Assembly: GCA_016934825.1 (NCBI GenBank)
Contig: JAFGSB010000126.1
Coordinates: 675-64,674 of the forward strand
Reading direction: 5' to 3'
Source: Candidatus Zhuqueibacterota bacterium
GTDB lineage: Bacteria > Zhuqueibacterota > Zhuqueibacteria > Residuimicrobiales > Krinioviventaceae
Length of the DNA: 64,000 nt
Position 1 is the stretch's first letter, and each line of letters begins with the position of its first letter. The translations under genes were made by a program, and so were the position numbers. This document shows, one piece after another, positions 1 to 64,000 of this stretch. Under the pieces are notes generated by a model. It had not been told where the DNA came from. It worked only from the letters and a program-made list of their open reading frames with translations, and searched no databases.

Positions 1-378
1 AAGAATTTCAGGTGTATCAAAGCTATCTATATGGACTTCTTCGTCAATTTCCCGCAACATGCTTGTAACAATCGGGTCATTACCGTTCGAGTCGATTCTG
101 TCGATGTGACCGCCGATTCCCCAGGACCACTTACCACGCAGCCTTTTCTCGGTATAATCGTCTTGGGAGGCCCGCTGGTATGCAAATATTTTATTGCTCC
201 GGGTATTCATAATAATACAATAAGCGATAGGTTGTTTAAATTCGGGTCGAGTTTCAACCCATCCTCTTTTTTTATAATGATAATGATTATTGATAATTTT
301 TTTGTAATTGATTTTATTTGCGGGAGCAAAACCCTGAAAATAACCGTCGGCAAATAAAGTGGCGCGGTCCACAACCAT
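1..378 (-). CDS. Nudix-family hydrolase, N-terminal 126 codons (gene runs off the left window edge)
   Basis: Not in the ORF track because it is open at the window edge. Manual translation of the minus strand from ATG at 378 gives MVVDRATLFADGYFQGF...RLRGKWSWGIGGHIDRIDSNGNDPIVTSMLREIDEEVHI. GGH...REIDEEV resembles a Nudix box (REUxEE). The listed ORFs 31..357(+) and 207..392(-) translate to low-complexity junk. Confidence 0.5.
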   Translation of the reverse strand, partial: MVVDRATLFADGYFQGFAPANKINYKKIINNHYHYKKRGWVETRPEFKQPIAYCIIMNTRSNKIFAYQRASQDDYTEKRLRGKWSWGIGGHIDRIDSNGNDPIVTSMLREIDEEVHIDSFDTPEIL

Positions 379-448
379 AATTTCTTTTTCAAATTTATCC
401 AAAATTACTCCAGTCTATTCAAAATGAAAATATTTATGTATCCCAAAA

Positions 449-1786
449 TCAGGACGATAATAAATTTTTTCTCAAATCTTCATAACCCGGCCTGCCCAGC
501 AGGGCAAACATATTCTGTTTATAGGCTTCAACTCCCGGTTGATTAAACGGATTGATACCCAGCAAAAGTCCGCTGATTGCCACGGCATATTCAAAAAAGT
601 AGAAGAGCTGGCCCAGATAATATTCGTTCTTTTCGGGCAGGGTTATCGTCATATTGGGCACCCCGCCGCTGTAATGAGCCAGTGCTGTTCCACGGTATGC
701 CTGGTAATTCACTTCAGCCAGTTCCATACCGGCAAGATAATTTAAACCGTCCCTGTTTTCGTTTGTATCCGGAATTTTTACATTTTTTACCGTTTGTGCA
801 ATATTCAAAAAAGTCTCGAAAAGTATACGTTCGCCATCCTGGATATACTGACCTATAGAATGTAAATCCGTTGTAAAAATCGTACCGGCCGGGAATACGC
901 CTGTCCCCTCTTTTCCTTCGCTCTCGCCGTATAACTGTTTCCACCATTCACCGATATATTGTAGAGCGGGATCAAATGATGACAAAACCTCAATCTTTTT
1001 TCCATGTTGATAAAGCAGGTACCGTGAAACCGCATAGGTCAGAACAGGATTATCCAGCACGCTGTTGTTTTCTTTACATAACCGGGCAATTGATTTCGCT
1101 CCTTCGATTAAAGCATTTACATCGTATCCCATAGCAGCTATGGGCAAGAGCCCGACCGGAGTGAGAACTGAAAATCGTCCGCCGACGTTATCAGGAATAA
1201 TAAAAGTGCGGTACCCTTCCGCATCGGCCAATTCCCGCAGAACGCCTCTCTGTTTATCGGTAGTGGCGATGATCCGTTGTTTAATTTTTTTCGGATCGTC
1301 AAACCAGGATTTCATTTTGTCAAGAATGATCCTGAAAGCAATGCCGGGTTCAGTAGTTGTCCCGGATTTTGATATGACATTCACGTAAATATTTTTACTT
1401 TTGACATAATCCAGCATATCCGCAATATAATCTGAACCTAAGTGATGCCCCAGAAACAAAATCTTTTCCTTTTTAAATGGCGAGGACAAAAATTCAATTG
1501 TCGCTTTCGCCCCCAAATAACTACCGCCAATGCCGATACAAATCAAATAATCGGCGTTGTTTTTGATTTCGTCGGCAACTTTTAATAACTTGTCGAGTTC
1601 CTCCTGATTGATATGAAAGGGTAAATCCATCCATCCCAGGTAATCGTTTCCGGGACAGGCGCCGTTTTGCAGACTTTTATTAACACTATCTACTTTTGTC
1701 TGCATGGTTTTCAAAACTTTATGATTGATATAATGTTTTAACAGTTCAATATTCAAACTGATATTCTTATTTATATCCATTTTCAT
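449..1786 (-). CDS. pgi: glucose-6-phosphate isomerase
   Basis: 445 aa with the PGI/SIS signature GIGGSYLGAKA, plus LYGESEGKEG and a GINPFNQPGVE C-terminal motif. Confidence 0.9.
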   Translation of the reverse strand: MKMDINKNISLNIELLKHYINHKVLKTMQTKVDSVNKSLQNGACPGNDYLGWMDLPFHINQEELDKLLKVADEIKNNADYLICIGIGGSYLGAKATIEFLSSPFKKEKILFLGHHLGSDYIADMLDYVKSKNIYVNVISKSGTTTEPGIAFRIILDKMKSWFDDPKKIKQRIIATTDKQRGVLRELADAEGYRTFIIPDNVGGRFSVLTPVGLLPIAAMGYDVNALIEGAKSIARLCKENNSVLDNPVLTYAVSRYLLYQHGKKIEVLSSFDPALQYIGEWWKQLYGESEGKEGTGVFPAGTIFTTDLHSIGQYIQDGERILFETFLNIAQTVKNVKIPDTNENRDGLNYLAGMELAEVNYQAYRGTALAHYSGGVPNMTITLPEKNEYYLGQLFYFFEYAVAISGLLLGINPFNQPGVEAYKQNMFALLGRPGYEDLRKNLLSS

Positions 1787-1842
1787 GACTCCTGTTGTAC
1801 TGCAAGTGACTGAATTTTCGGATTAATAAAATAATAAACATA

Positions 1843-3615
1843 TCAGGCTTTTCTTATAGCGGCAAAACTTTTAAAGGCTTGTATGAACAGCAATATTGAA
1901 ACAACAACAAGTAAAATACCGACGATTACAAGTGAATAATGTTTATTCTGGATATTTTGATAGATCAGCGTGACCAGTGCCGTTAAGGTAACCACATACA
2001 TAAAATACATCGGGATTTTTGTAAACCAGTTCGGTTTTTTTAAAAAAGACAACCAGGCAGTAACTGCTAACAGAGCAAGCGAAGCGAGCAATTGATTTGC
2101 CGAACCAAATATCGGCCACAGGGTATCCGATGAACCGGTAAAAATAAAAACGGCACTAAAGATTACCGATAATAGCGTACCGATAAATCTATTCGTCGTC
2201 AGGATCGACTTTTTCCTGCCGCTTACGTCAAAGAATTCCTGAAAAGTAAATCGTGCCAATCTTGTACAGGTATCAAGCGTTGTTAAAGCGAAAGCGGATA
2301 CGGCCAAACCGGTAAAAGTCACTCCGGCATTCTCACTAATACCCACTAAAGGAATTTTGGCCATAAATCTGCCGATTCCTTCGGAAAATAAAGTAATATA
2401 ATCTTTATTCTGTGACAACAAATGATAGCGATCCTGAAGCATTGTTGCGGCCGCCAATAGCGCCAATAAGGCGAGCATGGATTCGATTAACATGCCGCCA
2501 TAACCGATAATTTTGGCATCGGTTTCTTTATTTAACTGCTTGGCCGTTGTTCCGCTTGCGACCAGCGAATGGAAGCCGGATATAGCTCCGCAAGCAACGG
2601 TGACAAAAAGTACCGGAAACAGATAGCCGATATTTGTGTGAAAACGGGTCACTTTTGGCAGAACAATGGATGCATCGGTAAAAAATATTCCGATACCACC
2701 TCCCAACAGCAGGGCATACAATAAAAATGAATTCAGATAATCACGCGGCTGTAATAGTATCCAAACCGGCGTGACGGCGGCAATCGTTACATAAAAAAGT
2801 ATAATAAATATCCAAATATTGTTGGCTTTTTTTTCAGCCCTTTTCACATCATCTGCCGCTTTAGTCAAATTCTTATTATCTAATTTATGATAAATTTCAG
2901 CGGGACTGCTCATTTTTTGTATTTCACCGGATTGAACTAATTCCGCTATGGTTGTTTGGGTAGTTGTTTTTAAAAACTTGTCGTAAATAACAATGGGGTA
3001 TTGGCTGCCTAAATTAATACAGAGAAACAATAAAACAACCCCGATAATTGAAGACGGCAACAATGGTAATTTTGATCTGTAGATACCAAGACCGAATAAA
3101 ATAGCGATCAAAATAAATAAAAAAGAAGATGTTGCGACAGATGGAACGGTTACAAAAGTGGTCGCGACGATTTTAGCAAATACTGCTATAACCAGAATCA
3201 TGGTCAGATACGCAAAAATCATAAAAAGCCTTTTTCCGCGAACGCCCAGATACTCTTCTATAATTTTACCAATGGATACGCCTTTATGCCTGGCAGAGGC
3301 AATCAGGGAAGACATGTCATGAACACCGCCCATAAAAATTCCGCCAATCACAATCCACAGGAAAACAGGCAGCCATCCGAAAACCGATGCTATTATGGGC
3401 CCCAATATCGGTCCGGCGCCGGCGATTGAAGCAAAGTGATGCCCCAGTAAAATCGGCGCTTTTGCCGGGACATAATCAACGCCATCTTTTAATTCATGAG
3501 CGGGGGTATTCCTGTTCGGATCTATATTTAACTTTTTCGCAATGAAGGAACCATATGTTATGTATGCAACGATGAATAAAATAAAACCTGTTACGATAAG
3601 TATAACCGGGCTCAT
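1843..3615 (-). CDS. cstA: carbon starvation protein A (peptide/pyruvate transporter family)
   Basis: 590-aa polytopic membrane protein with the CstA-type motif GHHFASIAGAGPILGP near the N-terminus. Confidence 0.85.
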   Translation of the reverse strand: MSPVILIVTGFILFIVAYITYGSFIAKKLNIDPNRNTPAHELKDGVDYVPAKAPILLGHHFASIAGAGPILGPIIASVFGWLPVFLWIVIGGIFMGGVHDMSSLIASARHKGVSIGKIIEEYLGVRGKRLFMIFAYLTMILVIAVFAKIVATTFVTVPSVATSSFLFILIAILFGLGIYRSKLPLLPSSIIGVVLLFLCINLGSQYPIVIYDKFLKTTTQTTIAELVQSGEIQKMSSPAEIYHKLDNKNLTKAADDVKRAEKKANNIWIFIILFYVTIAAVTPVWILLQPRDYLNSFLLYALLLGGGIGIFFTDASIVLPKVTRFHTNIGYLFPVLFVTVACGAISGFHSLVASGTTAKQLNKETDAKIIGYGGMLIESMLALLALLAAATMLQDRYHLLSQNKDYITLFSEGIGRFMAKIPLVGISENAGVTFTGLAVSAFALTTLDTCTRLARFTFQEFFDVSGRKKSILTTNRFIGTLLSVIFSAVFIFTGSSDTLWPIFGSANQLLASLALLAVTAWLSFLKKPNWFTKIPMYFMYVVTLTALVTLIYQNIQNKHYSLVIVGILLVVVSILLFIQAFKSFAAIRKA

Positions 3616-3982
3616 ATGAATGTCCTTTAAAAAATATAGTTTAAATAATTTAAGATATTCCTCTTATTTTACAATAAAAAAATCATTAAAATATTTATTA
3701 AAGTCGTTTCCGGTTTGGTCCCCCCATAAATTCAATGTATGGAAATAATGTTTACAATATTCAATTAAAATCCGCATTCCCCGCCGGTTATTTAGGCAGA
3801 CTTTTCAGAACTTTGTATTGTGTACCGGGCTATCGCAAACTCTTTCATTTAAAAATAAAAGTTTAATAAAACTTGACTTATTTGAGTATAATATTATATT
3901 AAAAAATCCCGCTTAAATTGAATAATAGTATTGCCCGATTAAATAAATCCGGCACCAAGTAAAATTATTGAGAAGGGATGAC

Positions 3983-4891
3983 ATGTTAAAAGAACCCGGC
4001 TATCTGAACAAGAAAACGGAAAAATGGTTAAAAGCTTTACATATAACCTTTGCTGCCGGTTGTATCGGTAGTCTTTTTTCCATGATTGTTCTTGTTATTT
4101 TGAAAAACAACATCAATACAAACCAAAATCTTTTCAATTTAGATTTTTCCATCTATCATCTGGTCAATACGGTTCTGAATTACTCGTTTTATGGTATTAT
4201 AGTTACCGCTGTCATATACGGTTTATTTACCCATTGGGGTTTCCTGAAATATTACTGGATCATACTGAAATGGTCGGGCGCGATTGCCGCATTTGCTATC
4301 GTTTGGTTCTGGCTTGGACCGGCCGTTAACGGCTGTGTTGCTATATCCGATGCCGGGTTTGGGAGTTCAGCCGCCGCTGCAGAATATGCCCGTTACGGCG
4401 AAAATAGCAGAATCTTTATTTATCTGCAATGTTTTATATTTATATTGCTTGTCTTTATTTCCGTCCTCAAACCATGGGGATTGAGAAAAACCGGCGACAA
4501 TAAAAGAAGGAAAGTGTCACTGATAATATCCATATGTTTATTTGCTTTCCTGTTATCAGGCTCAATTATGCAATATATCAGCTTGAAAAATTTCAGAAAT
4601 ATACCTATCGCCGACATTGATCCACAAACGATAGAAGACGGTACATACAGTGGACAGGCAACATTCGGCGGTTTTACCTACAAAGTTAATATTACGGTAG
4701 CGGAACATACAATCAGGAATATAAACATTATTCAAAATCGAAAAAGTGATTACGCACGATTTGCCGAAGGTGTTATTGCAAAAATAATAAGAACCCAAAA
4801 AACAAACGTTGAAGCGATAACAGGGGCAACCACAACCAGTAAATGTTTATTGAAAGCAATAGAAAATGCTTTGTTACAACCTGCAAAATAG
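3983..4891 (+). CDS. membrane protein with C-terminal FMN-binding domain
   Basis: About 6 hydrophobic helices, then an FMN_bind-like end (GTYSGQATFGGFTYKVNITV...ITGATTTSKCLLKAIENAL). The track start at 3968 is TTG. ATG at 3983 follows a gagaaggga RBS-like stretch. Confidence 0.6.
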   Translation: MLKEPGYLNKKTEKWLKALHITFAAGCIGSLFSMIVLVILKNNINTNQNLFNLDFSIYHLVNTVLNYSFYGIIVTAVIYGLFTHWGFLKYYWIILKWSGAIAAFAIVWFWLGPAVNGCVAISDAGFGSSAAAAEYARYGENSRIFIYLQCFIFILLVFISVLKPWGLRKTGDNKRRKVSLIISICLFAFLLSGSIMQYISLKNFRNIPIADIDPQTIEDGTYSGQATFGGFTYKVNITVAEHTIRNINIIQNRKSDYARFAEGVIAKIIRTQKTNVEAITGATTTSKCLLKAIENALLQPAK

Positions 4892-5178
4892 TTACCATAA
4901 ATCATATAGAAATATACTGAAATTTTCAGAAACCCTCGCTTCTTACCGGGGGTTAAATTAAACGGCATAATATTTGTAATTAAATAAATAAAAATGAATA
5001 AGAATCCCAGATAAGATAATTTCTTTGTATAAAAAATGATTCAAGTGATATTAAAAGTAACTATCCCGATTTATATTAAAAATTTCCATTGTTCAGGTGC
5101 TGAGATCAATGAAATAAACTGTGTATAAGGATATGAAAATTCAAAATGCAACAATAGAATGAGGAGTGAAAGTCAAAA

Positions 5179-7059
5179 ATGAGTTATATTGTCAATCGCA
5201 TTAAAAACAGATTATATCCTGACCCCAAAAGAGTTATCGCACGTTTTTATATTCCCGGTTCATTGGAAAGAGCCGACTCGCTCATCCGAAAAGTTCTGGA
5301 TATGGAAGAAGATGAGGTCAACCAAATTCTCATTCAGCTTTTAAGAAATTTTTCAGCTCGTCACAGGAACATCTCCAAGGTTTTTGAAAAACACTTTAAT
5401 AAAATAATAACCGAATTAAAAAATAACTCCAAAGACTTTCATGGAGTATCCAAGAATAAAAAATTATTAATCGGATCTTACTTTACCAATGAATATTCAA
5501 TCGAATCGGCGGCATTTTTCAATCCGTCCGTGGTCGAACATCCCGATCAAACGGACCTGGAGCCCGGACAAAAAAGGTTTATCGTAAGTTTTCGCGCTAC
5601 CGGAGAAGGGCATATATCATCCCTGGTTTTTCGCAGCGGCACAATTGACAAGGAAAACAATATTGAATTCCATTCTGTCGGTAAAATGCTGGATGAAGCC
5701 GAGGTCATAAAACGACATGTCTATGACAAAAAGACATTTTTGAAAAAACTGGAAGAGATGAATATCCATAAAGACATTGTGTCGATGGTCTTTGACCGGC
5801 TCGGCAACAAGTTCATTTACGGCGAATTACAGGCCAGTATTGAGGAGGTATTAAAAAATATTCAACTCACATACAGTAAAAAACAGGTTATCAAAGAAAT
5901 CAACTGGCTGGCCGATTCGCATTATGAAATAACTTTTTCTTTGGATACCGCTATTTCGGAAAGAGTTATTTTTCCAATATCCTATTCGGAAAGAAATGGA
6001 ATAGAAGATGCGCGATTTGTCAGATTTACTGAAGATGACGGTAAAGCAACCTATTATGCAACTTATACGGCATATGATGGGTTCACCATACTTCCCAAAT
6101 TATTAAAAACCAAAGATTTTTATCATTTTGAAGTCATTCCCATCAACGGTATTTATGCCCAGAACAAAAATCTGGCATTGTTCCCGAGGAAAATAAATGG
6201 CAAATATGTCATGTTATCACGGGTAGACGGCATCAATAATTATATTATGTATTCGGATAAAATAAATCTCTGGCAGAATGCGACAAAAATACAGGAGCCC
6301 GAGTATCACTGGGAATTTATCCAGATCGGGAATTGCGGATCTCCGCTGGAAACGGAATATGGGTGGTTGTTAATGACACACGGTGTGGGCCCGATGCGAA
6401 GATATTGTATCAGCGTTACATTACTGGATTTGGAGGACCCGTCCAACATTATAGCCAGGCTTAAAGAACCCCTGATCATACCGAACGAGGAAGAACGGGA
6501 AGGATATGTACCGAATGTGGTCTATTCCTGCGGCGCTCTGATTCATAATAATGTCCTGTTTATTCCTTATGCCATGTCCGATTATGCCACAACATTTGCC
6601 ACGGTATCCCTCGACATGCTGTTCGATAAACTGAATGAATCCTCACTGCAGGGGAAAAATGTCATTCATAAAAACAACAGAAAATCAATTTTATTGGTGG
6701 ATGATGATATTGCCATACGTAAAGTGATACCCGAGTTATTGAAAAGACACGGTTACCACGTCAAAATTGCTTCGAATGGTGTTGAAGCTTTATTATTAAT
6801 GGACCGGGAAAAATTTGATTTAATTCTGTCGGATATTTTAATGCCCAAACTGGACGGTTATCAATTACTGGAGCATATGAATAAAAAAAATATTAATATA
6901 CCGGTCGTTTTTTTAACCGGTATTGAAACAGACGAAAGCGAAATCAGGAGTTTAAAATTAGGCGCCGTCGACTATATTAAAAAGCCTGTTATAAATGATA
7001 TATTATTGCTGCGGCTGAAAAAACTTTTGGACAGTTACGATAATGAAAAATTATATTAA
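5179..7059 (+). CDS. GH130-family (beta-mannoside phosphorylase-like) protein fused to a C-terminal response-regulator receiver domain
   Basis: The central region shares motifs with the GH130 paralogue at 8083..9012 (EYHWEFIQIGNCGSP / EYHWDEMKIGPGAPP, GWLLMTHGV / GWLNIYHGV, YVPNVVYSCGA / YVHNVVFSCGA). The last ~124 aa (6685..7056) are a receiver: ILLVDDD, LILSDILMP, VVFLTG, DYIKKP. Confidence 0.75.
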   Translation: MSYIVNRIKNRLYPDPKRVIARFYIPGSLERADSLIRKVLDMEEDEVNQILIQLLRNFSARHRNISKVFEKHFNKIITELKNNSKDFHGVSKNKKLLIGSYFTNEYSIESAAFFNPSVVEHPDQTDLEPGQKRFIVSFRATGEGHISSLVFRSGTIDKENNIEFHSVGKMLDEAEVIKRHVYDKKTFLKKLEEMNIHKDIVSMVFDRLGNKFIYGELQASIEEVLKNIQLTYSKKQVIKEINWLADSHYEITFSLDTAISERVIFPISYSERNGIEDARFVRFTEDDGKATYYATYTAYDGFTILPKLLKTKDFYHFEVIPINGIYAQNKNLALFPRKINGKYVMLSRVDGINNYIMYSDKINLWQNATKIQEPEYHWEFIQIGNCGSPLETEYGWLLMTHGVGPMRRYCISVTLLDLEDPSNIIARLKEPLIIPNEEEREGYVPNVVYSCGALIHNNVLFIPYAMSDYATTFATVSLDMLFDKLNESSLQGKNVIHKNNRKSILLVDDDIAIRKVIPELLKRHGYHVKIASNGVEALLLMDREKFDLILSDILMPKLDGYQLLEHMNKKNINIPVVFLTGIETDESEIRSLKLGAVDYIKKPVINDILLLRLKKLLDSYDNEKLY

Positions 7060-7073
7060 ATGAAAAAATCCTG

Positions 7074-8081
7074 TTATTTTAGTATTTCATGATAAACTTT
7101 TAAATAATCATCAACCATCCTGTTATGACTGAATTTTGATTCAGCCCAACGACGACAGTCAATTCTGTTGATCTCCTTTACGTTCCGCACAGCGGATACG
7201 GCCTCATCTATACTGTTTACCAGAAACCCGGTTTTTTCATGTTGAATCAATTCCGGCATTGCCCCCCTGTTAAAGGCAATGACAGGCGTGCCGCATAACA
7301 TGGACTCGACAACACTTAATCCAAACGGTTCGTTAAAATTTATCGGATGCAATAAGGCAACAGCATTGCCGAGCAATTCGTCGCGCTGTTGGGGACCGGA
7401 TGAGCCGATATATTTTATGTCCATACCATCTATAAATGGTTTGACTTTATTAAGAAAATAATTTTCATCCTGTATGATACCGGAAATTATTAGCGGCAGT
7501 TTCACTCTTTGAGCGATCTGTATGGCTTCACTGGTTCCTTTGTCATGATGTATTCTGCCGAAAAAAATCAAATATTTTCCTGCCTGACGCTTAAACGTAA
7601 ACCGGCTTGTATCCACTCCATGATAGACGGTGGCAATATAATTCAATTCGGGATTTTTATCGGCCTGACTAATTGCGACATAGTAAGAAGAGTCATTATA
7701 CCTTTTAAACACCGGAATGATTTCCGGGGAAGAAAAACCATGAATGGTTGTTAATACGGGTGTTTTGATTAATTTCGAATAGGTAAGCGGTAAAAAATCA
7801 AAATGATTATGTATGATATCAAATCTATGGGCCTGTTCCATTAAATGACTGATATGCAGACATTCCCATACTTTGGGATCGAGGTTTTTATTTTCTTCCC
7901 ATGACTTTTCAGCAACATATTCCAGTTTAGCACCGGTTAATGAATCCCCGGTGGCAAAAAGTGTTACATCCACTCCCCTGGCGACAAGACCTTCCGTAAT
8001 TAAAGAAGCGATCTGTTCCCAGGGGCCATAATGACGCGGAGGGGTCCGCCATGCAATGGGGGACAGAACGGCAACTTTCAT
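7074..8081 (-). CDS. GT4-family glycosyltransferase
   Basis: Contains the GT-B/GT4 motif FNEPFGLSVVESMLCGTPVIAF. The likely start is MKVAVLSP (ATG at 8081), 1 nt after the TGA of the upstream GH130 gene. The track start at 8132 would overlap that gene by 50 nt. Confidence 0.8.
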   Translation of the reverse strand: MKVAVLSPIAWRTPPRHYGPWEQIASLITEGLVARGVDVTLFATGDSLTGAKLEYVAEKSWEENKNLDPKVWECLHISHLMEQAHRFDIIHNHFDFLPLTYSKLIKTPVLTTIHGFSSPEIIPVFKRYNDSSYYVAISQADKNPELNYIATVYHGVDTSRFTFKRQAGKYLIFFGRIHHDKGTSEAIQIAQRVKLPLIISGIIQDENYFLNKVKPFIDGMDIKYIGSSGPQQRDELLGNAVALLHPINFNEPFGLSVVESMLCGTPVIAFNRGAMPELIQHEKTGFLVNSIDEAVSAVRNVKEINRIDCRRWAESKFSHNRMVDDYLKVYHEILK

Positions 8082-8082
8082 A

Positions 8083-9012
8083 TCATAAAGCCCTGCGTGA
8101 ATTGTGAATACACAGATCAACCAGATCGTCAATTTGAGCAGTACCTACGCACATGACAGTATCCGCGCCGCCCCAGTAAATTTTGACAGTACCGTCATCT
8201 TCAGGCACGGCGCCGCAACTGAATACAACATTGTGGACATAACCGGTCAGCTCATAAGCTTCTTCCGGCTGTAAAATCCAGTTGTCACCAACCCCGATAA
8301 TAACCGAGGGGTCCGTCAGGTCATGCAGCGCTACCCCCAGGCGGTAAACACTGCCGCCCATTGTTTGGAATACACCATGATAAATATTTAACCAGCCCCT
8401 CCCGGTTTTTATCGGAGGCGCGCCCGGGCCTATTTTCATTTCATCCCAGTGATATTCAAGCGGTTTCATTATCAATTTCGATTCCCCCCAGTATTTTAAA
8501 TCCGGTGAGTAGGAAATCCAGATCGACCAGGGGCATATTTCGGAATGAGGTCTGTCCAGACGGGCGTATAATCCGTTAAATTTCTCCGGAAAAATAACAG
8601 TATTACGGTAATCGGCTTCCGTGATTATTGACAGGCGTTGTACGGATTTAAAATCAATGGTTTTTGCCAGGCCGGTGCGAACACCGAACCTGGAATAAGC
8701 GCTGTATGTTATCAGGTATTCATTTTCGATAAAAGTAATGCGCGGATCTTCCACTCCGTATTCTTCATATATTTTGAAAATCCCATCAACGGCCGGCGTT
8801 AAAAATGGTTCCGCAGATACTTTAAAATCATAGCCGTCCTTACTTTCAGCCAGACCGATTATACTCCGGCCGTTCAATAAATGTGAACGAAACAACATTA
8901 TGTATTTATTTTTAAATTTTGTCACCCCGGCATTATGAATCGTGGCCACCGGGTAAGGTACCTGCCTGTTAGTTAAAACCGGATTCCTGGTATATCTTTT
9001 GACTATAGGCAT
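8083..9012 (-). CDS. GH130-family glycosidase/phosphorylase
   Basis: 309 aa with an NPVL N-terminus, GVEDPRI, and the EYHWD...GWLNIYHGV...YRLGVALHDLTDP pattern typical of GH130 (DUF377) five-bladed propellers. Confidence 0.8.
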   Translation of the reverse strand: MPIVKRYTRNPVLTNRQVPYPVATIHNAGVTKFKNKYIMLFRSHLLNGRSIIGLAESKDGYDFKVSAEPFLTPAVDGIFKIYEEYGVEDPRITFIENEYLITYSAYSRFGVRTGLAKTIDFKSVQRLSIITEADYRNTVIFPEKFNGLYARLDRPHSEICPWSIWISYSPDLKYWGESKLIMKPLEYHWDEMKIGPGAPPIKTGRGWLNIYHGVFQTMGGSVYRLGVALHDLTDPSVIIGVGDNWILQPEEAYELTGYVHNVVFSCGAVPEDDGTVKIYWGGADTVMCVGTAQIDDLVDLCIHNSRRAL

Positions 9013-11248
9013 ATTGTTTTTCCTTTTCGTTAGGATCCTCTGCGGATATTATGGACAAATATGCGAGAAGATAAGACAACGTACTTTCCGCCCCCTGATT
9101 GATATTTACGCCGTAGCTTTCCAGGCCATCACAACAACCTTTGGTACCATCGTCATATAAAGATATATCTAATTCATTTTTTCCGATAAACCACAAAAAT
9201 GAATCCACCATTCGGTCATAATATATTTTTGATTTGGTCACTCTGTAAGCTTTTTCATACATCAAAACAAGGGCCATTGCATTAATGGGTTGCTGGGCGT
9301 ATTTTGCACATTGTTCCCCCTTTTTGTACCAGCCGTTGCTGCCAACGGAAGATAAATATTTGTTTCTGAATACAATACGATCAAGAAAATTGACAGATTC
9401 CTGTGCTATATTTAAAATTTCTGGATCCCCCAGAATTTCGTAAGCATAAAATAACGATAAAGGTAAAATACCGTTATCATAAGTTAAAATATCCTCGAAC
9501 CAGCACCATTCCGAAGTCCTGTTAATTTTATATTTAAACATCATTTTTTCTGTTAAATCACGCAAATATTTTATCATCATTTTTTCATTCCGCAATCGAT
9601 GAAGAAAATGACCTGTACCGATTATGGTTGTTGCTAAACATCTTACCGAATTAATTTTGGTAATATTGGGTATGGCGTTGAAAAAAATTTCCAAAGCAGC
9701 CTGGTACAGGGCATCTTTGGGTTTATATCTTATCAGGTACCCAAGCGCCCAGAGAGTTCTGCCAAATACATCCTCACTACATTTGCTGTCAACAATTTCT
9801 TTTTCATAATTTAAAAAATTACGAAAAGAGCCGTCTTCCTGCTGCATATAATGAATAAAGCTCAAATAGATGGCCATCAGGTCAATAGCTTTATGGTCCT
9901 TTTTTAAATTATAATACTTGTTTATCATCAATAATGCTCTTGCATTATCATCCAGACAATACCCTTCCTTTAAATTCGGAACAAAAGATTTGGCATGCTG
10001 TAAAATACCCGTTTGATCGGTCAGTCGATAAACATGGTCCAAACTGAGTGTCGGAAGTTTTAATAAACGGTTTTGAGGGTTACTCTGTATATGATAAGGC
10101 TGCTGGTTAGAAACTTGATTAAATAATTCCAGATATTTTCCGCCTACTTTTGCCCACTTGAAATTTTCCCCAAAAGCCCTTGTCTTTTCCCTGAGCGCCT
10201 CAATCTTGTCGGGATTATCCAGCAAGTGCTCTACAATTTGAGCGCATTTTTGCGAATCGTTAAAGTCAAACAGACAACCCCGTCCATCGGCCAGTAATTC
10301 CCTGGCGTGCCAATACGGCGTTGATATAATCGCCGCTCCGGCACCCACGGCGTACGATAATGTACCGCTTGTTATCTGGGCTTCATTCAAAAAGGGGGTA
10401 ATATATATATCGATTGCGGACAAGTACTCCATTAATGTTTTTTGACTGACAAAATTTTTTATAAAGAGAACATTATCCTCCAGCTTTAGATCATGTACCA
10501 TTTTTAATAATGATTCACGGTACTCTTCACCGGTTTCCCGCAGAATGTTCGGATGTGTTTTACCCAACACAATATAAAGTAAAGCCGGATGTTTCCTGAC
10601 GACCTGAGACAGCGCATGTAATACTGTTTCAATTCCCTTGTTTCGATTTAACAAACCAAAAGTGAGTAATACTTTTCGGTGATTTAAATGATATTTTTCC
10701 CGCAAATCTTTTTTATCGACGATCTGAAAATCCGGGACACCGTGATGAAAAATTATAATTTTATTCATCGGAATTTTATAGATTTCAATCAATAACTGTA
10801 TGGCGTGTTTGCTCATTACAATCACTTTTACCGATCTCTCCCCTATTTTCTTTATGATCTCTTTTTCATGATAGTTGGGCGCTTTTAAAACGGTATGCAT
10901 GACTGTAACAAGTGGTACATCAATACGATGAATCAGAGGGAGAATATAAACACCACTGTTGCCGCCAAATATACCGAATTCATGCTGCAATAGACAAATA
11001 TCGGCATGACTATTATTTATATAATCGGCAGCTTTAATATATTCCTTCTGTTGTTGCTGATTAATTGAGTATTTTACGGGATCCGGATAATTAAAATGTT
11101 TATAGGGTGGATTCATTGCAATAATATCCATCTCAAAACGTGTTTTGATCTTGCGGGCATTTATCTGAAGGGAAGTATAAAGATCATGGGTAAAGGCGGC
11201 GATTCCACATTCCCGGGGCGGAAAATTCCCAATACATATCAATTTCAT
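8969..11248 (-). CDS. GT4 glycosyltransferase fused to a ~370-aa helical C-terminal domain of unknown function
   Basis: The N-terminal ~390 aa are GT4-like (NEAQITSGTLSYAVGAGAAIISTP). The C-terminal half is helix-rich with (alpha/alpha)-toroid-like motifs (DDNARALL, GRTLWALGYL). Overlaps the downstream GH130 start by 44 nt. Confidence 0.7.
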   Translation of the reverse strand: MKLICIGNFPPRECGIAAFTHDLYTSLQINARKIKTRFEMDIIAMNPPYKHFNYPDPVKYSINQQQQKEYIKAADYINNSHADICLLQHEFGIFGGNSGVYILPLIHRIDVPLVTVMHTVLKAPNYHEKEIIKKIGERSVKVIVMSKHAIQLLIEIYKIPMNKIIIFHHGVPDFQIVDKKDLREKYHLNHRKVLLTFGLLNRNKGIETVLHALSQVVRKHPALLYIVLGKTHPNILRETGEEYRESLLKMVHDLKLEDNVLFIKNFVSQKTLMEYLSAIDIYITPFLNEAQITSGTLSYAVGAGAAIISTPYWHARELLADGRGCLFDFNDSQKCAQIVEHLLDNPDKIEALREKTRAFGENFKWAKVGGKYLELFNQVSNQQPYHIQSNPQNRLLKLPTLSLDHVYRLTDQTGILQHAKSFVPNLKEGYCLDDNARALLMINKYYNLKKDHKAIDLMAIYLSFIHYMQQEDGSFRNFLNYEKEIVDSKCSEDVFGRTLWALGYLIRYKPKDALYQAALEIFFNAIPNITKINSVRCLATTIIGTGHFLHRLRNEKMMIKYLRDLTEKMMFKYKINRTSEWCWFEDILTYDNGILPLSLFYAYEILGDPEILNIAQESVNFLDRIVFRNKYLSSVGSNGWYKKGEQCAKYAQQPINAMALVLMYEKAYRVTKSKIYYDRMVDSFLWFIGKNELDISLYDDGTKGCCDGLESYGVNINQGAESTLSYLLAYLSIISAEDPNEKEKQYAYSQKIYQESGFN

Positions 11249-12252
11249 TATTCACTCCATAAAATGGAATTGAATCGTTTTGATCACGTAGATACGATTA
11301 ACAATGATGCCGCTGATTCAATATCGATTTTCAAAATTCAAAAAAAGAATAAGGCAGCTTAAATAATTGGATGATAATTTTCCAGAAAAAAATGGGGATT
11401 GTATTTACTTTATCGATATAATTGTTAACCTCAGGATTGGTAATTTGTGTGGTATTTCCTGAAAAATATGAACGTACTTTATAATACACTATTATAGATA
11501 AAAATACAAGTAATTTATACAGTCGTGTAATAATATTAAAGAACAACAAATTATCTCATCAGCCTCTAAAACGTTTTTCCACTATGGTAGATGTATATTT
11601 TAAAAACAGACATAATCCGCTCATTTATTATGAAAAGAAATAATGTATCTTTTATCATGAACCGGTTATATATAAATTTTAATAAATATATCTTTATATA
11701 TTACACACGACCGGACATTTTATTCTCTAAATATTTAAACAAAAAATTTACTATATGGAATTCCGGCAAATATAATTTCAAATATTTCCACATGTGCCCG
11801 GTTAAAGACCGTTACCCGAACCATTTTACATATTCAATAAAATCAATTAATGTGATTTTCACTAATCAATTGTTACTAACAAGTCAAATAATGATTTCAT
11901 ATATGAAACTGTTCATAATATAATAGGTAAAGAGTGTCGTGTCCCGGTTCAACCGAGCACTGGTAATATTTTATAATAATTATTGGTGGGCCATTATTTT
12001 AACATTGGCAGGTCTATGTAGAGTTATAAATAATTTACTAAAAAACGCAGGATGGTGAAAGGGAAAAAACAAGTGTTTGTTACTAAAGTATCCTTTTCAC
12101 CGGGAATCCCCTTGTGTTATAAAGATTATAAAAATAAATACAACAGTAAAATATTCCGGTAAATGAAGTACCCCGCAGCAAGCTACGAGGTATCTGTTGG
12201 TCGTTTTTATTATTATTCCAGAGTAAGCTTTGGAGAATTTAACCAAAAGAGA

Positions 12253-13173
12253 TTAACATATATTATTCACTATCTCCTTAATACCACTAAGATTATCATC
12301 GATAGCGGCAATATGTCCACTAATATTAAATGTTTCATTAGGAGAAATATCATTCTTTAAAATCTCCCAGGCAAAATTCATTTCCAATTCATGTTTAAAA
12401 TCATCATTCAAACCAAAGCCAAGATTGTTATTCTGGCAATACAGGCCGGCAATGTGCACTATCGCGACCAAATGCCTTTCATAAATAGACGTCTCGGGCT
12501 TGTGGTGCCGGGATACCACATGAGCAATTTCACCAAAATAATTCCATTGTTCAAGCAGCCAGGGACCGAAATCCGTATGACTGATCCCTAATATTTCATT
12601 TTCCGCTTCCTCAAAATTCATATTGGTACTTTCAACCTTTTTTACCACCTTTAAAAATTCATTGGGGAAATTATGGATAAGTATAACTTCACCAATATCA
12701 TGTAACAATCCGGCAAGGTAAGCGCGTTCATGGTCTTTATATTTCAGACTTTTAGCCAATAATTTACTGACAACTGCTGTGGCAAAAGAATACTCCCAAA
12801 AGGACTTGAACAACTTTGAATTTTGGTTGTTGGAGAAATTATTGACCAAAGTTGTTGTCAGGACAACATTTTTTATCTCCTTTGACCCCAAATAAACAAG
12901 AGCCTCCCTAAGTGATTCAATTCTTCTCCCGAGTCCGAAATAGACCGAATTAACCACACGTACCATTTTGGCCGTCAGTACCTGATCCATCATAATCAGA
13001 TCAATGAGATCATCGATACTAAACTCGGGATCTTTTGTCTTGTCCAATATTTTTATTGCAACTGGAGGCAAAACGGGCAAATTTTCAATTTTACTCAAAA
13101 AGGCCAAAAGTTTTTTATCCTTCGGGTTTTGGGTATTTTGAGTATCATCCTTTTTTATGACATTTGCGATCAA
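12253..13173 (-). CDS. HDOD-domain signalling protein
   Basis: Contains LPVLPPVAIKIL...DLIDLIMMDQVLTAKMVRVVNSVYFG and GLLHDIGEVIL, the hallmark of HDOD. Last gene of the pilus operon, 29 nt after the preceding stop. Confidence 0.8.
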   Translation of the reverse strand: MIANVIKKDDTQNTQNPKDKKLLAFLSKIENLPVLPPVAIKILDKTKDPEFSIDDLIDLIMMDQVLTAKMVRVVNSVYFGLGRRIESLREALVYLGSKEIKNVVLTTTLVNNFSNNQNSKLFKSFWEYSFATAVVSKLLAKSLKYKDHERAYLAGLLHDIGEVILIHNFPNEFLKVVKKVESTNMNFEEAENEILGISHTDFGPWLLEQWNYFGEIAHVVSRHHKPETSIYERHLVAIVHIAGLYCQNNNLGFGLNDDFKHELEMNFAWEILKNDISPNETFNISGHIAAIDDNLSGIKEIVNNIC

Positions 13174-13202
13174 TTATTAACCTCACATTTTAAATTATTT
13201 TG

Positions 13203-14480
13203 TTATTCGTACCATGCAATTTTTCTTAAAGCCAGAAGCATTGGGAAAAACGGCGGTTTCATATCTTTTAACCTGGGGTCCCACTTGTAACTTTTTAGGT
13301 ACCCCATATGCGGGCTGCCAAGCTGGCCTACGGCCCCACGTGCATATTGAATCAAACCACCGTATAAACGTAAATAACCATATGTTTGTGTCCAGTAATC
13401 TTCAACATAAAAATTTCTTGAGTAGGTATAAGTCGTCGGATTCATTGTCATTATCGTCGCCTGAATGGTACGATCCTGTAAATAGTGGTTATCGGCTACA
13501 ATGACATCCCGGGTTGCGCATAAACCAACTATATCCGTTGAATGGGGATTTGTTGCCGGGTTGTCATTACATAATAAATCATCATCAATTTTAATTTTAC
13601 CTTCAGAGGCTACGGTCACCTGACCGCTAACAGTACCTTCAACATGAACCTCCGTACTTGTGGGACTGCCGGAGTAATTGGCGTAAATGACGCCGTTTGT
13701 TCCGGCTAAATTGTAAGTCGAGTATTCGCCTGCCGTTGGCGGTGTTGAATAATTCTTATGGGCTATCAAAGCCGTTGTATCGTTTTGAAATTTGATCCAG
13801 ACATACCTGTCGCTAAAAGTCGTTCCACCGGTATATGCTGCATTGACCAGATCCATAGGAATAGAATCGGGCATTTTTAATTCAGGGACAAGCCATTCGG
13901 TACCGTTATGAAACTCCGGATTAGTGGAAGAGTAGTATTTTTGGTATGGCTGCGTTGAAGAATAGACCTGATGACTGCTGACCTTACCTAAAAACACAAC
14001 CTGATTACCGGTTGTTCCGCTTATGTGAAAATATTCATTGGTGTGCACGGGACCGTGGAGTGTATCACCACCCGCAAACCAGATGTTTCCTTCATTATTT
14101 GTAAAATAAGCAAATCGTGAAAAGGATGGTCGTGTTAATAAAACGACAGTCGTATCTTTTAATCCAAGATATTCGCCGATGGACATGACTCTGATCATTG
14201 TCGGACCCAGGTACGGATCCTCAGTTCGTCTTTCAAAAGAATATGAAAATTTACCATTGCCCCATCTTACATCATTAACCGGGTCATCGGCGTCAACATC
14301 AAGCATTAACGCATTGAGGGCTGCGTTTGCACCGCTGTTGGCCAAATTACGTAATAAAATTTGGTTGTATTTATCTACATAATTCTCCATTCCCCGATGT
14401 ACCGATCCCTGTGTTTGCAATCGTAAAAACATAACACTGATCAGCAGACCCAGTACCATTATTATTGAATATTTTCCCAT
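13203..14480 (-). CDS. pilus-associated secreted/anchored protein, unknown function
   Basis: 425 aa with one N-terminal hydrophobic helix (MGKYSIIMVLGLLISVMFL). The rest is beta-rich and Thr/Tyr/Asn-rich (GPVHTNEYFHISG). Its position after two pilin-like genes suggests a minor pilin or tip factor. Confidence 0.45.
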   Translation of the reverse strand: MGKYSIIMVLGLLISVMFLRLQTQGSVHRGMENYVDKYNQILLRNLANSGANAALNALMLDVDADDPVNDVRWGNGKFSYSFERRTEDPYLGPTMIRVMSIGEYLGLKDTTVVLLTRPSFSRFAYFTNNEGNIWFAGGDTLHGPVHTNEYFHISGTTGNQVVFLGKVSSHQVYSSTQPYQKYYSSTNPEFHNGTEWLVPELKMPDSIPMDLVNAAYTGGTTFSDRYVWIKFQNDTTALIAHKNYSTPPTAGEYSTYNLAGTNGVIYANYSGSPTSTEVHVEGTVSGQVTVASEGKIKIDDDLLCNDNPATNPHSTDIVGLCATRDVIVADNHYLQDRTIQATIMTMNPTTYTYSRNFYVEDYWTQTYGYLRLYGGLIQYARGAVGQLGSPHMGYLKSYKWDPRLKDMKPPFFPMLLALRKIAWYE

Positions 14481-14503
14481 TTTTTACTCGAATATTTAAT
14501 AAA

Positions 14504-15100
14504 TTAAATACCTAACAGATTTTTGGGTGTTATCCTCATGATATACATAAATCTGGAATATTCACCCTTGAACGGTTCTTTACTTTCAATCTGCAAAGAT
14601 ACCCGGATCATTCGTATCTTGCGTAAAGAGTCAGAAACAACCGGGGTGGAAAATTCAAATCCCTGCTGGTTGTAATATTGCATTCGTAAACGTGTCAATC
14701 CAAGACTGTACCCACTGTGATTTTCTCCGTTTACCTTGCGGACAAATTTTTTATCCCTCGGATTTTCCGTGCTCGTATCCGGCGTGACAAAAATATATTC
14801 TATATGTGTTGAATCGGAAATATGGACTCCCAAAACAGCTTTGGGATTTTTATTATATGAAAATCTTATCTGCGAAGTATCAGCAAGGGTGATGGCCCTT
14901 TCAGGGCGCGTCAGACAATGGCCTATTTTACGCATTTCCCAATTCATTATATCGGCTGCTAATTTCAGATTCTCTTCCGTATGCAAATCCTGTTGAATGA
15001 AAATTGAACTGGCCTTCACACTGGTATCGACCTGTACGACAATTAATATAATCATACCGGCAATGATGAAGGAGATTATAACATCTAACATACTGTTCAT
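14504..15100 (-). CDS. pilin-like protein with non-canonical N-terminus
   Basis: 198 aa. The hydrophobic helix MNSMLDVIISFIIAGMIILIVV starts at residue ~4. No G|F/MxxxE motif. An in-frame stop 7 codons upstream of the ATG rules out a longer leader. Confidence 0.5.
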   Translation of the reverse strand: MNSMLDVIISFIIAGMIILIVVQVDTSVKASSIFIQQDLHTEENLKLAADIMNWEMRKIGHCLTRPERAITLADTSQIRFSYNKNPKAVLGVHISDSTHIEYIFVTPDTSTENPRDKKFVRKVNGENHSGYSLGLTRLRMQYYNQQGFEFSTPVVSDSLRKIRMIRVSLQIESKEPFKGEYSRFMYIMRITPKNLLGI

Positions 15101-15125
15101 ATTGATATTACCCGATAATTAAATA

Positions 15126-15629
15126 TTATTCGCTGAAAAAATAATGATATGCAAATAATTTTTTTATAATTATAGATTGCCCAACCGCTCCGGCAAAAGC
15201 TTCCGAGGAAATCGTAACACTCATTTCTTTAAAATATGTGTTGTTTGATGTTGAATTAAAAGAATTATTCGGATCGACATAATAGACAGATATATTAACA
15301 GTAAAAGGAATTGAATTTGTTAAACTATCTACAATTGTAAAATCGTTAAAATCATCAACATCATCATATGACCCGTATGATTCATTTGAGTCGGGACCAA
15401 AATTGAGAGCTGAAGTAAATGAAGCAATTGCCGAAGCAGATTTATTTTCATCAAATTTTAAAGCCTCAGCTTCTTCAATATAACGCTGCGCCGCCCCCAT
15501 TGCTTCTATATATTGCTCACTCTGATAAATAGCGGTATGGTCCTGTACCATGTGAGAGTTTAAAGTTAAAGTAAAAATGGATAACAGAACCAACGCGCCA
15601 ATTGTTAATAATGTTTCTGATGAGGCCAT
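15126..15629 (-). CDS. pilin-like protein with non-canonical N-terminus
   Basis: 167 aa, MASSETLLTIGALVLLSIFTL. Glu is residue 5 of the unprocessed protein and there is no leader peptide. Only 16 nt separate it from the upstream stop. Confidence 0.5.
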   Translation of the reverse strand: MASSETLLTIGALVLLSIFTLTLNSHMVQDHTAIYQSEQYIEAMGAAQRYIEEAEALKFDENKSASAIASFTSALNFGPDSNESYGSYDDVDDFNDFTIVDSLTNSIPFTVNISVYYVDPNNSFNSTSNNTYFKEMSVTISSEAFAGAVGQSIIIKKLFAYHYFFSE

Positions 15630-15645
15630 ATTGTAATACTATCTT

Positions 15646-18516
15646 TTAAGGTTCTTCTAAGGACAAATAAATGAATATTGTTTTTGTTGCGCTGCCATTA
15701 GGACTTTCAAGGTTAAAAGTAATTTCAGCCGTACCGGCTTTATCGTCAATCGGATCCAAATTATTCAATAAATAAGTTGAATAAAATGTGCTGCCCAAAC
15801 CGTATTTTTCCGGACTCGGCATAAATGTTGTTTGCGCCAGCCTGCCCTTGGAGCTGGATGCGGTCAGGGTTGAACCCTGCGAAACCGGGTTTCCGTTTAT
15901 GTCATAAACGCGAATACTAATTACAGCAGCCTCACCCAGTTTCAGGGAAGTTTTATCCGCGTTCACCCGGAAGCCCTGTATTTGACCGTCCGGCCAGGGA
16001 TTCGTATTCAACGGACCGCTGAATATCACGCCGCCGTAGGTATACACCATAACGGTCGAGTCGGAGTGGTCTGATTGGTGCAGGTACTGATCACAACCCT
16101 GGGTTTTGGCCAGAACAAAAGCCATTCCATCATTCTCGCCATAATTGCCAAGACTGTTAAGTACTTCCGAGCCTTCAAAATCAGGTACTTGAATATCCAG
16201 CATTAAATCGGGAGCATTGGGATTTGGTATACGGTGCGGCGCCAACACAAACGGGTCCGAAGGATTTAAATAAGGCTTTGGATTTGCGGACCTTAATATG
16301 GCCGTACCGACGCCATTAGCATCCGTTTTTACATCGGTTGTGATGATACCGGCTGTTGATGTTAAATAAACTGTTGTACCCTCCTCCACAGGATTATTAT
16401 ACCTGTCACCAACATATACTGTTACTTCATAGTCTTTGACATTGTGCCACCCATCCCGATTTATGTAATCAAAAGCAATTGTCATATGGCTTTCCACATG
16501 ATTTTTATCATTCGGATCGATCCACATATACGGCGGACCCGAACGGATCACAACATTCGCGATTCTGGCTGTAATATCATATTCTCCAACAACTTCGGCC
16601 ATAATTCGCACTGTTCCGGATCGGGTACCCGCTTTTAAAGTCGCTTTGGCCTCACCATCCACAGTTTTGATCGGGACTGATTCGGATAACGAACCATTTT
16701 TTGCAGGGAATATGGATTCACCGCCTCCGGGGCCGTTTAACAATGTAAATTTGACCGAAACATCATTCGAAACCGGTGTACCGGTTTGTGACAGCACACG
16801 TGCCGTCAGAGTTGTTTGTTCAAGATTTCCCGTTTCCTTGACCCAGATGAAATTCGGTTCGGCAGTAAGCAAGATCGTTGTCGGCTTTTCGGATGCAAAA
16901 ATAATCGGCACCGTTTTATAAAGCCCGCCATAAAAAACATTTACGTATGCAATACCGGCCTGCGATTCCGAAATTAATTCAGCCTTGGCGGTTCCCAAAA
17001 CATCCGTTGTTGCCTGATTGGGGATAGAACCTAAATTCGAATTAAAATTAACAACGGCATAGGGAATTACATCTTTTGTCGTCGTTAATTTGAGCTGAAC
17101 AGTTATAACAGATGAAGCAATGCCGTCGGCCTGTATTGAATCCGGATTCGCGGATACCTGCATGGAAACCCCAAGCAGATCAATCGGTAAAGTTGTTGTC
17201 ATCGTACCAAATGTCGCCGTTATCACATCCCGGGCATCAACAGAGTCTGCATCGGAAATATAATCAACTTCAGCCTGACCGTTTTCATCGGTTATGGCGA
17301 CACTGTCCACCACTCCGTAATTCGCCTTGAATCGGAGTTTTGTGTCTTTAACCGGATTTTGCTGGTCGTCTAAAAGTGTTGCGGTTAACTTTACTGCCGA
17401 AATACCATTCCGGATAACCACCTGGTTACCGGTCAATGAAAATAAAGTCTGTCCCGCCGATTCTACAAAAGATATTTGCGCAGTATCGGACACATTATAA
17501 AAACTGGATATAACCTGAACATTGGGATTTGCCGAACTGCCGCTCACCAGATCGGCCAATGCGTCACCTTTCTCATTTGTTACCGCGGTTGCGGTTATAG
17601 AACCGTCCGAGGTTATAAAATTTACATTTGCACCCACTATCGGATTATTTTTATGAGTAGTCAATCTTGCTGTCATCACTAATTTGCTTTTTCCGTCGGC
17701 GGACAATTGCGCAATTTCGGGAAACAAATTCAGTTTGGGAGTCACATAGCTCAATAAGATTTGTTTACTTTCAAAGGTCCCATAATCAATAAATATCGTA
17801 TCATCGATTGCCCTGGTCAAAGAAACCAGATCAACGGCGGCTACCCCCCTCTCAGATGTTTTTAATTGGCCAGGAACCGTATTATATATTGCTCTTAAAA
17901 ATATATCGGCCCCGGGTACCGCCTTCTTACTTACGGTTTCTTTAATAACAACTTCAAGTTTGGCGGTATTAATTCCATCAGCCGGTATATCCTTTTGATC
18001 AATTACAGCCGTTAAGGTCACTCCGATAAATTTAATATCGATTGTAGCGGTATCTGAGGCATCTCCGGACACTTTTTTCAACTTTTCTGTCTGAGAAAAA
18101 TTTTTCACTTTCAGCACAACTTTATGTTTATCCGGAATTTTTTTGTTCAACGAACTGCTGTCCTGAATGGTCGCCGTAACGGTTACATCAAGGTCCACAT
18201 CACTTGCTACACTGGTCAAAATTGCAGTCGTTTCACCCAAAACATTAGAAATCGAATAAGATGTTATAGAACCATGGTTTGTTGTAAAATTGACTCTTAC
18301 TCCTTGGGCCGGATATCCGCTTGTATCATAAACTACGGCAATAATTGAGGCGGTAGAAATTCCATCGGCAATTAACCAGGGTTCCTGATCATCAATCTCA
18401 ATTTTTTCAATCCTGTTTGGTCCTACAACTTTATCATCATCTTTACCACATTGTATCATAAAGAAAAAGCCCAACACCATGAAAATTGAAAAAATTAATT
18501 TATGATTTATCTTCAT
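15646..18516 (-). CDS. large lipoprotein with tandem bacterial Ig-like (Big_1, invasin/intimin-type) domains
   Basis: 956 aa with a lipobox (FFFMIQ|CGKDDD). At least 6 repeats follow the Big_1 pattern ADG.s...v.a.v.D..g.P..g..V.F....G.i......Td..G.A.a.l.s. Confidence 0.75.
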   Translation of the reverse strand: MKINHKLIFSIFMVLGFFFMIQCGKDDDKVVGPNRIEKIEIDDQEPWLIADGISTASIIAVVYDTSGYPAQGVRVNFTTNHGSITSYSISNVLGETTAILTSVASDVDLDVTVTATIQDSSSLNKKIPDKHKVVLKVKNFSQTEKLKKVSGDASDTATIDIKFIGVTLTAVIDQKDIPADGINTAKLEVVIKETVSKKAVPGADIFLRAIYNTVPGQLKTSERGVAAVDLVSLTRAIDDTIFIDYGTFESKQILLSYVTPKLNLFPEIAQLSADGKSKLVMTARLTTHKNNPIVGANVNFITSDGSITATAVTNEKGDALADLVSGSSANPNVQVISSFYNVSDTAQISFVESAGQTLFSLTGNQVVIRNGISAVKLTATLLDDQQNPVKDTKLRFKANYGVVDSVAITDENGQAEVDYISDADSVDARDVITATFGTMTTTLPIDLLGVSMQVSANPDSIQADGIASSVITVQLKLTTTKDVIPYAVVNFNSNLGSIPNQATTDVLGTAKAELISESQAGIAYVNVFYGGLYKTVPIIFASEKPTTILLTAEPNFIWVKETGNLEQTTLTARVLSQTGTPVSNDVSVKFTLLNGPGGGESIFPAKNGSLSESVPIKTVDGEAKATLKAGTRSGTVRIMAEVVGEYDITARIANVVIRSGPPYMWIDPNDKNHVESHMTIAFDYINRDGWHNVKDYEVTVYVGDRYNNPVEEGTTVYLTSTAGIITTDVKTDANGVGTAILRSANPKPYLNPSDPFVLAPHRIPNPNAPDLMLDIQVPDFEGSEVLNSLGNYGENDGMAFVLAKTQGCDQYLHQSDHSDSTVMVYTYGGVIFSGPLNTNPWPDGQIQGFRVNADKTSLKLGEAAVISIRVYDINGNPVSQGSTLTASSSKGRLAQTTFMPSPEKYGLGSTFYSTYLLNNLDPIDDKAGTAEITFNLESPNGSATKTIFIYLSLEEP

Positions 18517-18555
18517 TTTGATAACCTACTTTTCAAATAATAACATTCATTTACA

Positions 18556-20145
18556 TCAGACACCGGTTTTTATCTTGATAACGATTAAATCACCCGGTCT
18601 AACGTCCCCTTTAATTTTATGTGCAATTGTCCGGTCATATTTTGTCTGTTGAATCAAAACATAACCAACCTGAATGGGTTTTTTGTTACCGTTTAACCTG
18701 ACAGTAGAAAACCTTTTTCCGAATAATTTCTGAGTATTAAAATTCTGTTTCCACTTGATTAATACAATATTATCTTCAACAGATATTACATTTCCGAGAT
18801 AATAGTTAGCGGATTCGATCGTTTTTTCCGGATTCATAACCGGGGTGGCCTGGGCTCTGGGTTGTGGAACATAGGTTTTTTTCTCGATAGCCTTGTTAAC
18901 CGGCTTTGGCTTTGGCGTATATGTGTTACTCACCTCGCGTTTTGGAATGCCGGGTTCAATAGTTCCTTTTTTGAATTTTTCTAATTTGAGTTCCGCATCA
19001 GGATCCCATAAATTTTGATTATTGGGATAATTTTTTCTATCAAAAACATCGGGTAAAATTGATGCTTTAAGAATTATGATCAATTCCTTTTGTGACGTTT
19101 CAGTCCGGTTATACCCGAACAGATAACAAAGACCAAAAAACCAGGGGGGTAAATCTTTTAAAAGAGGCAGTCCTTTTCGTAAATTGGTTTTTTCGGTATT
19201 ATACAATCCCGCAATGAGTGTCTCTTCACCGTCAAATAATTGTATATAAGAATTGGCTTCGGATTTGTTAATAATCGTACTGACGACATCGGGTGTCGCC
19301 TGACTACGCTCAACATGGGCTTTAAGTAAAATGGCTTCGTTTTTATCATCATCCATAATAATATAGGGTGTAACCTGCAATATAGTACCGGTACTGAAAA
19401 ATCTGTCAATCAGGTTACCGGCAAAATCTCTAGTTTTAATTGAAAAATCCTGACCAACCTGAATTTTGCCTTCATTGCCTTCTGTTACCACGACCTGGGG
19501 CTGGGCAAGTACCTTGCCGATATTTTTCGAATCGAATATACTGAGCAATGCGCGAATATCAACATCAAATGTTTTGCTGGGAATCTTGACCGACAGATCA
19601 AAAAAGCTTTCATTGACAGAGAGCGCTCCCATTTGATCGGATGACATTGTGACTTTACCATTGTAAAAAGAACTCCAGTCGAGACCAATTTCGGAAATTG
19701 CTTTCCTGTCGCCTTCGAAAAAAATTGTCTCAATTTTAATTTCCTTGCTGCCCGGTCTCAGATTAATTTCATCCGGAATATTAGTGGAACCGTTAGAAAT
19801 GGTTGACGTGTTTGTCGGATAAACGATCTGAAAAAAATGTTCTTTTTCTTCATACCACAGACCTCGGGCGCTTAATATTATTTGCAAAGCTTTTTCCCAT
19901 TGTAAAGCATCTACATCTATACCTACAGAGCCTTTTTGTTTTGTCGGATCAAAAATAGGCTTGTTGGCGAACTGTATAGAGTATTCACTCAGAATATTCA
20001 TGGCGTCCTGAAATTCTAATTGACCGTTAATAGAACAGAGCTCTTCTGGTGGAGTATACTCGCGCGGAAACCGTTCCTGGGAAAAACAGGGCAAGGAAAT
20101 AAAAATAATGAGCAAATAAAGAATTGTAATTTTTAATTTTTTCAT
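18556..20145 (-). CDS. pilQ: secretin (PilQ/GspD family) with 165-aa C-terminal extension
   Basis: Signal peptide followed by a secretin core (VLAQPQVVVTEGNEGKIQVGQD, LPLLKDLPPWFFGLCYLFGYNRTETSQKELIIILKASI). A Pro/Lys-rich linker and an extra beta-rich domain follow. Confidence 0.8.
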   Translation of the reverse strand: MKKLKITILYLLIIFISLPCFSQERFPREYTPPEELCSINGQLEFQDAMNILSEYSIQFANKPIFDPTKQKGSVGIDVDALQWEKALQIILSARGLWYEEKEHFFQIVYPTNTSTISNGSTNIPDEINLRPGSKEIKIETIFFEGDRKAISEIGLDWSSFYNGKVTMSSDQMGALSVNESFFDLSVKIPSKTFDVDIRALLSIFDSKNIGKVLAQPQVVVTEGNEGKIQVGQDFSIKTRDFAGNLIDRFFSTGTILQVTPYIIMDDDKNEAILLKAHVERSQATPDVVSTIINKSEANSYIQLFDGEETLIAGLYNTEKTNLRKGLPLLKDLPPWFFGLCYLFGYNRTETSQKELIIILKASILPDVFDRKNYPNNQNLWDPDAELKLEKFKKGTIEPGIPKREVSNTYTPKPKPVNKAIEKKTYVPQPRAQATPVMNPEKTIESANYYLGNVISVEDNIVLIKWKQNFNTQKLFGKRFSTVRLNGNKKPIQVGYVLIQQTKYDRTIAHKIKGDVRPGDLIVIKIKTGV

Positions 20146-20155
20146 AACGTACCAC

Positions 20156-21151
20156 TTACTTTTTAGTTAATTTCAATTCAAGGGATCCACCACCGCCGGC
20201 TGAAGAGAGGTTGATACCTACTTTGCCGGCTTTCACATCAATATATCCAACTTTTCCTCCCAAAACCCTGTCCCCTATTCTTAATTTTTTTATTTTCCCT
20301 GATTTATCCCGAATCATCACACTGTTTGGAGTAATCGCTAAAATTTCCGTCGCCGGCGTTACTTCCGGTAAGCCCTCCGAATTCCTTTGTATAACACGTT
20401 CATTACTAAACGGATTTCTGGTAGGGGCATCTCCCAATGCGGATGATGCGAGATTTTTCTGATAATCGGATGAGGCTTTATTTTGTTTACTTAATACGAC
20501 CCGATCAATTGCTTCCGCTACCGGATTTTGAATAATATTTGATACATTGGGGGGCTGACCGGTTTCCCTGACAATCTGTTCAATATCGAGTCCTTTTTCT
20601 TTTTGGAATCCCCAAACATTGACAGCAAAAGTCATCTCTCCTCTTTTACGTTCTGCATTCTCTTTTTCTTCCGCTCCTATCCGGTCAATATTAATTGATC
20701 TGATATCATAAAAAATCGGGCCGTTCTCAAGAAACCAGGAAAGTTCATAAAAATCCTCAAAATTTCCTTCCCCGCTTATTTGGTATGTACTTCTTTGAAA
20801 GTCTTTAAATTTTTGTTGATCAACTAATTCCTGGTTTAGTTCAATCATGGAACTTGTACGGTTCAGTTCACGCAGCATATAATCAAATGTTTCTCCCGGT
20901 GATTCATTCCCGGCCAATGCCCCTAATTTACCCAGGCTCAGATCTTTAAGGTGGGTATAACTTTCAATGAGTTCATGCCTGGTAATCTGCATGCTTTTCA
21001 GATCATTGAGTCGATCTGTTTTTCTTTTGTTTTCCTGTTGTAATTCGGCATACTTTTTGGCCTGCACACCATAGATGTAATAGAATCCTCCGGCCATAAC
21101 GAGCAGCCAAAATATTCCGATAAACAATGTATTTCTGATTTTATAAGGCAT
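20156..21151 (-). CDS. PilO-like bitopic protein with PilP-like C-terminal domain
   Basis: N-terminal TM helix plus coiled coil (PilO-like). The C-terminal segment ITPNSVMIRDKSGKIKKLRIGDRVLGGKVGYIDVKAGKVGINL resembles the PilP beta-sandwich motif. Its ATG lies 1 nt after the upstream stop. Confidence 0.55.
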   Translation of the reverse strand: MPYKIRNTLFIGIFWLLVMAGGFYYIYGVQAKKYAELQQENKRKTDRLNDLKSMQITRHELIESYTHLKDLSLGKLGALAGNESPGETFDYMLRELNRTSSMIELNQELVDQQKFKDFQRSTYQISGEGNFEDFYELSWFLENGPIFYDIRSINIDRIGAEEKENAERKRGEMTFAVNVWGFQKEKGLDIEQIVRETGQPPNVSNIIQNPVAEAIDRVVLSKQNKASSDYQKNLASSALGDAPTRNPFSNERVIQRNSEGLPEVTPATEILAITPNSVMIRDKSGKIKKLRIGDRVLGGKVGYIDVKAGKVGINLSSAGGGGSLELKLTKK

Positions 21152-21152
21152 A

Positions 21153-22730
21153 TCAATAACTATCTTTAGTTTCGACTTGAATAACTTTTACCTGACAATC
21201 AATTGTCACATTAATAAATTCCTGACTCTCTTCGGCCGTGTAGATCGCCGAAATCAAACTAAAATCCATAAATCTTTCCAGTTGTGCAACCTGTCCGCGG
21301 TCTTTCATTTTTAGTTCAACAATCATATGATCTATTGCCGGGGTTTGAATTTTAGTTATGCTAAACGGGCCGATTTCGTTATATGCTTTGGAAAACTTTT
21401 CCAGGGTCGGCGTCCATCTTATCGTTTCTTTCGTCATCGAATCGATCAAAGCCGTGCTTTTTTTCAGCTCATTAATCTCATTCCTTAGACTATCTACCTG
21501 ATGTGCGACCAATTTCAGATCTTTTAATTCATTATCAAGATATGCTGATTGAATACCGGCCTTTTTAATATGAATATTATTACTGATACTTTTTGTCGTG
21601 ATAAAAAATGCACTCAGAAACAGGATGATCAATAACAATAAACCGTGCCAGCTCACTTTATAGATTGAGGTTTTGTCTCTTATTCTTGAAGGAAGAAAAT
21701 TTTGATCATACGGTACCGTATTTTTTTCGTCCAGTATTTTTAAAGCCATTGCAATAGCAATACCATACGATTCCATTTGAGAATCATATTTATCCAGGTT
21801 GACACCATGGGCGGCCCTGGACGCATCATAACGGATGATATTTAATTCCGGTAAACGTTTTTTGAAATATACATCAGAATCCAAACGCGCATTTTCACCG
21901 ACCAATATAATATTATTGAGAGATGAAATATTTCCCGAATCCAGTTCAAATAATATTTTCGAAAAAGCCGTATCGCACACCGTCTCGGAATCCGCGCCCT
22001 CATGTATTGTCGGCAATACGGATTTTATTTCCTTCCCCTGCATAAAAAAGATTTTTGTGAATCCTTCGGCAAATATTATGACCGCGGAGTTACTGTCTTT
22101 ATCAAACTCATAGTTTTGCAGTAATTCATGAGCCAGCGTAAATTCAATCGTATCGATAAGAGAAAGCCGCACGGGATTTGTTCTGGTTATGGTGCAGGCT
22201 TCATCGAATAACGCGGAAAGAACCAGCGGATCATCGTGAACCACAGATAACAAACTGCCGTCGGAGTGTTTTAAATAACCGACATTCTCATATTTGGTGT
22301 CACCATTATTACTTTCATAAAAATCGGACCAGATGGCCTTTTTTATCTTCTTTTTATTGGTTTCCTGAACATCGGTAATATTTTTGTATAATGTAAAAGA
22401 GTTCGAAAGGTTAAAACCAACCCGCGTGCCTTTTGGAATCATCCGGTTTATAATATCTATCACTATATCGATATTGGTTTTACCTTCCGGCGGCAGTTCT
22501 TTATCAGTATCAATAAAACCTGAATTTTCAATATCCAGACCGAAACCCTGATCTTCGATTGCAATGGCCTTTTCATTTTTTTTGTTTTCCAGGGATTCCC
22601 GGTTTTCCAATTGCTCAACAAGTTGAAATGTTTCCAATTCTTCAACTTCAATTTCTTTACCATTTGCAGCAAGTAAAGCGGCCTTGAGTTGATAATCATC
22701 GATAAATATGCCTAATGCTCTTTTTTTCAT
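21153..22730 (-). CDS. PilM-like actin-fold ATPase fused to PilN-like TM/coiled-coil module
   Basis: 525 aa with a PilM-like N-terminus (ALGIFIDDYQLKAALL...), one TM helix (WHGLLLLIILFLSAFFITT) and a coiled-coil periplasmic tail. Confidence 0.6.
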   Translation of the reverse strand: MKKRALGIFIDDYQLKAALLAANGKEIEVEELETFQLVEQLENRESLENKKNEKAIAIEDQGFGLDIENSGFIDTDKELPPEGKTNIDIVIDIINRMIPKGTRVGFNLSNSFTLYKNITDVQETNKKKIKKAIWSDFYESNNGDTKYENVGYLKHSDGSLLSVVHDDPLVLSALFDEACTITRTNPVRLSLIDTIEFTLAHELLQNYEFDKDSNSAVIIFAEGFTKIFFMQGKEIKSVLPTIHEGADSETVCDTAFSKILFELDSGNISSLNNIILVGENARLDSDVYFKKRLPELNIIRYDASRAAHGVNLDKYDSQMESYGIAIAMALKILDEKNTVPYDQNFLPSRIRDKTSIYKVSWHGLLLLIILFLSAFFITTKSISNNIHIKKAGIQSAYLDNELKDLKLVAHQVDSLRNEINELKKSTALIDSMTKETIRWTPTLEKFSKAYNEIGPFSITKIQTPAIDHMIVELKMKDRGQVAQLERFMDFSLISAIYTAEESQEFINVTIDCQVKVIQVETKDSY

Positions 22731-22739
22731 GATTAAAAC

Positions 22740-23945
22740 TTAATTTAATAATTCCTGAATTCTTTTTTTATTGTTTGCATAATTGACGGCAACCTGTTCT
22801 GAAATTTTTCCCATTTTGGCTAACCTGGTCAGATCCTGTTCCAATGTATGCATACCTAATTTTCCCCCCTCGGCAATCATCTGATATATTTCGGTAATAT
22901 TCTTGTTGCGGATCGCCGCCCGGACTGAACTGGTTACCAGCAACACTTCTTTGGCAAGGATTAATTTTTGATCCAAAGCCGGCACAAGCTTTTGGGAAAT
23001 AACGACTCTTAGCTGATCAGCCAAACGCACACGAACACGATCCTGTTCATTAGTCGGACATTCGGCAACAATTCTGTCAATTGTTTCAACTGCCGAACCC
23101 GTATGCAGGGTTGAAAATACTTTATGACCGGTATCGGATATTTCCAGACACGTCATAATTGTTTCCGGATCACGCATTTCACCCACAACAATGATATCCG
23201 GGTCCTGCCGTAATGATTGAACGGCACCATCTTTGAATGATAACACATCTCTGCCAACTTCACGATGCCTGATGATACACTTTTTCGATTTATGAATAAA
23301 TTCAATCGGATCTCCGATGATGACAATATGACCATTGACCGTCTGGTTGTTCGCGTCAACAATACTGTCCATAGTGGTGCTTTTACCGGATCCGGTAATA
23401 CCGGTCAGCAAAACAAGCCCCTGTTTTTCGTGTGCCAGTGAAAGATAAAGAGAAATATTGGGATGAAATCCCAACTTTTTATAGGGATAGACATCCGAGG
23501 CGATCGAGCGCATATTTAATGCCAGGTGGCCAAGATCGACATACAAACTTGATCTCCAGCGTAAAACGTGTTCGTCATTTTTCATATTAAATGAAAAATC
23601 GACAACCCGATTCTTTAACATCAACTCCGCCTGTTTTGGCGAAATTAATGAAAGACATAATATATCGGTTTGATCGACATTCCAAAAACCCAGTTCATGT
23701 CGGGGAATCTTTTTACCCTGCACCCGGAACCAGACATAATTTTGAGAGGTATAGCCGCCCAGTTCAATATCTGAAGCGTTGAGTTTACGCATCACAAGTA
23801 AAAATTCTTTGTACTTGTTTTGTAAAATATAAATTTCCTGGGGTGTCAATTGTTGCAGGCCGTCATTCATATATTTCAGCCTGTCCAAACCTTCAACATG
23901 CTTGGGAATTTGTGATAAAATTTTTGTAAAAATTGATTCTAACAT
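22740..23945 (-). CDS. pilT: PilT-family retraction ATPase with ~55-aa N-terminal extension
   Basis: Walker A GITGSGKSTTM, Asp box VVGEMRDPETI, His box TGHKVFSTLHT, ASDIELGG. Confidence 0.85.
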   Translation of the reverse strand: MLESIFTKILSQIPKHVEGLDRLKYMNDGLQQLTPQEIYILQNKYKEFLLVMRKLNASDIELGGYTSQNYVWFRVQGKKIPRHELGFWNVDQTDILCLSLISPKQAELMLKNRVVDFSFNMKNDEHVLRWRSSLYVDLGHLALNMRSIASDVYPYKKLGFHPNISLYLSLAHEKQGLVLLTGITGSGKSTTMDSIVDANNQTVNGHIVIIGDPIEFIHKSKKCIIRHREVGRDVLSFKDGAVQSLRQDPDIIVVGEMRDPETIMTCLEISDTGHKVFSTLHTGSAVETIDRIVAECPTNEQDRVRVRLADQLRVVISQKLVPALDQKLILAKEVLLVTSSVRAAIRNKNITEIYQMIAEGGKLGMHTLEQDLTRLAKMGKISEQVAVNYANNKKRIQELLN

Positions 23946-23947
23946 AA

Positions 23948-24919
23948 TTATTTCATATTGTAATCAGTTACATAGCGTTCTTCCAATTCTCTGGCTTTGT
24001 GATAATTTATTATTTCCAGAGGATCAATGGAAAAATGCATGTCGTTAAAATATCGATTTTCAATTTTTGTTACGATTGAACGAATTCTGGTAATATTATT
24101 TTGAATACTTTCCGCTCTTTCAAGATAAGATTGTCCTTGTTCCTTTAACAAAAGTTCCGCGTTCACCGAAATAATTGTCAATGGATTATTCATTTCATGC
24201 TGTAATGTTCTTAAAATAGTATCGACAAATATTTGTTTTTCTTGAAATAATTTTTTATTGCACGAATCTACCAGGTCGGTATTTTTTTTGTTTATTTCTT
24301 TATTCAACCAATAAAGTTCACTATTTTGATTATGTAATGTCATAGCCAGAAATGATGATATAAAATAAACCAGGAAAAACAAACAGACATAAGACAGCAG
24401 GGTAACAGAATTTTTCTGAGTGAATACAATCAACTCTCTGGAAAATTCAACACTGAACAGTGTTATGTCCTTATATTCAGTCAGAAATAATACCATAAAC
24501 AAACAGACAACACTTAGAAAACTGGCCCATAATCCAGGGCCCTTACCGGCGGTGATACTGGATGTTAAAATGGGAATTAAATACAGCCAAATCAACGGGC
24601 TCGCCGGACCATCGGTCAAATAAATGACCATTGAAAAAATCAAAATATCCAGTAAATTATGTAAAAGAATATACAGCATCTTGAACTTGAAAGTATTCAG
24701 CAAAAAACTGTATATTATGTTCAGCAGCATGATAGTAACTAAAGTATAAATAAAATTATTTTGAGGAAAATTCTTTTGTTTTATGGCCATTTGTATTATA
24801 CCAACGGACAAAAAGCTGATTGTGGAAAACCAGCGTACATAATTCCACCATTGAAGCGCATTGGTAAAATTCTTGTTATTCATGGTGTCAACAACCGGAT
24901 TAATTTTATTTTTTCGCAA
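23948..24919 (-). CDS. membrane histidine-kinase-like protein with DHp (HisKA) domain but no catalytic ATP-binding domain
   Basis: About 6 TM helices, a coiled coil and an H-box LQHEMNNPLTIISVNAELL. The protein ends ~70 aa later without N/G1/G2 boxes. pilT starts 3 nt after its stop, so no room remains for a catalytic domain. Start uncertain (TTG 24919 or ATG 24883). Confidence 0.6.
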   Translation of the reverse strand: MRKNKINPVVDTMNNKNFTNALQWWNYVRWFSTISFLSVGIIQMAIKQKNFPQNNFIYTLVTIMLLNIIYSFLLNTFKFKMLYILLHNLLDILIFSMVIYLTDGPASPLIWLYLIPILTSSITAGKGPGLWASFLSVVCLFMVLFLTEYKDITLFSVEFSRELIVFTQKNSVTLLSYVCLFFLVYFISSFLAMTLHNQNSELYWLNKEINKKNTDLVDSCNKKLFQEKQIFVDTILRTLQHEMNNPLTIISVNAELLLKEQGQSYLERAESIQNNITRIRSIVTKIENRYFNDMHFSIDPLEIINYHKARELEERYVTDYNMK

Positions 24920-24985
24920 TACTTTTAACCCCTCTTAATAAAGTCAAAAGTTAATAAATTAATATATCGCCTAATCTACCTGAGC

Positions 24986-25858
24986 TCAATTTAGCCTGAC
25001 TTCTTCATTCATTCGTGCGATACGTTCACAGGTTACCATAAATTTTTTAGTCATACTCAATATGGTGTTCACTGCAAAACGGAACGCAAAATTTTTGTTT
25101 TCCTGCAAATACTTTGCTATTTCATTTCTATTGATTACTAATAATTCAAATTCTTCTTCCGATTTTAATACCAGCAAAAATTTAGTCTGACCGGATAAAA
25201 ATACGGACGTTTCACCAATGGCATCTCCGGCTTTATAGTAACCGATTATACTGTTCTGATACCAGCAGGCCATACTTCCATGAGTTATGATGACCAACTC
25301 TTTGGTCACATCCATAACATGATTATCGCCCACCGCAATTTTTTTCCGCTCACCTAAAGCCATTAACTCTTTAATATTTTTATCGGGTATATTGGCAAAA
25401 ATATTAAAATTAAAATGTAAATCACTTTCAAAATTTTCTTTACTCATTTGGGTTGCTATAGTCGCAGATTCCGGCTTTTTATGCTTTGAAGTGGACTCCC
25501 GGTTAAAAAATTTATTTATATTGTCAACCAAATTCTTTGCTAAACCGGGTTTAGTAACAAATTCATTAGCCCCCGCTTTTATCGCCTTTTGAGAAAAATT
25601 TTGTCCGCTAAAACCTGTGAATGCTATTATATAAGTATTGGATGATTTAGATCGTAAATTACTGATAATATCAAGTCCATTCATTCTACCGGGTAAAACA
25701 AGGTCTATAAGCGCCAGATCAAAATTTTTGTCACCGCTTTTTGCCTGAGCATCGTCCCCATCAGCTGCACATACCACTTCATAACCTTCCATTCGCAGCA
25801 GTTCGGCTGATGTTTCCCGTAACTCCTTTTCATCATCGACAATTAAAATATTATACAT
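24986..25858 (-). CDS. response regulator: receiver + cyclic-nucleotide-binding-like domain
   Basis: MYNILIVDDE...LALIDLVLPG...IIAFTG...FVTKP receiver. The C-terminal beta-roll is cNMP-like (GDAIGETSVF...). ATG at 25858 is preceded by GAGGT. The longer track start overlaps pilB. Confidence 0.7.
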   Translation of the reverse strand: MYNILIVDDEKELRETSAELLRMEGYEVVCAADGDDAQAKSGDKNFDLALIDLVLPGRMNGLDIISNLRSKSSNTYIIAFTGFSGQNFSQKAIKAGANEFVTKPGLAKNLVDNINKFFNRESTSKHKKPESATIATQMSKENFESDLHFNFNIFANIPDKNIKELMALGERKKIAVGDNHVMDVTKELVIITHGSMACWYQNSIIGYYKAGDAIGETSVFLSGQTKFLLVLKSEEEFELLVINRNEIAKYLQENKNFAFRFAVNTILSMTKKFMVTCERIARMNEEVRLN

Positions 25859-25878
25859 ATTTACCTCATAATATAATT

Positions 25879-27663
25879 TTATTCCATTGTTGCAGCAGCA
25901 ACTTCTTCCATGCACGCCCGGCCTTCAATAACCCTCCTTCGTGCGGATGCCCGCAAGGTTATCATACCATATTTCAAGGCACTTTCCCTAATCGAATCTT
26001 CATCCAGCTCACCGGACGCCGACAAAATTAATTTTCTTATTTCCGGCGTAAAGGGTAATACTTCATGGATCGCAACACGACCCGCAAAGCCTTTTTTACA
26101 ACTGTCACATCCTACAGGTTTATAAAAAGTGTGTGTCGTTATTTCCTGTTCCGTAAATCCAAGTGATAGCGCATAATCTTTATCAATATTGGTAATTTGC
26201 TTTTTACATTTATTGCATAGCGTTCGCATTAATCGCTGCGCGACAACAAGGTTAATGGCGTAGGCGATTAAAAAAGGTTCAATATCCATTTTAAACAATC
26301 TGGAAATAACACTCACAGCATCGTTTGTGTGTAATGTAGAAAAAGTTAAATGCCCTGTATTGGCCAGTTTAATTCCGATTTCAGCAGTTTTTGTATCCCG
26401 AATCTCACCTACCATAACGATATCGGGGTCGTGTCGTAAAATCGAACGAATTGCCTGGTCAAAATTCATTTTATTACTGATCTTTAGCTGACGCGCCCCT
26501 TTTATATTATATTCAACCGGATCCTCAACCGTTAACACATTCAATTCGGGTGACATAACCTGGTGCAGTGCCGCAACCAGAGTGGTACTTTTACCGCTAC
26601 CGGTCGGTCCGGTCAATATGACCATTCCCTGGGGTTTCTTTATGGCCTTGAGAAATTCTTCTTTGGCAAAACCATCAAATCCAAGTTTTGCCAGATCCGT
26701 AATTACCTTCCTGTCATCAAGAACACGAATAACAACACTTTCATATTTCCGGGTAAAGGCGCTCGAAACGATAGGCAAAATGGAAACCCTGAATCGAATA
26801 AGATAATGATCAACTTCACGCTGAATAAAACCGTCCTGGGCCACATCCCATTCAAAACGGTCAACGTTACGGGTTCTATCCTTAACAACCGCCAGAAAAG
26901 CTTCCGGTTTTACGCCATCCTGTTTATGCCATAAAGCCAAACGTCCATCGACCCGAAAATGAATTTCGGTAATGTTACCCTCTTTGGGTATGATATGAAT
27001 ATCACTGGCGCCCTTATGCACAGCTTCAATTAAACATCCCTCGAAAAGATTAACCAGCAGGCTTTTATTAATAGCGGCGGTAAGTTCATCTTCATCAAGA
27101 CCCTTTTCTTCATCTTCATCGTCGATATAAGATAATTCGTCGGTGACCTCTTTTAAATTTTCCAGAAATTGATTCTCATTGGGCAGCGCCTTGTGTAATA
27201 TTTCTTCAACATCTTCCAGCTTGCCGTAGGATAGTTCAAATCTTTTGAAACCTGCCTGCCTGATCACCCGGTCAATTTCACGATCTGTCGGATCGGGCGT
27301 GATAAATATTGTTATTTCATTATTCTTTTCACTATATCCGAAGGGGAGAATTTTTTTATCAACAAAAGAATCCTGACTCGATTGCGGCAACGATTCATAC
27401 ATGTCACGTATAAATTTCAGCCATCCTTCGGAAACCGATGTGCCGTCTATTTTAATCTCCCGGAAAGCATATACTCTGCAAAACGCCTGATAAACTTTGT
27501 GCCGGTCATAACCCAGCTCTTTGATTAAAACATTTTCCAGACTTTGTTTTTTATCGGATTTCGCAACAATTTCATACGCTTTATTCAGGTCGGTTTTTGT
27601 AAACAGACCTTCATTTGTCAGCATTTCAACAACGGTATTTGGTATGTGTGAATTTACAATCAT
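25879..27663 (-). CDS. pilB: PilB/GspE-family assembly ATPase
   Basis: Walker A GPTGSGKSTTL, VGEIRD, TGHLTFSTLHT, and a tetracysteine motif CNKC...CDSC. Confidence 0.9.
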   Translation of the reverse strand: MIVNSHIPNTVVEMLTNEGLFTKTDLNKAYEIVAKSDKKQSLENVLIKELGYDRHKVYQAFCRVYAFREIKIDGTSVSEGWLKFIRDMYESLPQSSQDSFVDKKILPFGYSEKNNEITIFITPDPTDREIDRVIRQAGFKRFELSYGKLEDVEEILHKALPNENQFLENLKEVTDELSYIDDEDEEKGLDEDELTAAINKSLLVNLFEGCLIEAVHKGASDIHIIPKEGNITEIHFRVDGRLALWHKQDGVKPEAFLAVVKDRTRNVDRFEWDVAQDGFIQREVDHYLIRFRVSILPIVSSAFTRKYESVVIRVLDDRKVITDLAKLGFDGFAKEEFLKAIKKPQGMVILTGPTGSGKSTTLVAALHQVMSPELNVLTVEDPVEYNIKGARQLKISNKMNFDQAIRSILRHDPDIVMVGEIRDTKTAEIGIKLANTGHLTFSTLHTNDAVSVISRLFKMDIEPFLIAYAINLVVAQRLMRTLCNKCKKQITNIDKDYALSLGFTEQEITTHTFYKPVGCDSCKKGFAGRVAIHEVLPFTPEIRKLILSASGELDEDSIRESALKYGMITLRASARRRVIEGRACMEEVAAATME

Positions 27664-27675
27664 AACTTATATTCC

Positions 27676-29022
27676 CTACATTCCCATTCCAGGCATTTTA
27701 GGTGAAAATACTGCGGTTTCCGATGATACAACTGTCAACAAAGTCATGACAAGCATGATGATCAAAGCAACGAAAACCTGTATCCAATCGACAATTGCCT
27801 GCATTTTGTATTTAGATTCTTTTTCATAATACCGCGCTATCTGCAAACTTACCTTTTTTAACGTACCGGATTCGGCGCCGGTATTAAAACGAGTTAGCGC
27901 ATTTTCTGTAAATATATCCGCCTGTTTGAGCGATTCGACAAATCCTTTTCCTTCCCGTACCATCATCGGTATGGTCACTTCCTTGATCCGTTTTTCCATA
28001 TATTTGTTACGGCACGCTTCGGCGGCAGTCCGTATGACCTCGATATTTTCACCCGAGCCGCTGTACATGGAATTGAATACACGGCAAAAAATTTCAATTG
28101 ACGTCTTGTGTAATATCGGCCCGATGATCGGCATTTTTATTGAAAACTTTCCAACAATAATCTGCCCCTTTTTTGTTAAAGCAAGCCGGAACAAAATAAG
28201 CGGCGGAACAAGCAATATTAATACAATCCAGATAATATTCCCTGTCAGGAAATGACTTAAATCCAGACTGGCCTGGGTCATTGGTGGTAATTCTGCGCCA
28301 AAGCTGGCAAACATTTCAGCCGTTTCCGGGAAGATATAACCGATATAAAAAATAACAGCTCCCAATAATACAAACATTGTAATCGAAGGCATTAATAATG
28401 CGCTGCGAATACTCTTTTTAAATTCATGGACCCTTTCCAGGAATATGGCCGTATTCTCATATACCTCGGCCATATTACCGCTCTTGGAAGCCACGCCCAG
28501 CATTTTCGCGGGAAATTTTCCAAGGAAATTGGCCTGTTTGTTAAAGACCTCTTCCCCGTCTTTACCATCTTTTAAATCATTCAGAATTTCTTTAATGATT
28601 TTTTTCATTGATTTATTTGAAATGTCGGTTTCAAGCAAAGTCAATATTTCATCAAAAGGGAGTTTTTCGCGCAGTAAATCCGCGGATAATCTTATAAAAG
28701 TAATTACATCACCCTGCGGGGGCTTCATCCGGAAATCAATTAAACTTTTTTCAACATGTACATCGTCAAATCCCATTCGCCGGAGAGCAAGTTCCACTTC
28801 TTCTTTTGAATAGGCTTCCTGTTCACCCCGTATCAATTGACCGGCCTGTTTACGTACTTTGTACAAATAGACAGACTTTTTTTGTATGGAAGAAAGTGTA
28901 AAACCCTTCTGGCGTGAGAGCAAAGCAATTCTGGATTTTGCTTCGTTTTTATTTTTTACCTCAATATAGCCAGTAATTCTTTTTTGTTGCGGGGTTAAAC
29001 CTGTATAACGAAATTCTGCCAT
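27676..29022 (-). CDS. pilC: PilC/GspF-family platform protein
   Basis: Two GspF-type repeats with 3 TM segments. The start MAEFRYTG at 29022 is preceded by caaggaagaaag. The track extension to 29082 reads through a terminator hairpin. Confidence 0.85.
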   Translation of the reverse strand: MAEFRYTGLTPQQKRITGYIEVKNKNEAKSRIALLSRQKGFTLSSIQKKSVYLYKVRKQAGQLIRGEQEAYSKEEVELALRRMGFDDVHVEKSLIDFRMKPPQGDVITFIRLSADLLREKLPFDEILTLLETDISNKSMKKIIKEILNDLKDGKDGEEVFNKQANFLGKFPAKMLGVASKSGNMAEVYENTAIFLERVHEFKKSIRSALLMPSITMFVLLGAVIFYIGYIFPETAEMFASFGAELPPMTQASLDLSHFLTGNIIWIVLILLVPPLILFRLALTKKGQIIVGKFSIKMPIIGPILHKTSIEIFCRVFNSMYSGSGENIEVIRTAAEACRNKYMEKRIKEVTIPMMVREGKGFVESLKQADIFTENALTRFNTGAESGTLKKVSLQIARYYEKESKYKMQAIVDWIQVFVALIIMLVMTLLTVVSSETAVFSPKMPGMGM

Positions 29023-29050
29023 CTTTCTTCCTTGAATTAAAAAACTGATT

Positions 29051-29080
29051 AAAAAAAGGGCCCAAAAAAATGCTGGGCCC
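29051..29080 (-). terminator. intrinsic terminator/attenuator between the pilin-like gene and pilC
   Basis: Minus strand reads GGGCCCA-gcattttt-TGGGCCC followed by TTTTTTT, a 7-bp GC stem plus T7 run. It sits 170 nt after the pilin stop and 28 nt before the pilC ATG. Confidence 0.6.
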
Positions 29081-29250
29081 ATGTTTACTCTAGAACATAC
29101 CGTGGTTACCTTGACGTATGGAACTTTTGTCTAAACCAGGTTCAGTTATACCTGCAATATACAAGTAAGTACAATTTGTAAAATGATACTAATCATTCAG
29201 CCCAACTTGCTTATTCAAAGACAATAATGTGTAAATTATTGGTCAATCGA

Positions 29251-29679
29251 TTATGCTCCAGCAGCTACTTTGGTTATTGCAGTTGTAGTAATACTGTTCG
29301 GTCCAATAGTCATCTGTACCTGACATACCTGACCATCTTTGTCCTTGTAAGAACCAACGCCTTGTAATGTAACGGCATCGCCCGAGCCCGCGGTGGAAAT
29401 AGTGAAAGTTCCATTTTCGTTTGTGTAAGATGTAGCACCAATTGCAACCGGTGTCATGTGATGCATTCCCAGACCATCAAATTGATTACCGCCGCCGCCC
29501 ATTCCGGTGGGTTTTACATAATATTGCTGCGCACGAGCTGACATGTTCATTAGATCATTAATTACGGCTTCCTGATTCGAAGCTGCAGCCGATGTACCAA
29601 ATGTTTGTATACCGACCACTACTGCGATACCAACAATGATAACGCTTAAAACGATGAGTAAAAGTTGCTGTTGACCCAT
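29251..29679 (-). CDS. major pilin-like protein with non-canonical N-terminus
   Basis: 142 aa, MGQQQLLLIVLSVIIVGIAVVVGIQTF, then a small Gly/Thr-rich globular part. Strong RBS (aaaggag). An in-frame TAA 5 codons upstream fixes the start. First gene of the pilus operon and followed by a terminator. Confidence 0.6.
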   Translation of the reverse strand: MGQQQLLLIVLSVIIVGIAVVVGIQTFGTSAAASNQEAVINDLMNMSARAQQYYVKPTGMGGGGNQFDGLGMHHMTPVAIGATSYTNENGTFTISTAGSGDAVTLQGVGSYKDKDGQVCQVQMTIGPNSITTTAITKVAAGA

Positions 29680-29757
29680 TTTGTACTCCTTTTATTAATT
29701 ATAAATTAAGTTATTTAGGTACAAAGTACGTTTTTTTTATTTTTCACAGTCATTTAT

Positions 29758-29772
29758 TCAAACATTATGCCA
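29758..29772 (-). promoter_or_regulatory. weak sigma54-like -24/-12 element upstream of the pilin-like gene
   Basis: Minus strand TGGCAT-aatgt-TTGA, ~78 nt upstream of the ATG. GG spacing is correct, but the -12 element is GA rather than GC. Confidence 0.25.
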
Positions 29773-30272
29773 TAAATCCGAATTACCTTTTTGAATTTTG
29801 TTAAACCAATAAATCATTAATTTTAATACACTTAAACCAAAAAGAAAGAAGCCACTTTGGTTTCAATAGTTTTCTAAAATCATGAAATTATTACCTAAAA
29901 TGGACAATCAATCAAAATAAACACCTAAAAATTGGATATTTTATGCAACATATTTCTATTTTTTCCTGAAATTTTGAAAAAAAAATCTAAAAATGAGTAA
30001 AAGCCTATAAATACTGGCTAATATGTGTTTACAAAAAGGAACAATACAATAAAAACCGGACCTGTTTCATATTATATTTGTGACAATAAAGTCCCAAGTA
30101 TGCTTGTAAATGATTACATTATTACCCATTATGATAATAAATAATAAACACCTGTCAATCATATATTAAAATCCAAAGTACTTATACCTGTAATACGGCT
30201 TTTGCTATTTATAATAAAAGGATTGACTGAATAGGAAAAAATCATTAAGTTATAGTTTTTAAAGGAGTAATT

Positions 30273-31835
30273 TTGACAGAAGAAAATAAAAAAATACTCT
30301 GGGTAGATGATGAAATCGATCTGTTACGTCCTCATGTATTGTTTCTTGAAAGTAAAGGTTATAATGTTAAAACCGTGACGAACGCAGAAGACGCAATTGA
30401 ATTGGTGAAAAATAATTTTTATGATCTGGTACTGCTCGATGAAATGTTACACGGGATTGATGGTTTATCCGCGCTGAATGAATTAAAGGAAATTAATCCG
30501 GGATTACCTGTTATTATGGTAACCAAAAGCGAGGAAGAATCATTAATGGAAGACGCCATTGGCGCCAAAATCGATGACTATCTGACCAAACCGGTGAATC
30601 CAAGCCAGATACTTTTGGTTTGTAAAAAGATACTTGAAAGTAAAAAAATAGCCGGTCAAAAGATATCGCGGGATTATATCACAGAGTTCAATAAAATAGC
30701 AACCAGACTCCTGGAACCAATGCATTGGGAGGATTGGATTGATATCCATATAAAACTCTCCGATTGGGACGTACAACTTGATCTGCATCCGGATTTGGGA
30801 CTTGAACATACCTTATACGATCAGAAAAAAGATTGCAATGCCGAATTTGGACGTTTTTTTGAACAGCATTATCTTAACTGGCTGACATCGAATAATCGGC
30901 CTCCTCTTTCTGTCGATGTAATTCCAACTTTTGTGATCCCGCAAATCGAAAAAGGTAACAATACAATTTTACTGGTAATTGATAATCTTCGGCTGGATCA
31001 GTGGTTTGTTATTGAGCCGCTGTTAAGAAATTACTTTCGTATAAAACGAGATTATTATTTTTCCATAATTCCTACTGCAACGCCCTATTCCCGAAATGCC
31101 ATTTTTAGCGGACTATTTCCCAGTGAACTGGAGGAAAAAAATCCGGACATGTGGGAAAAAAGCACGGAAGAGGATGACATTTCTCTCAATCGCCTCGAAC
31201 CTCAATTGATGGCGGAATTGTTATTAAGAAAAAAACTCAATCTGAAACCGAGTCCTAAATACGCCAAAATTCTTGATATTAAAGAAGCGCAAAGCGTAGC
31301 CCGAAAAATTCATGAATATGCCGATACACCCTTTTCTGTTATCGTTCTCAATTTTGTTGATATACTGGCACATACCCGAAGTTCATCAAATCTGATAAAA
31401 GAAATGATTCCAAACGAGGCGGCCTATCGTACCATGACAAGATCATGGTTTGAGCATGCGCCCATTTTTGGAGCCCTGCGGCAACTTGCCGACAGCGGTA
31501 ACACTGTAATCATTACCACGGATCATGGAAGTATTCGCAGCAGGCGTGGAACAAAAGTTATTGGAGATCGTAAAACATCAACCAGTCTTCGTTATAAATA
31601 CGGACGTAATCTCAAAGTAAATTTTAAACACGCATTATTTATTAAAGAGCCGGCAGAATATAAATTACCGGCCAGAGGAGTAAATACAAATTATATTATT
31701 GCAAAAGAAGATTATTACTTTGTCTACCCGACAAATTATCATCATTATCTGAATTTCTATGCGGATAGTTTTCAGCACGGAGGAATATCCCTGGAAGAGT
31801 TGATTCTTCCTGTCATGACGCTTGAGCCAAAATAA
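30273..31835 (+). CDS. PorX-like response regulator (receiver + PglZ/alkaline-phosphatase-fold domain)
   Basis: 520 aa. Receiver: ILWVDDE, LVLLDEMLHG, VIMVTK, DYLTKP. The C-terminal part is PglZ-like (LVIDNLRLDQW...TPYSRNAIFSG...DILAH...TTDHGS). TTG start 7 nt after aaaggag. Confidence 0.75.
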   Translation: MTEENKKILWVDDEIDLLRPHVLFLESKGYNVKTVTNAEDAIELVKNNFYDLVLLDEMLHGIDGLSALNELKEINPGLPVIMVTKSEEESLMEDAIGAKIDDYLTKPVNPSQILLVCKKILESKKIAGQKISRDYITEFNKIATRLLEPMHWEDWIDIHIKLSDWDVQLDLHPDLGLEHTLYDQKKDCNAEFGRFFEQHYLNWLTSNNRPPLSVDVIPTFVIPQIEKGNNTILLVIDNLRLDQWFVIEPLLRNYFRIKRDYYFSIIPTATPYSRNAIFSGLFPSELEEKNPDMWEKSTEEDDISLNRLEPQLMAELLLRKKLNLKPSPKYAKILDIKEAQSVARKIHEYADTPFSVIVLNFVDILAHTRSSSNLIKEMIPNEAAYRTMTRSWFEHAPIFGALRQLADSGNTVIITTDHGSIRSRRGTKVIGDRKTSTSLRYKYGRNLKVNFKHALFIKEPAEYKLPARGVNTNYIIAKEDYYFVYPTNYHHYLNFYADSFQHGGISLEELILPVMTLEPK

Positions 31836-32328
31836 ACTTATTAATTTGTATAATCAATCAGAGCAATTGAAAACTTTATTAAAAAAAAAGACATACAGCA
31901 CGGAAGAAACGCTGGCCCTGGGAAAAACTTTTTCATCCGAATTGGCGCCCGGTAGTATTGTATGCTTATTTGGAAAACTTGGCAGCGGCAAAACAACTTT
32001 TATCCGTGGTGTTTGTGAAGGATTGGGTACAAAAGATTTAGTGACCAGTCCGACATTTACATTAATTAATGAATATAGAAATTCTCCACCGATATATCAT
32101 TTTGATTTTTACCGAATTCAATCAGAGTCAGAATTATATGAATTGGGACTGGATGAATACCTATACGGGGAAGGTATATCGCTGATTGAATGGCCGGAAA
32201 TCATAATAAAAGAGATAATCGGACAAAGATTTGAAATTCACATGAAATGGGATATTGAATCTGACTGGGAAACTGAACGTAATATATTAATAACCCAAAA
32301 TCAAAACAATTTAAGAAATACAAATTAG
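31822..32328 (+). CDS. tsaE: tRNA t6A37 biosynthesis ATPase TsaE
   Basis: Contains LFGKLGSGKTTFIRG, YHFDFYR and EWPE. The start is uncertain, with several in-frame TTG codons between 31822 and 31870. Confidence 0.8.
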   Translation: MSQNKLINLYNQSEQLKTLLKKKTYSTEETLALGKTFSSELAPGSIVCLFGKLGSGKTTFIRGVCEGLGTKDLVTSPTFTLINEYRNSPPIYHFDFYRIQSESELYELGLDEYLYGEGISLIEWPEIIIKEIIGQRFEIHMKWDIESDWETERNILITQNQNNLRNTN

Positions 32329-32329
32329 T

Positions 32330-33025
32330 TTGAAAATACTTGGAATTGAAACTGCTACTCAGATTTGCAGCGCTGCAATCATTGAGGATGACATATTATT
32401 GGCCGATTACAGGCTTAATATTAAAAACATCCACGCACAAGGACTTTTCCGGATAATCGACCATCTTTGTCTTATGACCAATACGGAAATTAACAAACTT
32501 GACGGTATTGCTATTTCTATCGGTCCCGGATCGTTTACCGGACTGCGTATCGGTCTTGCCGCGGTTAAGGGATTGGCCATATCATCAGATATACCGGTCA
32601 CTTCGGTCTCAACATTACAGGGTCTTGCTTTTCAGGCGCCTATAACAAACGGATTAATCTGTCCGCTTTTAAAATCCCGTAACAAGGAATATTATGCGGC
32701 ATTATATGACAGGCAAAACGGACAGGATCAATTAATAAAAAAGGTAACGGTTATCACCAACGATGAATTATTATCGTTCCTGCAGCCCAGGACATTACTG
32801 ATTGGTCATACAACTGATTTTTCGGAAATAGATTTTTCCGATAAAGGGATTACAATTGCTCCTGATCATTTTTCTGTGCCGGGCGCTTTTAATATAGCAT
32901 ACCTGGGTTCACAGCAAATAAAACAGAATAATATCAGTAATATTGATACTTTAGAACCGTTATACCATCAGGAATTTATTGCCGGAATTCCAAAGCCCCC
33001 GCTTATTGTTAACAAAAATGATTAG
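32330..33025 (+). CDS. tsaB: tRNA t6A37 biosynthesis protein TsaB
   Basis: MKILGIETATQICSAAI, GPGSFTGLRIG. TTG start. Confidence 0.85.
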   Translation: MKILGIETATQICSAAIIEDDILLADYRLNIKNIHAQGLFRIIDHLCLMTNTEINKLDGIAISIGPGSFTGLRIGLAAVKGLAISSDIPVTSVSTLQGLAFQAPITNGLICPLLKSRNKEYYAALYDRQNGQDQLIKKVTVITNDELLSFLQPRTLLIGHTTDFSEIDFSDKGITIAPDHFSVPGAFNIAYLGSQQIKQNNISNIDTLEPLYHQEFIAGIPKPPLIVNKND

Positions 33026-33030
33026 TCCTG

Positions 33031-33516
33031 ATGATAAATTCAGAGTATGATATAACCCTTGATTCCGGTTTATTATTACATATGAGACCCATGCAAAGTG
33101 AGGATATCGACCATATATATGAATTGGAAAAAGCAATCTTCCCTTCCCCGTGGTCTCGTTCATCTTTTGAGGCGGAACTTTTGCATGACTATTCCAAATG
33201 CCTGGTCGTATGTAATGAAAATACACGAATTGCTTATACTGTATTCTGGATAATTGAAGATGAACTCCATATTGCGAATCTTGCCGTTCGGGAATCATAT
33301 CGCGGCCTTGGAATCGCTTCATGGATAATGGATATAATATTTACTATCGCACATGATTATAACATAAAAATCATGCATTTGGAGGTTAGAAAATCCAATT
33401 TTAAAGCCATAAATTTATATCAGAAATATGGATTTGAAATTGCAGGTATACGTAAAAATTATTATGAATCTGAAAATGAAGATGCTATATTAATGAGTTT
33501 CTATTTTAATTTTTAA
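33031..33516 (+). CDS. rimI: ribosomal-protein-alanine N-acetyltransferase (GNAT)
   Basis: 161 aa, GNAT motif RGLGIASWIM...LEVRKSNFKAINLYQKYGF. Conserved tsaB-rimI synteny. Confidence 0.75.
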   Translation: MINSEYDITLDSGLLLHMRPMQSEDIDHIYELEKAIFPSPWSRSSFEAELLHDYSKCLVVCNENTRIAYTVFWIIEDELHIANLAVRESYRGLGIASWIMDIIFTIAHDYNIKIMHLEVRKSNFKAINLYQKYGFEIAGIRKNYYESENEDAILMSFYFNF

Positions 33517-33720
33517 CGTCCGGTTAAATCCGAATACGATACCCTTAATTTTATTTATTATTAACATTTCGGGTATTCGGTCGTTTGATGACCTGTTTGT
33601 AAGAATAAAATTTTTATTTATATCACTTGATTTTATTGAAGCTTTGTACATGATCAGGTGAAGGTGTCCGTTAACCGGAAACCGGTGATTGAATAGTTGT
33701 TGAATTTAAATGGAGTTAAA

Positions 33721-34596
33721 ATGGCGTGGTTTAAACGTGTTAAAAAAGGACTTGTAACACAAACAAAAAAAGAATTACCCGACGGATTATGGATAAAATG
33801 TCAAAATTGCGGTGAGGTCATATATAAAAAAGAGTTGGAAAAAAATTTATTTGTGTGCATGAAATGTGATTACCATTTCCGGATAAACAGTGACGATTAT
33901 ATCAGAATTCTGGCAGACAACAACTCTTTTGTTGAATTCAACGCCAAAATACAGTCCGCCGATCCTTTAAAATTTAAAGATTCGAAACGATACTCCGACA
34001 GGCTTAAAACGACTATGAATTCGACAAATCTTACTGAAGCAATCAAAACCGGAATGTGTTCCATAAATCATATACCTGTTATTCTTGCGGTAATGGATTT
34101 TCGATTTATCGGCGGCAGCATGGGTTCAGTAGTGGGCGAAAAAATCGCCCGGGCGATCAACATTGCCCTGGAGAAGAGACAGCCACTGATCATCATTTCC
34201 GCATCAGGAGGTGCACGAATGCAGGAGTCCTCTTATTCTCTTATGCAAATGGCCAAAACTTCCGCGCATCTTGCCCTTCTTTCAGATGCAAAGTTGCCCT
34301 ATCTTTCCATTCTTACACATCCGACTACCGGCGGCGTTACGGCAAGTTATTCCATGCTTGGAGATGTTATACTGGCAGAACCAAAAGCCCTTATCGGTTT
34401 CGCCGGCCCACGTGTCATAAAACAAACAATCGGCCAGGATTTACCGGACGGTTTTCAAAAATCCGAATTTTTACTGGAACATGGTTTTGTCGATTCCGTT
34501 GTTCACCGTAAGAATCTGAAGGAACGGGTACATCAGATACTGACTTTTTTCCCTCTTGAAAATAAAAGCGATGAACAGAAAGAACTGAATTATTAG
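33721..34596 (+). CDS. accD: acetyl-CoA carboxylase carboxyltransferase beta subunit
   Basis: MAWFKR..., Zn-ribbon CQNCGEVIYKKELEKNLFVCMKCDYH, FIGGSMGSVVGEK. ATG at 33721 is preferred over the track start at 33697. Confidence 0.9.
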   Translation: MAWFKRVKKGLVTQTKKELPDGLWIKCQNCGEVIYKKELEKNLFVCMKCDYHFRINSDDYIRILADNNSFVEFNAKIQSADPLKFKDSKRYSDRLKTTMNSTNLTEAIKTGMCSINHIPVILAVMDFRFIGGSMGSVVGEKIARAINIALEKRQPLIIISASGGARMQESSYSLMQMAKTSAHLALLSDAKLPYLSILTHPTTGGVTASYSMLGDVILAEPKALIGFAGPRVIKQTIGQDLPDGFQKSEFLLEHGFVDSVVHRKNLKERVHQILTFFPLENKSDEQKELNY

Positions 34597-34636
34597 TTCT
34601 AACACTTTTTATATTGCGGTAAAGGAATAAACGATT

Positions 34637-35416
34637 TTGAAAATCCTGTTGACAAATGATGATGGAATCAGCGCACCAGGCCTGGCTGCACTGGCAAAAG
34701 AGATGAATCACCTTGGCGAAACATATATTGTCGCTCCGGAGACGGAAATGAGCGCAGTCGGACATGCCATTACTCTGCATGATCCGCTTCGGGTCAGTGA
34801 TTATTATAAAAATGGGACCTATTTCGGAAAGGCTGTCAGCGGGACACCCGCCGATTGTGTTAAAATCGCGTGGAGCGCCCTTCTCAAGGATCAGCCTAAA
34901 ACAGACTTACTTGTATCCGGTATTAACCTGGGTTCAAATACCGGCATCAATACCATTTATTCGGGTACGGTTTCGGCGGCAACAGAAGGGGCAATTCTGG
35001 GGATCCCGTCATTTGCCATTTCACTGACAACCTTTTCTCGGCCGGATTTTTCTTTTGCGGCAAGATTCGCCCGCTATCTGGCTGAAAAAATAATCAAAAA
35101 TAAACTGCCGCAGGGTGTATTTTTAAATGTAAATGTTCCGGCTGTGCCGGAAGATCAAATTAACGGCATCAAAATTACCCGCCAGGGATTGACCAATTAT
35201 ACCGAAGAATTTCAGGTCAGAAAAGATCCGCGGCAACGTGAGTATTACTGGCTTACAGGAGAAAAACAGGAGATCGAACCTGATGATGATGTGGACGACC
35301 GGGCCATTATGCAAAATAAAATATCGATAACTCCCGTACATTATGATCTCACATATTATTCTTTTATTAATGAACTGGAAAACTGGGATTTAAAACTTAA
35401 CCAGGGAAAGAAATGA
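34637..35416 (+). CDS. surE: 5'/3'-nucleotidase SurE
   Basis: [36 protein letters not shown] start. Confidence 0.9.
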
Positions 35417-36951
35417 AACACGAAGAATCAATTATCGTACTGGATTTTGGCTCTCAATATACACAACTTATCGCCCGTCGAATTCGTGAATTTGGTGTTT
35501 ACTCGGAAATCAAACAGTTTGATTTTGATTTAAATGAACTGGATAAGCTGAATCCGAAAGGGATCATTTTATCGGGTGGACCCTCCTCCGTATATGACAA
35601 GAACGCGCCGTTACCGGATAAAAAACTTTTTGACATGGGATATCCGATATTGGGTATTTGTTACGGACTGCAGGTGATTGCCCATTTGAACGGCGGCAAA
35701 GTGGCCGGCGCCCTGCATCGTGAATACGGTCGCGCGGAATTAACCGTTGACGATCATTCCGATCTGTTCTTTCAATTGGAAAATTTTCTGACAGTCTGGA
35801 TGAGTCATGGCGACCGCCTGGAGAATATGACCGATGATTTTAAAATTATCGGGCACACGGGGAATGCTCCGATTGCCGCTGTTCGGCATAAAATCAAACC
35901 ATTTTACGGAATACAATTTCATCCCGAAGTTGTACATACACCAAAGGGAAATAAAATTTTAGAAAACTTTGTGATAAAGATATGCGGATGCAGCAAATCA
36001 TGGAACGCGAGTTCATTTGTCGATACGGCGGTAAACGAAATCAAAAACAAGGTAGGCCAGGAACAAGCAATATGCGCTCTCAGCGGCGGTGTTGACTCGA
36101 CGGTCGCCGCCTATCTTGTCGCTCGTGCAATTGGCAAAAATTTAACCTGTATATTTGTCGATACGGGTCTTTTGAGAGCGGGCGAAGCAGAACAGGTTAA
36201 TAATTATTTCGGGGAAGCCGATTTTAAATTTATCCATGTTGACGCGGGTCAGAGATTTTTAACAAAACTGGATCGGGTTATGGATCCGGAAAAGAAGCGA
36301 AAAATAATTGGTGAAGAGTTTATACGTGTTTTCGAAGAAGAGGCAAAAAAAATTGGCGACATCAATTATCTGATCCAGGGTACATTATATCCCGATGTCA
36401 TTGAAAGCGTTTCCACAAAAGGTCCGTCCGCTTTAATAAAATCCCATCATAATGTAGGGGGATTACCCGAAAAAATGGGATTAAAATTACTGGAACCCCT
36501 GCGTGAATTATTCAAGGACGAAGTGCGGAAAGTGGGAAAAGAATTAAAAATACCGGAAAATATTCTGGGACGGCACCCTTTTCCCGGGCCCGGTTTGGCC
36601 GTTCGGATACTCGGAGAAATTACCAATGAAAGGCTGGCAATCCTGAGACCGGCAGACAAAATCTATATTGAAGAACTGAAAAAAAACGATCAGTATGATA
36701 AAATCTGGCAGGCTTTTGCCGTATTATTACCGGTACAGACTGTCGGAGTTATGGGCGATGAAAGAACGTATGAGAATGTGATCGCTTTGAGGGCGGTTAC
36801 CAGCATGGACGGGATGACCGCCGACTGGGCAAAAATTCCGAACGATATTTTAGCGAAAATTTCAAACCGGATTATTAATGAAGTAAAAGGCGTAAATCGG
36901 GTGGTTTACGATATAAGCTCAAAACCACCAAGCACCATTGAATGGGAATAA
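35413..36951 (+). CDS. guaA: GMP synthase (glutamine-hydrolysing)
   Basis: GATase ([14 protein letters not shown]) plus ATP-PPase (SGGVDSTV) plus the C-terminal IEWE end. ATGA overlap with surE. Confidence 0.95.
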
Positions 36952-36954
36952 AAT

Positions 36955-38787
36955 ATGTGTGGTATAGTAGGTTATATTGGTGAACAAAATGTAGTGCCGA
37001 TTTTACTGAACGGGCTGAAAAGACTGGAATACCGGGGATACGACTCCGCAGGACTGGCGGTTCTTCAGGACCAAAATATTAAAATACTCAAAAAAGTTGG
37101 TAAAATCAGCATACTTGAAAAATCCTTAAACATGCAAAAATTGAAAGGATACGTCGGCATTGGGCATACGAGATGGGCAACTCACGGAGAACCGAACGAA
37201 GTCAATGCCCACCCGCATACCGGCAACAAGGAAAAACTTGCCCTGGTTCACAACGGGATTATTGAAAATTATGAAATCCTGAAAAATGAACTGCAATTAA
37301 AAGGACATATTTTCAAAACCGAAACAGACTCTGAAACATTATGCCATTTATTTGAAGAATATATTGATAACGGTTATGATTTTATTGAAGCGGTAAGAAT
37401 CGGTTTGTCGCGGGTTGAAGGCACTTTTGGACTGGTAATCATGAATGCCGATTGGCCGGATTTACTCATCGCGGCCAGGCGGGGCAGTCCGCTGGTGATC
37501 GGACTGGGTAAAGGTGAAAATTATATCGCGTCGGATGCCGCCCCATTGGTCGGGCACACAACCAATGTCGTTTATTTGGAGGACGGCGAACTGGCTGTTG
37601 TTACAAAAAATGATATGAAGGTCAAAACCATAAATGATGAGCCGGTCAGTAAAGCTGTTGAAGTCATCGATACGGATCTCGGGGAAATTGAAAAATCCGG
37701 GTACCCGCATTTCATGCTTAAGGAAATCATGGAACAACCGCAGACTATGGCCAATACCATGCGCGGGCGATTACTGATAAAGGAAGGTACGACAAAACTG
37801 GGCGGGATCGGCATGGACCTGGAGTCGCTGTTGTACGCACGAAGGGTGATTATAACCGCATGCGGTACGTCGTGGCATGCCGCTCTCATTGGCGAATATA
37901 TGCTGGAAGAACTGGTTGGCATTCCCGTGGAAGTTGAATATGCTTCGGAGTTTCGTTACCGGGACCCGGTACTGGGTAACGACTCGGTCGTTATTGCAAT
38001 CAGTCAATCGGGTGAAACGGCCGATACGCTTGCCGCGATTAGAGAAGCAAAAAGAAAACGATGCAAGGTTTTTGGAATTTGTAATGTTGTCGGCTCGACC
38101 ATAGCGCGGGAAACAGACGCCGGCGTTTATTTGCACGCGGGACCCGAAATCGGCGTGGCATCAACCAAAGCATTTACTTCCCAGGTTACCGTTTTGGCGT
38201 TGATAACCCTTTTACTGGCGCGAATGCGGTCATTGTCGAGCGCCCGCGGAATTGAAATTGCCCGGGAACTGGCAAGAATTCCGGAAAAGGTCACCAAAGT
38301 ACTGGAAAACCATGAACAGATCAAAACAATCGCGGAAGAATTCAAGAATATGAGAAATTTTCTATACCTCGGTCGGGGGTATAACTTTCCGGTTGCTCTG
38401 GAAGGTGCGCTAAAATTAAAAGAAATTTCATACATTCATGCCGAAGGTTATCCGGCGGCCGAAATGAAACACGGACCCATCGCACTGATTGATGAAGATA
38501 TGCCGGTTGTTTTTATTGCCACAAAAGATTCTATTTACGATAAAGTGATCAGCAACATTGAAGAAGTGAGAGCCAGAAAAGGTAAAGTCATCGCTGTGGC
38601 AACTGAAGGCGATAAAGAAATCGCAAAACGCGCGCACCGGGTTATCTACGTCCCGCCGACAATTGAAATGTTAAATCCGCTTGTGAATATTATCCCTTTA
38701 CAACTGCTGGCTTATCATATTGCAGTTCAAAGAGGTTGCGATGTAGATCAACCCAGAAACCTGGCAAAAAGTGTTACTGTTGAATAG
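36955..38787 (+). CDS. glmS: glutamine--fructose-6-phosphate aminotransferase
   Basis: MCGIVGYIG N-terminal nucleophile, two SIS domains, C-terminal AKSVTVE. Confidence 0.95.
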   Translation: MCGIVGYIGEQNVVPILLNGLKRLEYRGYDSAGLAVLQDQNIKILKKVGKISILEKSLNMQKLKGYVGIGHTRWATHGEPNEVNAHPHTGNKEKLALVHNGIIENYEILKNELQLKGHIFKTETDSETLCHLFEEYIDNGYDFIEAVRIGLSRVEGTFGLVIMNADWPDLLIAARRGSPLVIGLGKGENYIASDAAPLVGHTTNVVYLEDGELAVVTKNDMKVKTINDEPVSKAVEVIDTDLGEIEKSGYPHFMLKEIMEQPQTMANTMRGRLLIKEGTTKLGGIGMDLESLLYARRVIITACGTSWHAALIGEYMLEELVGIPVEVEYASEFRYRDPVLGNDSVVIAISQSGETADTLAAIREAKRKRCKVFGICNVVGSTIARETDAGVYLHAGPEIGVASTKAFTSQVTVLALITLLLARMRSLSSARGIEIARELARIPEKVTKVLENHEQIKTIAEEFKNMRNFLYLGRGYNFPVALEGALKLKEISYIHAEGYPAAEMKHGPIALIDEDMPVVFIATKDSIYDKVISNIEEVRARKGKVIAVATEGDKEIAKRAHRVIYVPPTIEMLNPLVNIIPLQLLAYHIAVQRGCDVDQPRNLAKSVTVE

Positions 38788-38807
38788 TGTGTTAAAGGAG
38801 GTTAAAT

Positions 38808-40673
38808 TTGATTTTTAATAAACAAAATACGAACCGGAAATTTTATGGTTTGGTTTTCTATATTTTTATATTATTTTATTTGCTTTACGGAACACCTGCC
38901 GCTCCTGATACGGCACAAGCAAATAAATTGTTTGAACAGGGCGTAATTAATTATAGAAATGCCATTTACTCAAATGCGTATCAAATTTTTCAATCTTTAT
39001 TGTCGCTGCCGGAACCCAACCCATATCTTACTTCCGCTTATTTGATGTCTGCTAAAACAGCGGAAAAATTGGGCAATTATGATAAAGCCGAAAGCTATGC
39101 CAAATACCTCATTGCCCAATATCCGCAAAGCCGCTATGTTGCGGATTGTCATTTTTTACTGGGTACCTTGAATCTGAACAAAGAACTTCTGCCTGAGTCA
39201 TTGGAACAGTTTGCGTTAACTATCGAGTTTTCACGATCCGATACTCTAACACTAAAAAGTTCTCAAATTGCTGACGTGATATTAAACAGGGGTATAAAAC
39301 CTGAAAAAATTGAATCCCTTGAAAACAGTTACCCGTGGAAAAAAGCTGATGAATATATTCAATTATGGCTCGCTCAATCATATTTACAACAGGGCAATAT
39401 AGCAAAGAGTGATTCAGTTATAAATGCCATAAAATTAAAGAATCCACATTCACAGATACTCATCAAAGCCAAAACAATAAATGATAAAAATCGGAACAAC
39501 CGTGTTCGTATCGGAGTCATTTTACCCGTAACCGGGTATTTTTCCACAGAAGCCAAAGATATGCTTCGCGGCATGGCGCTTGCATTGCACCAAAATTCAT
39601 TTAACGATAAGATTGAGGTTGTGGTTGCGGATTCCAAAGGAAATATAGTCGATGCCGTAAATACCGCAACCGATTTATTAAAGGAAGATATCAGCCTGGT
39701 AATCGGCGAATTGGAAGATAATATTTCGTCGGCATTGGCAGGATTAACATCTCAGAAAAATATGCCGTTATTGGTTCCCCTGGCCACAAATAACGGAATT
39801 GCGGCAATCGGCAATAGTACTTTTCAGACAAACAACGATTTAAATACCCGCGGCGCCGCGCTTGCAGAATTTGCCTGTAATAATATGCAAATGAAAACTT
39901 TTGCCACAATCGCGCCGGCCGATGAATACGGTAACGCCATAACGGACGCTTTTACAAAAAAGGTCGATCAACTTGGCGGAACGATTATAGCGCAAAAGTG
40001 GTATTATCCGGGCAGTAATGATTTAAAAAGACAGTTTGACGCAATAAGAGAAGCGGGTTTTCGTTATTCATTCAGGGATTCCCTGACAAAATACGGCCTT
40101 GAAATTACCCCGGCCAGAATCGATTCATTCTACAATGCTTTAAACTATTTCATTAAAGAAGAATCGGATGATGATGAAGGTTTGATCGAGTCAACCGACA
40201 TCGAGGTAAATTCCATCGATGGATTATTTATGCCTGTTTATGAGGAGGAATTATCCATTATTGCGCCGCAAATGGCCTTATCCAATATTGTAACAAAACC
40301 GTTGGGAGGCGGTTTCTGGTTAAATGAAAAACAATTACGTATCCAGAGAAATTATATCAATGGAGCCATTTTTGTTACCAGTTATTTTATTTCCGAAACC
40401 GATCCCAAATATCGACTATTTACTAATCAGTTCAGAGAATATACCTCAACTTCACCGGGCAAAATGTCTTTATACGGCTACAACATAATGAATCTTATTA
40501 TTCAGGCCGTTAAGGCCGGATATACGAACAGCCGCGACATTGTGAGTTATCTGGAAAAAGTAAACAATTATGAATGTATTGGCGGGAAAATATCTTTTAT
40601 TCAAAATAACAGAGTCAACAGCGCAGTTAATATAATTCAATTTCAGGATGGCAATTTATATAAAATCAATTAA
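38808..40673 (+). CDS. TPR + type-1 periplasmic-binding-fold protein (LppC/LpoA-like architecture)
   Basis: N-terminal signal/anchor, TPR-like helices, then RIGVILPVTGYFSTEAKDMLRGMALAL, typical of the Peripla_BP_6/LppC fold. TTG start. Confidence 0.55.
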   Translation: MIFNKQNTNRKFYGLVFYIFILFYLLYGTPAAPDTAQANKLFEQGVINYRNAIYSNAYQIFQSLLSLPEPNPYLTSAYLMSAKTAEKLGNYDKAESYAKYLIAQYPQSRYVADCHFLLGTLNLNKELLPESLEQFALTIEFSRSDTLTLKSSQIADVILNRGIKPEKIESLENSYPWKKADEYIQLWLAQSYLQQGNIAKSDSVINAIKLKNPHSQILIKAKTINDKNRNNRVRIGVILPVTGYFSTEAKDMLRGMALALHQNSFNDKIEVVVADSKGNIVDAVNTATDLLKEDISLVIGELEDNISSALAGLTSQKNMPLLVPLATNNGIAAIGNSTFQTNNDLNTRGAALAEFACNNMQMKTFATIAPADEYGNAITDAFTKKVDQLGGTIIAQKWYYPGSNDLKRQFDAIREAGFRYSFRDSLTKYGLEITPARIDSFYNALNYFIKEESDDDEGLIESTDIEVNSIDGLFMPVYEEELSIIAPQMALSNIVTKPLGGGFWLNEKQLRIQRNYINGAIFVTSYFISETDPKYRLFTNQFREYTSTSPGKMSLYGYNIMNLIIQAVKAGYTNSRDIVSYLEKVNNYECIGGKISFIQNNRVNSAVNIIQFQDGNLYKIN

Positions 40674-40780
40674 ATTGATATAAATCACTTTGATTATTGG
40701 AATATATGTTTAAATTTAATTGTTTGATTAAAATAAATTAATTTTTTTAAATTCACTCAAATCCATACGGAGGGTATGTC

Positions 40781-41353
40781 ATGAAAAAATTGTATATGTT
40801 GTTGGTAATTTTAATTGCATTTACATTATCTGCAATGGCTCAAACAGAAATAGGATTTAACGGAGTTGGCGGTCGCGTTGGTTTAATTATGCCGGAAGAT
40901 CCGATTGATAATACATTCGGTTTTGGGTTAAACGCGGATTTGGGAACAATAAGTCCTAAAATCAAATTTGGAGCTTTTATCGATTACTGGTCCAAATCCT
41001 ATGATGAAGATGAATTTGGTTTTAATATTGAAACTTCCTTTTCTGTATTTGCTATTGGAGCGCTTGCGAGATACGACTTTTCAACCCAGGGAAATATTCA
41101 ACCTTACGCAGCAGGCGGCCTTGGAATGAATTTCTGGTCTTCAAAAGCTGAAAGCGAATATATTAACCCTATTACCGGTGATAAAGATAAATCAGAAGCA
41201 TCTGTCGATGATTCGGATTTTGCAATTCACCTTATCGGCGGTGTTGAAATGCCACTTTCTCCTCAGATGAATGGATTTGCTGAAATTAAATATGTTATTT
41301 CAGACCCTGAATATTTAGGAATTTTTGTTGGCGTAATGTACAAATTAAAATAA
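40781..41353 (+). CDS. small outer-membrane beta-barrel protein
   Basis: 190 aa with a signal peptide (AFTLSAMA|Q) and alternating amphipathic strands with aromatic girdle residues. Confidence 0.55.
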   Translation: MKKLYMLLVILIAFTLSAMAQTEIGFNGVGGRVGLIMPEDPIDNTFGFGLNADLGTISPKIKFGAFIDYWSKSYDEDEFGFNIETSFSVFAIGALARYDFSTQGNIQPYAAGGLGMNFWSSKAESEYINPITGDKDKSEASVDDSDFAIHLIGGVEMPLSPQMNGFAEIKYVISDPEYLGIFVGVMYKLK

Positions 41354-41378
41354 AGTATTGAAAACAATTCTAAAATCG

Positions 41379-41409
41379 GGCCCTGATCATGCAGATCAGG
41401 GCCTTTTTT
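41379..41409 (+). terminator. rho-independent terminator
   Basis: ggccctgatc-atgca-gatcagggcc (10-bp perfect stem) followed by tttttt. Confidence 0.85.
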
Positions 41410-41527
41410 ATTTGGAATATATTTTAAATTCATTTATATTTATTACTAATTGTGTTTACTCCAATAATGCAAAAGTATTAATATCTCCATCAATTAATAT
41501 TATTTTCAGGTTGAAAAGGAGTCCTTT

Positions 41528-42343
41528 TTGAATATCGGCCAGGCGTTATTATTAGGAATCATCCAGGGATTGACGGAATTTCTTCCAGTAAGCAGTTCAG
41601 GACATCTTGTGTTAGGCAAAACCATTTTAGGGATTCCCGAACAGGGTATAACATTTGAAGTTTTTGTGCATTTCGGCACGTTGCTGGCCGTAGTAACCGT
41701 GTTTCGTAAAGATATTTTAATATTGTTACAGGCATTTTTTTCACTTTTTAAAAAATCATCATCTGAAAATTTTTCCGCCAGATATAATAATGACGACAAT
41801 TTAAGATTATTAATATATCTAATTATTGCAACTCTACCCGCTGTATTTGTTGGCTTGCTGTTTAAAGACTTTATTGAAAAAGCATTTAATGATCCGCACC
41901 TTGTATGTATAATGCTCATTGTCACTGCAATAATCCTTTCGCTAACCTGGTTCAGCAAACAGACGAATAAACCATTGGGACTCTTGAATACAGTTGTAAT
42001 GGGAACGGCCCAAGCCCTGGCCATTTTACCCGGCATATCCCGTTCGGGCTTAACAATCAGCGCCGGATTATACCTGAAGATCAGTGGTAACGAAGCGGCC
42101 CGGTTCTCCTTTTTACTGGCCATTCCCGCCATCCTTGGTGCAACGATTTTACAGGCGGGTGATCTGGTTTTATCGGGTATTCAGGCCGATTTTATTCTCG
42201 TGCTGCTTGCGGGTACCTTTTCGGCATATATATCGGGTTATATAGCCATCGAAACATTGTTAGGAATCGTCAGACGCGGTAAACTTTACTGGTTTGCTCC
42301 CTATTGTTTTATCATCGGACTTTTGGGATTAATTTTGGTATAA
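41528..42343 (+). CDS. uppP: undecaprenyl-diphosphate phosphatase
   Basis: LLLGIIQGLTEFLPVSSSGHL and LPGISRSGLTISAG are BacA/UppP signatures. TTG start after aaaggag. Confidence 0.9.
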   Translation: MNIGQALLLGIIQGLTEFLPVSSSGHLVLGKTILGIPEQGITFEVFVHFGTLLAVVTVFRKDILILLQAFFSLFKKSSSENFSARYNNDDNLRLLIYLIIATLPAVFVGLLFKDFIEKAFNDPHLVCIMLIVTAIILSLTWFSKQTNKPLGLLNTVVMGTAQALAILPGISRSGLTISAGLYLKISGNEAARFSFLLAIPAILGATILQAGDLVLSGIQADFILVLLAGTFSAYISGYIAIETLLGIVRRGKLYWFAPYCFIIGLLGLILV

Positions 42344-42385
42344 ATCTATTTCAATGAAAACCGCTTTTAATTCAAGAGGATATTT

Positions 42386-43381
42386 TTGAAAATAACCGCA
42401 CAAAAATTAACCCAGGATATCAAAAAGAAAAATTTTGCTTCGGTATACCTTTTTTATGGCGAGGAACCTTTTATTATCGAGAAATATGTTCAGGACATTA
42501 TTAAAAATGCCCTTGAGCCGGGTAATGAGGATTTTAATCTTGATATACTTTACGGTAATGAGGTTGACGGTGCCAAAATAGTCAATATCGCCATGTCTTA
42601 TCCGATGATGACCGATAAACGGGTTGTGCTGGTCAAAAATATACATCTGTTAAAAACGGCAAGTCTGGAATTACTTTTAAAATATATCCAAAATCCTTCA
42701 AAAACAACCTGTCTGCTTCTAACTTGTGCGGGTTTGAGTAACAAACACCTTAAAGAGATCGATAAAATATGTACGTCCTTTTACGCCAAACCGTTATATG
42801 ATAATCAAATACCCGAATGGATTCAGGATTATCTTGCAGATAAAAAAATGACCATCACGAACGAAGCGCTGAGATTATTACACGCATCCACCGGAAATTC
42901 ATTACAAAATTTGAGTATGGAAATTGAAAAAATACTGTTAAATATTGGTGAAAGGGAACGAATCGAGACAGCAGATGTGGAAGCGGTTGTAGGAACATCA
43001 AAACTATATAATGTTTTTGAACTGTGCGATTCCGTTGGTTTTAAAAAGCTGCAGGTCAGTATTCATATATTAAACCATTTACTGCAACTTGGCGAATCCC
43101 CGGGGCTCATTATATCAATGCTGAACAGACATTTTACGCGACTGTTGATTACAAAAGAATTGAATGTTCACAAAACAAATGAACAGGAGATGGCCAGGGT
43201 TCTCAAAGTACATCATTTTTTTGTTAGAAATTATATCAGACAAGCCGGATTTTTTAACAATCAGCAATTGAAAAAGGCCTTTACCCTTTTGCTTGAGACA
43301 GATGAATTGTTAAAATCCAGCAGTCAGAAACCCAGTCTGCTATTGGAATTATTATTAATAAAATTGAATTATATAATATAA
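42386..43381 (+). CDS. holA: DNA polymerase III delta subunit
   Basis: 331 aa, VYLFYGEEPFIIEKY N-terminus and overall HolA-like helical layout. TTG start. Confidence 0.75.
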   Translation: MKITAQKLTQDIKKKNFASVYLFYGEEPFIIEKYVQDIIKNALEPGNEDFNLDILYGNEVDGAKIVNIAMSYPMMTDKRVVLVKNIHLLKTASLELLLKYIQNPSKTTCLLLTCAGLSNKHLKEIDKICTSFYAKPLYDNQIPEWIQDYLADKKMTITNEALRLLHASTGNSLQNLSMEIEKILLNIGERERIETADVEAVVGTSKLYNVFELCDSVGFKKLQVSIHILNHLLQLGESPGLIISMLNRHFTRLLITKELNVHKTNEQEMARVLKVHHFFVRNYIRQAGFFNNQQLKKAFTLLLETDELLKSSSQKPSLLLELLLIKLNYII

Positions 43382-43437
43382 GCATATCCCGGTTACATGG
43401 AACTTTTCAAAAAAAAAATTGTTAGATAAAATAGCGA

Positions 43438-44040
43438 ATGACAATAAATACAAACTCACAATCAAATTTTTCAGACGAAGAGCTCATCAAAAAATTTCAG
43501 GATGGTGACTTGTATGCATATGATTTAATTGTCAGACGCTACAAGGATCAATTACTAAATTTTGCATATAGATTTTTAGGCAATTTGGAAGAATCTGAAG
43601 ACGTCGTTCAGGAAACCTTTTTAAGGCTTTATAAAAACAGACACGCATACAAACAGATCGCAAAATTTTCTACGTGGATTTATACGATTGCCGGTAATCT
43701 GGCAAAAACAGAATTAAGAAAACGAAAAAGACGAAAACTTGTTTCTATATCTGAACTTGGTTTTGAAGAAAAAGAGTACGAGATTGAAGATTTAAAGGCG
43801 GACACCGAGAGACAGGCCGATTCAATTTTAAAAGAAAAGATCATAAAAAACGCAATTGAAAACCTGCCTTTCAGATTTAAACAAGTTATAATTTTAAGAG
43901 ATATTCAGGAACTTTCCTATGAGGATATTAGTTCTATTTTAAGAATTCCTCTGGGTACTGTCAAGTCCAGAGTAAATCGAGCAAGAATTAAATTACAACT
44001 AACATTAAAAGATCTAATGACTCATGAATATAAAACATAA
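43438..44040 (+). CDS. ECF-type sigma-70 family factor
   Basis: Region 2 (VQETFLRLY, FSTWIYTIAGN) and region 4 (LRDIQELSYEDISSILRIPLGTVKSRVNRAR). Confidence 0.85.
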   Translation: MTINTNSQSNFSDEELIKKFQDGDLYAYDLIVRRYKDQLLNFAYRFLGNLEESEDVVQETFLRLYKNRHAYKQIAKFSTWIYTIAGNLAKTELRKRKRRKLVSISELGFEEKEYEIEDLKADTERQADSILKEKIIKNAIENLPFRFKQVIILRDIQELSYEDISSILRIPLGTVKSRVNRARIKLQLTLKDLMTHEYKT

Positions 44041-44048
44041 TTATTGAG

Positions 44049-44699
44049 GTGCCCATGGCTAATTGCTACAAGTTTCAACAACACATAAATGATTTAATAG
44101 ATGAAAATATTGATGCGGTTAGGAAAAAAGAACTTGAAGACCATCTAAAAATTTGTTCTTCCTGTAAAGAGAATTTAGAATATTCAAAACTGATACACCG
44201 GTCTCTAAGATCATTACCCCGGTATAAAACATCCTCTTCTTTCGATATTGTTTTAAGATCCAGACTCTTGAAAGAAATAAACAAAAGTCATTCCTTTATT
44301 AATTTACCCTTTCTCCCGTCACTTAAACCCGTACCGGCATTTGCTGCGTTCACCATTATTCTCATTTTTATCGGGGTCCTTATCGGTAATTCCCTAAATA
44401 TGTTGAACAAAAAGTCCACACAAAAACTAATTGCAGTTGAGAGTGCGGGTTATACGGAGGATGAACAGACCGGGGAAACAATACAACCGGACCCGGCAAA
44501 CGTCAGGTTGAAAATGAATAATTACGTGAATGTTTTTGAACAATTTCCGGCTTCCCCAAGTAATCCTCGAGATCTGTCAAGGATTGAATATAACGGCGGC
44601 AGGATCGAAAAAGTTCAAAACGACAGTATGCTCATGTTAAGAAATAACACATCAAGCCAGCCTTTAATCAGGCAGGCAAATGCCAGTGTTCATTTCTGA
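44049..44699 (+). CDS. anti-sigma factor (zf-HC2) with one TM helix
   Basis: N-terminal H-x3-C-x2-C (HLKICSSCKE), a central TM helix (AFAAFTIILIFIGVLIG), and placement immediately after the ECF sigma gene. Confidence 0.7.
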   Translation: MPMANCYKFQQHINDLIDENIDAVRKKELEDHLKICSSCKENLEYSKLIHRSLRSLPRYKTSSSFDIVLRSRLLKEINKSHSFINLPFLPSLKPVPAFAAFTIILIFIGVLIGNSLNMLNKKSTQKLIAVESAGYTEDEQTGETIQPDPANVRLKMNNYVNVFEQFPASPSNPRDLSRIEYNGGRIEKVQNDSMLMLRNNTSSQPLIRQANASVHF

Positions 44700-44732
44700 C
44701 CTTTCTCATTCAATAACATGTGTTGGTGATTT

Positions 44733-45968
44733 ATGATGTCTAATAAAGTTTCTGTCCCTGTGCTGGTCGTATTCATTTTGGGTATTTATTTAACAGGTTT
44801 TAAAAACACTTATCCTGAAGAAATCTCTTATCTTAAAGAAATCGAAAACGAAATTGTTCAACTGGTGAACAACATCAATCCATCCATCGTTTCTATCTCC
44901 GCAAAATATGATTACACATTAATTGACGACTCTAAAGGGTCATTGCTTCAATTTAAAAGCGAAAAAAGACAACCCGTTGAAATTACCAATATCGGCTCCG
45001 GTTTTATTCTGGATTCAACCCACATTTTGACAAAATCCACAGTTATTATGGGAAGTAAAGAAATCAATGTTACTTTTTATGACAGTACAATAAAAAAAGC
45101 AACCTATGTCGGCACCGATCCTGAGCTTGGATTATCCATCATCAAAGTCGATCATATTCATCTTAAACCGTTAAAAATTGATGATTCAAAACACATAAAA
45201 CCCGGGTGCTGGGTCCTGTTAATCGGGAATTCTCTTGGTATGGCGCCATCCGTATCGCTGGGTATTATAAATTGTAAAATTGGCCGTGAAACAATGCAAA
45301 TCTCGGCAAACGTTTCCGCGGGTAACGCCGGGGGCGCGGTATTTAATACGGATGGAAATCTGGTCGGTTTATTAACAGGAATGAGTGACGATATAACTGA
45401 AAATACAATTTTAGGTAGCTCATTTTTTGCAAATCAGACAACATACGCATATCCCTCAGATGTAATTTCCGAATCCGTATCAAAAATAATCAGCCGCAGC
45501 CGGTTTCCGCAGGGCTGGATCGGCGTTACCGCCGAGGACTGGCCCGGTTATCTCGGGGGTGTTCATATTAATCATGTAACCCGCAACAGTCCGGCAGATA
45601 TAGCCGGTATTCAAATCGGCGACATTATTGTGTCCATCAATGATAAAAAAATAAATCATACAATGGAATTAGCCAATTATATAAAATATCATCATCCAGG
45701 CAGCGAAATTAAACTGGAATTATTAAGAGGAACCGGACAGCATACAATAAAAATTAATATAGGCGAACAACCAGAACCCGAGTCCGCAAGTTTTTTTACC
45801 TCCTCACCGGCGGCGACTACCCCCCCGCCCGCTCTTTTGGAATCAATCAATCTTAAACAAAAAACGGATTCTCCCGAGAATGACAACAAATTATTATTGA
45901 AAAGAATAGATAAACTTGAACGCGAACTGAAATCCATGCGGTCCATGATTAAAACAAGCAGGCAATAA
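44733..45968 (+). CDS. HtrA/DegP-like protein (trypsin fold + PDZ + coiled coil) with all three catalytic residues substituted
   Basis: GSGFILDSTHILTKSTV has Thr where TNxHV has His. DPELGLSIIKV has Gly where D-[IL]-A-[LV] has Asp. GNAGGAV (45321..45335) has Ala where GNSGG has Ser. PDZ: GVHINHVTRNSPADIAGIQIGDIIVSIN. Confidence 0.7.
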   Translation: MMSNKVSVPVLVVFILGIYLTGFKNTYPEEISYLKEIENEIVQLVNNINPSIVSISAKYDYTLIDDSKGSLLQFKSEKRQPVEITNIGSGFILDSTHILTKSTVIMGSKEINVTFYDSTIKKATYVGTDPELGLSIIKVDHIHLKPLKIDDSKHIKPGCWVLLIGNSLGMAPSVSLGIINCKIGRETMQISANVSAGNAGGAVFNTDGNLVGLLTGMSDDITENTILGSSFFANQTTYAYPSDVISESVSKIISRSRFPQGWIGVTAEDWPGYLGGVHINHVTRNSPADIAGIQIGDIIVSINDKKINHTMELANYIKYHHPGSEIKLELLRGTGQHTIKINIGEQPEPESASFFTSSPAATTPPPALLESINLKQKTDSPENDNKLLLKRIDKLERELKSMRSMIKTSRQ

Positions 45969-46118
45969 ATAATTTCTTGACTTTGTGATAAATTTTTCTA
46001 AATTGTTTTTTGTAATCATCGTAATTATTTAAATGACCATATTTTATTACTTTCTATTCATATGGTCATTTATTGTATATACAAGTTCTTTATATAGTTT
46101 TTAATAAAATTTTTGTGA

Positions 46119-46718
46119 ATGACAAATCGTATCTTGTTGATCGCAACAAAAAATATTGATAAAATAAAAGAAATTTCCGGCATTCTTGAAAACGTCAAGA
46201 TAAAGCTTGTTTCTGCAGCAGATTTTGAAAATATACCAAAAGTTAATGAAGACCGGAATACGCTTCAGGGCAACGCGATAAAAAAAGCAACTATTTATTC
46301 ACAAGCAACGGGTCTCCCGGCAATTGCAGACGATACGGGTCTTGAAGTGGATGCTCTGAACGGAGACCCCGGAGTTAATTCCGCGCGATACGCAGGAGAA
46401 AATGCCGCTTATAGCGATAACGTGCAAAAACTGTTATCGGCTCTTTCGGGAGTAGAAAAAAATAAAAGGACCGCCCGGTTTCGAACGGTTATTGCCTTTG
46501 CGGATAAAGATAAAATAGAAACGGTGGAAGGAATTTGCGAAGGCGTAATCACCGAACTACCGTCCGGCAGTAACGGGTTCGGATACGACCCTGTTTTTTA
46601 TGTGCCGGATTACAAATGTACCTTTGCCGAAATGGACCCGGAACTGAAAAACAGGATCAGCCATAGAGGTCTCGCTCTTGCAAAGTTGAAAGACTTTATA
46701 ATAAATTATTTCAAGTAA
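46119..46718 (+). CDS. rdgB: non-canonical purine NTP pyrophosphatase (dITP/XTP)
   Basis: IATKNIDKIKE, DDTGLEVDALNGDPGVNSARY, GFGYDPVF, ISHRG. Confidence 0.9.
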   Translation: MTNRILLIATKNIDKIKEISGILENVKIKLVSAADFENIPKVNEDRNTLQGNAIKKATIYSQATGLPAIADDTGLEVDALNGDPGVNSARYAGENAAYSDNVQKLLSALSGVEKNKRTARFRTVIAFADKDKIETVEGICEGVITELPSGSNGFGYDPVFYVPDYKCTFAEMDPELKNRISHRGLALAKLKDFIINYFK

Positions 46719-46727
46719 CAACCTTTC

Positions 46728-46802
46728 GGGGTGTAGCGCAGCCCGGTTAGCGCGCCTGCTTTGGGAGCAGGAAGTCGAGAGTTCGAATCTCTCCACCCCG
46801 AC
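46728..46802 (+). tRNA. tRNA-Pro (anticodon TGG)
   Basis: Manual cloverleaf: acceptor CGGGGTG/CACCCCG, D-arm GCGC/GCGC, anticodon arm CCTGC-TTTGGGA-GCAGG, T-arm GAGAG-TTCGAAT-CTCTC, discriminator A. No encoded CCA. Confidence 0.9.
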
Positions 46803-46805
46803 ACC

Positions 46806-46848
46806 CAGATTAAACCTCGCAGATTTTGTAAATCTGCGAGGTTTTTTG
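46806..46848 (+). repeat. copy 1 of a 43-nt hairpin-containing repeat
   Basis: ccagattaaACCTCGCAGAttttgtaaaTCTGCGAGGTttttt. See copy 2 at 47265..47307. Confidence 0.7.
46815..46848 (+). terminator. rho-independent terminator after tRNA-Pro
   Basis: acctcgcagattt-tgt-aaatctgcgaggt (13-bp stem) followed by a T run. Confidence 0.8.
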
Positions 46849-47264
46849 CTATTAAGGTCTTTTAACACATAAATGTATGTTTCCTAACCTTTAAAAATCG
46901 ATCTTTACTCCGGTACTTTTTTCAAATTTGAGAGATTTCCAAAACAGAGTTTTGGGCCCAATTTCGTTGCCAATCTGGAGATTGGCAACGAAAAAGTAAA
47001 ATGGTGTCACATCCCTTTTATGAATGGTAGGAATGCATCGCCTTTATGCGATGTTTTCCAGAGCAATGTCGATTCAATACAACAACGGGTTGCAACCCCT
47101 TGTTGTAAGTATATCTTCTGATCTATTCTCTGCTAACTCGGCGGCCTGGGCGTTATTCATAATGAGTTAACGCCCCGGGGTGTCGACTCAATCTGTCATT
47201 TCGATGAGCAAAGTGAAGAAAAATCTTGTTCCATGCAAAGGGAACGGTACCCATAAAACAAAAT

Positions 47265-47307
47265 CCAGATTAATCCTCACAGAAGTAATAAATCTGTGAG
47301 GATTTTC
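47265..47307 (+). repeat. copy 2 of the 43-nt hairpin repeat; probable terminator of the minus-strand orp-like operon
   Basis: ccagattaaTCCTCACAGAagtaataaaTCTGTGAGGAttttc. My alignment to copy 1 gives 34/43 identical. Two substitutions in the left arm are matched by compensatory ones in the right arm. Lies 16 nt downstream of the stop at 47323. Confidence 0.65.
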
Positions 47308-47322
47308 ATAAAAATATTGTTT

Positions 47323-47742
47323 CTATTGCCTTCCCCGGCCCATGCCCCGGCCGGAACCTTTCCCCATACCTTTTCCTCCCCCCATCCCGAAATGGCTTTG
47401 AACATTGGGCGCTTCGGTGGGTTTTAGTTCACCGGTTTTGTATTGTTCCACAGCTTCCCGGACTGTTCCGCTGACGCCTGTAATAACCTCTATGCCTGCG
47501 GCTCCGAATGTTCGGAAGGCATTGGGGCCGCAGTTACCGGTAAGTATGACGGTTACATCTTTATCGGCCATCATCTGCGCTGACTGGATGCCCGCGCCGC
47601 CTCCTGCCGCGATGTTTGGATTTTCTACGGCTTCAAACGCCATGGTTTGCGGATCTAAAATCACGAAATAGGCGCAGCGACCGAACCGCATTTCTACCTG
47701 ATCATCCAGGGTCGGGCCGGTGGTTGATATTGCTATTTTCAT
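47323..47742 (-). CDS. NifX/NifB-C-terminal-family (ORP-like) cofactor-binding protein with Gly/Arg-rich tail
   Basis: MKIAISTTG...HFGRCAYFVILD...GGGAGIQSAQMMADKDVTVILTGNCGPNAF is typical of the dinitrogenase FeMo-cofactor-binding fold. The tail is GMGGGKGMGKGSGRGMGRGRQ. Confidence 0.75.
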   Translation of the reverse strand: MKIAISTTGPTLDDQVEMRFGRCAYFVILDPQTMAFEAVENPNIAAGGGAGIQSAQMMADKDVTVILTGNCGPNAFRTFGAAGIEVITGVSGTVREAVEQYKTGELKPTEAPNVQSHFGMGGGKGMGKGSGRGMGRGRQ

Positions 47743-47759
47743 TTCCTATACTCCTTTTA

Positions 47760-49577
47760 TTATAAATTTTTTTTTAGAATATCCCAACTTGATTTGATCG
47801 CCTCGAATGCCGGTCCCTTTCCGTATTCAATCACCGTTTTTCCCGCCATAAGGGCCTCATTGACAAAACGGTCAAACGGTATTCTGGCGACAACCTGCGA
47901 GTTGTACTCTTTAGCCATAGTCTCAATACGCAAGGCTTGTTTCTCATTCAGATCGGATTTGTTAATTATGACATATGCGGGAACTGAAAAATGGTTCGTT
48001 AACTTGAGCACCCGTTCCAGATCGTGAACCCCCGAGACCGTCGGTTCGGTAATGATCAGCACCAGGTCGGTTCCCGTAACAGAGGCTATCACCGGACAGC
48101 CCGTTCCGGGAGGGCCGTCGGCCAGTATATTTTTCAGTTTAAGATTTCGGGCCAGTTTGGCAGCATGGTTGCGCACCGTGGTGACAAGTTTACCGGAATT
48201 CTCTTCCGCAATGCCGAGACGGGCATGTACCATCGGCCCGAAATCGGTAATGGAAACATACCAGTGTCCGTTGACCACCGTTTCGCTGGAAATGGCCTGA
48301 AAAGGGCAAACAAGAGGACACAATCCGCACCCCTCACAGGAAAATTCATCGATCCGATAGGTCTTGTCGTAACTGCTGTTGGCCTGTCCATCGAAGCGGA
48401 TTGCGTTGAAATGACAGGCCTCCGCGCACAAACCGCAGGCAGTGCATTTTTCCGCATCGATCTTTGCGGACATTCCGCCGGAAAACTCGTGACTCTCACG
48501 AATCGTCGGTCGTAACAGCAGATGCAGGTCCGCGGCATCGACGTCATTATCCGCAAGCACTTTGGATTCCGCCAACTGTGCAAAGGCGGCCGTGACTGTT
48601 GTTTTTCCGGTACCGCCCTTTCCGCTGATGACGGTGATCTCCCTGAAACCGGCGGCATCTCCCGAGGGAAAAGGCTGTACCGACTTTTTATTTACCGGGA
48701 AGACCTTTTCAACAGGAACGGGTGGAACATTCGTCCCCTGCAAACTGCGGATACGTTCATAAATCGTGAGCATATTGTTGTTGAATTCGGAATAGACTGC
48801 AGCCAGAATGTCACCGTTGGAATAAATTTCGGCGTACTCACGCTTGAAGGGGATCCGTCCTATAACGGGGATACCTACCTGATTAGCATACTCGGCAATA
48901 ATGTCATCTTTTCCGTCGGATCGGTTAATCAGGATACCCGTCGGCACCCCCAGTTTCAGCGTTAATCCGACAGCCAGTTTTAGATCGTTCAGTCCGAACG
49001 GCGTCGGTTCAGTGACCAGAACAGCCACATCGGCCCCTTCAGTGGCCTCGACAACCGGACAGGCCGTTCCGGGAGACGCATCGATGATATTAACTACCTC
49101 AGGATCGATATAGGATTTGACGGACCGCACCACATTGGGGGCCAGCGCCTCGCCAATATTCAACAATCCGTGCGCAAAGAAAAATGGCCCCTTATCGGCA
49201 GATTGTATTTCCCCTATCGGTTGTGGTTTCTCCGATAAGGCATTCTCGGGACATACGTATGAGCAGACGCCACAGGAATGGCACAGTTCATCGAATATCA
49301 GTACTTTGTTCCGGACAACCGCAATGGCATTATATTTACAGGCATCCGCGCATTTGCCGCATGCCGTACACTTTGCCTCGTTCAAGACCGGTTTCATTGC
49401 GGTTACAGGCGTTGTCTCCGTGAATTCGGGTTTTACAAAAAGATAATCATTCGGCTCCTCTACATCACAGTCGAGCAGCCTGGCCCGTATTCCTTGATTA
49501 GAGAGCGCATAAGCCAGATTTACAGCAAAAGTCGTTTTTCCCGTCCCGCCTTTACCGCTTGCAATAGTAATAATCAT
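47760..49577 (-). CDS. tandem fusion of two MinD/ParA-type P-loop ATPases, each with an inserted 2x[4Fe-4S] ferredoxin domain
   Basis: Two deviant Walker A motifs (IASGKGGTGKTT, ISGKGGTGKTT), each followed by two CxxCxxCxxxCP motifs (CTACGKCADACKY / CHSCGVCSYVCP; CTACGLCAEACHF / CEGCGLCPLVCP). Start taken at MIITIAS; the track start is 18 nt upstream. Confidence 0.8.
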   Translation of the reverse strand: MIITIASGKGGTGKTTFAVNLAYALSNQGIRARLLDCDVEEPNDYLFVKPEFTETTPVTAMKPVLNEAKCTACGKCADACKYNAIAVVRNKVLIFDELCHSCGVCSYVCPENALSEKPQPIGEIQSADKGPFFFAHGLLNIGEALAPNVVRSVKSYIDPEVVNIIDASPGTACPVVEATEGADVAVLVTEPTPFGLNDLKLAVGLTLKLGVPTGILINRSDGKDDIIAEYANQVGIPVIGRIPFKREYAEIYSNGDILAAVYSEFNNNMLTIYERIRSLQGTNVPPVPVEKVFPVNKKSVQPFPSGDAAGFREITVISGKGGTGKTTVTAAFAQLAESKVLADNDVDAADLHLLLRPTIRESHEFSGGMSAKIDAEKCTACGLCAEACHFNAIRFDGQANSSYDKTYRIDEFSCEGCGLCPLVCPFQAISSETVVNGHWYVSITDFGPMVHARLGIAEENSGKLVTTVRNHAAKLARNLKLKNILADGPPGTGCPVIASVTGTDLVLIITEPTVSGVHDLERVLKLTNHFSVPAYVIINKSDLNEKQALRIETMAKEYNSQVVARIPFDRFVNEALMAGKTVIEYGKGPAFEAIKSSWDILKKNL

Positions 49578-49612
49578 AAAAAGATCCATTCTCAATTTCG
49601 TTTAACAGTAAT

Positions 49613-49735
49613 TCAATGACGGGGACCTCTCCACGCCACGCCGGAATTCAGGCATACAAAATCAAAGCAACGGCATATATAACCGGTTTTCAGTAGTTTA
49701 GCAATTTTTTCACTTTGATATTCGTATTCCTGCAT
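49613..49735 (-). CDS. candidate 40-aa Cys-containing small ORF (not in the ORF track)
   Basis: Manual translation gives MQEYEYQSEKIAKLLKTGYICRCFDFVCLNSGVAWRGPRH*. The ATG is preceded by agaaagag at -5. It fills the 150-nt gap between the radical SAM and ATPase genes. Confidence 0.3.
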   Translation of the reverse strand: MQEYEYQSEKIAKLLKTGYICRCFDFVCLNSGVAWRGPRH

Positions 49736-49745
49736 ATTACTCTTT

Positions 49746-50678
49746 CTATTTGTTCACAGTACAATAATAAACATTATCATCTTTGCGGATTTTTCGAATT
49801 CGGTTTGTCCGAAGTAACTTGCCCACATATTTGGAGACTTCATTCAAATGCAGTCCCAGTGCTCCCGCAATCTGCTCCGATGTACATGGCCGCCGCCGAA
49901 GCATTTCCAGTAAGGTGTCTTCATTTGTCTGAAAGTCCGGTCTGCGGGTAGTCTTAAACTCCGGAATCACTTCTGCAGGAGGATCAAATAATGGGGCCAG
50001 TGAATTTAATTCCTCCCCGGTCAACGGCTTGACGAAATCATGATGTACCGGACGTACGGCCGTATTCAGGTGAATACAGTCAGGGTTAATTTGTCTGGCC
50101 AGTTGCGCAATTTTCTTAACATCATTCGGCCCCGAATTCATACCGTCGATCAAAAATACCTCCATCCACAGCCGGCCTTTGAAATTGGCCCGGAATTGTA
50201 TTAATCCTTCAACGAGCTGGTCAAATTTGAGATTCGGATGAGGATGGTTAATATTGACATAACTGGCAGTGTCCCAAACGCTCAAAGAAACTTTGACAAT
50301 ATGTGCCCGCGCTGCCGCTTCCTGAACACCGGGCTGATCCAGCAGGGTTCCATTGGTTAGCAGAACGGCCGGAATACGTGTATGTGTACGGATGAATTCG
50401 AGCACGTCGCCGAACCGTGAATGAAGGGTTGGCTCGCCGGAACCGGCCAGGGTAATATAATCCGCCTGACCGTTCGTACTTAGCCACTCATTCAACTCGT
50501 TACATACTCCATCCATTGGGACATATTCTTTACGTTCTGTTGTATGGTTGGTTGTCCTCCCCAATTGACAGAAAACACAGTCGAAGGAGCATGTTTTAAA
50601 AGGCGTCAGATCAACGCCGAGAGAAAGTCCGAATCTGCGCGAAGGTACCGGTCCGAATAGATATTTAAATTTTTTCAT
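49746..50678 (-). CDS. radical SAM protein with C-terminal winged-helix-like domain
   Basis: GPVPSRRFGLSLGVDLTPFKTCSFDCVFCQLG (CxxxCxxC), GSGEPTL. The C-terminal ~60 aa are HTH-like (CTSEQIAGALGLHLNEVSKYVGKLL). Confidence 0.8.
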   Translation of the reverse strand: MKKFKYLFGPVPSRRFGLSLGVDLTPFKTCSFDCVFCQLGRTTNHTTERKEYVPMDGVCNELNEWLSTNGQADYITLAGSGEPTLHSRFGDVLEFIRTHTRIPAVLLTNGTLLDQPGVQEAAARAHIVKVSLSVWDTASYVNINHPHPNLKFDQLVEGLIQFRANFKGRLWMEVFLIDGMNSGPNDVKKIAQLARQINPDCIHLNTAVRPVHHDFVKPLTGEELNSLAPLFDPPAEVIPEFKTTRRPDFQTNEDTLLEMLRRRPCTSEQIAGALGLHLNEVSKYVGKLLRTNRIRKIRKDDNVYYCTVNK

Positions 50679-50755
50679 AAATAATTTGGGTTTAATTGGG
50701 CCTCCGGTAAAACCGTCGGCCCATTATATGGAATCACAGTACTGTAAAATATTTT

Positions 50756-51106
50756 TTACTTTTTATCCTGTTTCGACTCTAATTCCGTGATCCGTTTGTT
50801 GATCTGTTCCAGTGTTTTTGTTATATATTCCGCCTGTTGTTGAAGTGATTCCAGTTCCTGCTGTTCTGTAATATCCATTGGGTATGGAACTGCAGCGGAA
50901 AAACCGGGTCCGTATCCGGGGTAAGGGAATCCCCGGTGTCGGCCCCTGCCGCGACGAAATCCCATGCCCATTCCACGACCGAATCCGTAACCTCGCCCCG
51001 GAAACGGATTGGCATATCCGGGAACCGAATATCCGGCGCAGTACCCCGCCGCACGACCTGTCATTGGGCCCATTCCTGCTGGACCTGTTCTGTCTCCTCC
51101 TGGCAT
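50756..51106 (-). CDS. DUF5320-like protein (Gly/Arg-rich N-terminal half, coiled-coil C-terminus)
   Basis: MPGGDRTGPAGMGPMTGRAAGYCAGY... matches my recollection of the DUF5320 N-terminal signature. FGRGMGMGFRRGRGRHRG, then EQQELESLQQQAEYITKTLEQINKRITELE. Confidence 0.65.
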   Translation of the reverse strand: MPGGDRTGPAGMGPMTGRAAGYCAGYSVPGYANPFPGRGYGFGRGMGMGFRRGRGRHRGFPYPGYGPGFSAAVPYPMDITEQQELESLQQQAEYITKTLEQINKRITELESKQDKK

Positions 51107-51134
51107 AATTTACCTCCTTATATATATGATTAAC

Positions 51135-51359
51135 TTACCTGTTTCCGCGTTGTCCGCCTCGTCGTCCCTTACCGGTATTGCCTCCCCCTTTTCGTTGCCC
51201 ATATCCGAACATTCTGCCAATACCGGACAAGAGTCGTCCCCCGAAATTTTGATTCTGATCAACCAAATTATCTGATTGTCTCCCTTCGCCGCAGGAACCC
51301 ATACCCCTGCCCGTCATTGGGCCGCGGCCCTGCGGTCCTGTTCCATCACCTTTCGGCAT
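51135..51359 (-). CDS. short DUF5320-like paralogue
   Basis: MPKGDGTGPQGRGPMTGRGMGSCGEG parallels the N-terminus of 50756..51106. The tail is GQRKGGGNTGKGRRGGQRGNR. Confidence 0.55.
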   Translation of the reverse strand: MPKGDGTGPQGRGPMTGRGMGSCGEGRQSDNLVDQNQNFGGRLLSGIGRMFGYGQRKGGGNTGKGRRGGQRGNR

Positions 51360-51392
51360 TTTTTATTCCTCTCATTTATTAAAATGTTAACC

Positions 51393-51779
51393 TTAAATGG
51401 CACAATTCCTTCCGCCTCTGAAACGTCGGTGGCGTTTTCTCCTGCATCCCGGCATCCGAAAATCGGAATTTTGTACGGTACCGTTTAGAAATGATCGGAT
51501 GACCGGATTAATATCTCCCGCCACGAAAGGAATGATGTTAATACCCATCGATTCAATAGCGGAAGCAAATGCCAAAGAGATCGCACCGCAAACCAGTACC
51601 TGAACTCCCCTTTCCGCAAGCTCTCCGGCACGGGATGAAGGTTCCTGCATTTTCAAAGTGACATGTTGCCGGTTGATTTCGATACCATTCTCGACGTCCA
51701 GGACAAGAACAACCTGCGACGAATCGAAGAGCGGCGATATACGATCTCTCCATACGGCAAAAGCAATTGTATGCGCCAT
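51393..51779 (-). CDS. NifX/NifB-C-terminal-family (ORP-like) protein with basic Cys-flanked tail
   Basis: MAHTIAFAV...ISPLFDSSQVVLVLDVENG...VQVLVCGAISLAFASAIESMGINIIPF. ATG at 51779 is preceded by AAGGAG. The track TTG start at 51809 lies inside the sigma54 promoter. The tail is PGCRRKRHRRFRGGRNCAI. Confidence 0.7.
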   Translation of the reverse strand: MAHTIAFAVWRDRISPLFDSSQVVLVLDVENGIEINRQHVTLKMQEPSSRAGELAERGVQVLVCGAISLAFASAIESMGINIIPFVAGDINPVIRSFLNGTVQNSDFRMPGCRRKRHRRFRGGRNCAI

Positions 51780-51803
51780 TGTATCTCCTTTTAATATAAT
51801 GTC

Positions 51804-51821
51804 AGGCAAGTAATATGCCAG
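51804..51821 (-). promoter_or_regulatory. sigma54 (-24/-12) promoter of the orp-like operon
   Basis: Minus strand CTGGCAT-ATTAC-TTGCCT, versus consensus TGGCAC-N5-TTGCW with correct spacing. It lies ~27 nt upstream of the ATG at 51779 and directly downstream of a sigma54 enhancer-binding-protein gene. Confidence 0.7.
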
Positions 51822-51973
51822 GAATATAAAGATCGGCGGAAAACAATCTAAATTATTGATATAAAAGGAATTAAAAGAGAAAGAATTGTCTTTTCAACTG
51901 TGGAGAATCATATATAAGAGTAGCTATAATGAGACTGTAATTGAAATGTAGGGTCGCATAGACGCAACTCTAA

Positions 51974-53353
51974 TTATTTTGCAGTTTTAGTTCGTCCGTC
52001 AATCCGGGGTAATTCGATACCGAGCTGCTTAATTTTTCGAAACAACGTGCTCTTGTGAATGCCCAGTTCACGTGCGGCGGCCAGTCGATTATATTGATTT
52101 CTTTTCAGTGCATCGATGATGGTCTGTGCTTCCACTGATTTCAGTCTGGCATTGATTATATTTTTTTTCTGCTCACTCAGATGCGGGCGCAGGTTATCGG
52201 GCAGGCAATGAGGTTCAATCTGATTTTCCTGACAGAGGATAAAAGCATGTTCGATAATGTTTTCCAATTCCCGTATATTGCCCGGATAATCATGCGACAT
52301 CAGGATATCCAGCGCTGTTGGTGAGATCCCGGATATGGATTTGTTTTTTAATTTGTTGAGTTTATTGATAAAATGATTCACCAGAATCGGAATATCATTT
52401 TTGCGATCTCTTAAGGGCGGCAGGTCAATACGAATAACATTGATACGGTAGAACAGATCCATACGGAAAGTCCCTTTTTGCACCAATGATTCCAGGTCTT
52501 TATTGGATGCCGTAATTACGCGTACATTTGTTTTGACGGGTTTGGTCCCTCCCAAAGGTGTAAAAGTACGTTCCTGCAGGACACGCAGAAGCCGGACCTG
52601 AAACGCAGCACTGACATCGCCGATTTCATCCAACAGGATCGTACCGCCTTCCGCTAAAGCAAAGTGGCCCGGTTTGTCTTTTGTTGCATTTGTGAAAGCG
52701 CCGGCTTTATAACCAAAAAGTTCCGATTCTAGCAGAGTGTCCGGCAGGGCGCCGCAATTGATTGCAATAAATGGCTTTTTTTGCCGATTACTTGAATCAT
52801 GAATGGCGCGGGCGATCAGCTCTTTGCCTGTACCGGTTTCACCCTGAATCAGAACAGTGCTGTCGCTTTCCGCAATTTTCGGCAAAAGCTGAATGATTTT
52901 TCCCATGGACTGGCTTTTACTAACAATATCCCCCATTTGATAACGTGAATCCAATTCCCTGCGTAGCTCTTCGATAAGACTCATATCTCTGAACGTTTCA
53001 ACTCCGCCGATCACTTTGCCATTTTCGTCTTTGAGCAGAGATGTGCAAACCGTAACAGGAATGCTTTTTTTTTCGCTGTTCACAATATAAGTAGCGGTAT
53101 CCACATAAGAGACACCTTGCTGCATCGTTCTGCGCAAGGCACAGTCCGTTTCACACATATTGGAACGGAAAACTTCACAACAAAACTTGCCGATTGCTTC
53201 TTTACGAGTGATACCCGTAATTTTTTCTGCGGCGCGATTAAAGGATGTAATCCGCCATTGATGATCCACCGTAAAAACGCCGTCGGAAATACTTTCCAGA
53301 ATGACCTTTGTCATATCTGTTGATAAAGGGTAATGTTGTGTTTTCCGGCTCAT
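51974..53353 (-). CDS. sigma54-dependent transcriptional activator (PAS + AAA+ + Fis-type HTH)
   Basis: PAS (ILESISDGVFTVD), Walker A GETGTGKE, the sigma54-contact loop as GAFTNA, ESELFGY, and a C-terminal HTH (AAARELGIHKSTLFRKIKQLGI). Confidence 0.9.
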   Translation of the reverse strand: MSRKTQHYPLSTDMTKVILESISDGVFTVDHQWRITSFNRAAEKITGITRKEAIGKFCCEVFRSNMCETDCALRRTMQQGVSYVDTATYIVNSEKKSIPVTVCTSLLKDENGKVIGGVETFRDMSLIEELRRELDSRYQMGDIVSKSQSMGKIIQLLPKIAESDSTVLIQGETGTGKELIARAIHDSSNRQKKPFIAINCGALPDTLLESELFGYKAGAFTNATKDKPGHFALAEGGTILLDEIGDVSAAFQVRLLRVLQERTFTPLGGTKPVKTNVRVITASNKDLESLVQKGTFRMDLFYRINVIRIDLPPLRDRKNDIPILVNHFINKLNKLKNKSISGISPTALDILMSHDYPGNIRELENIIEHAFILCQENQIEPHCLPDNLRPHLSEQKKNIINARLKSVEAQTIIDALKRNQYNRLAAARELGIHKSTLFRKIKQLGIELPRIDGRTKTAK

Positions 53354-53949
53354 AGTTTTATTATGTTCATTTTTTTCCTGTTTTCGGACAATACTCGCTC
53401 ATTCACAATATTTTTGTCCCCATGAATAAATTTATACTGATATAGTTACAGGTGCCCATCTTGAATGTGTCTCGTAAACAAAACCGAATATTTAAAATAT
53501 AAACAAGAATAACTAAAATTGAAAGCATTTATTATTCAACAAACATTCAATCCGGGATCCACAAAAATTTGTTATGTTTTCTGTTACAGAACTTTATCAA
53601 TTCTACAAGTCCCTCCCTGAATATATTCAGCCGGTCATTGATTGGACAGGATTTTTCCTTTTATGCAGGAGTTAAGTTCATTGAACGCTCTGCTTAATGT
53701 AGTTATAATATTGAATATTTTTTCTTAAAATTAGTCAAGCTACAGTCAACTAAATATTGGAGGCACTACATTTTATAAAAATCTTAACAGCAGAACAACA
53801 TCAGAGACATTGGAAAACAGAATTGTATATCACATTTATCAAAAAAGGATTTTTCTTCTGTTTACACTCGTAAATACGATTTTACATGAGAGGATTAAAA
53901 ACCCCGGTATAACAATTATATTCCCGCTACACTAAAAAGATAAAATTAA

Positions 53950-55296
53950 TCATTCTATATTGGGAATACTGATCACAAACTTTAAACCATTCTTATAATT
54001 TTCAACACTTAATGAGCCGCTGTGCTTAAGAATAATTTCCTTGCATATCAACAAGCCAAAACGGTTTTCGATATCAGTTGGCAAATAACTTATCGGTTCG
54101 AAAAGTTTTAAAAATTCTTCCTTGATTAAGCCAGGGGAATGATTAAATAATGAAAGTTTTACCCTTTGCTGATCTATATTATATTCAGTAGCAAAAATAA
54201 AATTTTTAACATTTGACTTTTGAATAATAAAATTGATAATATTATACAATACCAGGTGCATCTGGGTTTTATCTATTTTTACTTTTGGAATATTGTTCTT
54301 TAAATTTGTGTCAAAAGTAATATCCAATCTGGAATATACAGTTTCCGCAAAACTGATAAACTGATTCACAAACCGATTGACATCGTACACTCTTAATTTG
54401 GTTTCTATATTTATGTTTTCAATTAATTCCTGGGACAAGCCTTTCAACTGATTTAGAATAATTGAAATATTTTTTAATCTTTCTACAACTTTATTTATAT
54501 TGTTATCCCTCAGATATTTTGTCGCCAATTCCAGATTACTGGCCGTATCCTGTAATAACGTATTTAAAGTATGGCCTATATGGGCCGACAATCTTGATTC
54601 AACAGCCAGTTTTTCAACATCGACCAGATTATCAGCGGTATTGGATAACTGCTGAAATGATTGTTCCTGGCTTTGATAAAATATGGCATTTCTAATCGCG
54701 ATCGCCGCCTGGTTGGAAAATAACTGGACCAGCTCTTTTTTAATCTCCGAATCATGAATCAGCGGCTTTGAACTATCAGCATATATTAAACCTAAAATTT
54801 CATAATTGAGAAGTATTGGACAACAAATAATACTTCTTTGTACCATTTTGGAATTCTGAAATAATTTCTCTTTGGTGATATCCTCATAAAAATAAATCGC
54901 TTTGGATTTATAAGAATTGACAAGAATACTCTTGACAATTTTAAATGAATTTTTTGGTAGGTTATTTTTGTCAGCATCACGGGCGATTTTAAATTCCAAC
55001 CGGCCGTCGTTATTTTTTAACAGCAAAAAGCCTCTTTCTGCCTGAATGACGGTAATAAGAGAATCAATTACAAACTCCAGTACATTATTCAGATGAAGGG
55101 AACTGTAAATTACCCCAAAACTGCTGATAACATTTGTTATATAATTCCAGTCGTTGGTTAATGTTTCGTGAGGTAAGATTGAAAATTCTGAAGTAAGATC
55201 GGATAGATTTTTTGTATCCTTGAATAATTTATTCAGATCTAATGAATCTTTTTGACTTTTTTCATCTTCGGAATCGTCATTGATAACTTTGTCCAT
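53950..55296 (-). CDS. GAF + histidine-kinase-like protein with degenerate ATP-binding boxes (paralogue of 61679..63103)
   Basis: GAF (AERGFLLLKNNDGRLEFKIARDADK, IYADSSKPLI) and H-box SAHIGHTLNTLL. G1 is NHSPG (versus DTGPG) and G2 is NRFGLL (versus GHGFGL). ATG at 55296 is preceded by GGAGG. Confidence 0.65.
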   Translation of the reverse strand: MDKVINDDSEDEKSQKDSLDLNKLFKDTKNLSDLTSEFSILPHETLTNDWNYITNVISSFGVIYSSLHLNNVLEFVIDSLITVIQAERGFLLLKNNDGRLEFKIARDADKNNLPKNSFKIVKSILVNSYKSKAIYFYEDITKEKLFQNSKMVQRSIICCPILLNYEILGLIYADSSKPLIHDSEIKKELVQLFSNQAAIAIRNAIFYQSQEQSFQQLSNTADNLVDVEKLAVESRLSAHIGHTLNTLLQDTASNLELATKYLRDNNINKVVERLKNISIILNQLKGLSQELIENINIETKLRVYDVNRFVNQFISFAETVYSRLDITFDTNLKNNIPKVKIDKTQMHLVLYNIINFIIQKSNVKNFIFATEYNIDQQRVKLSLFNHSPGLIKEEFLKLFEPISYLPTDIENRFGLLICKEIILKHSGSLSVENYKNGLKFVISIPNIE

Positions 55297-55413
55297 ATAC
55301 CCTTTCCTCCCCACCCAAATATCATCATTAATACACTTTTGTGTACAAGCTTGGTTTCCCCCGAAACCAAACTTATACACGACTCACACACCCGGATAAC
55401 AATTAAACAACGA

Positions 55414-56016
55414 TCAATCCTTTGAGATCAGATAAATAGAAAAATGATCGATTGGAAAAGAAACAAATTTTTTGCGTTTATCCCACTTGAATTCTTGATT
55501 GTTCGTATCAGACGATGTAATTTCTTCCCACTCTCCGGTATCGGGATTCCACCAGCTCAACACAAACGTATCATTTTCATTACCATTCAATTTATCATAT
55601 AACAATTTGTAGTTCAGATACAAATTTGCCGGTTCACTAAAGGATAAATAATCGGGCTGGAAATTAAAAATAAGTTGATCTTCCGATGTTAAAAAGACCT
55701 GAGCGCTCACTTTAGTATCTTCGCCGGTACTCATTGTTTCCGGAAAAATATAAAGAAATGCAACATTTTTCTTACCTAAAGCACCACCTTGGTAGTAACG
55801 GATCAACTTTTCATCTGACCAGCTTTTAACTATGGTAAGACCCTCAAGAGGTTCAAGATCAACATTAGGGGCTTTGCGTTTGGCAGCGATTTCATCATTG
55901 GTCTGTACTGAAAGATCCGAAGGTGCCGTCGGGCTTGGCATTCTATCGCAGCCAATATTTTGTAATCCAAAGACTACGAGTAAACCGAGTAATACGAACC
56001 ATCTTTTTGTTTTCAT
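55414..56016 (-). CDS. lipoprotein, unknown function
   Basis: 200 aa with a lipobox LQNIG|C. The rest is beta-rich with no recognisable motif. Confidence 0.5.
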   Translation of the reverse strand: MKTKRWFVLLGLLVVFGLQNIGCDRMPSPTAPSDLSVQTNDEIAAKRKAPNVDLEPLEGLTIVKSWSDEKLIRYYQGGALGKKNVAFLYIFPETMSTGEDTKVSAQVFLTSEDQLIFNFQPDYLSFSEPANLYLNYKLLYDKLNGNENDTFVLSWWNPDTGEWEEITSSDTNNQEFKWDKRKKFVSFPIDHFSIYLISKD

Positions 56017-56329
56017 TTCATCTCTCCTGCTTTTGTTAATGATTGTTAATTTATACTCCTCATTTTTTCAGTTATATTTTAGCAAATACCAGGCCATTTA
56101 CATTTATCTTTGTCATCATATAATTTTTATTACATTCATAAATAAAATAATTTATACAAACTATTAAAAAACAATAAATTAATGTCAATGATATCTGTTT
56201 CCGTTAGTGGTGCCTTTTATGGTCATTTTAAAGGTTTTATAAATAAAAAATTCAAAATTTTTGACAACAAGTGTTGCCTTAAATGGACAATTGATTACAA
56301 ATAGGGACATAGAAATAAATAACATTAAC

Positions 56330-59300
56330 TCAACTTGTTTTAATAATAGTTTTGATATCTTTGATCTTTTTTAATAATTCTTTATTTTCGGAAAGCATTA
56401 TTAAGGACTGCTTGTATTCATCCTGTGTTATATGAGTCAGGCACAATTTAAGACATTGATATGCTTTTCGGTAACATTTATAACTGGTTATCAAATCACC
56501 TGATTTTTGTTTTAATAATCCTCTGAGCAAATAAATTGTTTTGATCTGCAACATTAAACCCATCGATTTAGCAATATCCTCAGCTTTGTTCAGTGTCTTT
56601 TCAATTATGTGCATGGGTCTGTTATCCAATATCAATGTCTTTGAGAATAGAATTAATAATTGCACCTGGTACCAGCGATAATTGGATGATTCGACAAGCT
56701 TTTTCAAGTTTTGAAATTTATCCAGCGCTTTTTCTATTTCCCGGTTTTCAACATAGTAGTTCAAATACTCCAGGTTCAATAGCATCCCCAGGTTTTGATT
56801 TTTTTCTTTTGCATTTAGCTCTTCCGCTTTTTTCAGATAAATATTATCAAATTGATTCTCTAAAATATAATATGTTTTCGCCTTGAAAATAAAATATTCA
56901 CACAGTTTGGTTTTATCATTTATCGATTCCGATAAACTTAAACATCCGTCAACAGCATAATTCGCTGCTTCCAGTTGATTTAATGCCAGATAAACCCTTG
57001 CTTTTTGATAGAGCATTTCCGCTTTATCGGAATAAATTTTAATTCTCTCAGCAAATTTAATTCCTTCATCCAGCGTTTCAAGAGCCTGCGAATAATCTTC
57101 ACGGAGAAATAACAATTCTCCGATATTACAATGAGAAGCGACAAGTCCTTTGATATCCCCTATTCTGTTTTTTAAATCTTTGCATTTTTTATAGTAGATC
57201 AAAGCTTTTTCATATTGTCCGCTTTCCATCAGGAGAATACCGAGATTATTAAAAGTCTCGGCCAAACCGGCCATATCCCCTATTTGTTCCATAATTTCCA
57301 GACTCTTTAACCAATATTCTTTTGCTTTCTCATGATTCCCGGAAACGTTATGTACAATACCCAGATTATTCAAAGTTGCGGCCATACTTCGCTGGTCACC
57401 AAGAACTTTTTTTACTTTTGCGCTTTGCGAAAAATAATTCACAGCCTGGTTAATATCGCCGGCGTAAAATGAAGCGCCGCCTAAATTATTAAGGGTGAGG
57501 GCCAGGGTACGTGAAGGCGTATCGTCCGGCAGGATATTTAATGTCTTTTTTCCCAGGGCAATAGAATCCTGATATTGTCCCTGAATTAGCGAAATCCATG
57601 ATAATTCCCGAAATATCAGGGCTCGTTCGATAACGGCCCGATCCGGAACAACTGAAAGCGCCTCATTTAGACACTTAACCGCGTCATCCAGATTTCCCAG
57701 TTTTTGGTGAAGAGAAGAAATACGTCTTAACAACGCGGATTTCACGATACCGGGTTTATAATCATTGAGTAAAGAATTAAAATTTTCAAGCGCTTTATCG
57801 GCGTCGCCCAGCGTTTCCTGAATTTCCGCAATATGTCTTTTAAAAAGCCGCTGAAATCTTTTTTCATTGCTGCCGCAATTTGAAAATGCCAAATCGGCAA
57901 TAAAAAGAGCGCGTCTGTTTGAATACGAATTTTTTAATTTTGTCAGCGCGATTGAAGCTAATGGTAATCCTTTTTCAATATATCCCGCTTTCAGATAATG
58001 ATAGGCCTGTTGTTCAACAGTCAGTTCGATTACTTTCTGTTGTTTATAAAGGTTTATTATCTTTATATGTATCAAACGGCGTTCTTCTTCAGGAATTATA
58101 TTGTATACAGTATCTTTAAATACGTTCGATAAAAAATGATAATAAAAGTGTTCGAAAGTTATATTTGTTAATAGTATACGCTTTTCAAGGAGAAAGCTGA
58201 TTTCGTATTCAAACTTTTCGTCACTAAAGTTCAATAATTTGGTAAAGAACTTTTTTTCAATTGAAAAATCATATACAGCCGCTATTCTCAGAATAGCTTG
58301 CTGAGAATTCGATAAATTAAAAAATGTTTCGGAATAGAGATTATTGACATCTTTTAACTCCAGACTCTTCAAATCATAGTTGTCACTTAACAGCCAGGTT
58401 TTATCCGAACGATTAAAATAACCGGATTTATTTAATGCAGTCATGATTGCAGCTATGATTACAGGACTGCCGCCGCTTTTTTCGTACAAGTCGTTGGTAA
58501 AATTCTGTGGAAACAAATTAACGCTAAAAGCAGTCTGCAGGAGTTGATCAATTTGGTTTTTATCCAGACTTTTTATGCCATGTTCGTGGATGAATTGTAA
58601 AGAATCTTTTCCTTTTTGCAGTAAGACGGCCACATCCTGGGTTAGTTTCTCATTCGTGGTACTGACCAGAATAGCACAATTTTCATGACTCAGAGCCCGT
58701 CCCAGATAATATACTAAATCAATAATACCTTCATTGGCCAGTTCTATATCACGTAAAATAATGACCAACGGATTGCTATGACATAGACTTTTAATTTTGT
58801 CACATAATTCATCCATGAATTTTAATCGTTGTAATTCATAGTCGTCCTTTCCCGAACGTGTTGAAAATAATTTTTGAATGGCGTCGTCAATCAAATCCTC
58901 AATTTCCGAATATCCCTTAAAGATATCGATCAAAGATTGGTAGGTTGAACTTTTATCATCCCTGCACCATCCCTCAAGAACCTGAATATCATTGATTTGT
59001 AAACGGTACTTTAATTCATCGATGATTCGGTTATGGCCGGACCCTTCATTTCCCATAATTGATAAAAAATTCGTTTTATTATGGGTTTGTCCGTCATTTA
59101 TTATGTCATATATAATGTCAAATAGATTGTTAATATCCCCGGCCTGAATTTTTAAAAAAGAATCCCATATAAGAGGAGTAATTAAATTATCCGTAAGGGT
59201 TAAATCATATTTTCCAACTCCGATTGCGGTTAACAACTCTTCACTTGAAGAATATCGTTCCAGTGGCTCTTTAGCCAATAACCGCGTCACAACGTTCGCT

Positions 59301-60079
59301 ATGTGATTGGGAATTTCCGGGTTCAGAGATGTTACCCTGGCGGATACTTTTTTTAAATGACCGTTCTTGATATCATCAGGTTTACCGCAGAAAGGAGCCT
59401 GACCGGTCAATGCCCAGTACATTAATACACCAACAGCATATAGATCTGTTCTCACATTCAAAGAATTATTCTGGAATAATTCCGGAGCCAGGTATTCCAA
59501 CGTACCGCCACAGTTTGAATTTATTTTTTCCTGTTCCCTGACAGCGAGTCCGAAATCCATCAGTTTTAAATTATATTGACCATTCATATCCTGAAAAACC
59601 AGTATATTTTCGCTTTTAATGTCCCCATGGAAAATACCCGAGACATGAATGTAATCCAACGCCTGCACCAAAAGTGAAAAAAGATGCAATTTTTCTTTTA
59701 ATGAAAGTCCTTTAACGGCTTTTAAAAATTCCACCCCTTTAACAAATTCCATTGTAAAAAAATATTCATTTTTGCCGGAAATTTTGCCAAAATCATAAAC
59801 GCAAACAAGATTCGGATGACGCATGGCGGCAAGAATAGAAAACTCCTTACGAAGGATCTCCATAAGTTCTCTATCCGGATTTTCGGATTGAAAAACTTTC
59901 AAGACGACAATTTCATTATCGCGGGCCGTATCTTCAACCAGGAATACAATTCCCATCCCCCCCTTTCCCAATTCCTTTACGATTTTATATCTTCCGTTAA
60001 CAATGTTATCGGGGGCGAAGCAATATGTTATCGAGGATTCTAATACTACATTTTCCATATAACCTGTCTGCCTGTGCAT
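56330..60079 (-). CDS. Ser/Thr protein kinase - NTPase (AAA_16/STAND-like) - TPR multidomain regulator
   Basis: Kinase: GKGGMGIVF, VVLKVF, HGDIKSENILV, DFGLA, GTLEYLAPE. Then a P-loop-like GNEGSGHNR region and more than 10 TPR-like repeats (LNNLG..., FNNLGILLM..., Y.KAL..). The preferred ATG at 60079 overlaps the SBP stop (TAATG). Confidence 0.8.
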   Translation of the reverse strand: MHRQTGYMENVVLESSITYCFAPDNIVNGRYKIVKELGKGGMGIVFLVEDTARDNEIVVLKVFQSENPDRELMEILRKEFSILAAMRHPNLVCVYDFGKISGKNEYFFTMEFVKGVEFLKAVKGLSLKEKLHLFSLLVQALDYIHVSGIFHGDIKSENILVFQDMNGQYNLKLMDFGLAVREQEKINSNCGGTLEYLAPELFQNNSLNVRTDLYAVGVLMYWALTGQAPFCGKPDDIKNGHLKKVSARVTSLNPEIPNHIANVVTRLLAKEPLERYSSSEELLTAIGVGKYDLTLTDNLITPLIWDSFLKIQAGDINNLFDIIYDIINDGQTHNKTNFLSIMGNEGSGHNRIIDELKYRLQINDIQVLEGWCRDDKSSTYQSLIDIFKGYSEIEDLIDDAIQKLFSTRSGKDDYELQRLKFMDELCDKIKSLCHSNPLVIILRDIELANEGIIDLVYYLGRALSHENCAILVSTTNEKLTQDVAVLLQKGKDSLQFIHEHGIKSLDKNQIDQLLQTAFSVNLFPQNFTNDLYEKSGGSPVIIAAIMTALNKSGYFNRSDKTWLLSDNYDLKSLELKDVNNLYSETFFNLSNSQQAILRIAAVYDFSIEKKFFTKLLNFSDEKFEYEISFLLEKRILLTNITFEHFYYHFLSNVFKDTVYNIIPEEERRLIHIKIINLYKQQKVIELTVEQQAYHYLKAGYIEKGLPLASIALTKLKNSYSNRRALFIADLAFSNCGSNEKRFQRLFKRHIAEIQETLGDADKALENFNSLLNDYKPGIVKSALLRRISSLHQKLGNLDDAVKCLNEALSVVPDRAVIERALIFRELSWISLIQGQYQDSIALGKKTLNILPDDTPSRTLALTLNNLGGASFYAGDINQAVNYFSQSAKVKKVLGDQRSMAATLNNLGIVHNVSGNHEKAKEYWLKSLEIMEQIGDMAGLAETFNNLGILLMESGQYEKALIYYKKCKDLKNRIGDIKGLVASHCNIGELLFLREDYSQALETLDEGIKFAERIKIYSDKAEMLYQKARVYLALNQLEAANYAVDGCLSLSESINDKTKLCEYFIFKAKTYYILENQFDNIYLKKAEELNAKEKNQNLGMLLNLEYLNYYVENREIEKALDKFQNLKKLVESSNYRWYQVQLLILFSKTLILDNRPMHIIEKTLNKAEDIAKSMGLMLQIKTIYLLRGLLKQKSGDLITSYKCYRKAYQCLKLCLTHITQDEYKQSLIMLSENKELLKKIKDIKTIIKTS

Positions 60080-61662
60080 TATTTTCGATACCATTCCGCT
60101 ATATTAAAAAATGTGGAAACGGGAGAGAATTGATAGCCTCCGAGATGCGACTCAAGACCGACCAGCCTTTCCGGGATCCACAAAAATGTGGCAGGTTGAT
60201 CATTTACGATAATATCCTGAAGTTTGTACCACAGGGGAATTGCAGCCTGCCGGTCAACGATTTGACGGGCGGACATAATCAGATCATCTATCTCTTTATT
60301 TTTATAACAGGACAAATTAAATCCATCGGCGCCGCACATTGACGAATGCCATACCGGAAAAACATCAACTTTACTGGCGGACATCATACCGATCAACACG
60401 GCATCATAGTCCCGCGCCATGAGTTTTTCAACATATACCGACCATTCCAGTCTTTGCGGTATAACTCTAACACCAACTTTTTTCAGCATCTCCTGAATAA
60501 TCACTAACGCATCTTCCCTGACCTGGCTGCCTATATTGGTCATTAATCTAAATTCAAAGTCGGTGTTATCTTTATCTATATATCCATCGCCATTTGAATC
60601 GGTCCATCCTGCTCCGGCAAATAATTGTTTTGCTTCATCCGGTGAATAGTACACATCATTTAATTCGGGATTATATGCCCACAACATTGAATGGATCGGG
60701 CTTTTGTTTATTTGACCGTATCCCTGCAGCAGGTGGTTCACAAGGGTTTGCCGGTCAATTGCGTGTGTCAGGGCCATTCTGACATTCTTGTCCTGAAACA
60801 GAAAACTATACATATTCCAGTTAATTTGGACATACTGGGCGTAAGGAAAATGTTCAATTATGATATTATTTTTTTCCTTTGTCATCCTTACCGCATCCTG
60901 GGGCGGCACACCTTCCATGACGTGAACTTCACCCGTCTTCAACTGGGTTAAAAGCTGGGTTTTATCGGGAACTATCTTGAAAATGATATGTTTTATTTTG
61001 GGCAGACCGGTTTCATAATACAACTCGTTATTCACCAGTTCAATAAACTGGTTGGGGACCCAGGATTTCAATTTATAAGGCCCGTTCGTCACTGAATTAT
61101 TTGTAAAATCAATATCCTGCCAGTTTTCGGATTCAACATGATTATATACATGCCGGGGAAGGATCACACCTTCATTTATATCCATAAGCTGATACGTATA
61201 AGGTTCGTCAAATATAAAATCAATCGTGGAGTCATTGATTACGTTAATCGATTTAATTCGGTCTTTAACACTTGCGCCGGGCCAATCGATTTTATCGTCG
61301 ATTTGTTTTTGATAAGTAAATTCAACATCGGAAGCAGATACTTTAACACTATCGGTCCAGAAAACATCCGTTCGCAGATTGAACCGTACCCGTTTTCCAT
61401 TATCCATCATTTCCCATGATCTGGCCAATCCGGGTTTAAAGGTTACAAAATCAGGCTGTTCCTGCATTAATCCGAGATACATCATTTTTGATAATTCTGT
61501 TCCGAATCTGGAACGGGTGAGTAGCGGATTGAAAGAATCGGTATCACCGGAAACCCCAATTACCAATGGCAAAGATTGATTATTACTATTGCACGAAAAA
61601 AGAAAAATACAAAAAAAAGATAACAGGAGAACCAAAGAAAATCTGGACCAAAAATTTTTCAT
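60079..61662 (-). CDS. ABC-type solute-binding lipoprotein, family 5 (peptide/nickel, OppA/DppA-like)
   Basis: Lipobox IFLFS|C. The family-5 SBP pattern is present (FNPLL...SRFGTEL, LARSWE...F.LR.DV.W.D). Start taken at MKNFWS (61662) to avoid overlap with the upstream kinase. Confidence 0.8.
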   Translation of the reverse strand: MKNFWSRFSLVLLLSFFCIFLFSCNSNNQSLPLVIGVSGDTDSFNPLLTRSRFGTELSKMMYLGLMQEQPDFVTFKPGLARSWEMMDNGKRVRFNLRTDVFWTDSVKVSASDVEFTYQKQIDDKIDWPGASVKDRIKSINVINDSTIDFIFDEPYTYQLMDINEGVILPRHVYNHVESENWQDIDFTNNSVTNGPYKLKSWVPNQFIELVNNELYYETGLPKIKHIIFKIVPDKTQLLTQLKTGEVHVMEGVPPQDAVRMTKEKNNIIIEHFPYAQYVQINWNMYSFLFQDKNVRMALTHAIDRQTLVNHLLQGYGQINKSPIHSMLWAYNPELNDVYYSPDEAKQLFAGAGWTDSNGDGYIDKDNTDFEFRLMTNIGSQVREDALVIIQEMLKKVGVRVIPQRLEWSVYVEKLMARDYDAVLIGMMSASKVDVFPVWHSSMCGADGFNLSCYKNKEIDDLIMSARQIVDRQAAIPLWYKLQDIIVNDQPATFLWIPERLVGLESHLGGYQFSPVSTFFNIAEWYRK

Positions 61663-61678
61663 CTTTGTTGATTTCCTT

Positions 61679-63103
61679 TTAATAGATAAATTCATTGGAT
61701 ACATTTAATTTTTCAACTTCTAATTCTTTTGTCTTTTTCATTTTCACAGGTAAGAAAATAGTAAAAGTCGAACCGATACCGATTTCACTTTCCACTATAA
61801 TTGACCCGCCGTGTTTCTTGGCAATGGTTCTGCAAATGCTTAAACCGAAACCATGCCCTTCAGCCTTATCGGTAAATAACGGGGTAAATATCTGGCTTAA
61901 CTTTGCCTTTTCAATACCGGGTCCCGTATCTGAAATAGCTATTTTAACCTGCTTGGTTTTCTTGTCAAATCCCGTAATGATTGTGATGTGAGTATCCGGA
62001 CGAACTTCGATTGCATTTTTGGTAATATTATAAAATATCTGCTGAAGTTGTCCCTTATCAACATCGATTTGCGGAATATCAGGATCAAACTCTTCCTGAA
62101 AAGTTGCGCCGGTCCTTTTATACACAGGACGGATGAATTCAAGGAAATCGTGCGCAAGCTGGTTGATATCACATGGCTCAATCTTTGTTTCCATGTGTGA
62201 ATTATTCATTAATCCCTGTGAGAATCGGGTCATGTTATCCAGTTTGGTGGCAACAAATTCGAGATGTCCCAAAACTTTTTTCGTATCAAATTCATTAACC
62301 AGATAATGAATGGCAAGCTCCAGGTTCCCGTAAATTATGGACAAAAGATTATTCAACTCATGCCCAATTCTGGCAGCCATTTTTCCCCGCGCCGCCATTT
62401 TTTCAGCATATATCAAACTATCCTGGGCGTTTTCCAGTTGTTCATAAGAGGTTTTAACTTTTTGATATAACTGGGCGTTGCGAATGCCCTCCGCAGCCTG
62501 GTCGGCAAAAAGCTGAAATAACTGTTTTTTTATTTTGGATTTTCCGATCAAAGGCTTGGAACTGTCCGCGTAAATGACGCCGATCAAATCACCCGTAATA
62601 AACATCGGACAGCATACAATGCTCCGCAACTTAAGCTGCCGAACACTCTGGCTGGGAGAATAATTCTGATCCGCCAGAACATCTTCAATATAAATTATTT
62701 CTTTTTTGCGGATCGTTTCATTCAAATAACTTTTACTGACTTTAAATTCCGTATCAGGCAGGGTCTGCTTGTCAGCATCGCGGGCAATTTTAAACTCAAG
62801 CTCACCTTTTGCATTCCGCAAAACCAGGAATCCGCGTTCCGCATGAATAACCGATATAGCCGCATCCATAACGTGCAAAAGTACCCGTTTGATATCAAGA
62901 GAACTGTTCATCAAACGAAATGTTTCCAGTAATTCAGCTATATACTTCCAATCACTGAAACTGCTGTCTTCTTCTTTCGCCTGGATTTCCTCATCGAGAT
63001 CATCTATTTCCTGTTCAAATTCATTAATCAGATCCATGAATTCATTTTCGGCTTGAGTTTCTTCCTGTTTATTTTCCAAATATTTTTCATCGTCCATAAA
63101 CAT
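61679..63103 (-). CDS. cytoplasmic GAF + histidine kinase (complete HisKA + HATPase_c)
   Basis: GAF (AERGFLVLRNAKGELEFKIARDADK), H-box AARIGHELNNLL, N-box YNITKNAIE, G1 DTGPGI, G2 GHGFGLSI. No TM helix. Confidence 0.8.
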   Translation of the reverse strand: MFMDDEKYLENKQEETQAENEFMDLINEFEQEIDDLDEEIQAKEEDSSFSDWKYIAELLETFRLMNSSLDIKRVLLHVMDAAISVIHAERGFLVLRNAKGELEFKIARDADKQTLPDTEFKVSKSYLNETIRKKEIIYIEDVLADQNYSPSQSVRQLKLRSIVCCPMFITGDLIGVIYADSSKPLIGKSKIKKQLFQLFADQAAEGIRNAQLYQKVKTSYEQLENAQDSLIYAEKMAARGKMAARIGHELNNLLSIIYGNLELAIHYLVNEFDTKKVLGHLEFVATKLDNMTRFSQGLMNNSHMETKIEPCDINQLAHDFLEFIRPVYKRTGATFQEEFDPDIPQIDVDKGQLQQIFYNITKNAIEVRPDTHITIITGFDKKTKQVKIAISDTGPGIEKAKLSQIFTPLFTDKAEGHGFGLSICRTIAKKHGGSIIVESEIGIGSTFTIFLPVKMKKTKELEVEKLNVSNEFIY

Positions 63104-63409
63104 ATTTACCCTCCTGATCCGATTTATAAATAAAATCTTTTATATACAAAGTATTATTAAGCATGAGTTTAAATACTCTTTAGAAATTAATCCATAAAAG
63201 GAATTACAAATATTATGCCGATTATTTAAATATTAATACATGTAATTGTTTATATTTGCTTTCTCTTTTAAAATTAATTTTTGTTACTCAGATTCAAAAT
63301 TATACTGATTGTCAATTAATTTTCTTAAAACATCCGTTAAAATTTTGTCTCGTTTTTATTGAATAAAATAATTTATATAATTTAACATAAACCAAACGAA
63401 AACAACATA

Positions 63410-64000
63410 TTAAATAATTTGTTTTTCCTGTATATACTCACCGATGAAATGAATACACAGTACCGATAAAAAAATAGCGGCACCCGGAAAGACGCTAATC
63501 CACCAACCGTCAATCAACACATGCCGCCCATCATTTATTATATTGCCCCAACTTGGCGTCGGGGGTTGTATTCCAAGGCCAATAAAACTCAATGCGGATT
63601 CAATTAATATCACATTTCCAAGCATAAGTGTTGCCGAAACGACAACAGGTCCAATCAAATTGGGTAATATATGCCTCAATAATATTCGCAACTGCGAGAC
63701 ACCGATGACTCTTTCCGCTAAAATATAATCCAGTTCTTTAATTGATAGCGTCTGATTACGGACCAAACGGGCAACATCCATCCAACTGAATAAACCTATG
63801 ATTAAAATTACCCAAACAACCGTATTTTCATCAATTACGGCAATCACCACCAAAATCAATAAAAACTGTGGAACCGCCATAAACAGATTGATAAACCAGC
63901 TTAGAACAGCATCAAGTTTTTGACCAACATAGCCTGAGATCAAACCATAGGGTATACCAATGAACATAGACAGTATTACAGACATCAAAGCAATTAAAAA
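63410..64000 (-). CDS. ABC peptide/nickel transporter permease (OppC/DppC-like), C-terminal ~195 codons; the gene continues past the right window edge
   Basis: GIPYGLISGYVGQKLDAVL...AVPQFLLILV...SWGNII is a BPD_transp_1 pattern. The reading frame stays open through position 64000. Confidence 0.75.
   Translation of the reverse strand, partial: FLIALMSVILSMFIGIPYGLISGYVGQKLDAVLSWFINLFMAVPQFLLILVVIAVIDENTVVWVILIIGLFSWMDVARLVRNQTLSIKELDYILAERVIGVSQLRILLRHILPNLIGPVVVSATLMLGNVILIESALSFIGLGIQPPTPSWGNIINDGRHVLIDGWWISVFPGAAIFLSVLCIHFIGEYIQEKQII

Follow-up and report, generated by a model that had tools for sequence, protein, structure and literature searches.

A type IVa pilus-like operon of FCB-related candidate phyla whose pilin-like subunits lack class III signal peptides

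Closest described systems

To our knowledge, a short removable leader is regarded as the defining mark of all type IV filament subunits. Gly at position -1 is the sole residue that canonical prepilin peptidases require, and canonical pilins have a salt bridge between Glu5 and the N-methyl-amine. The MSH pilus has fused PilM/N-type components, as does the locus described here. Peptidase-free loci are not unusual, since MSH loci, too, are without a prepilin peptidase gene of their own; the MSH pilins, however, have kept the canonical class III signal peptide and rely on PilD of a co-resident system (PMC6668835), whereas in our locus the signal peptide is itself absent. Another FCB-lineage type IV filament system encoded in a single cluster is the Bacteroidetes "T2SS" (Cytophaga hutchinsonii CHU_3191-3201), which branches with T4aP and not T2SS and whose major pilin is very divergent; like the present locus, it has PilM/N/O/P-like proteins found only by remote homology (Wang et al. 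2017, PMC5553014; Denise et al. 2019, PMC6668835). The Cytophaga cluster differs from ours in containing a Peptidase_A24 (CHU_3197) and no PilT (PMC5553014).

With the T4aP of Pseudomonas aeruginosa, Myxococcus xanthus, and Thermus thermophilus, our locus shares PilB, PilT, PilC, PilM, a PilN/O/P-like set, and a PilQ-type secretin; a major subunit gene that comes first, with its own terminator and a sigma-54-type motif, near a PilS-like sensor; and minor subunits beside a large non-pilin adhesin candidate, comparable to PilY1 beside the minor pilins. Unlike in T4aP, the subunits are devoid of a class III signal peptide, a Gly-1/Phe+1/Glu+5 pattern, and an N_methyl HMM match, the operon has no linked PilD, PilM is fused to PilN (as PilO probably is to PilP), the whole system lies in one operon instead of several loci, and the PilS-like protein lacks the kinase catalytic domain. 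One protein, g7, resembles T2SS GspL in that a single chain holds an actin-like domain in the cytoplasm, one TM helix, and a small domain in the periplasm; unlike in T2SS, PilT is present and the GspC, GspG, and GspH-K models are unmatched. A search of the literature recovered no description of this system.

A 14-gene operon with a T4aP-like motor

The locus, from an uncultured KSB1-like bacterium, lies within the window (the whole 64,000-nucleotide stretch analyzed) and consists of 14 co-directional genes on the minus strand (29679-12253), all of whose ORFs, as called in the initial annotation, were confirmed. In gene order, its features are as follows.

29758-29772, minus strand: sigma-54-type promoter-like motif, TGGCATAATGTTTGA, 93 nt ahead of the ATG of g1
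29251-29679, minus strand: g1, major pilin-like subunit, 142 aa, leaderless, N-terminus MGQQQLLLIVLSVIIVGIAVVVGI (RBS, AF2 model, family logo)
29051-29080, minus strand: intrinsic terminator/attenuator in the gap between the pilin gene and pilC, GGGCCCAGCATTTTTTTGGGCCC and then T7 (sequence scan)
27676-29022, minus strand: g2, PilC platform protein, 448 aa from ATG 29022 (PF00482 T2SSF, two stretches)
25879-27663, minus strand: g3, PilB-type assembly ATPase, 594 aa (PF00437 T2SSE, E=1e-100)
24986-25858, minus strand: g4, response regulator (REC) with a C-terminal cNMP-binding-like domain, 290 aa from ATG 25858 (Pfam)
23948-24919, minus strand: g5, PilS-like 6-TM sensor with a DHp (HisKA) domain only, 323 aa (Pfam)
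22740-23945, minus strand: g6, PilT retraction ATPase, 401 aa (TIGR01420, PilT/PilU family)
21153-22730, minus strand: g7, PilM-PilN fusion, the PilN part by topology, 525 aa (AF2 and Foldseek)
20156-21151, minus strand: g8, probable PilO/PilP-like bitopic protein, 331 aa (position and topology)
18556-20145, minus strand: g9, secretin, 529 aa, with a lineage-specific C-terminal extension (PF00263, E=7e-26)
15646-18516, minus strand: g10, Big_1/invasin-type lipoprotein, 956 aa (five Big_1 stretches, E=2e-45)
15126-15629, minus strand: g11, minor pilin-like protein, 167 aa, N-terminus MASSETLLTIGALVLL, Glu5 from Met1 (orthologs)
14504-15100, minus strand: g12, minor pilin-like protein, 198 aa, N-terminus MNSMLDVIISFIIAG (orthologs)
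13203-14480, minus strand: g13, large minor pilin-like protein, 425 aa, N-terminus MGKYSIIMVLGLL (orthologs)
12253-13173, minus strand: g14, HDOD-domain protein, 306 aa, last gene of the operon (PF08668 HDOD, E=7e-60)

The pilC start is most likely 29022, adopted from the gene call in a related locus (L001; the longest ORF would start at 29082), and the g4 start was likewise adopted from a gene call. Intergenic gaps had been given as 1 to 40 nt except between the pilin gene and pilC; that exception stands (228 nt), whereas the g4-g5 gap measures 66 nt. The description of the locus as atypical in composition did not hold, its GC being 0.34-0.44 versus ~0.39 for the window.

The locus combines a T4aP-like motor with noncanonical subunits. 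Its PilB, PilC, PilT, PilM-N, and secretin core is clearly T4aP-like and within the known superfamily; Pfam and NCBIfam matches, with the T4aP PilB, PilT/PilU, and PilQ models best, agree with the earlier description of the motor and secretin as T4aP/T2SS-like. For g3, the T4aP PilB model TIGR02538 gave 414 bits (cutoff, 676) versus 369 bits for GspE, and a Cys-x2-Cys ... Cys-x2-Cys motif is visible in the sequence. PilT (g6) has a visible AIRN motif and scored 319.6 bits against TIGR01420 (cutoff, 319.1). The best models for g2 were PilC and GspF, and that for g9 was PilQ; PilB, PilC, and the secretin all score under the curated NCBIfam equivalog cutoffs. Secretin orthologs elsewhere (411-444 aa) are without the C-terminal extension.

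Sequence searches with g7 recovered no Pfam or PDB match. Its AF2 model (pLDDT 77) comprises a cytoplasmic actin-like PilM domain, a TM helix, a long coiled coil, and a small alpha/beta domain, and the best Foldseek matches were PilM of P. aeruginosa, M. xanthus, and T. thermophilus (5EOU, E=2e-14; 3JC8; 2YCH; E 2e-14 to 2e-11), which rank above FtsA and EpsL/GspL. The PilM half of the earlier PilM-N label is thus upheld, and the topology of the model suggests that the periplasmic part is PilN. An alignment of 11 g8 orthologs displays an N-terminal TM, a conserved core, a variable linker, and a conserved C-terminal beta domain; the matches were weak (DotF C-terminus, E=0.09; PilN, E=0.22 in one member), and position and topology point to a PilO/P-like protein.

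Lineage-variable accessories and regulation

The lipoprotein and signalling proteins that the initial annotation saw as embedded in the locus are indeed present, yet the Big_1 lipoprotein, PilS-like protein, REC proteins, and HDOD protein are lineage-variable accessories and not core parts. The REC proteins at the g4 position differ in number and type between lineages; g4 itself matched Response_reg (E=1e-24) and, weakly and under the cutoff, cNMP_binding (E=0.0015). The g5 sensor matched PF25323 6TM_PilS and PF00512 HisKA (H-box, HEMNNP) with no HATPase_c in Pfam searches, the catalytic ATPase domain being absent; orthologs of 300-329 aa occur in loci L002-L005, L009, L013, L014, and L018 and none in L010, L011, and L015. 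The position of g14 is conserved in L002-L005. In every g10 ortholog the lipoprotein-type signal peptide ends in Cys, and an acidic run comes next; g10 is absent or differently placed in many other lineages; it is a candidate surface adhesin associated with the minor subunits.

Within the pilin-pilC gap, a strong hairpin (29080-29058; 8 pairs, 6 G-C) is the best-scoring terminator-like site of the locus. In related loci, the TGGCAY-N5-TTGM motif precedes 24 of 135 pilin starts by no more than 250 nt, against a background there of 0.0066 per 250 nt, and L018 and L099 have PilR-like sigma-54 activators encoded ahead of the pilin gene; the motif ahead of g1 is probably a promoter.

Pilin-like subunits without a leader

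The g1 start is fixed by an AAGGAG ribosome-binding site 6 nt ahead of the ATG and an in-frame TAA 5 codons upstream, and a leader peptide is therefore impossible. The same AAGGAG site and in-frame stops 2-8 codons upstream were found in 13/13 pilin genes examined, and the exact start M-G-x-Q-Q recurs in 133 of 140 homologous ORFs (98 loci). The g1 family has 3,952 homologs (2,171 clusters at 50% identity), nearly all with the N-terminus M-G-x-Q-Q-L-L-L; among 137 representatives, the most conserved positions include M1 (137), G2 (134), Q4 (128), Q5 (136), G17 (123), G23 (125), and F27 (126). The commonest-residue frequency per column averages 0.93 over positions 1-27 versus 0.50 in the C-terminus. 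The pilin gene is always first in the operon, in one to four tandem copies that diverge from one another, directly ahead of pilC-pilB. The AF2 model of g1 (pLDDT 84.9) has an N-terminal helix (residues 3-55, 53 residues) followed by a sheet of five beta-strands. Some family members carry the IMG annotation "PilE."

TIGR02532, the N-terminal methylation motif HMM, matched none of the four pilin-like proteins (g1 and g11-g13) even at E≤10, while canonical PilA, the positive control, scored 40.1 bits (cutoff, 16.3); this accords with the initial annotation, which had reported no canonical prepilins or class III signals and had named this HMM as a test. There was no significant match for g1 in Pfam or the PDB, none to known pilins in Foldseek with its model, and none to known pilins in PDB profile searches with g1 and g11-g13. 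Weak matches of the g1 profile to Geobacter PilA (E=0.33) and, in hhalign, to canonical pilins (E=0.0023; probability, 12.5%) share one register, with G17, F27, and D42-L43 on canonical G14, F24, and D39-L40. Both set canonical +1 at g1 Gln4 instead of Met1, so the register is ambiguous. Architecture and context lead us to regard g1 and g11-g13 as putative pilins.

No database match was recovered for g11 (Pfam, NCBIfam, and PDB profile searches); position 5 of its orthologs is Q, E, D, or N. The g12 orthologs conserve Leu-Asp at positions 5-6, and g12 weakly matched NF007848, prepilin peptidase-dependent protein (E=0.0033, under the cutoff). The g13 N-terminus, which is without an acidic residue, follows a GspK/PilX-like pattern; its orthologs begin MG[KR]xxII, and g13 had a weak Pfam match to DUF4900 (E=4e-5, under the cutoff) and no meaningful match in the PDB profile search. 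Counted in register, the nearly invariant Gln5 of the major subunit and the Gln/Glu/Asp5 of g11 sit at the place of canonical Glu5. As read from the sequences, all four families lack a class III signal peptide, the hydrophobic helix beginning at the initiator Met. The pilins would go beyond being noncanonical in having no leader and a nearly invariant N-terminal motif of their own. Leaderlessness and this motif, which are the main point here, were missed in the initial annotation.

Spread across lineages and the peptidase question

Identical gene order was recovered in 14 genome loci and ~30 long metagenome loci, so the arrangement is not due to chance. The operon occurs in MAGs labelled KSB1, Calditrichota/Calditrichia, Coatesbacteria, and Latescibacterota, which are FCB-related candidate phyla. 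The earlier proposal of a distinct FCB-type filament/secretion system is supported, and the search for the same order in related MAGs that accompanied it came out in its favor, with the package conserved there as a distinct type. Minor subunits g11-g13 stay with the machine genes even across changed gene orders; in many other lineages, PilB and PilT flank g11.

As noted previously, no prepilin peptidase was seen in the window, with no A24 among its ORFs by eye and by Pfam on selected ORFs. A regex scan of 98 related loci (935 kb) recovered neither a canonical G|FxxxE ORF nor an A24 motif, and Peptidase_A24 is not among the called genes of loci L099-L101, giving 0 A24 peptidases in 101 related loci. 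Two operon-bearing KSB1 MAGs, RBG_16_48_16 (L008) and 4484_87 (L014), have zero K02654 (pilD) and zero K02278 (tadV), and K02654 occurs in 0/6 clade I and 1/12 clade III KSB1 genomes (Li et al. 2022, Table S7, PMC9012183), absences to be read in light of MAG incompleteness and of divergent peptidases that may escape KOfam.

These data bear on an unlikely reading in which an ordinary T4aP has unusual pilins, with Gln at +1 and no Glu5, whose two-residue Met-Gly leader is cut after the conserved Gly by an unlinked A24 peptidase. Such a cut would supply the Gly at -1 that canonical peptidases require, Gly2 is nearly invariant in g1, g11 and g13 mostly begin M-G (g12, M-S, M-N, or M-G), and some KSB1 clades encode pilD, which could be borrowed as in other type IV filament loci, e.g., MSH (PMC6668835). 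However, this cut would leave the conserved polar residue at neither +5 nor nearby, whereas from Met1 the Gln5 of g1 and the Q/E/D5 of g11 fall exactly on position 5; position 2 is H, N, Q, or M in several g11 and g12 orthologs; and the A24, K02654, and K02278 counts given above argue against it. We also know of no precedent for a two-residue, uncharged leader.

Still less probable is a T2SS-like exporter in which a short periplasmic pseudopilus of g1 and g11-g13 pushes substrates, e.g., the Big_1 lipoprotein or glycan-degrading enzymes, through the secretin, as in the T4aP-derived Bacteroidetes "T2SS." The large exported lipoprotein, the GspL-like fused architecture of g7 with its EpsL/GspL Foldseek matches (E ~1e-6), GspE/GspF scores nearly level with those of PilB/PilC, and the T4aP grouping and very divergent major pilin of the Bacteroidetes system (PMC6668835; PMC5553014) are compatible with export. 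Against it, PilT is a conserved core gene here and T2SS is without it, PilM structures rank above GspL, and the Big_1 gene is missing or elsewhere in many lineages; the diverging pilin copies, with a variable C-terminus, their own terminator, and a sigma-54-like motif, form the pattern of a surface-exposed major pilin, and the Cytophaga cluster departs from ours in its A24 peptidase and its lack of PilT (PMC5553014). That g1 and g11-g13 are ordinary bitopic anchors or regulators, with canonical true pilins encoded elsewhere, fits the lack of significant pilin homology but is very improbable given the major-pilin position of g1 with strict linkage to pilC-pilB in every lineage examined, its lollipop-shaped AF2 model and pilin-like conservation, the four families with an assembly-helix-like N-terminus, as in pilin and minor-pilin sets, and 935 kb of related loci without a canonical prepilin.

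Proposed mechanism and implications

We consider it reasonably probable that the locus specifies a T4aP-like retractile filament of pilins made already mature, because none of the four families has a class III signal peptide. Domain and structure matches identify the machine (PilB, PilT, PilC, PilM domain, and secretin), which would be able to extend and retract the filament, with g8 completing the alignment complex as a PilO/P-like protein. Expressed from the sigma-54-type promoter and uncoupled from the machine genes by the terminator, g1 would be the filament building block, while g11-g13 may prime or cap the filament and, in this lineage, probably display g10 as an adhesin. The subunits would enter the inner membrane and be taken up by PilC/PilB without prepilin peptidase cleavage, and the uncharged Gln5 with an unmethylated N-terminus, possibly formylated or Met-trimmed, would replace the canonical salt bridge. 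The DHp-only membrane protein g5 could detect membrane-borne pilin and serve as a phosphatase toward its neighbor, g4. If so, filament subunits without a removable leader would operate beside a complete machine for building and retracting pili, a design that recurs in thousands of environmental sequences.

Organization of the type IV filament operon

The operon consists of 14 ORFs, all 14 of which lie on the minus strand within 12253-29679 of the window; the initial annotation had them as co-directional over the same interval.

Genes of the type IV filament operon (window positions)
29679-29251, minus strand: g1, pilin-like protein of 142 aa
29022-27676, minus strand: g2, PilC, with two stretches of PF00482 (Pfam)
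27663-25879, minus strand: g3, PilB, PF00437 (E = 1e-100, Pfam)
25858-24986, minus strand: g4, REC domain and a weak cNMP-binding domain (Pfam/NCBIfam)
24919-23948, minus strand: g5, 6TM_PilS and HisKA domains without HATPase_c (Pfam/NCBIfam)
23945-22740, minus strand: g6, PilT (TIGR01420)
22730-21153, minus strand: g7, no database match; predicted PilM domain by structure
21151-20156, minus strand: g8, no database match; PilO-P-like by inference
20145-18556, minus strand: g9, secretin, PF00263
18516-15646, minus strand: g10, lipoprotein with five Big_1 repeats
15629-13203, minus strand: g11, g12, and g13, no above-cutoff matches
13173-12253, minus strand: g14, HDOD

The intergenic gaps are 1-39 nt, except for the g4-g5 gap of 66 nt and the g1-pilC gap, which measures 228 nt provided that pilC begins at 29022, a position taken from the gene call on a near-identical Logan contig (L001). 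The earlier description of gaps of 1-40 nt throughout, apart from a pilin-pilC attenuator gap, thus holds for most of the operon and fails at g4-g5; the attenuator gap itself is borne out and contains the most terminator-like site found in the locus (GGGCCCAGCATTTTTTTGGGCCC and then seven T). The claim that the locus is of atypical composition did not survive: its GC content (0.34-0.44) is similar to that of the remainder of the window, and since it is so close to that of the flanks, we dropped the idea of a horizontally acquired island. The giant adhesin-like lipoprotein that had been described within the operon is g10 with its Big_1 repeats; every g10 ortholog carries a lipoprotein Cys with an acidic run after it, an arrangement resembling the surface-export signal of Bacteroidota.

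A PilB/PilT/PilC/PilM-containing machine with a secretin

That the motor and the secretin are T4aP/T2SS-like is upheld by their best NCBIfam models and by the fold predicted for g7. The best model for g3 is T4aP PilB (TIGR02538; 414 bits versus 369 bits for GspE), although the score lies below the equivalog cutoff of 676, and g6 passes the PilT/PilU family model TIGR01420 (319.6 bits; cutoff, 319.1). PilC and PilQ are the best models for g2 and g9, both below cutoff. PilT is kept in the operon across lineages. The C-terminal ~165 residues of g9 (18556-19050) form an extension past the secretin domain, whose only match is a faint S28e/KOW-like one; secretin orthologs of 411-444 aa from other lineages are without it.

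A Pfam scan and a profile-versus-PDB search gave no sequence-level match for g7. In an AlphaFold model based on an alignment of 29 orthologs (pLDDT 77), residues 1-333 adopt an actin-like domain, for which the top Foldseek matches are PilM of P. aeruginosa (5EOU; E = 2e-14), M. xanthus (3JC8), and T. thermophilus (2YCH), with FtsA and EpsL/GspL ranking below the PilM structures. This domain is followed in the model by a transmembrane helix, a coiled coil up to residue 453, and a small β-β-α-β-β domain, which is the layout of PilN. Hence, in the original label of a PilM-N fusion, the PilM part is right as judged by the predicted structure, and the PilN part is plausible on topology and position. 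In the alignment of g8 orthologs, an N-terminal transmembrane helix is followed by a core and a C-terminal β-domain that are both conserved, with a variable linker between the two. All g8 matches were subthreshold, profile-versus-PDB searches yielding the DotF C terminus alone (E = 0.09), and scanning the g7 and g8 alignments member by member against Pfam recovered only noise; from topology and position, we infer that g8 is PilO-P-like.

Leaderless pilin-like subunits

The four pilin-like proteins (g1, g11, g12, and g13) had been noted to be devoid of a class III signal, and we found this to be so: none of them matched the prepilin N-terminal methylation motif model TIGR02532 even at E <= 10, with a canonical PilA as a positive control scoring 40.1 bits against a cutoff of 16.3, g1 has no room for a leader, and g11-g13 share its leaderless design. 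The g1 start codon is preceded by AAGGAG 6 nt before the ATG and by an in-frame TAA five codons upstream, so that a leader is impossible from the DNA; all 13 orthologous pilin genes examined are arranged likewise, with in-frame stops 2-8 codons upstream. The ribosome-binding site and these stops rule out a mis-called start.

The g1 family comprises 3,952 proteins at E <= 1e-3 in a 90%-identity collection, or 2,171 clusters at 50% identity (1,474 of them at E <= 1e-10), whose members align from their own residue 1 in nearly every case and some of which carry the IMG label "PilE." Among 137 representatives, the N terminus is nearly invariant (M1 in 137, G2 in 134, Q3 in 113, Q4 in 128, and Q5 in 136, followed by L6, L7, and L8), with further conservation at G17 (123), G23 (125), and F27 (126); M-G-x-Q-Q is the exact start of 133/140 homologous ORFs from 98 related loci. 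Averaged over columns, the frequency of the most common residue declines from 0.93 (residues 1-27) through 0.76 (28-67) to 0.50 in the C-terminal part, a gradient also known from pilins. The AlphaFold model of g1 (31 sequences; pLDDT 84.9) predicts a helix from residues 3 to 55 and then a five-stranded sheet. For comparison, the general type IV pilin fold is an N-terminal hydrophobic α-helix, ~50 residues long, that packs against an antiparallel β-sheet.

Two independent profile comparisons with canonical pilins were weak: an HMM search of the PDB reached Geobacter PilA at E = 0.33, and hhalign against seven canonical pilins gave E = 0.0023 at a probability of 12.5%. Both are in the same register, placing G17, F27, and D42-L43 of g1 on the canonical G14, F24, and D39-L40. 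A Foldseek search of the PDB with the g1 model gave no significant match, the top ones being unrelated and ComZ appearing at no better than E = 2, an outcome that is uninformative rather than negative because Foldseek handles helix-plus-small-sheet pilins poorly. The case for g1 as a pilin is therefore one of architecture, conservation pattern, and genomic context, not of significant homology.

Neither Pfam nor NCBIfam has a model for g1, g7, g8, g11, or g12, and g13 has only a weak, subcutoff Pfam match to DUF4900. Profile-versus-PDB searches recovered nothing for g12, nothing meaningful for g11, and spurious Fab light-chain matches for g13. The g11 orthologs begin M-[G/A/S]-x-x-[Q/E/D]-x-L-L (MASSE in the window, with Glu5 counted from Met1), the g12 orthologs conserve Leu-Asp at positions 5-6, and the g13 orthologs begin M-G-[K/R] without an acidic residue, which is also missing from the canonical minor subunits GspK and PilX. 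Counted from the initiator Met, g1 and g11 both have their conserved polar residue at position 5, where canonical mature pilins have Glu5; Met is accepted at the +1 position of canonical pilins.

Directly after its N-terminal helix, g1 has a nearly invariant K-P-x-x-M-G-G-G-G-N-x-F motif (residues 57-67; ~29479-29511), with P57 and G62-G64 invariant in the 31-sequence alignment, for which we know of no counterpart in canonical pilins; a Cys pair or D-region is absent. In four relatives of g1 (P0156, P0168, P0176, and P0237; 376-581 aa), the pilin globular region is repeated in tandem, in 3-5 copies, behind an ordinary signal peptide or lipoprotein-like N terminus in place of MGQQQ, indicating that the head domain also exists outside the filament context.

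Search for a prepilin peptidase

In line with the initial annotation, no A24 peptidase (prepilin peptidase, PilD family) was seen among the window ORFs, which were read by eye, with selected ones scanned against Pfam. Regular-expression searches of the 98 related loci (935 kb) for a canonical G|FxxxE N terminus or an A24-type GxGD[x]K motif produced no credible ORF, the matches, including a MATE-like transporter, being spurious, and there is no Peptidase_A24 among the called genes of three further loci (L099-L101). Li et al. (2022; Table S7, PMC9012183), who tabulate KEGG counts for individual KSB1 genomes, give K02654 (pilD) as 0 in 6/6 clade I and 11/12 clade III genomes. In the same table, both K02654 and K02278 (tadV) are 0 in GCA_002085355.1 (4484_87) and GCA_001771235.1 (RBG_16_48_16), which are the operon-bearing MAGs of loci L014 and L008, respectively.

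In the main rival explanation of the system, the conserved Gly2 would mark a leader of two residues that an unlinked peptidase removes. The pilD and tadV zeros and the loci without a credible A24 ORF support, and do not prove, independence from a peptidase, as the MAGs are incomplete and a divergent enzyme may escape KOfam.

Distribution across lineages

Scanning one genome per GTDB species with the g7 alignment recovered 14 loci, among them records of candidate division KSB1, so that the same gene order does recur in related MAGs. On contigs that are long enough, it reads g1, PilC, PilB, REC, (PilS-like), PilT, g7, g8, secretin, Big_1, g11, g12, g13, HDOD, and it is constant down to 35% g7 identity. 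A metagenome scan with the pilin alignment gave at least 600 pattern matches and at least 379 confirmed relatives, of which the best 80 were kept; the core in ~30 long loci runs 1-4 tandem pilin genes, PilC, PilB, [g11-g12-g13], PilT, g7, g8, and secretin. MGQQQLLL pilins adjoin PilC/PilB in MAGs labeled Calditrichaeota (L018), Calditrichia (L101), Coatesbacteria (L099), Latescibacterota (L100, partial), and "Bacteroidota" (L016/L017), and the operon is also present on a complete 6.5-Mb chromosome (OY843751.1; L005). The machine genes and the leaderless subunit genes, with their family-specific N-terminal motif, are conserved in linkage. Lineages differ in their Big_1 lipoprotein, PilS-like, REC, and HDOD proteins. 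The subunit genes are often duplicated: KSB1 loci L013 (10228-12915) and L014 (12199-15347) each have two successive g11/g12-like gene sets, two g13-like genes are present in L099, and in several loci g1 paralogs form tandem arrays of up to four.

Comparison with known systems

The package had been described as unlike the textbook T4aP, T2SS, Tad, and Com layouts, and our comparisons agree. The PilB-type ATPase, PilT/PilU ATPase, PilC platform, and PilQ-type secretin of T4aP are all present; however, T4aP pilins have a leader, Gly-1, Phe/Met+1, and Glu+5, whereas here there is no leader, and Gln occupies position 5 of g1. Of the T4aP alignment subcomplex (PilM-PilN-PilO-PilP), PilM is matched by predicted structure, and the PilN-like part and g8 are plausible by topology and position. 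T4aP also uses a dedicated or shared A24 prepilin peptidase/N-methyltransferase (PilD), which was seen neither among the window ORFs read nor in the 101 related loci. In its working, the system resembles T4aP, but its subunits lack the feature by which T4aP, and the type IV filament superfamily as a whole, are defined.

The second rival holds that the machine is a T2SS-like exporter. T2SS has GspE/F/D together with GspC, GspL, GspM, and GspG-K and is without a retraction ATPase; here PilT is present and conserved, no operon protein matched the NCBIfam models for GspG-K, GspC, or GspM, and GspL ranks below PilM for g7, a gene set unlike that of a T2SS. Also against an exporter, g1 is major-pilin-like, with a variable C terminus, tandem diverging copies, a terminator, and a promoter motif. 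The Bacteroidetes "T2SS," which groups with T4aP and whose pilin is very divergent (Denise et al. 2019, PMC6668835), may be the closest system described so far. However, its Cytophaga-type cluster comprises an A24 peptidase, a GspG-like pilin, and GspD/E/F and lacks PilT (Wang et al. 2017, PMC5553014), and the present operon has PilT, with no A24 peptidase seen.

Tad/Flp systems have TadA, a TadB/TadC pair, RcpA, a Flp pilin (G|xxxxEY), and TadV, unlike the single two-domain PilC found here; with g3 scoring 52 bits on the TadA-family model versus 414 on PilB, and with no Flp-like motif present, the ATPase and platform model scores and the presence of PilT rule out Tad, Com, and MSH membership.

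A proposed mechanism of assembly

In canonical pilins, the extraction and packing of subunits are considered to depend on the pairing of Glu5 with the N-methyl-amine. We propose that g1 would polymerize into a retractile filament, with g11-g13 as a priming or tip complex and g10 as a surface adhesin associated with the filament. The subunits would enter assembly without A24 cleavage or N-methylation, and Gln5 might pair with the uncharged N terminus, replacing the salt bridge from Glu5 to the N-methyl-amine. Taken as a whole, we put about even confidence in the proposition that this is the first type IV filament lineage without a class III signal peptide and prepilin peptidase, whose pilins are translated in mature form with Met1 as +1, in which an invariant Gln5 and an uncharged or unmethylated N terminus stand in for the Glu5-N-methyl-amine pair, and which is widespread across several FCB-related candidate phyla.

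Regulation

A sigma-54-type motif (TGGCATAATGTTTGA) lies at 29772-29758, 93 nt upstream of g1, and TGGCAY-N5-TTGM occurs upstream of 24/135 pilin starts in related loci (expected, 0.0066 per 250 nt). In L018 and L099, the gene immediately before the pilin gene encodes a PilR-like sigma-54 activator; in the window, the sole sigma-54 enhancer-binding protein is a PAS-sigma-54 activator at 51974-53353. In g5, a PilS-type six-helix membrane domain is joined to a DHp domain that retains the H-box HEMNNP, and a catalytic domain is absent. P. aeruginosa PilS detects PilA within the membrane, and the phosphatase activity of HisKA proteins maps to the ExxN/T motif beside the His. By analogy with these precedents, the domain makeup of g5 suggests that it might be a pilin-sensing phosphatase acting on g4. 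Divergent from the pilin gene and sharing a 593-nt intergenic region with it is a 520-aa protein with Response_reg and PglZ domains (30273-31835, plus strand). As its homologs occupy the same divergent position in L002, L004, and L005, this protein may be one of the operon's regulators.

Other genes in the window

An unusual 626-aa protein (5179-7059, plus strand) fuses a GH130 domain (beta-1,4-mannooligosaccharide phosphorylase family) to a C-terminal receiver domain; near it are a second GH130-like ORF (8083-9012, minus strand) and a large glycosyltransferase-like ORF (8969-11248, minus strand). A GC-rich stretch at ~47300-53400 (0.47-0.50 versus about 0.38 for the window) may be an acquired island. 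It encodes the PAS-sigma-54 activator, a radical-SAM-like ORF, small NifX/DUF134-like ORFs, and a 611-aa protein in which two MinD/ParA-type P-loop domains occur together with several 4Fe-4S motifs. Read from sequence only, a 1,254-aa protein (56330-60094, minus strand) is Ser/Thr kinase-like with a TPR-rich region. Two paralogous GAF-containing sensor proteins (53950-55380 and 61679-63103, both minus strand) differ in that one has HATPase_c and the other no detectable kinase domain.

Significance

Type IV filaments, bacterial pili, T2SS, and archaella alike, are regarded as universally defined by a class III signal peptide and the peptidase dedicated to it, and pilin-finding tools and the MacSyFinder/TXSScan models depend on them. 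Full-text literature searches found no description of the motif, of leaderless pilins, or of this system in KSB1/Zhuqueibacterota or Caldithrix, and two KSB1/Zhuqueibacterota genome papers make no mention of pili. A large family on a T4aP-like machine without leader, Gly-1/Phe+1, or Glu5 would mean that annotation now misses such pili entirely, and it would constitute a natural experiment on the role of leader cleavage, N-methylation, and Glu5 in assembly. In KSB1, Calditrichota, and related uncultured phyla, which are abundant in sediments and bioreactors, leaderless pili would point to surface adhesion, motility, or DNA uptake.

Follow-up and report, generated by a model that had tools for sequence, protein, structure and literature searches.

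Pilin-like proteins without leader peptides at a probable type IV pilus locus of a Candidatus Zhuqueibacterota bacterium

A minus-strand gene cluster in a 64,000-nucleotide stretch of contig JAFGSB010000126.1 (Candidatus Zhuqueibacterota bacterium, assembly GCA_016934825.1), hereafter the window, encodes four pilin-like proteins in which only 4-6 residues precede the hydrophobic alpha-1 helix. It is almost certain that these proteins truly begin without a leader, and very probable that they are pilus subunits. The explanation towards which we lean is that the locus specifies a retractile type IVa-like pilus, whose leaderless pilins would be born mature and assembled without cleavage by a prepilin peptidase.

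The class III signal peptide, its cleavage and Glu5 underlie the definition of type IV pilins, their detection (PilFind, N_methyl, TIGR02532 and the MacSyFinder models) and the explanation of how they work, and a family without a leader contradicts this textbook definition. In the reference reviews, both the prepilin peptidase and the class III signal peptide count as universal (PMC4471445; PMC6668835). No earlier description of such a family came up in full-text searches of the literature on the motif, on leaderless pilins and on pili of KSB1, Calditrichota and Bacteroidota.

Gene starts and N-terminal conservation

All four open reading frames lie on the minus strand with the N-termini that the first-pass annotation had quoted, in one cluster extending from about 29.8 kb to 12.2 kb of the window (Table 1). 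Each start is pinned by an in-frame stop a short distance upstream, namely 5 codons before the ATG at 29679 for the 142-aa gene, and 4, 7 and 2 codons before the starts of the 167-, 198- and 425-aa genes, and no ATG, GTG or TTG occurs between stop and start in any of them. The distances of 5-7 codons claimed earlier for the genes starting at 29679 and 15100 were exact (5 and 7), and the other two genes are now pinned as well. Because these stops lie only 2-7 codons upstream, longer N-termini are excluded for all four proteins. A putative ribosome-binding site of the 142-aa gene, AAGGAG, is found 7 nt before its ATG.

Table 1. Features of the pilus gene cluster, in window coordinates and in order along the minus strand
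Feature	Position	Strand	Evidence and remarks
Sigma-54-like -24/-12 element TGGCATAATGTTTGA	29758..29772	-	93 nt upstream of the pilin ATG; putative promoter function
Probable major pilin, 142 aa, MGQQQLLLIVLSVIIVGIAVVVG	29251..29679	-	ORF and pinned start, family, AF2, Foldseek
Predicted intrinsic terminator after the pilin gene	29050..29080	-	GGGCCCAG-loop-UUGGGCCC, then U7
PilC/GspF-type platform protein	27676..29022	-	Pfam T2SSF 1.9e-26; NCBIfam matches to PilC and GspF well under cutoff
PilB-type assembly ATPase	25879..27663	-	Pfam T2SSE 1.2e-100
Response regulator with weak cNMP-binding-like C-terminal domain	24986..25915	-	Pfam
PilS-like membrane sensor, 6TM_PilS and HisKA	23948..24919	-	Pfam; same architecture in locus L001
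PilT-type retraction ATPase, 401 aa	22740..23945	-	Pfam T2SSE 7.7e-38
System-specific 525-aa protein	21153..22730	-	Single conserved hydrophobic segment near residue 365
System-specific 331-aa protein	20156..21151	-	Co-conserved in all related loci
Secretin (PilQ-like)	18556..20145	-	Pfam Secretin 7.3e-26; NCBIfam PilQ/GspD sub-threshold
Probable lipoprotein, 956 aa, five Big_1 domains	15646..18516	-	Between secretin and minor pilin genes
Minor pilin-like protein, 167 aa, MASSETLLTIGALVLLSIF	15126..15629	-	M-x-x-x-[E/D/Q/N] before hydrophobic helix
Minor pilin-like protein, 198 aa, MNSMLDVIISFIIAGMIILIVV	14504..15100	-	PilW/PpdB-like; MNSMLD before hydrophobic helix
Large minor pilin-like protein, 425 aa, MGKYSIIMVLGLLISVMF	13203..14480	-	MG[K/R] start; no acidic residue near position 5
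HDOD-domain protein, cluster end	12253..13173	-	Pfam HDOD 6.9e-60

The 142-aa protein begins with MGQQQ and continues with a hydrophobic stretch of 22 residues (L6-F27), within a predicted alpha-1 helix of residues 2-55 that is followed by a 4-5-stranded sheet. Equivalents of this hydrophobic alpha-1N stretch, which comes directly after the N-terminus, are present in the three minor proteins. A basic leader ending in Gly(-1), as required of a class III signal peptide, is seen in none of the four, and a removable segment could be no longer than the two residues Met-Gly. The earlier description of the N-termini as having neither leader nor Gly(-1) is thus sound with respect to the basic leader, but its second half needs qualification, as the major pilin and the 425-aa family have an all but invariant Gly2.

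The family of the 142-aa protein is large, comprising 3,952 homologues of 129-145 aa in a word-indexed search, and 1,563 representatives at 50% identity, 586 of them with E <= 1e-10, in an exhaustive search of representatives. The start MGQQQLLL is present in all but one of the 120 closest of the 3,952 homologues, the exception being a truncated start call, and nearly all of the best 150 of the 1,563 representatives align residue 1 to residue 1. In about 134 of 148 representatives at 50% identity the start is of the MGQQQ type. Conservation was counted over 134 representatives that had been picked as MG starts, so that M1 and G2 (both 134/134) are present by selection, a few other representatives having Ala2. 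Among these sequences Q3 is kept in 115/134, Q4 in 124/134 and Q5 in 133/134, with Glu as the sole alternative to Gln5, and the helix further contains G17 (122/134), G23 (117/134) and F27 (119/134). The glutamines at positions 3-5 that had been remarked on in the putative major subunit are accordingly a family-wide feature, and the alignment of homologues that had been proposed as a check reveals a near-invariant Gln5 and no ordinary leaders in the relatives. Pairwise identity amounts to 69% over residues 1-27 as against 29% over the globular part (residues 57-142), and the first 27 positions are free of charged residues in 126 of 132 aligned members. Database entries for the family, all from uncultured organisms, are labelled 'hypothetical protein' or 'PilE' (JGI), and a cluster look-up of divergent members returned only 'hypothetical proteins' from uncultured MAGs and metagenomes.

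A few database representatives with apparent N-terminal extensions (P0187, P0203) would fit a different reading, by which the short forms are start-codon or annotation artefacts and the real proteins start upstream with ordinary leaders. Against this, a stop lies 0-8 codons upstream of the start in 24 further copies of the major pilin gene from related loci, every one of which reads MGQQQ, and a Shine-Dalgarno sequence is conserved at the right distance among the copies. The called ATG of P0187 has no ribosome-binding site and comes 6 nt past a sigma-54-like -12 element. Immediately before GQQQ there is instead a TTG, itself preceded by AAAAAGG. The gene that follows P0187 is a paralogue with a normal ATG and an MGQQQ start, and upstream a PilS/PilR pair (sigma-54 activator) is encoded. 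Judged by the positions of the ribosome-binding site and the sigma-54-like element, the apparent leader of P0187 (MRKKGLINLGQQQ) is very probably a TTG-start miscall. The artefact is rejected for the window and for the 24 other copies on the grounds of upstream stops and ribosome-binding sites, and its probability is negligible. Leaderless starts hold family-wide across KSB1, Calditrichota and Bacteroidota/Balneolales.

The minor proteins follow the same layout with different residues. Glu at position 5 counted from Met1, which had been pointed out in one protein, is found in the 167-aa protein, and an acidic residue occupies this position in 17 of 19 full-length N-termini of its family (E 14, D 3, N 1, Q 1), always as four residues and then the polar residue 5. 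At residue 2 these 19 sequences have A, G, N or Q, and the copies from the related loci have A, G, H, N, R or S; because of this variation the family has no conserved Gly(-1). The 198-aa family starts with MN in the related loci, often with Asp or Glu at position 6. The 198-aa protein itself gives a weak match (E 0.0033) to NCBIfam NF007848 (PpdB, prepilin peptidase-dependent protein), beginning at profile position 14, and its family profile weakly matches the Thermus type IV-like pilin TTHA1219 (E 0.79), placing Asp6 on the Glu5 of that protein. For the 425-aa protein a weak DUF4900 match (3.7e-05) falls below the Pfam cutoff. Tip subunits of the GspK/PilX type have no acidic residue near position 5, and the 425-aa protein is a candidate for a subunit of this kind. 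The pilin homology of the three minor proteins stands on weaker evidence than that of the major one, namely topology, weak profile matches and conserved synteny. To our knowledge, all major and minor pilins of a given known system share one cleavage motif; no Gly(-1) motif common to all four families is found here.

Fold of the probable major subunit and the machinery encoded beside it

AlphaFold2, supplied with a 132-sequence alignment, models the 142-aa protein at a mean pLDDT of 92.5 as one helix (residues 2-55) and an antiparallel sheet of 4-5 strands, which was the structure prediction suggested by the first-pass annotation and which returned a type IV pilin lollipop. In a Foldseek search of the PDB with this model the PAK pilin 1oqw was both the best and the only full-length match (TM 0.60/0.59 over 139 columns, probability 0.85), with a weak E-value of 0.4. 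When the family profile was compared with PDB sequences, the top matches were pilin alpha-1 helices, with Geobacter PilA at E 0.025-0.1 and Thermus PilA5 and PilE1 as the next weak matches (all E 0.025-1). We can confidently predict, on the strength of the model, that the protein has the pilin lollipop fold and is not an unrelated bitopic protein. A loop motif, YYxKPxxxGGGGxSFxG, is conserved after alpha-1 in the major pilin. The AlphaFold2 model of the 167-aa protein (pLDDT 76.5) likewise shows a lollipop topology, with a helix of residues 2-56 plus a sheet; no informative PDB match was obtained for it, either by Foldseek of the model or by comparison of the family profile with PDB sequences.

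The genes beside the pilins encode the PilB, PilT, PilC and PilQ-secretin set of type IVa pili together, and this set is conserved in 29 related loci. The start of the PilC-type protein is probably the ATG at 29022 and not the position 29082 of the ORF list, given the ribosome-binding site AAGGAAG, the terminator that falls inside the longer ORF, and the 448-aa length of the L001 orthologue. The PilS-like sensor is too short for a HATPase_c domain. At the operon position equivalent to that of the response regulator, the distant locus L023 carries a stand-alone cNMP-binding protein. Where PilM, PilN, PilO and PilP would be expected, the conserved 525- and 331-aa proteins are encoded, which have no sequence match in Pfam, NCBIfam or the PDB: the profile of the former gave 0 PDB matches and all 33 of its members compared with Pfam yielded no consistent family, and the latter matched no family in Pfam or NCBIfam. 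Going by its position and its hydrophobic segment, the 525-aa protein may, as a guess, be an alignment protein like PilM-PilN or GspL, and the 331-aa protein is possibly an analogue of PilO/PilP. The 956-aa Big_1 protein is present in KSB1/Calditrichota-type loci and absent from Bacteroidota-type loci, and the HDOD gene is co-located only in the nearest relatives (L002-L005).

With regard to related machines, the locus includes a PilT paralogue and no match to T2SSG (PF08334), GspL or GspM, a combination that does not correspond to type II secretion, where GspC/L/M and a GspG-type pseudopilin would be expected and a retraction ATPase would not. It also differs from Tad/Flp systems, which have Flp pilins of 50-80 aa together with TadA/B/C/Z and the TadV peptidase, by a 142-aa pilin with a globular domain, in which the Flp motif G|xxxxEY is absent, and by a platform and ATPases of the PilC/PilB/PilT type.

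The 525-aa protein served as the system-specific marker by which the 29 loci were retrieved from species-representative genomes. These loci come from MAGs of KSB1, Calditrichota, unclassified organisms or organisms labelled 'Cytophagia', and at 21-26% marker identity also from MAGs of Bacteroidetes, Chitinophagales and Balneolales. Most of them hold the whole gene set, and an 11-gene module that includes the three leaderless minor proteins persists down to this level of marker identity and into another phylum. In locus L023 it forms a compact operon flanked by housekeeping genes, in the order pilin (two copies), pilC, pilB, 167-like, cNMP-binding protein, 198-like, 425-like, pilT, 525-like, 331-like and secretin.

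It could be argued that the four proteins serve the machine as accessory parts, either bitopic in the inner membrane or periplasmic, comparable to alignment or stator components, and that the true, leadered pilins are encoded elsewhere. In keeping with this, none of the four matches Pfam N_methyl (PF07963) or TIGR02532 even at E <= 10, and the structural searches gave only the weak E-value cited above for the major protein and nothing informative for the 167-aa protein. The argument is countered by the full-length pilin fold modelled for the 142-aa protein, and by the arrangement of its gene, which opens the cluster, is equipped with a promoter-like element, a strong ribosome-binding site and a terminator of its own, and is often present in the related loci as paralogues in tandem. 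Moreover, an invariant N-terminus joined to a hypervariable globular part fits a surface-exposed polymer subunit, and the gene complement, a small gene of abundant type beside two small and one large for minor proteins, parallels pilin sets already known. A search by regular expression for a canonical G|FTLIE prepilin matched only an internal PilC segment and thereby found no such gene in the window or in any of 30 related loci. Accessory parts are, on this evidence, a very improbable identity for the four proteins.

Prepilin processing and proposed filament assembly

Pfam scans of essentially all window ORFs of at least 110 aa detected no Peptidase_A24 domain. A PilD probe, validated against Pfam (A24_N_bact 9e-33, Peptidase_A24 7e-28), matched nothing at E <= 10 in the window or in 30 related loci (roughly 20 kb each, about 0.5 Mb in total). 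This absence applies to the window and these loci; genes for prepilin peptidases often lie away from the pilus locus, and one peptidase may serve several systems (PMC6668835). Three features favour the reading that no peptidase would be needed, namely the absence of a leader, the absence of a Gly(-1) common to the four families, and the presence of an acidic or amide residue five positions from the start, Met1 included, in both the 167-aa family and the major pilin. On balance we judge it somewhat probable that these pilins escape prepilin-peptidase cleavage. We know of no role for this cleavage other than removal of the leader.

Gly(-1) is the main determinant of recognition by prepilin peptidases. 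An unlikely, alternative account of the N-terminus builds on this: Met-Gly would be a vestigial two-residue class III leader, cut after Gly2 by an unlinked peptidase, and the mature major pilin would start Gln-Gln-Gln-Leu with no acidic residue at +5. The conservation of Gly2 in the major pilin, where Ala is the only alternative, and the MG[K/R] start of the 425-aa family are what such a leader would predict; the predicted alpha-1 of residues 2-55 would become a 53-residue helix after cleavage, and a gapless register with Geobacter PilA that matches Gly17 to Gly14 and Phe27 to Phe24 puts Gly2 at -1. The unlinked position of many peptidase genes agrees with it too (PMC6668835). Set against these points, residue 2 is not a conserved Gly or Ala in the 167- and 198-aa families (H, N, R, Q, S and D occur), the Glu/Asp of the 167-aa family falls exactly at position 5 from Met1, and the most conserved polar position of the major pilin, Gln5 with Glu alone as alternative, likewise fits numbering from Met1; an A24 gene was, moreover, found neither in the window nor in the 30 loci. 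As to whether Gln5 corresponds to Glu5, the register given by the helix-breakers (Gly12/17/23, compared with Gly14/Pro22 of canonical pilins) conflicts with that of the HMMER alignment with Geobacter PilA.

For assembly without cleavage, we propose a machine that would consist of PilB, PilT, PilC, the secretin and the two lineage-specific inner-membrane proteins, under the control of the PilS-like sensor and the response regulator. The 142-aa protein would provide the major filament subunit, and the 167-, 198- and 425-aa proteins would act as minor priming or tip subunits. The pilins would insert N-in/C-out, like ordinary prepilins, and the platform together with PilB would draw them from the membrane and polymerise them with neither prepilin-peptidase cleavage nor N-methylation, which may be possible because no leader blocks the packing of their N-termini. 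Position 5 from Met1 would then be the candidate equivalent of Glu5, with Gln in the major pilin and Glu/Asp in the 167-aa family; the amide of Gln might suit an uncharged (formyl-blocked) N-terminus, or one unlike the usual N-methyl-Phe1 amine. The invariant Gly2 may allow methionine aminopeptidase to excise Met, or may help the filament core to pack tightly.

A more far-reaching proposal, which we put forward tentatively and at slightly less than even confidence, is that a lineage of type IV pili spanning KSB1, Calditrichota and Bacteroidota/Balneolales has dispensed with three features held to be universal, namely with the class III signal peptide, with a dedicated prepilin peptidase/N-methylase and with the salt bridge between Glu5 and the N-terminal amine, and uses instead an invariant Gln5 and an N-terminus that is unprocessed or Met-excised. 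If this is true, leader cleavage would not be intrinsic to the assembly of type IV filaments. As a natural experiment, the family would then show how leader cleavage, N-methylation and Glu5 each contribute to membrane extraction and polymerisation, and it could offer a simplified, peptidase-independent pilin scaffold for the study and engineering of type IV filaments. A leaderless family would also explain both the 'hypothetical' annotation of its members and the under-calling of pili in KSB1, Calditrichota and parts of Bacteroidota.

Comparison with known systems and transcription of the pilin gene

The major protein resembles type IVa pilins (PAK PilA 1oqw, Geobacter PilA, Thermus PilA4/PilA5) in its alpha-1 of about 54 residues, of which the first 22 or so are hydrophobic, in its 4-5-stranded antiparallel sheet and in the pairing of an invariant N-terminus with a variable globular domain. 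The resemblance extends to the gene, which adjoins pilC and pilB, forms its own transcription unit with a probable sigma-54 promoter and has minor-pilin genes alongside. Unlike type IVa pilins, the protein has no class III signal peptide, enters its helix 5 residues after Met1, carries Gln in place of Glu5, is missed by N_methyl and TIGR02532, and lacks a disulfide-bonded D-region (most members have 0-1 Cys).

The minor proteins can be compared with the minor pilins of type IVa pili and the minor pseudopilins of type II secretion systems (PilV-W-X, GspI-J-K), with which they share the arrangement of three consecutive genes, of which two are small and one is large, and the acidic residue at position 5 or 6 of the small proteins, which is absent from the large one as in GspK/PilX. 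The weak likeness of the 198-aa family to PpdB of E. coli and to Thermus TTHA1219, seen in the profile matches, belongs here as well. The lack of a leader and of a shared Gly(-1), together with marginal sequence similarity, distinguishes them from both groups.

Among whole systems, a comparable type IV filament machine is the Bacteroidetes 'T2SS' (CHU_3191-3202) known from Cytophaga hutchinsonii and Flavobacterium, which belongs to the same superphylum and has divergent PilM/N/O/P-like proteins that escape Pfam. In the 2019 analysis of Denise et al., this 'T2SS' reportedly clusters with type IVa pili. The type IV filament cluster of Cytophaga contains within it an A24 peptidase and a canonical pseudopilin of the GspG type (PF08334) (PMC5553014), whereas the present module has neither and has PilT. 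The locus is like that of MSH pili in being without a peptidase gene, but MSH pilins have normal leaders and are served by the peptidase of another system in the same genome (PMC6668835), while the substrates here are leaderless.

The terminator that follows the pilin gene, a perfect one of the intrinsic type (dG -15.8 kcal/mol, z = -2.9), and the sigma-54-like element that precedes it indicate that the gene is a separate transcription unit, and it is probably transcribed alone from a sigma-54 promoter, to judge from these signals in the DNA. Major pilin genes are usually separate transcription units. The identical 15-mer TGGCATAATGTTTGA is located 93-102 nt upstream of the pilin gene in the window and in L001-L005, where the flanking DNA differs, and a similar element, TGGCATTTCATTTGT, adjoins a PilS/PilR (sigma-54 activator) pair in L031.

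Conserved loop and unusual members of the pilin family

The loop that follows alpha-1 is variable in ordinary type IVa pilins, whereas in the family of the 142-aa putative major pilin it is strongly conserved, with the motif AQQYYxKPxxxGGGGxSFxG occupying residues 50-70 of the 142-aa protein and with A50, P57, G62 and G63 each conserved at 90% or more in the family alignment (A1).

Two tandem MGQQQ pilin paralogues are found in many related loci (L010, L023, L024, L028, L029 and L031), and among these the start position of the second copy in L010 reads ATA, and TTG serves as the start codon of the first copy in L031. The only Glu5 variant, MGQQELLL, is P0252 (L033, 143-547), an orphan copy that lies outside any pilus cluster and adjoins a Y1 transposase gene. 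Four further family representatives, P0121 (381 aa), P0128 (581 aa), P0151 (376 aa) and P0173 (446 aa), contain three to four repeated pilin matches per protein, and several of them carry an ordinary signal-peptide-like or lipoprotein-like N-terminus rather than MGQQQ. Each may be a tandem-domain protein derived from the head domain of the pilin, or else a fused gene call.

Promoter-like element and the PilC start

The element conserved upstream of the pilin genes, also found in loci L001-L005, L013 and L031, looks like a sigma-54 promoter of the -24/-12 type. Directly beside it in L031, in divergent orientation, lies a PilS/PilR-type sigma-54 activator pair. The sole sigma-54 activator of the window (51974-53353) is without a receiver domain and is located 22 kb away.

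The ORF-list start of PilC, ATG 29082 on the minus strand, falls within the pilin terminator hairpin. The true start is almost certainly ATG 29022 (-), which is preceded by AAGGAAG and yields a protein of 448 aa, the same length as in the related locus L001.

System-specific and regulatory proteins of the cluster

The place of PilM/N/O/P in the cluster is taken by the 525-aa and 331-aa proteins, neither of which has a sequence match in Pfam, NCBIfam or PDB. Across the 525-aa family 32 columns are invariant, among them those of a G..D motif at the N-terminus and of a WHG motif ahead of a hydrophobic segment. The 956-aa protein, with its lipobox-like MIQC|G, is probably a lipoprotein; it is kept in KSB1/Calditrichota-type loci, is missing from Bacteroidota/Balneolales-type operons, and may act as a pilus-associated adhesin or secretin partner.

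At 319-323 aa, the PilS-like sensors are too short for a HATPase_c catalytic domain, a truncation kept in the relative L001. The pilus operon also retains a cyclic-nucleotide-binding domain, receiver-fused in the window and separate in L023, a hint that the pilus machine is under cNMP control.

Coordinates of the features discussed, in the window unless a related locus is named
Feature	Location	Strand	Remarks
TGGCAT-N5-TTG[A/T/C] element	29758-29772	-	
525-aa machinery protein	21153-22730	-	conserved
331-aa machinery protein	20156-21151	-	conserved
956-aa protein	15646-18516	-	five Big_1/invasin-type Ig domains; between secretin and minor pilin genes
PilS-like sensor	23948-24919	-	6TM_PilS + HisKA domains
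PilS-like sensor of relative	L001 14789-15748		truncated architecture as in window
Receiver + cyclic-nucleotide-binding domain fusion	24986-25915	-	
Stand-alone cyclic-nucleotide-binding domain protein	L023 6625-7125		distant Bacteroidota locus

Follow-up and report, generated by a model that had tools for sequence, protein, structure and literature searches.

The seven genes between positions 53353 and 47323 of the window (the whole 64,000-nucleotide stretch of DNA analyzed here) very probably form an orp-type (orange-protein complex) operon under the control of an OrpR-like, sigma54-dependent activator. Our overall explanation, an operon of this type in an uncultured anaerobe with the regulation and mechanism proposed below, was assigned a probability of about 0.55. 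The genes encode, in this order, the activator, a first NifX-fold protein (NifX#1), two DUF5320 proteins, a radical SAM enzyme, a double MinD-type ATPase and an ORP-type NifX-fold protein (Table 1); domains were called with Pfam, and NCBIfam models were also searched. An initial annotation had listed two NifX-family proteins, a PAS-AAA+ activator, a sigma54 promoter, two DUF5320-like proteins and a radical SAM enzyme with a winged-helix tail, and had placed all genes collinearly on one strand; each of these elements was recovered, with every gene on the minus strand. A terminator-like hairpin begins 19 nt past the last stop codon and is followed by a U-rich stretch. The host organism resembles members of KSB1/Calditrichota. 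The GC3 of the operon was atypical for the window, and the operon may have been acquired horizontally.

Table 1. Positions of the genes and sites described in the text
Feature	Position	Strand	Description
OrpR-like sigma54 enhancer-binding protein	51974..53353	-	459 aa; PAS (PF13426/PF00989), AAA+ (Sigma54_activat 8e-69), HTH_8 [Pfam]
Candidate activator-binding site (UAS)	51953..51968	-	GTTGCGTCTATGCGAC, imperfect palindrome
IHF-consensus match	51849..51861	-	TATCAATAATTTA (WATCARNNNNTTR), between UAS and promoter
Sigma54 promoter, -24/-12 elements	51806..51820	-	TGGCATattacTTGC (TGGCAT-N5-TTGC)
NifX-fold protein #1 (TM1816-like)	51393..51779	-	128 aa; Nitro_FeMo-Co (PF02579) 2e-8 [Pfam]
Short DUF5320 protein	51135..51359	-	74 aa; PF17253 1.4e-9 [Pfam]
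Long DUF5320 protein	50756..51106	-	116 aa; PF17253 1.5e-29 [Pfam]
Radical SAM enzyme	49746..50678	-	310 aa; Radical_SAM [Pfam]; CX3CX2C = C30/C34/C37
ORF of 40 aa with three Cys	49735..49613	-	Between radical SAM and ATPase genes
Fused double MinD-type ATPase	47760..49589	-	609 aa; CbiA/ParA twice and four Fer4 motifs [Pfam]
ORP-type NifX-fold protein (NifX-like #2)	47323..47742	-	139 aa; Nitro_FeMo-Co (PF02579) 1e-24 [Pfam]
Terminator-like hairpin	47272..47304	-	12-bp stem, dG -18.4 kcal/mol [ViennaRNA]

The likeness to the orp clusters of Desulfovibrio vulgaris Hildenborough (DvH) that had been suspected was supported by the best PDB relative of the last gene product, which is an ORP, by the matches of the ATPase to an ORP-linked gene pair, and by the cysteine motif of the activator. 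In DvH, Orp3-5 are DVU2103-2105, OrpR is DVU2106, Orp8 is DVU2108 and Orp9/MrpORP is DVU2109; the operons orp5-orp4-orp3 and orp7-orp8-orp9 are sigma54- and OrpR-dependent, and altered cell morphology is the only phenotype of the system (PMC6345978, PMC8359166). The locus tags DVU2103-DVU2109, with DVU2106 as activator, had been given correctly, and so had the sigma54 dependence, whereas the link to cell division is described in these papers only as putative (PMC6345978, PMC8359166). Unlike the DvH system, the operon described here does not contain MrpORP, and no MrpORP gene was found in the window.

Activator and promoter region

The PAS domain of the activator carries C58-x-E60-x6-C67-x3-C71, a spacing identical to that of C52/E54/C61/C65 in the [4Fe-4S] PAS sensor of DvH OrpR (PMC8359166). 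The motif C-x-[ED]-x6-C-x3-C was present in all 18 activator relatives of at least 53% identity, every one of them beside orp-type genes, and it also occurred in a Desulfovibrionaceae homologue. The sigma54-contact loop reads GAFTNA, GAFT[NDH]A being typical of the clade.

The promoter has one mismatch to TGGCAC-N5-TTGC. On its own, the pattern occurs in the window about as often as chance predicts (51 matches versus 41 expected, with up to two mismatches); equivalent TGGCAC/TGGCAT-N5-TTGC sites were found at the same position, ahead of the NifX#1 homologue, in five other loci (L007, L036, L057, L071 and L029). A TTG start at 51809 for NifX#1 was rejected, as it falls within the promoter; the real start is the ATG at 51779, behind AAAGGAGA. 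The candidate UAS precedes the predicted transcription start by about 160 nt and had no other close match within the window. Both this site and the IHF-consensus match, for which conservation comes from two sequences and pattern counts are at chance level, were kept in the closest relative, L007, as GTTGCGTATATGCGAC and TATCAACAAGTTA, respectively, and the spacer surrounding the UAS diverges. The IHF consensus gave 12 matches in the window, which corresponds to chance, so the evidence for this site comes from its position only. The predicted UAS-IHF-sigma54 arrangement parallels that of the DvH orp promoters (PMC3897727). The PAS domain would hold a redox-sensitive [4Fe-4S] cluster, and the activator would turn on the sigma54 promoter only at very low redox potential, acting from the UAS with IHF-type bending; the operon is probably redox-switched.

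NifX-fold proteins and the fused ATPase

The best PDB matches of the ORP-type protein were D. gigas ORP (2WFB, 4.9e-21) and MTH1175 (2.2e-18). It shares 41-54% identity with proteins of ORP loci and ends in a cationic tail, GMGGGKGMGKGSGRGMGRGRQ, with a pI of 11.7. As far as sequence comparison goes, these data showed that the last gene is orthologous to the ORP of Desulfobacterota orp loci. For NifX#1, the best PDB matches were 1T3V/1O13, at 1e-4; its C-terminus contains an FRMPGC motif and an Arg-rich tail with a second Cys (tail pI 12), and RMPGC plus a basic tail was common to at least 15 homologues.

MinD-type ATPases with ferredoxin inserts had been proposed as separate genes; the domains were found, but a single ORF spans both. 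Its start is more likely the ATG at 49577 (605 aa) than that at 49589 (609 aa). Each half contains a GKGGTGKT deviant Walker A motif, an inserted 2x[4Fe-4S] ferredoxin domain with eight Cys and a PGTxCP cysteine, and in the alignment the two Walker A motifs, the 16 ferredoxin cysteines and the PGTxCP residues C177 and C498 were invariant. The two halves share 34% identity and are joined by a Pro-rich linker (approximately residues 283-315); an amphipathic helix (muH 0.52, 98th percentile within the protein) forms the C-terminus. The AF2 model (pLDDT 85, pTM 0.85) aligned over its full length to the tandem ATPase ArsA in Foldseek, and its halves to MinD, ApbC and Cfd1. When compared with the ATPase genes found beside ORP in Bilophila, Desulfovibrio and Desulfoferrobacter, the N half scored 181-226 bits against the first and the C half 253-272 bits against the second, versus 28-47 bits for either half against CooC-like and Mrp proteins. 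The match to the ORP-linked pair was collinear in about 70 loci. The comparison showed, at the level of sequence, that the two halves are orthologs of the respective genes of this pair in Desulfobacterota, fused here into one; orthology to individual DvH Orp proteins was inferred via other Desulfovibrionaceae.

Radical SAM enzyme and DUF5320 proteins

In the AF2 model of the radical SAM enzyme (pLDDT 76), residues 248-307 form an H-H-H-beta-beta winged-helix tail that contains the invariant C265. No auxiliary-cluster cysteines were found in the homologue alignment, where the conserved Cys are those of CX3CX2C and C265 only, and no NCBIfam model scored near its cutoff. The top Foldseek matches of the model were PFL-activating enzyme, viperin, NifB and LipA (TM 0.5-0.66), and these fold matches do not point to a substrate. 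Homologues of 60-65% identity number more than 7900 and occur across phyla. NifX, ORP, DUF5320 or Orp-ATPase genes lie within 5 kb in 43 of 66 radical SAM loci and in 13 of the 21 loci that have 3 kb or more of sequence on each side. Overall, orp-type genes were present in about 63% of 66-87 loci with this radical SAM family, and about one third had no orp-type neighbor. The gene immediately upstream was most commonly DUF5320 (16/61 loci), and it was NifX#1-type in 7/61. These counts showed that radical SAM and DUF5320 genes are recurrently linked with orp-type loci. Both are missing from most canonical Desulfobacterota orp loci (present in about 5/80 and 8/80, respectively) and are therefore accessory. 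The fused ATPase, the one-strand layout, and the DUF5320 and radical SAM genes are widely recurring features rather than peculiarities of this locus, and genes of the Mrp, CooC-like and CooT-like kinds also recur in these neighborhoods.

The short DUF5320 protein starts with MPxGDGTGPxGxGPMTGRGxGxC and continues into a basic Gly/Arg tail (pI 11.7). The long one, whose family comprises 4869 representative clusters at E<=1e-3, has the same N-terminal motif, a Gly/Arg/aromatic/Pro-rich region (residues 1-78) and a C-terminal coiled coil. This region contains 11 P, 9 K+R, 12 aromatic residues and 22 G (pI 10.4), and the thioferrate-binding tail of P. furiosus IssA 11 P, 7 cationic and 14 aromatic residues and 15 G (pI 10.7), a likeness in composition only (PMC5524996). 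Moreover, the C-terminal two-thirds of the DUF5320 domain was fused to ORP-type domains in four loci (L091, L100, L153 and L093), with both domains above Pfam thresholds.

Proposed function and alternative explanations

We propose that the operon products form a complex that would assemble, hold or hand over an anionic inorganic metal-sulfide species, either Fe-S/thioferrate-like or Mo/W-S(-Cu) as in ORP. Both NifX folds would bind it non-covalently, while the cationic Gly/Arg tails and the DUF5320 proteins, with their Cys motif, IssA-tail-like disordered region and coiled coil, would scaffold it electrostatically; nucleic-acid binding and condensation are further activities of RGG-type regions. 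The ATPase, as an ArsA-like pseudo-dimer, would load or release the species with ATP and electrons via its four [4Fe-4S] clusters, a metal site at the interface may be made up of one conserved Cys from each half, and the C-terminal amphipathic helix may bring the complex to the membrane. For the radical SAM enzyme we propose a role in maturation, its substrate most likely being a protein partner; the gene most often found immediately upstream of it encodes DUF5320. No obvious client metalloenzyme was found in the window. Redox-gated handling of an anionic metal-sulfide cluster is the likely function; a general role in metal-sulfide handling stands at even odds, and the specific roles given to the radical SAM enzyme and DUF5320 are tentative and less probable still.

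It is unlikely that the species handled are Mo/W thiometallates instead of iron-sulfur, to be stored, detoxified or delivered to Mo/W enzymes. D. gigas ORP, to which the last gene product is closest among solved structures, does hold a [S2MoS2CuS2MoS2] cluster (PMC6345978), and in L003-L005 a radical SAM/Mrp/NifX/DUF5320 cluster adjoins a Mod/Tup-type ABC transporter with a TOBE domain, a molybdopterin oxidoreductase and AOR fragments. However, this link was seen in one neighborhood type only, no Mo/W transporter or Mo/W enzyme lies nearby in the window, and MTH1175 and IssA-type Fe-S binders are almost as close to the ORP-type protein (2.2e-18). The best NCBIfam match of the radical SAM enzyme, the tungsten-cofactor maturase TIGR04317, was far below threshold, at 38 bits versus a cutoff of 380. 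We consider somewhat less probable still a MinD-like system in which a membrane-binding ATPase and the coiled-coil DUF5320 proteins would place or control division or polar structures, with redox sensing as the only task of the Fe-S and NifX parts. For DvH, the literature describes morphological defects of orpR mutants, Orp proteins 'putatively involved in cell division', a polar MrpORP, and MinD-like amphipathic helices at the C-termini of Orp3/Orp4 (PMC6345978, PMC8359166). The ATPase studied here likewise ends in such a helix, its closest folds in Foldseek were MinD, FleN and FlhG, and DUF5320-type tails gave weak DivIC-like and coiled-coil matches. Nevertheless, the operon contains no min, fts or par genes, and carriers and chaperones of metal clusters (NifX folds, Mrp, CooC-like and CooT-like proteins, the radical SAM enzyme) predominate in the neighborhoods. 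Moreover, the cluster bound by ORP is of the Mo-Cu-S type, Orp3/Orp4 receive Fe-S clusters from MrpORP in vitro (PMC6345978), and the DvH morphology phenotype may be indirect.

Accessory factors for the nitrogenase cofactor (NifB/NifX/NifH-like) or for CO-dehydrogenase nickel insertion (CooC/CooT-like) are a very improbable reading. In its favor, Pfam labels the NifX fold 'dinitrogenase iron-molybdenum cofactor', the pairing of a radical SAM enzyme and a NifX fold is reminiscent of NifB, which ranked fifth among the radical SAM fold matches, and some radical SAM homologues lie beside CooC-like and CooT genes (L001, L105 and L110). Yet nifHDKEN and CODH genes are absent from the window, no NifB, NifX or CooC NCBIfam match was obtained, and NifB requires cluster ligands additional to the conserved cysteines seen here. 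The last gene sided with ORP, and the ATPase halves with the ORP-linked ATPases (181-272 bits versus 28 bits against a CooC-like protein). Furthermore, both halves carry ferredoxin inserts, and the CooC-like and Mrp-like ATPases of the fetched loci are devoid of Fer4 domains; NifH and CooC in general are not known to have such inserts. An even smaller chance was given to RiPP-like maturation of a 40-aa Cys peptide encoded just downstream of the radical SAM gene. The 40-codon ORF with three Cys exists, and the modeled winged helix could serve as a peptide-recognition element, but the conservation data argue strongly against this. The ORF had no family match in Pfam or NCBIfam and no tblastn match in about 170 related loci except L006, the window's own contig; it is disrupted in L007, where TAG directly follows the ATG and about 80 nt are deleted, and an unrelated 125-aa ORF occupies its slot in L088. 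It was rejected as a gene. In addition, the enzyme has no SPASM/twitch cysteines.

An orp-type operon for metal-sulfide handling is the preferred explanation. The radical SAM enzyme and the Gly/Arg-rich proteins are regular companions of the orp machinery in many anaerobes, and the OrpR-type activator found here appears to lie outside the delta-proteobacteria, the group to which OrpR was thought to be restricted.

Gene content and genomic surroundings of the operon

Seven tightly packed genes were found on the minus strand of the window between 53353 and 47323, with intergenic gaps of 17-156 nt past the promoter in the ORF listing. The gene order, a sigma54 promoter and a hairpin beyond the last gene indicated that the unit consists of an activator gene, the promoter, six structural genes and a terminator. 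The initial annotation, made from the sequence alone, had proposed an orp-like sigma54 operon at this place, and the Pfam searches returned the domains that it had named. The PAS-AAA+ activator with its promoter (TGGCAT-N5-TTGC) and the two Gly/Arg-rich DUF5320-like proteins were recovered as described, and both NifX-family proteins (PF02579) were present, although the start of the first one, hereafter NifX-1, had to be moved. The TTG at 51809 was rejected because it lies inside the promoter, overlapping the -12 element, and the ATG at 51779 is preceded by the ribosome-binding site AAAGGAGA. The MinD-type ATPases with ferredoxin inserts also stood as far as their domains are concerned, but they are encoded by a single fused gene and not by separate genes.

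Features of the operon and of its surroundings (window positions)
Feature	Position	Strand	Size	Assignment or description
Activator	53353..51974	-	459 aa	Pfam PAS, Sigma54_activat (8e-69), AAA_lid_14, HTH_8
Sigma54-contact loop of activator	52681-52698			GAFTNA, residues 219-224
Conserved regulatory block 1	51968..51953			AGTTGCGTnTATGCGAC
IHF-consensus match (block 3)	51861..51849			TATCAATAATTTA
Sigma54 promoter	51820..51806	-		cc-TGGCAT-attac-TTGC-ct
NifX-1	51779..51393	-	128 aa	Pfam Nitro_FeMo-Co (2e-8)
Short DUF5320 protein	51359..51135	-	74 aa	Pfam (1.4e-9)
Long DUF5320 protein	51106..50756	-	116 aa	Pfam (1.5e-29)
Radical SAM enzyme	50678..49746	-	310 aa	Pfam
Cys-containing ORF, rejected as a gene	49735..49613		40 aa	
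Fused ATPase (ORF)	49595..47760	-		Pfam, two CbiA/ParA P-loop domains and four 4Fe-4S motifs
ORP-type protein (second NifX-fold protein)	47742..47323	-	139 aa	Pfam Nitro_FeMo-Co (1e-24)
Terminator-like hairpin	starts 19 nt past last stop			12-bp stem, dG -18.4 kcal/mol, then a U-rich run
Perfect hairpin after tRNA-Pro	46812..46844		15-bp stem	
tRNA-Pro(TGG)	46727..46802	+		about 520 nt beyond the operon end
GuaA	35413..36951			
Pilus/secretion-like cluster	15646-29082	-		type IV pilus/T2SS-like
ECF sigma factor region	43438-45968	+		
GAF protein region	53950-63103	-		

The possible 40-aa Cys peptide between the radical SAM and ATPase genes was discarded, both as a gene and as a RiPP precursor, since it is not conserved. 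It had no family match in Pfam or NCBIfam, and tblastn among about 170 related loci (related loci being denoted by L and a number) matched only L006, which is the window's own contig. At this site, L007, the closest relative, has the same ATG followed by TAG at codon 2 and a deletion of about 80 nt, and L088 has an unrelated, unannotated 125-aa ORF (2009-2386 of that locus), possibly PNPOx-like when read by eye. The slot is variable. In L170 and L171, a Pfam PNPOx_N gene adjoins a solo fused ATPase.

The closest matches of GuaA, encoded elsewhere in the window, carried the names Calditrichaeota (76%) and, in numerous cases, candidate division KSB1 (70-71%), indicating that the host is an FCB-group anaerobe and not a delta-proteobacterium. 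OrpR, the sigma54 activator of the orange protein (ORP) system, "seems to be restricted" to delta-proteobacteria (PMC8359166); the locus and its PVC/FCB relatives extend this range. The GC3 of the seven operon genes was 0.48, versus 0.37 in the 41 other ORFs of the window (Mann-Whitney p = 5e-5). In the contigs of relatives, the excess of the operon over its flanks was just 0-6 GC points, so the signal is partly intrinsic, and what is left of it suggests horizontal acquisition. A genomic island at the tRNA-Pro on the opposite strand was rejected: no direct repeat of the tRNA 3' end turned up at the far end, and integrase and mobility genes were absent, leaving composition as the sole argument. 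The hairpin after this tRNA is followed by about 470 nt of non-coding DNA with several hairpins up to the operon end; an Rfam scan of the window found tRNA only, and nothing in this spacer. Farther away lie a type IV pilus/T2SS-like cluster (secretin, two T2SSE ATPases and T2SSF) adjoined by a 956-aa Big_1/invasin-like protein; a region with an ECF sigma factor, a putative anti-sigma factor and an HtrA-like protease; and, on the other side of the operon, a GAF-only protein of 476 aa, an SBP_bac_5 protein, a GAF histidine kinase and, as read from the translation, a 1254-aa Ser/Thr-kinase-like protein with TPR-like repeats. The signalling genes of the two latter regions have no evident link to the operon.

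Orp-type identity and regulation

The best PDB match of the protein encoded by the last gene was the D. gigas ORP (2WFB, 4.9e-21), ahead of the IssA-clade protein MTH1175 (2.2e-18) and TM1290. When 185,579 species genomes were scanned with the D. gigas ORP sequence, 80 loci were obtained, nearly all from Desulfobacterota; these included Bilophila wadsworthia ATCC 49260, Desulfovibrio, Desulfomicrobium, Syntrophobacteraceae and Desulfobacterales. Their ORP homologues were 41-54% identical to the ORP-type protein, and in about 70 of the 80 loci the ORP gene is followed by two ATPase genes, the first corresponding to residues 5-283 and the second to residues 315-606 of the fused ATPase. Since Desulfovibrio vulgaris Hildenborough (DvH) is not among these loci, orthology to its individual Orp proteins is indirect. 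The operon is very probably orp-type: it contains an ORP-type protein, the ATPase pair, and a sigma54 promoter with a cognate enhancer-binding protein (EBP). The initial orp-like reading was therefore essentially right, as judged from four independent tests, on the ORP match, the ATPase synteny, the orthology of the ATPase halves and the Cys motif of the activator.

The DvH cluster shares with the window an ORP-type protein, paralogous MinD-type ATPases with a 2x[4Fe-4S] insert and an amphipathic helix, a sigma54 promoter with upstream activator and IHF-type sites (candidate sites in the window), a second protein of NifX fold (Orp5 in DvH, with NifX-1 as its putative counterpart), a cognate PAS-AAA+-HTH activator, and an anaerobe context. 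It differs in having two ATPases, which in the window are fused through a Pro-rich linker, and in having MrpORP (Orp9), which the window operon lacks; the latter carries in addition two DUF5320 genes, a radical SAM gene and a cationic tail on the ORP-type protein, and its host lies outside Desulfobacterota. The DvH system and its ORP complex were reportedly studied by Fievet et al. in 2011, 2014 and 2021 and by Pardoux et al. in 2019. The DvH locus tags given in the initial annotation (DVU2103-DVU2109, with DVU2106 as activator) agree with the literature, where Orp3, Orp4 and Orp5 are DVU2103, DVU2104 and DVU2105, OrpR is DVU2106, the ORP homologue Orp8 is DVU2108 and Orp9/MrpORP is DVU2109 (PMC6345978, PMC8359166). 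According to the same sources, the DvH genes form two divergent operons, orp5-orp4-orp3 and orp7-orp8-orp9, unlike the single collinear operon of the window, and are only "putatively" linked to cell division. No Mrp-type gene encoding an MrpORP (a Mrp/NBP35-NifX fusion) was found in the operon or the rest of the window, and matches to NCBIfam NF041136 were partial (24-89 bits versus a cutoff of 450); the gene may lie in another part of the genome. A DUF134 gene stands immediately before ORP in Bilophila, and the window has no DUF134 gene. In B. wadsworthia ATCC 49260 (L063, 7539-8348), DUF134 and ORP (Nitro_FeMo-Co) share one frame with no intervening stop, which is either a real fusion or two genes merged by the ORF lister, and two ferredoxin-insert ATPases and another NifX-like gene come after it. 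Some relatives, e.g., L168, have a DUF134 gene in place of the activator.

The sigma54 promoter, with one mismatch to the consensus, is located directly upstream of the first structural gene; the site is kept in five related loci, L007, L036, L057, L071 and L029, where it precedes the NifX-1 homologue. Alignment of the regulatory region with that of L007 gave 85% identity overall, with conservation concentrated in five blocks. The first is an imperfect palindrome (GTYGCRTA/TAYGCRAC) and the only close match to this pattern within the window, the second is ATTACAGTCTCAnTnTAGCTACTCT, the third is an exact IHF-consensus match whose L007 counterpart is TATCAACAAGTTA, and the fourth and fifth are the promoter and the ribosome-binding site. 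Counts of sigma54 and IHF patterns within the window were both at chance frequency, so the weight of these sites comes from their position and conservation only. The order of upstream activator site (UAS), IHF site and -24/-12 elements is the same as in the DvH orp promoters (PMC3897727), which are driven by sigma54, OrpR and IHF (PMC6345978, PMC3897727, PMC8359166), but the candidate UAS, GTTGCGTCTATGCGAC, differs from the DvH OrpR palindrome, GGGCGYRTTTTGCGCCC.

The activator resembles OrpR in domain order, adjacency to orp genes and the sigma54 promoter downstream. Its PAS domain contains C58-x-E60-x6-C67-x3-C71, with spacing identical to that of C52/E54/C61/C65, the ligands of the redox-sensing [4Fe-4S] cluster of OrpR, an activator that loses its activity when the redox potential is raised (PMC8359166). 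The spacing suggests that the window activator may bind a cluster of the same redox-sensitive kind. This motif was found in all 18 activator relatives with at least 53% identity among the fetched loci, all beside orp-type genes, and was absent from the other PAS-EBPs of the same loci (39-44% identity), except for the Desulfovibrionaceae homologue in L076. The latter is the nearest fetched homologue from that family and only about 43% identical to the window activator, whose gene is co-directional with its target operon, unlike the OrpR arrangement. The sigma54-contact loop reads GAFTNA and not the canonical GAFTGA; throughout the OrpR-like clade the loop is typically GAFT[N/D/H]A, and most of the distant PAS-EBPs in the same loci retain GAFTGA.

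The fused ATPase and the companions of the orp-type core

The two ATPase halves share 34% identity; they span approximately residues 1-283 and 315-609 (609-aa numbering from ATG 49589) and are connected by the Pro-rich linker QGTNVPPVPVEKVFPVNKKSVQPFPSGDAAGF. The ATG at 49577 (605 aa) is favoured as the start, because the database cluster representative and the alignment consensus begin four residues later, at MIITIASGKGG. Both halves have the deviant Walker A motif GKGGTGKT with the signature lysine, and in each the alignment showed eight invariant ferredoxin Cys and one invariant Cys in PGTxCP (C177, C498). In BLASTP comparisons with the gene pair beside ORP in Bilophila, Desulfovibrio and Desulfoferrobacter, the N half scored 181-226 bits against ATPase gene 1 and 110-129 against gene 2, and the C half 115-135 and 253-272, respectively; Mrp-like proteins gave 47 and 35 bits and CooC-like proteins 28 bits with either half. 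Each half thus matches its own counterpart gene best, indicating that the duplication is older than the fusion. The fused protein belongs to a large family, as the best 120 matches were all 602-677 aa long and 65-91% identical, with Krumholzibacteriaceae, Victivallales, Kiritimatiellia and Planctomycetota among the named carriers. At its C-terminus, a stretch of 14 residues makes up an amphipathic helix (muH 0.52, 98th percentile), and such a C-terminal helix has been reported for Orp3 and Orp4 (PMC6345978).

AlphaFold gave a confident single-chain model (pLDDT 85, pTM 0.85). With Foldseek, each half matched MinD, FleN, ApbC, Cfd1 and NifH, and the full-length protein matched ArsA over about 716 columns (TM 0.38-0.40, identity 12-14%). 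ArsA is the classic tandem pseudo-dimeric ATPase and has a metalloid site between its halves. Both proteins join two deviant-Walker-A ATPases by a linker in a single chain of about 600 aa, but ArsA lacks the ferredoxin inserts; the window ATPase is not a member of the ArsA/Get3 family, and ArsA is an architectural analogue. By this analogy, C177 and C498, one conserved Cys in each half, may contribute to a metal site at the interface.

The four small proteins, i.e., NifX-1, the ORP-type protein and both DUF5320 proteins, are all cationic and Gly/Arg-rich. NifX-1, whose nearest solved relative was TM1816 (1e-4), ends in FRMPGCRRKRHRRFRGGRNCAI, with an RMPGC motif and a basic tail that at least 15 homologues retain; the C-terminus of the ORP-type protein reads GMGGGKGMGKGSGRGMGRGRQ. 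A second type of NifX-1 homologue, found in L036, L057, L071, L120, L008, L021 and L080, has a Gly/Gln-rich linker and a zinc-ribbon-like end (CxCPxCG...CPxCG) replacing the RMPGC/Arg tail, and no strict correlation was evident between the tail type and the presence of the radical SAM gene. Both DUF5320 proteins start with the near-invariant motif MPxGD(G/R)TGPxGxGPMTGRxxGxC, followed in the long one by a Gly/Arg/aromatic/Pro region and a coiled coil, and the family comprises 4869 representative clusters at E<=1e-3. In natural fusions, an ORP-type NifX domain runs straight into a DUF5320 part that comprises the Gly/Arg region and the coiled coil; in L091, L100, L153 and L093, PF02579 and PF17253 both score above their Pfam gathering thresholds. 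By the Rosetta-stone argument, DUF5320 would work physically with ORP, although such gene fusions, including that of the two ATPases, support interaction only indirectly. Further ORP-DUF5320 fusions were seen in L029, L056, L057, L101, L102, L120, L123 and L159.

The NifX-fold domain (IPR003731) followed by a cationic, Gly-rich, disordered tail is also the arrangement of P. furiosus IssA, whose storage of thioferrate was reportedly studied by Vaccaro et al. in 2017. Residues 1-78 of the long DUF5320 protein (78 aa: 22 Gly, 12 aromatic, 11 Pro, 9 cationic; pI 10.4) resemble the thioferrate-binding tail of IssA nearly number for number (70 aa: 15 Gly, 14 aromatic, 11 Pro, 7 cationic; pI 10.7, as given in PMC5524996), and this likeness is compositional. 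The tail of the ORP-type protein itself is short (about 25 aa) and has no aromatics, so that the IssA-like composition stands here on the separate DUF5320 proteins. The linkage to ATPases and a radical SAM gene found here is not mentioned for IssA in the accessible text of PMC5524996, which also names an uncharacterised clade of mesophilic proteins, "IssX", that have a high pI and tails rich in Gly.

The radical SAM family is highly conserved between phyla, with more than 7900 close homologues of 60-65% identity in Desulfobacterales, Phycisphaerae and Spirochaetales. Alignment showed invariant Cys at C30/C34/C37 (CX3CX2C) and at C265 in the winged-helix tail, and at no other position. The model (pLDDT 76) has a small core and an H-H-H-beta-beta winged helix, and its closest folds in Foldseek were PFL-activating enzyme (E 6.5e-8, TM 0.54/0.66), viperin, NifB and LipA; this build would suit a protein or peptide as substrate without being diagnostic of one. 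NCBIfam and PDB searches gave only far sub-threshold matches to W-cofactor maturase, TYW1, viperin and MoaA. The label "wyosine synthetase"/TYW1, which JGI gives to homologues of the enzyme, is unsupported (TIGR03972 at 36.8 bits versus a cutoff of 318, over residues 71-203 only), and TYW1 carries a second cluster. NifB likewise couples a radical SAM domain to a NifX-like carrier, but within one protein, whereas the window has NifX followed by radical SAM as separate genes. NifB requires further Cys ligands for its K-clusters, beyond those of the SAM cluster; the window enzyme had no NifB match in NCBIfam, and no nif genes were found within the window.

Co-occurrence was counted in 80 metagenomic loci centred on this family (53-74% identity to the window enzyme). 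A gene of NifX-1 type, ORP type, DUF5320 or Orp-type ATPase was found within 5 kb in 43 of the 66 loci with flanks of at least 1.5 kb, and in 13 of the 21 with at least 3 kb on both sides, with NifX-1-type genes as the most frequent partner in these well-flanked loci (10/13). Mrp genes and activators 56-75% identical to that of the window were also frequent. The immediate upstream neighbour was DUF5320 in 16/61 and NifX-1-type in 7/61 loci, and the downstream one was an Orp-type ATPase (10/59), ORP-type (6/59) or Mrp (4/59); random positions in a genome of a few Mb were roughly estimated to yield no more than a few percent. The linkage is asymmetric, since within 8 kb of the 80 canonical ORP loci radical SAM was found in about 5 and DUF5320 in about 8. 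The remaining radical SAM loci have CooC-like and CooT genes (L001, L105, L110) or nothing recognisable. The full architecture recurs in L007 and L088, in the metagenomic loci L129, L151/L157 and L120 and in the genome of Ca. Desulfaltia (L036), with proteins 83-95% identical to those of the window in L007 (71% for the short DUF5320) and 74-86% in L088. The radical SAM and DUF5320 genes are, thus, regular companions of the orp core outside Desulfovibrio and not oddities.

Small CooT-like proteins (MCLST... N-terminus) and CooC-like ATPases near radical SAM genes were seen in L001, L002, L098, L099, L105, L110 and L122, and their recurrence, in some cases within extended orp-like clusters, may point to a broader neighbourhood of metallochaperones. 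In L003-L005, a radical SAM/Mrp/NifX/DUF5320 cluster is flanked on one side by a Mod/Tup-type ABC transporter with a TOBE domain and on the other by a molybdopterin oxidoreductase operon, and L004 contains AOR fragments. A literature search on DUF5320/PF17253, COG1149/COG1433 and newer Orp work gave nothing relevant beyond the 2011-2021 Desulfovibrio papers, and no connection of the radical SAM family or DUF5320 to orp was found in the searchable literature. On pyrite, Methanococcus voltae shows a joint rise of two IssA-clade proteins and two radical SAM proteins of different families, with locus numbers close to one another (PMC9431491); this is a loose parallel only.

Proposed working of the system and its alternatives

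In the working that we propose, the activator would sense very low redox potential through its PAS [4Fe-4S] cluster and fire the sigma54 promoter. The products would then form a complex, in which the NifX folds and cationic tails or DUF5320 may hold anionic inorganic metal-sulfide species, either Fe-S/thioferrate-like or Mo/W-S(-Cu) as in ORP. Loading or release, perhaps at the membrane, would be driven by the ArsA-like ATPase through ATP and ferredoxin-type electron transfer, and the radical SAM enzyme would mature a partner, the prime candidates being DUF5320 and the NifX-1 tail. A more specific reading, to which we give a probability of about 0.12, joins these elements: DUF5320 and the NifX tails would constitute an IssA-like electrostatic scaffold under OrpR-type control, on which many anaerobic bacteria would store or nucleate a polymer of inorganic metal sulfide, either thioferrate-like Fe-S or a thiometallate, with the ATPase loading and unloading the scaffold. 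The radical SAM enzyme would act as a dedicated maturase, modifying the DUF5320 N-motif MPxGDGTGPxGxGPMTGRGxGxC or the RMPGC tail of NifX-1 and so triggering or controlling assembly.

Other explanations were weighed against the proposed general handling of metal sulfides. Handling of Mo/W thiometallates specifically, for which the Mo-Cu-S cluster of ORP itself and the Mod/Tup and molybdoenzyme neighbours in L003-L005 speak, is unlikely. We also doubt, somewhat more strongly, that the operon encodes a MinD-like division or positioning system: this idea is based on the DvH morphology phenotype, and handling of metalloclusters is favoured over a purely cytoskeletal role because Mrp, CooC-like and CooT-like neighbours recur and MrpORP transfers Fe-S to Orp3/4 in vitro (PMC6345978).

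Maturation of nitrogenase or CODH, the grouping that would have separated the locus from orp-type genes, is very improbable, since there are no nif, CODH or CooT genes within the window and the ATPase halves do not group with CooC. Least credible is a RiPP system using the 40-aa ORF as precursor, given that this ORF is not conserved.

What is new here is the combination of a single-strand operon, a fused ATPase, the lack of MrpORP, a tailed ORP, DUF5320 and radical SAM genes, and a non-delta-proteobacterial host. No single part is unique to the window; the gene set is widespread and already annotated, and the value lies in the comparative pattern, so that the finding overall is a comparative-genomics hypothesis and describes no new kind of system. 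For the ORP complex, a tightly redox-regulated set of metalloproteins specific to anaerobes, this pattern supplies testable partners: the natural fusions (ATPase1-ATPase2 and ORP-DUF5320) predict physical contacts, and the radical SAM reaction, its candidate substrates and a simplified single-chain ATPase offer experimental handles. The pattern also links ORP to the IssA concept of electrostatic metal-sulfide storage and, if the joint scaffold reading were true, the long-enigmatic ORP complex would gain a concrete job and a new radical SAM reaction would be defined.
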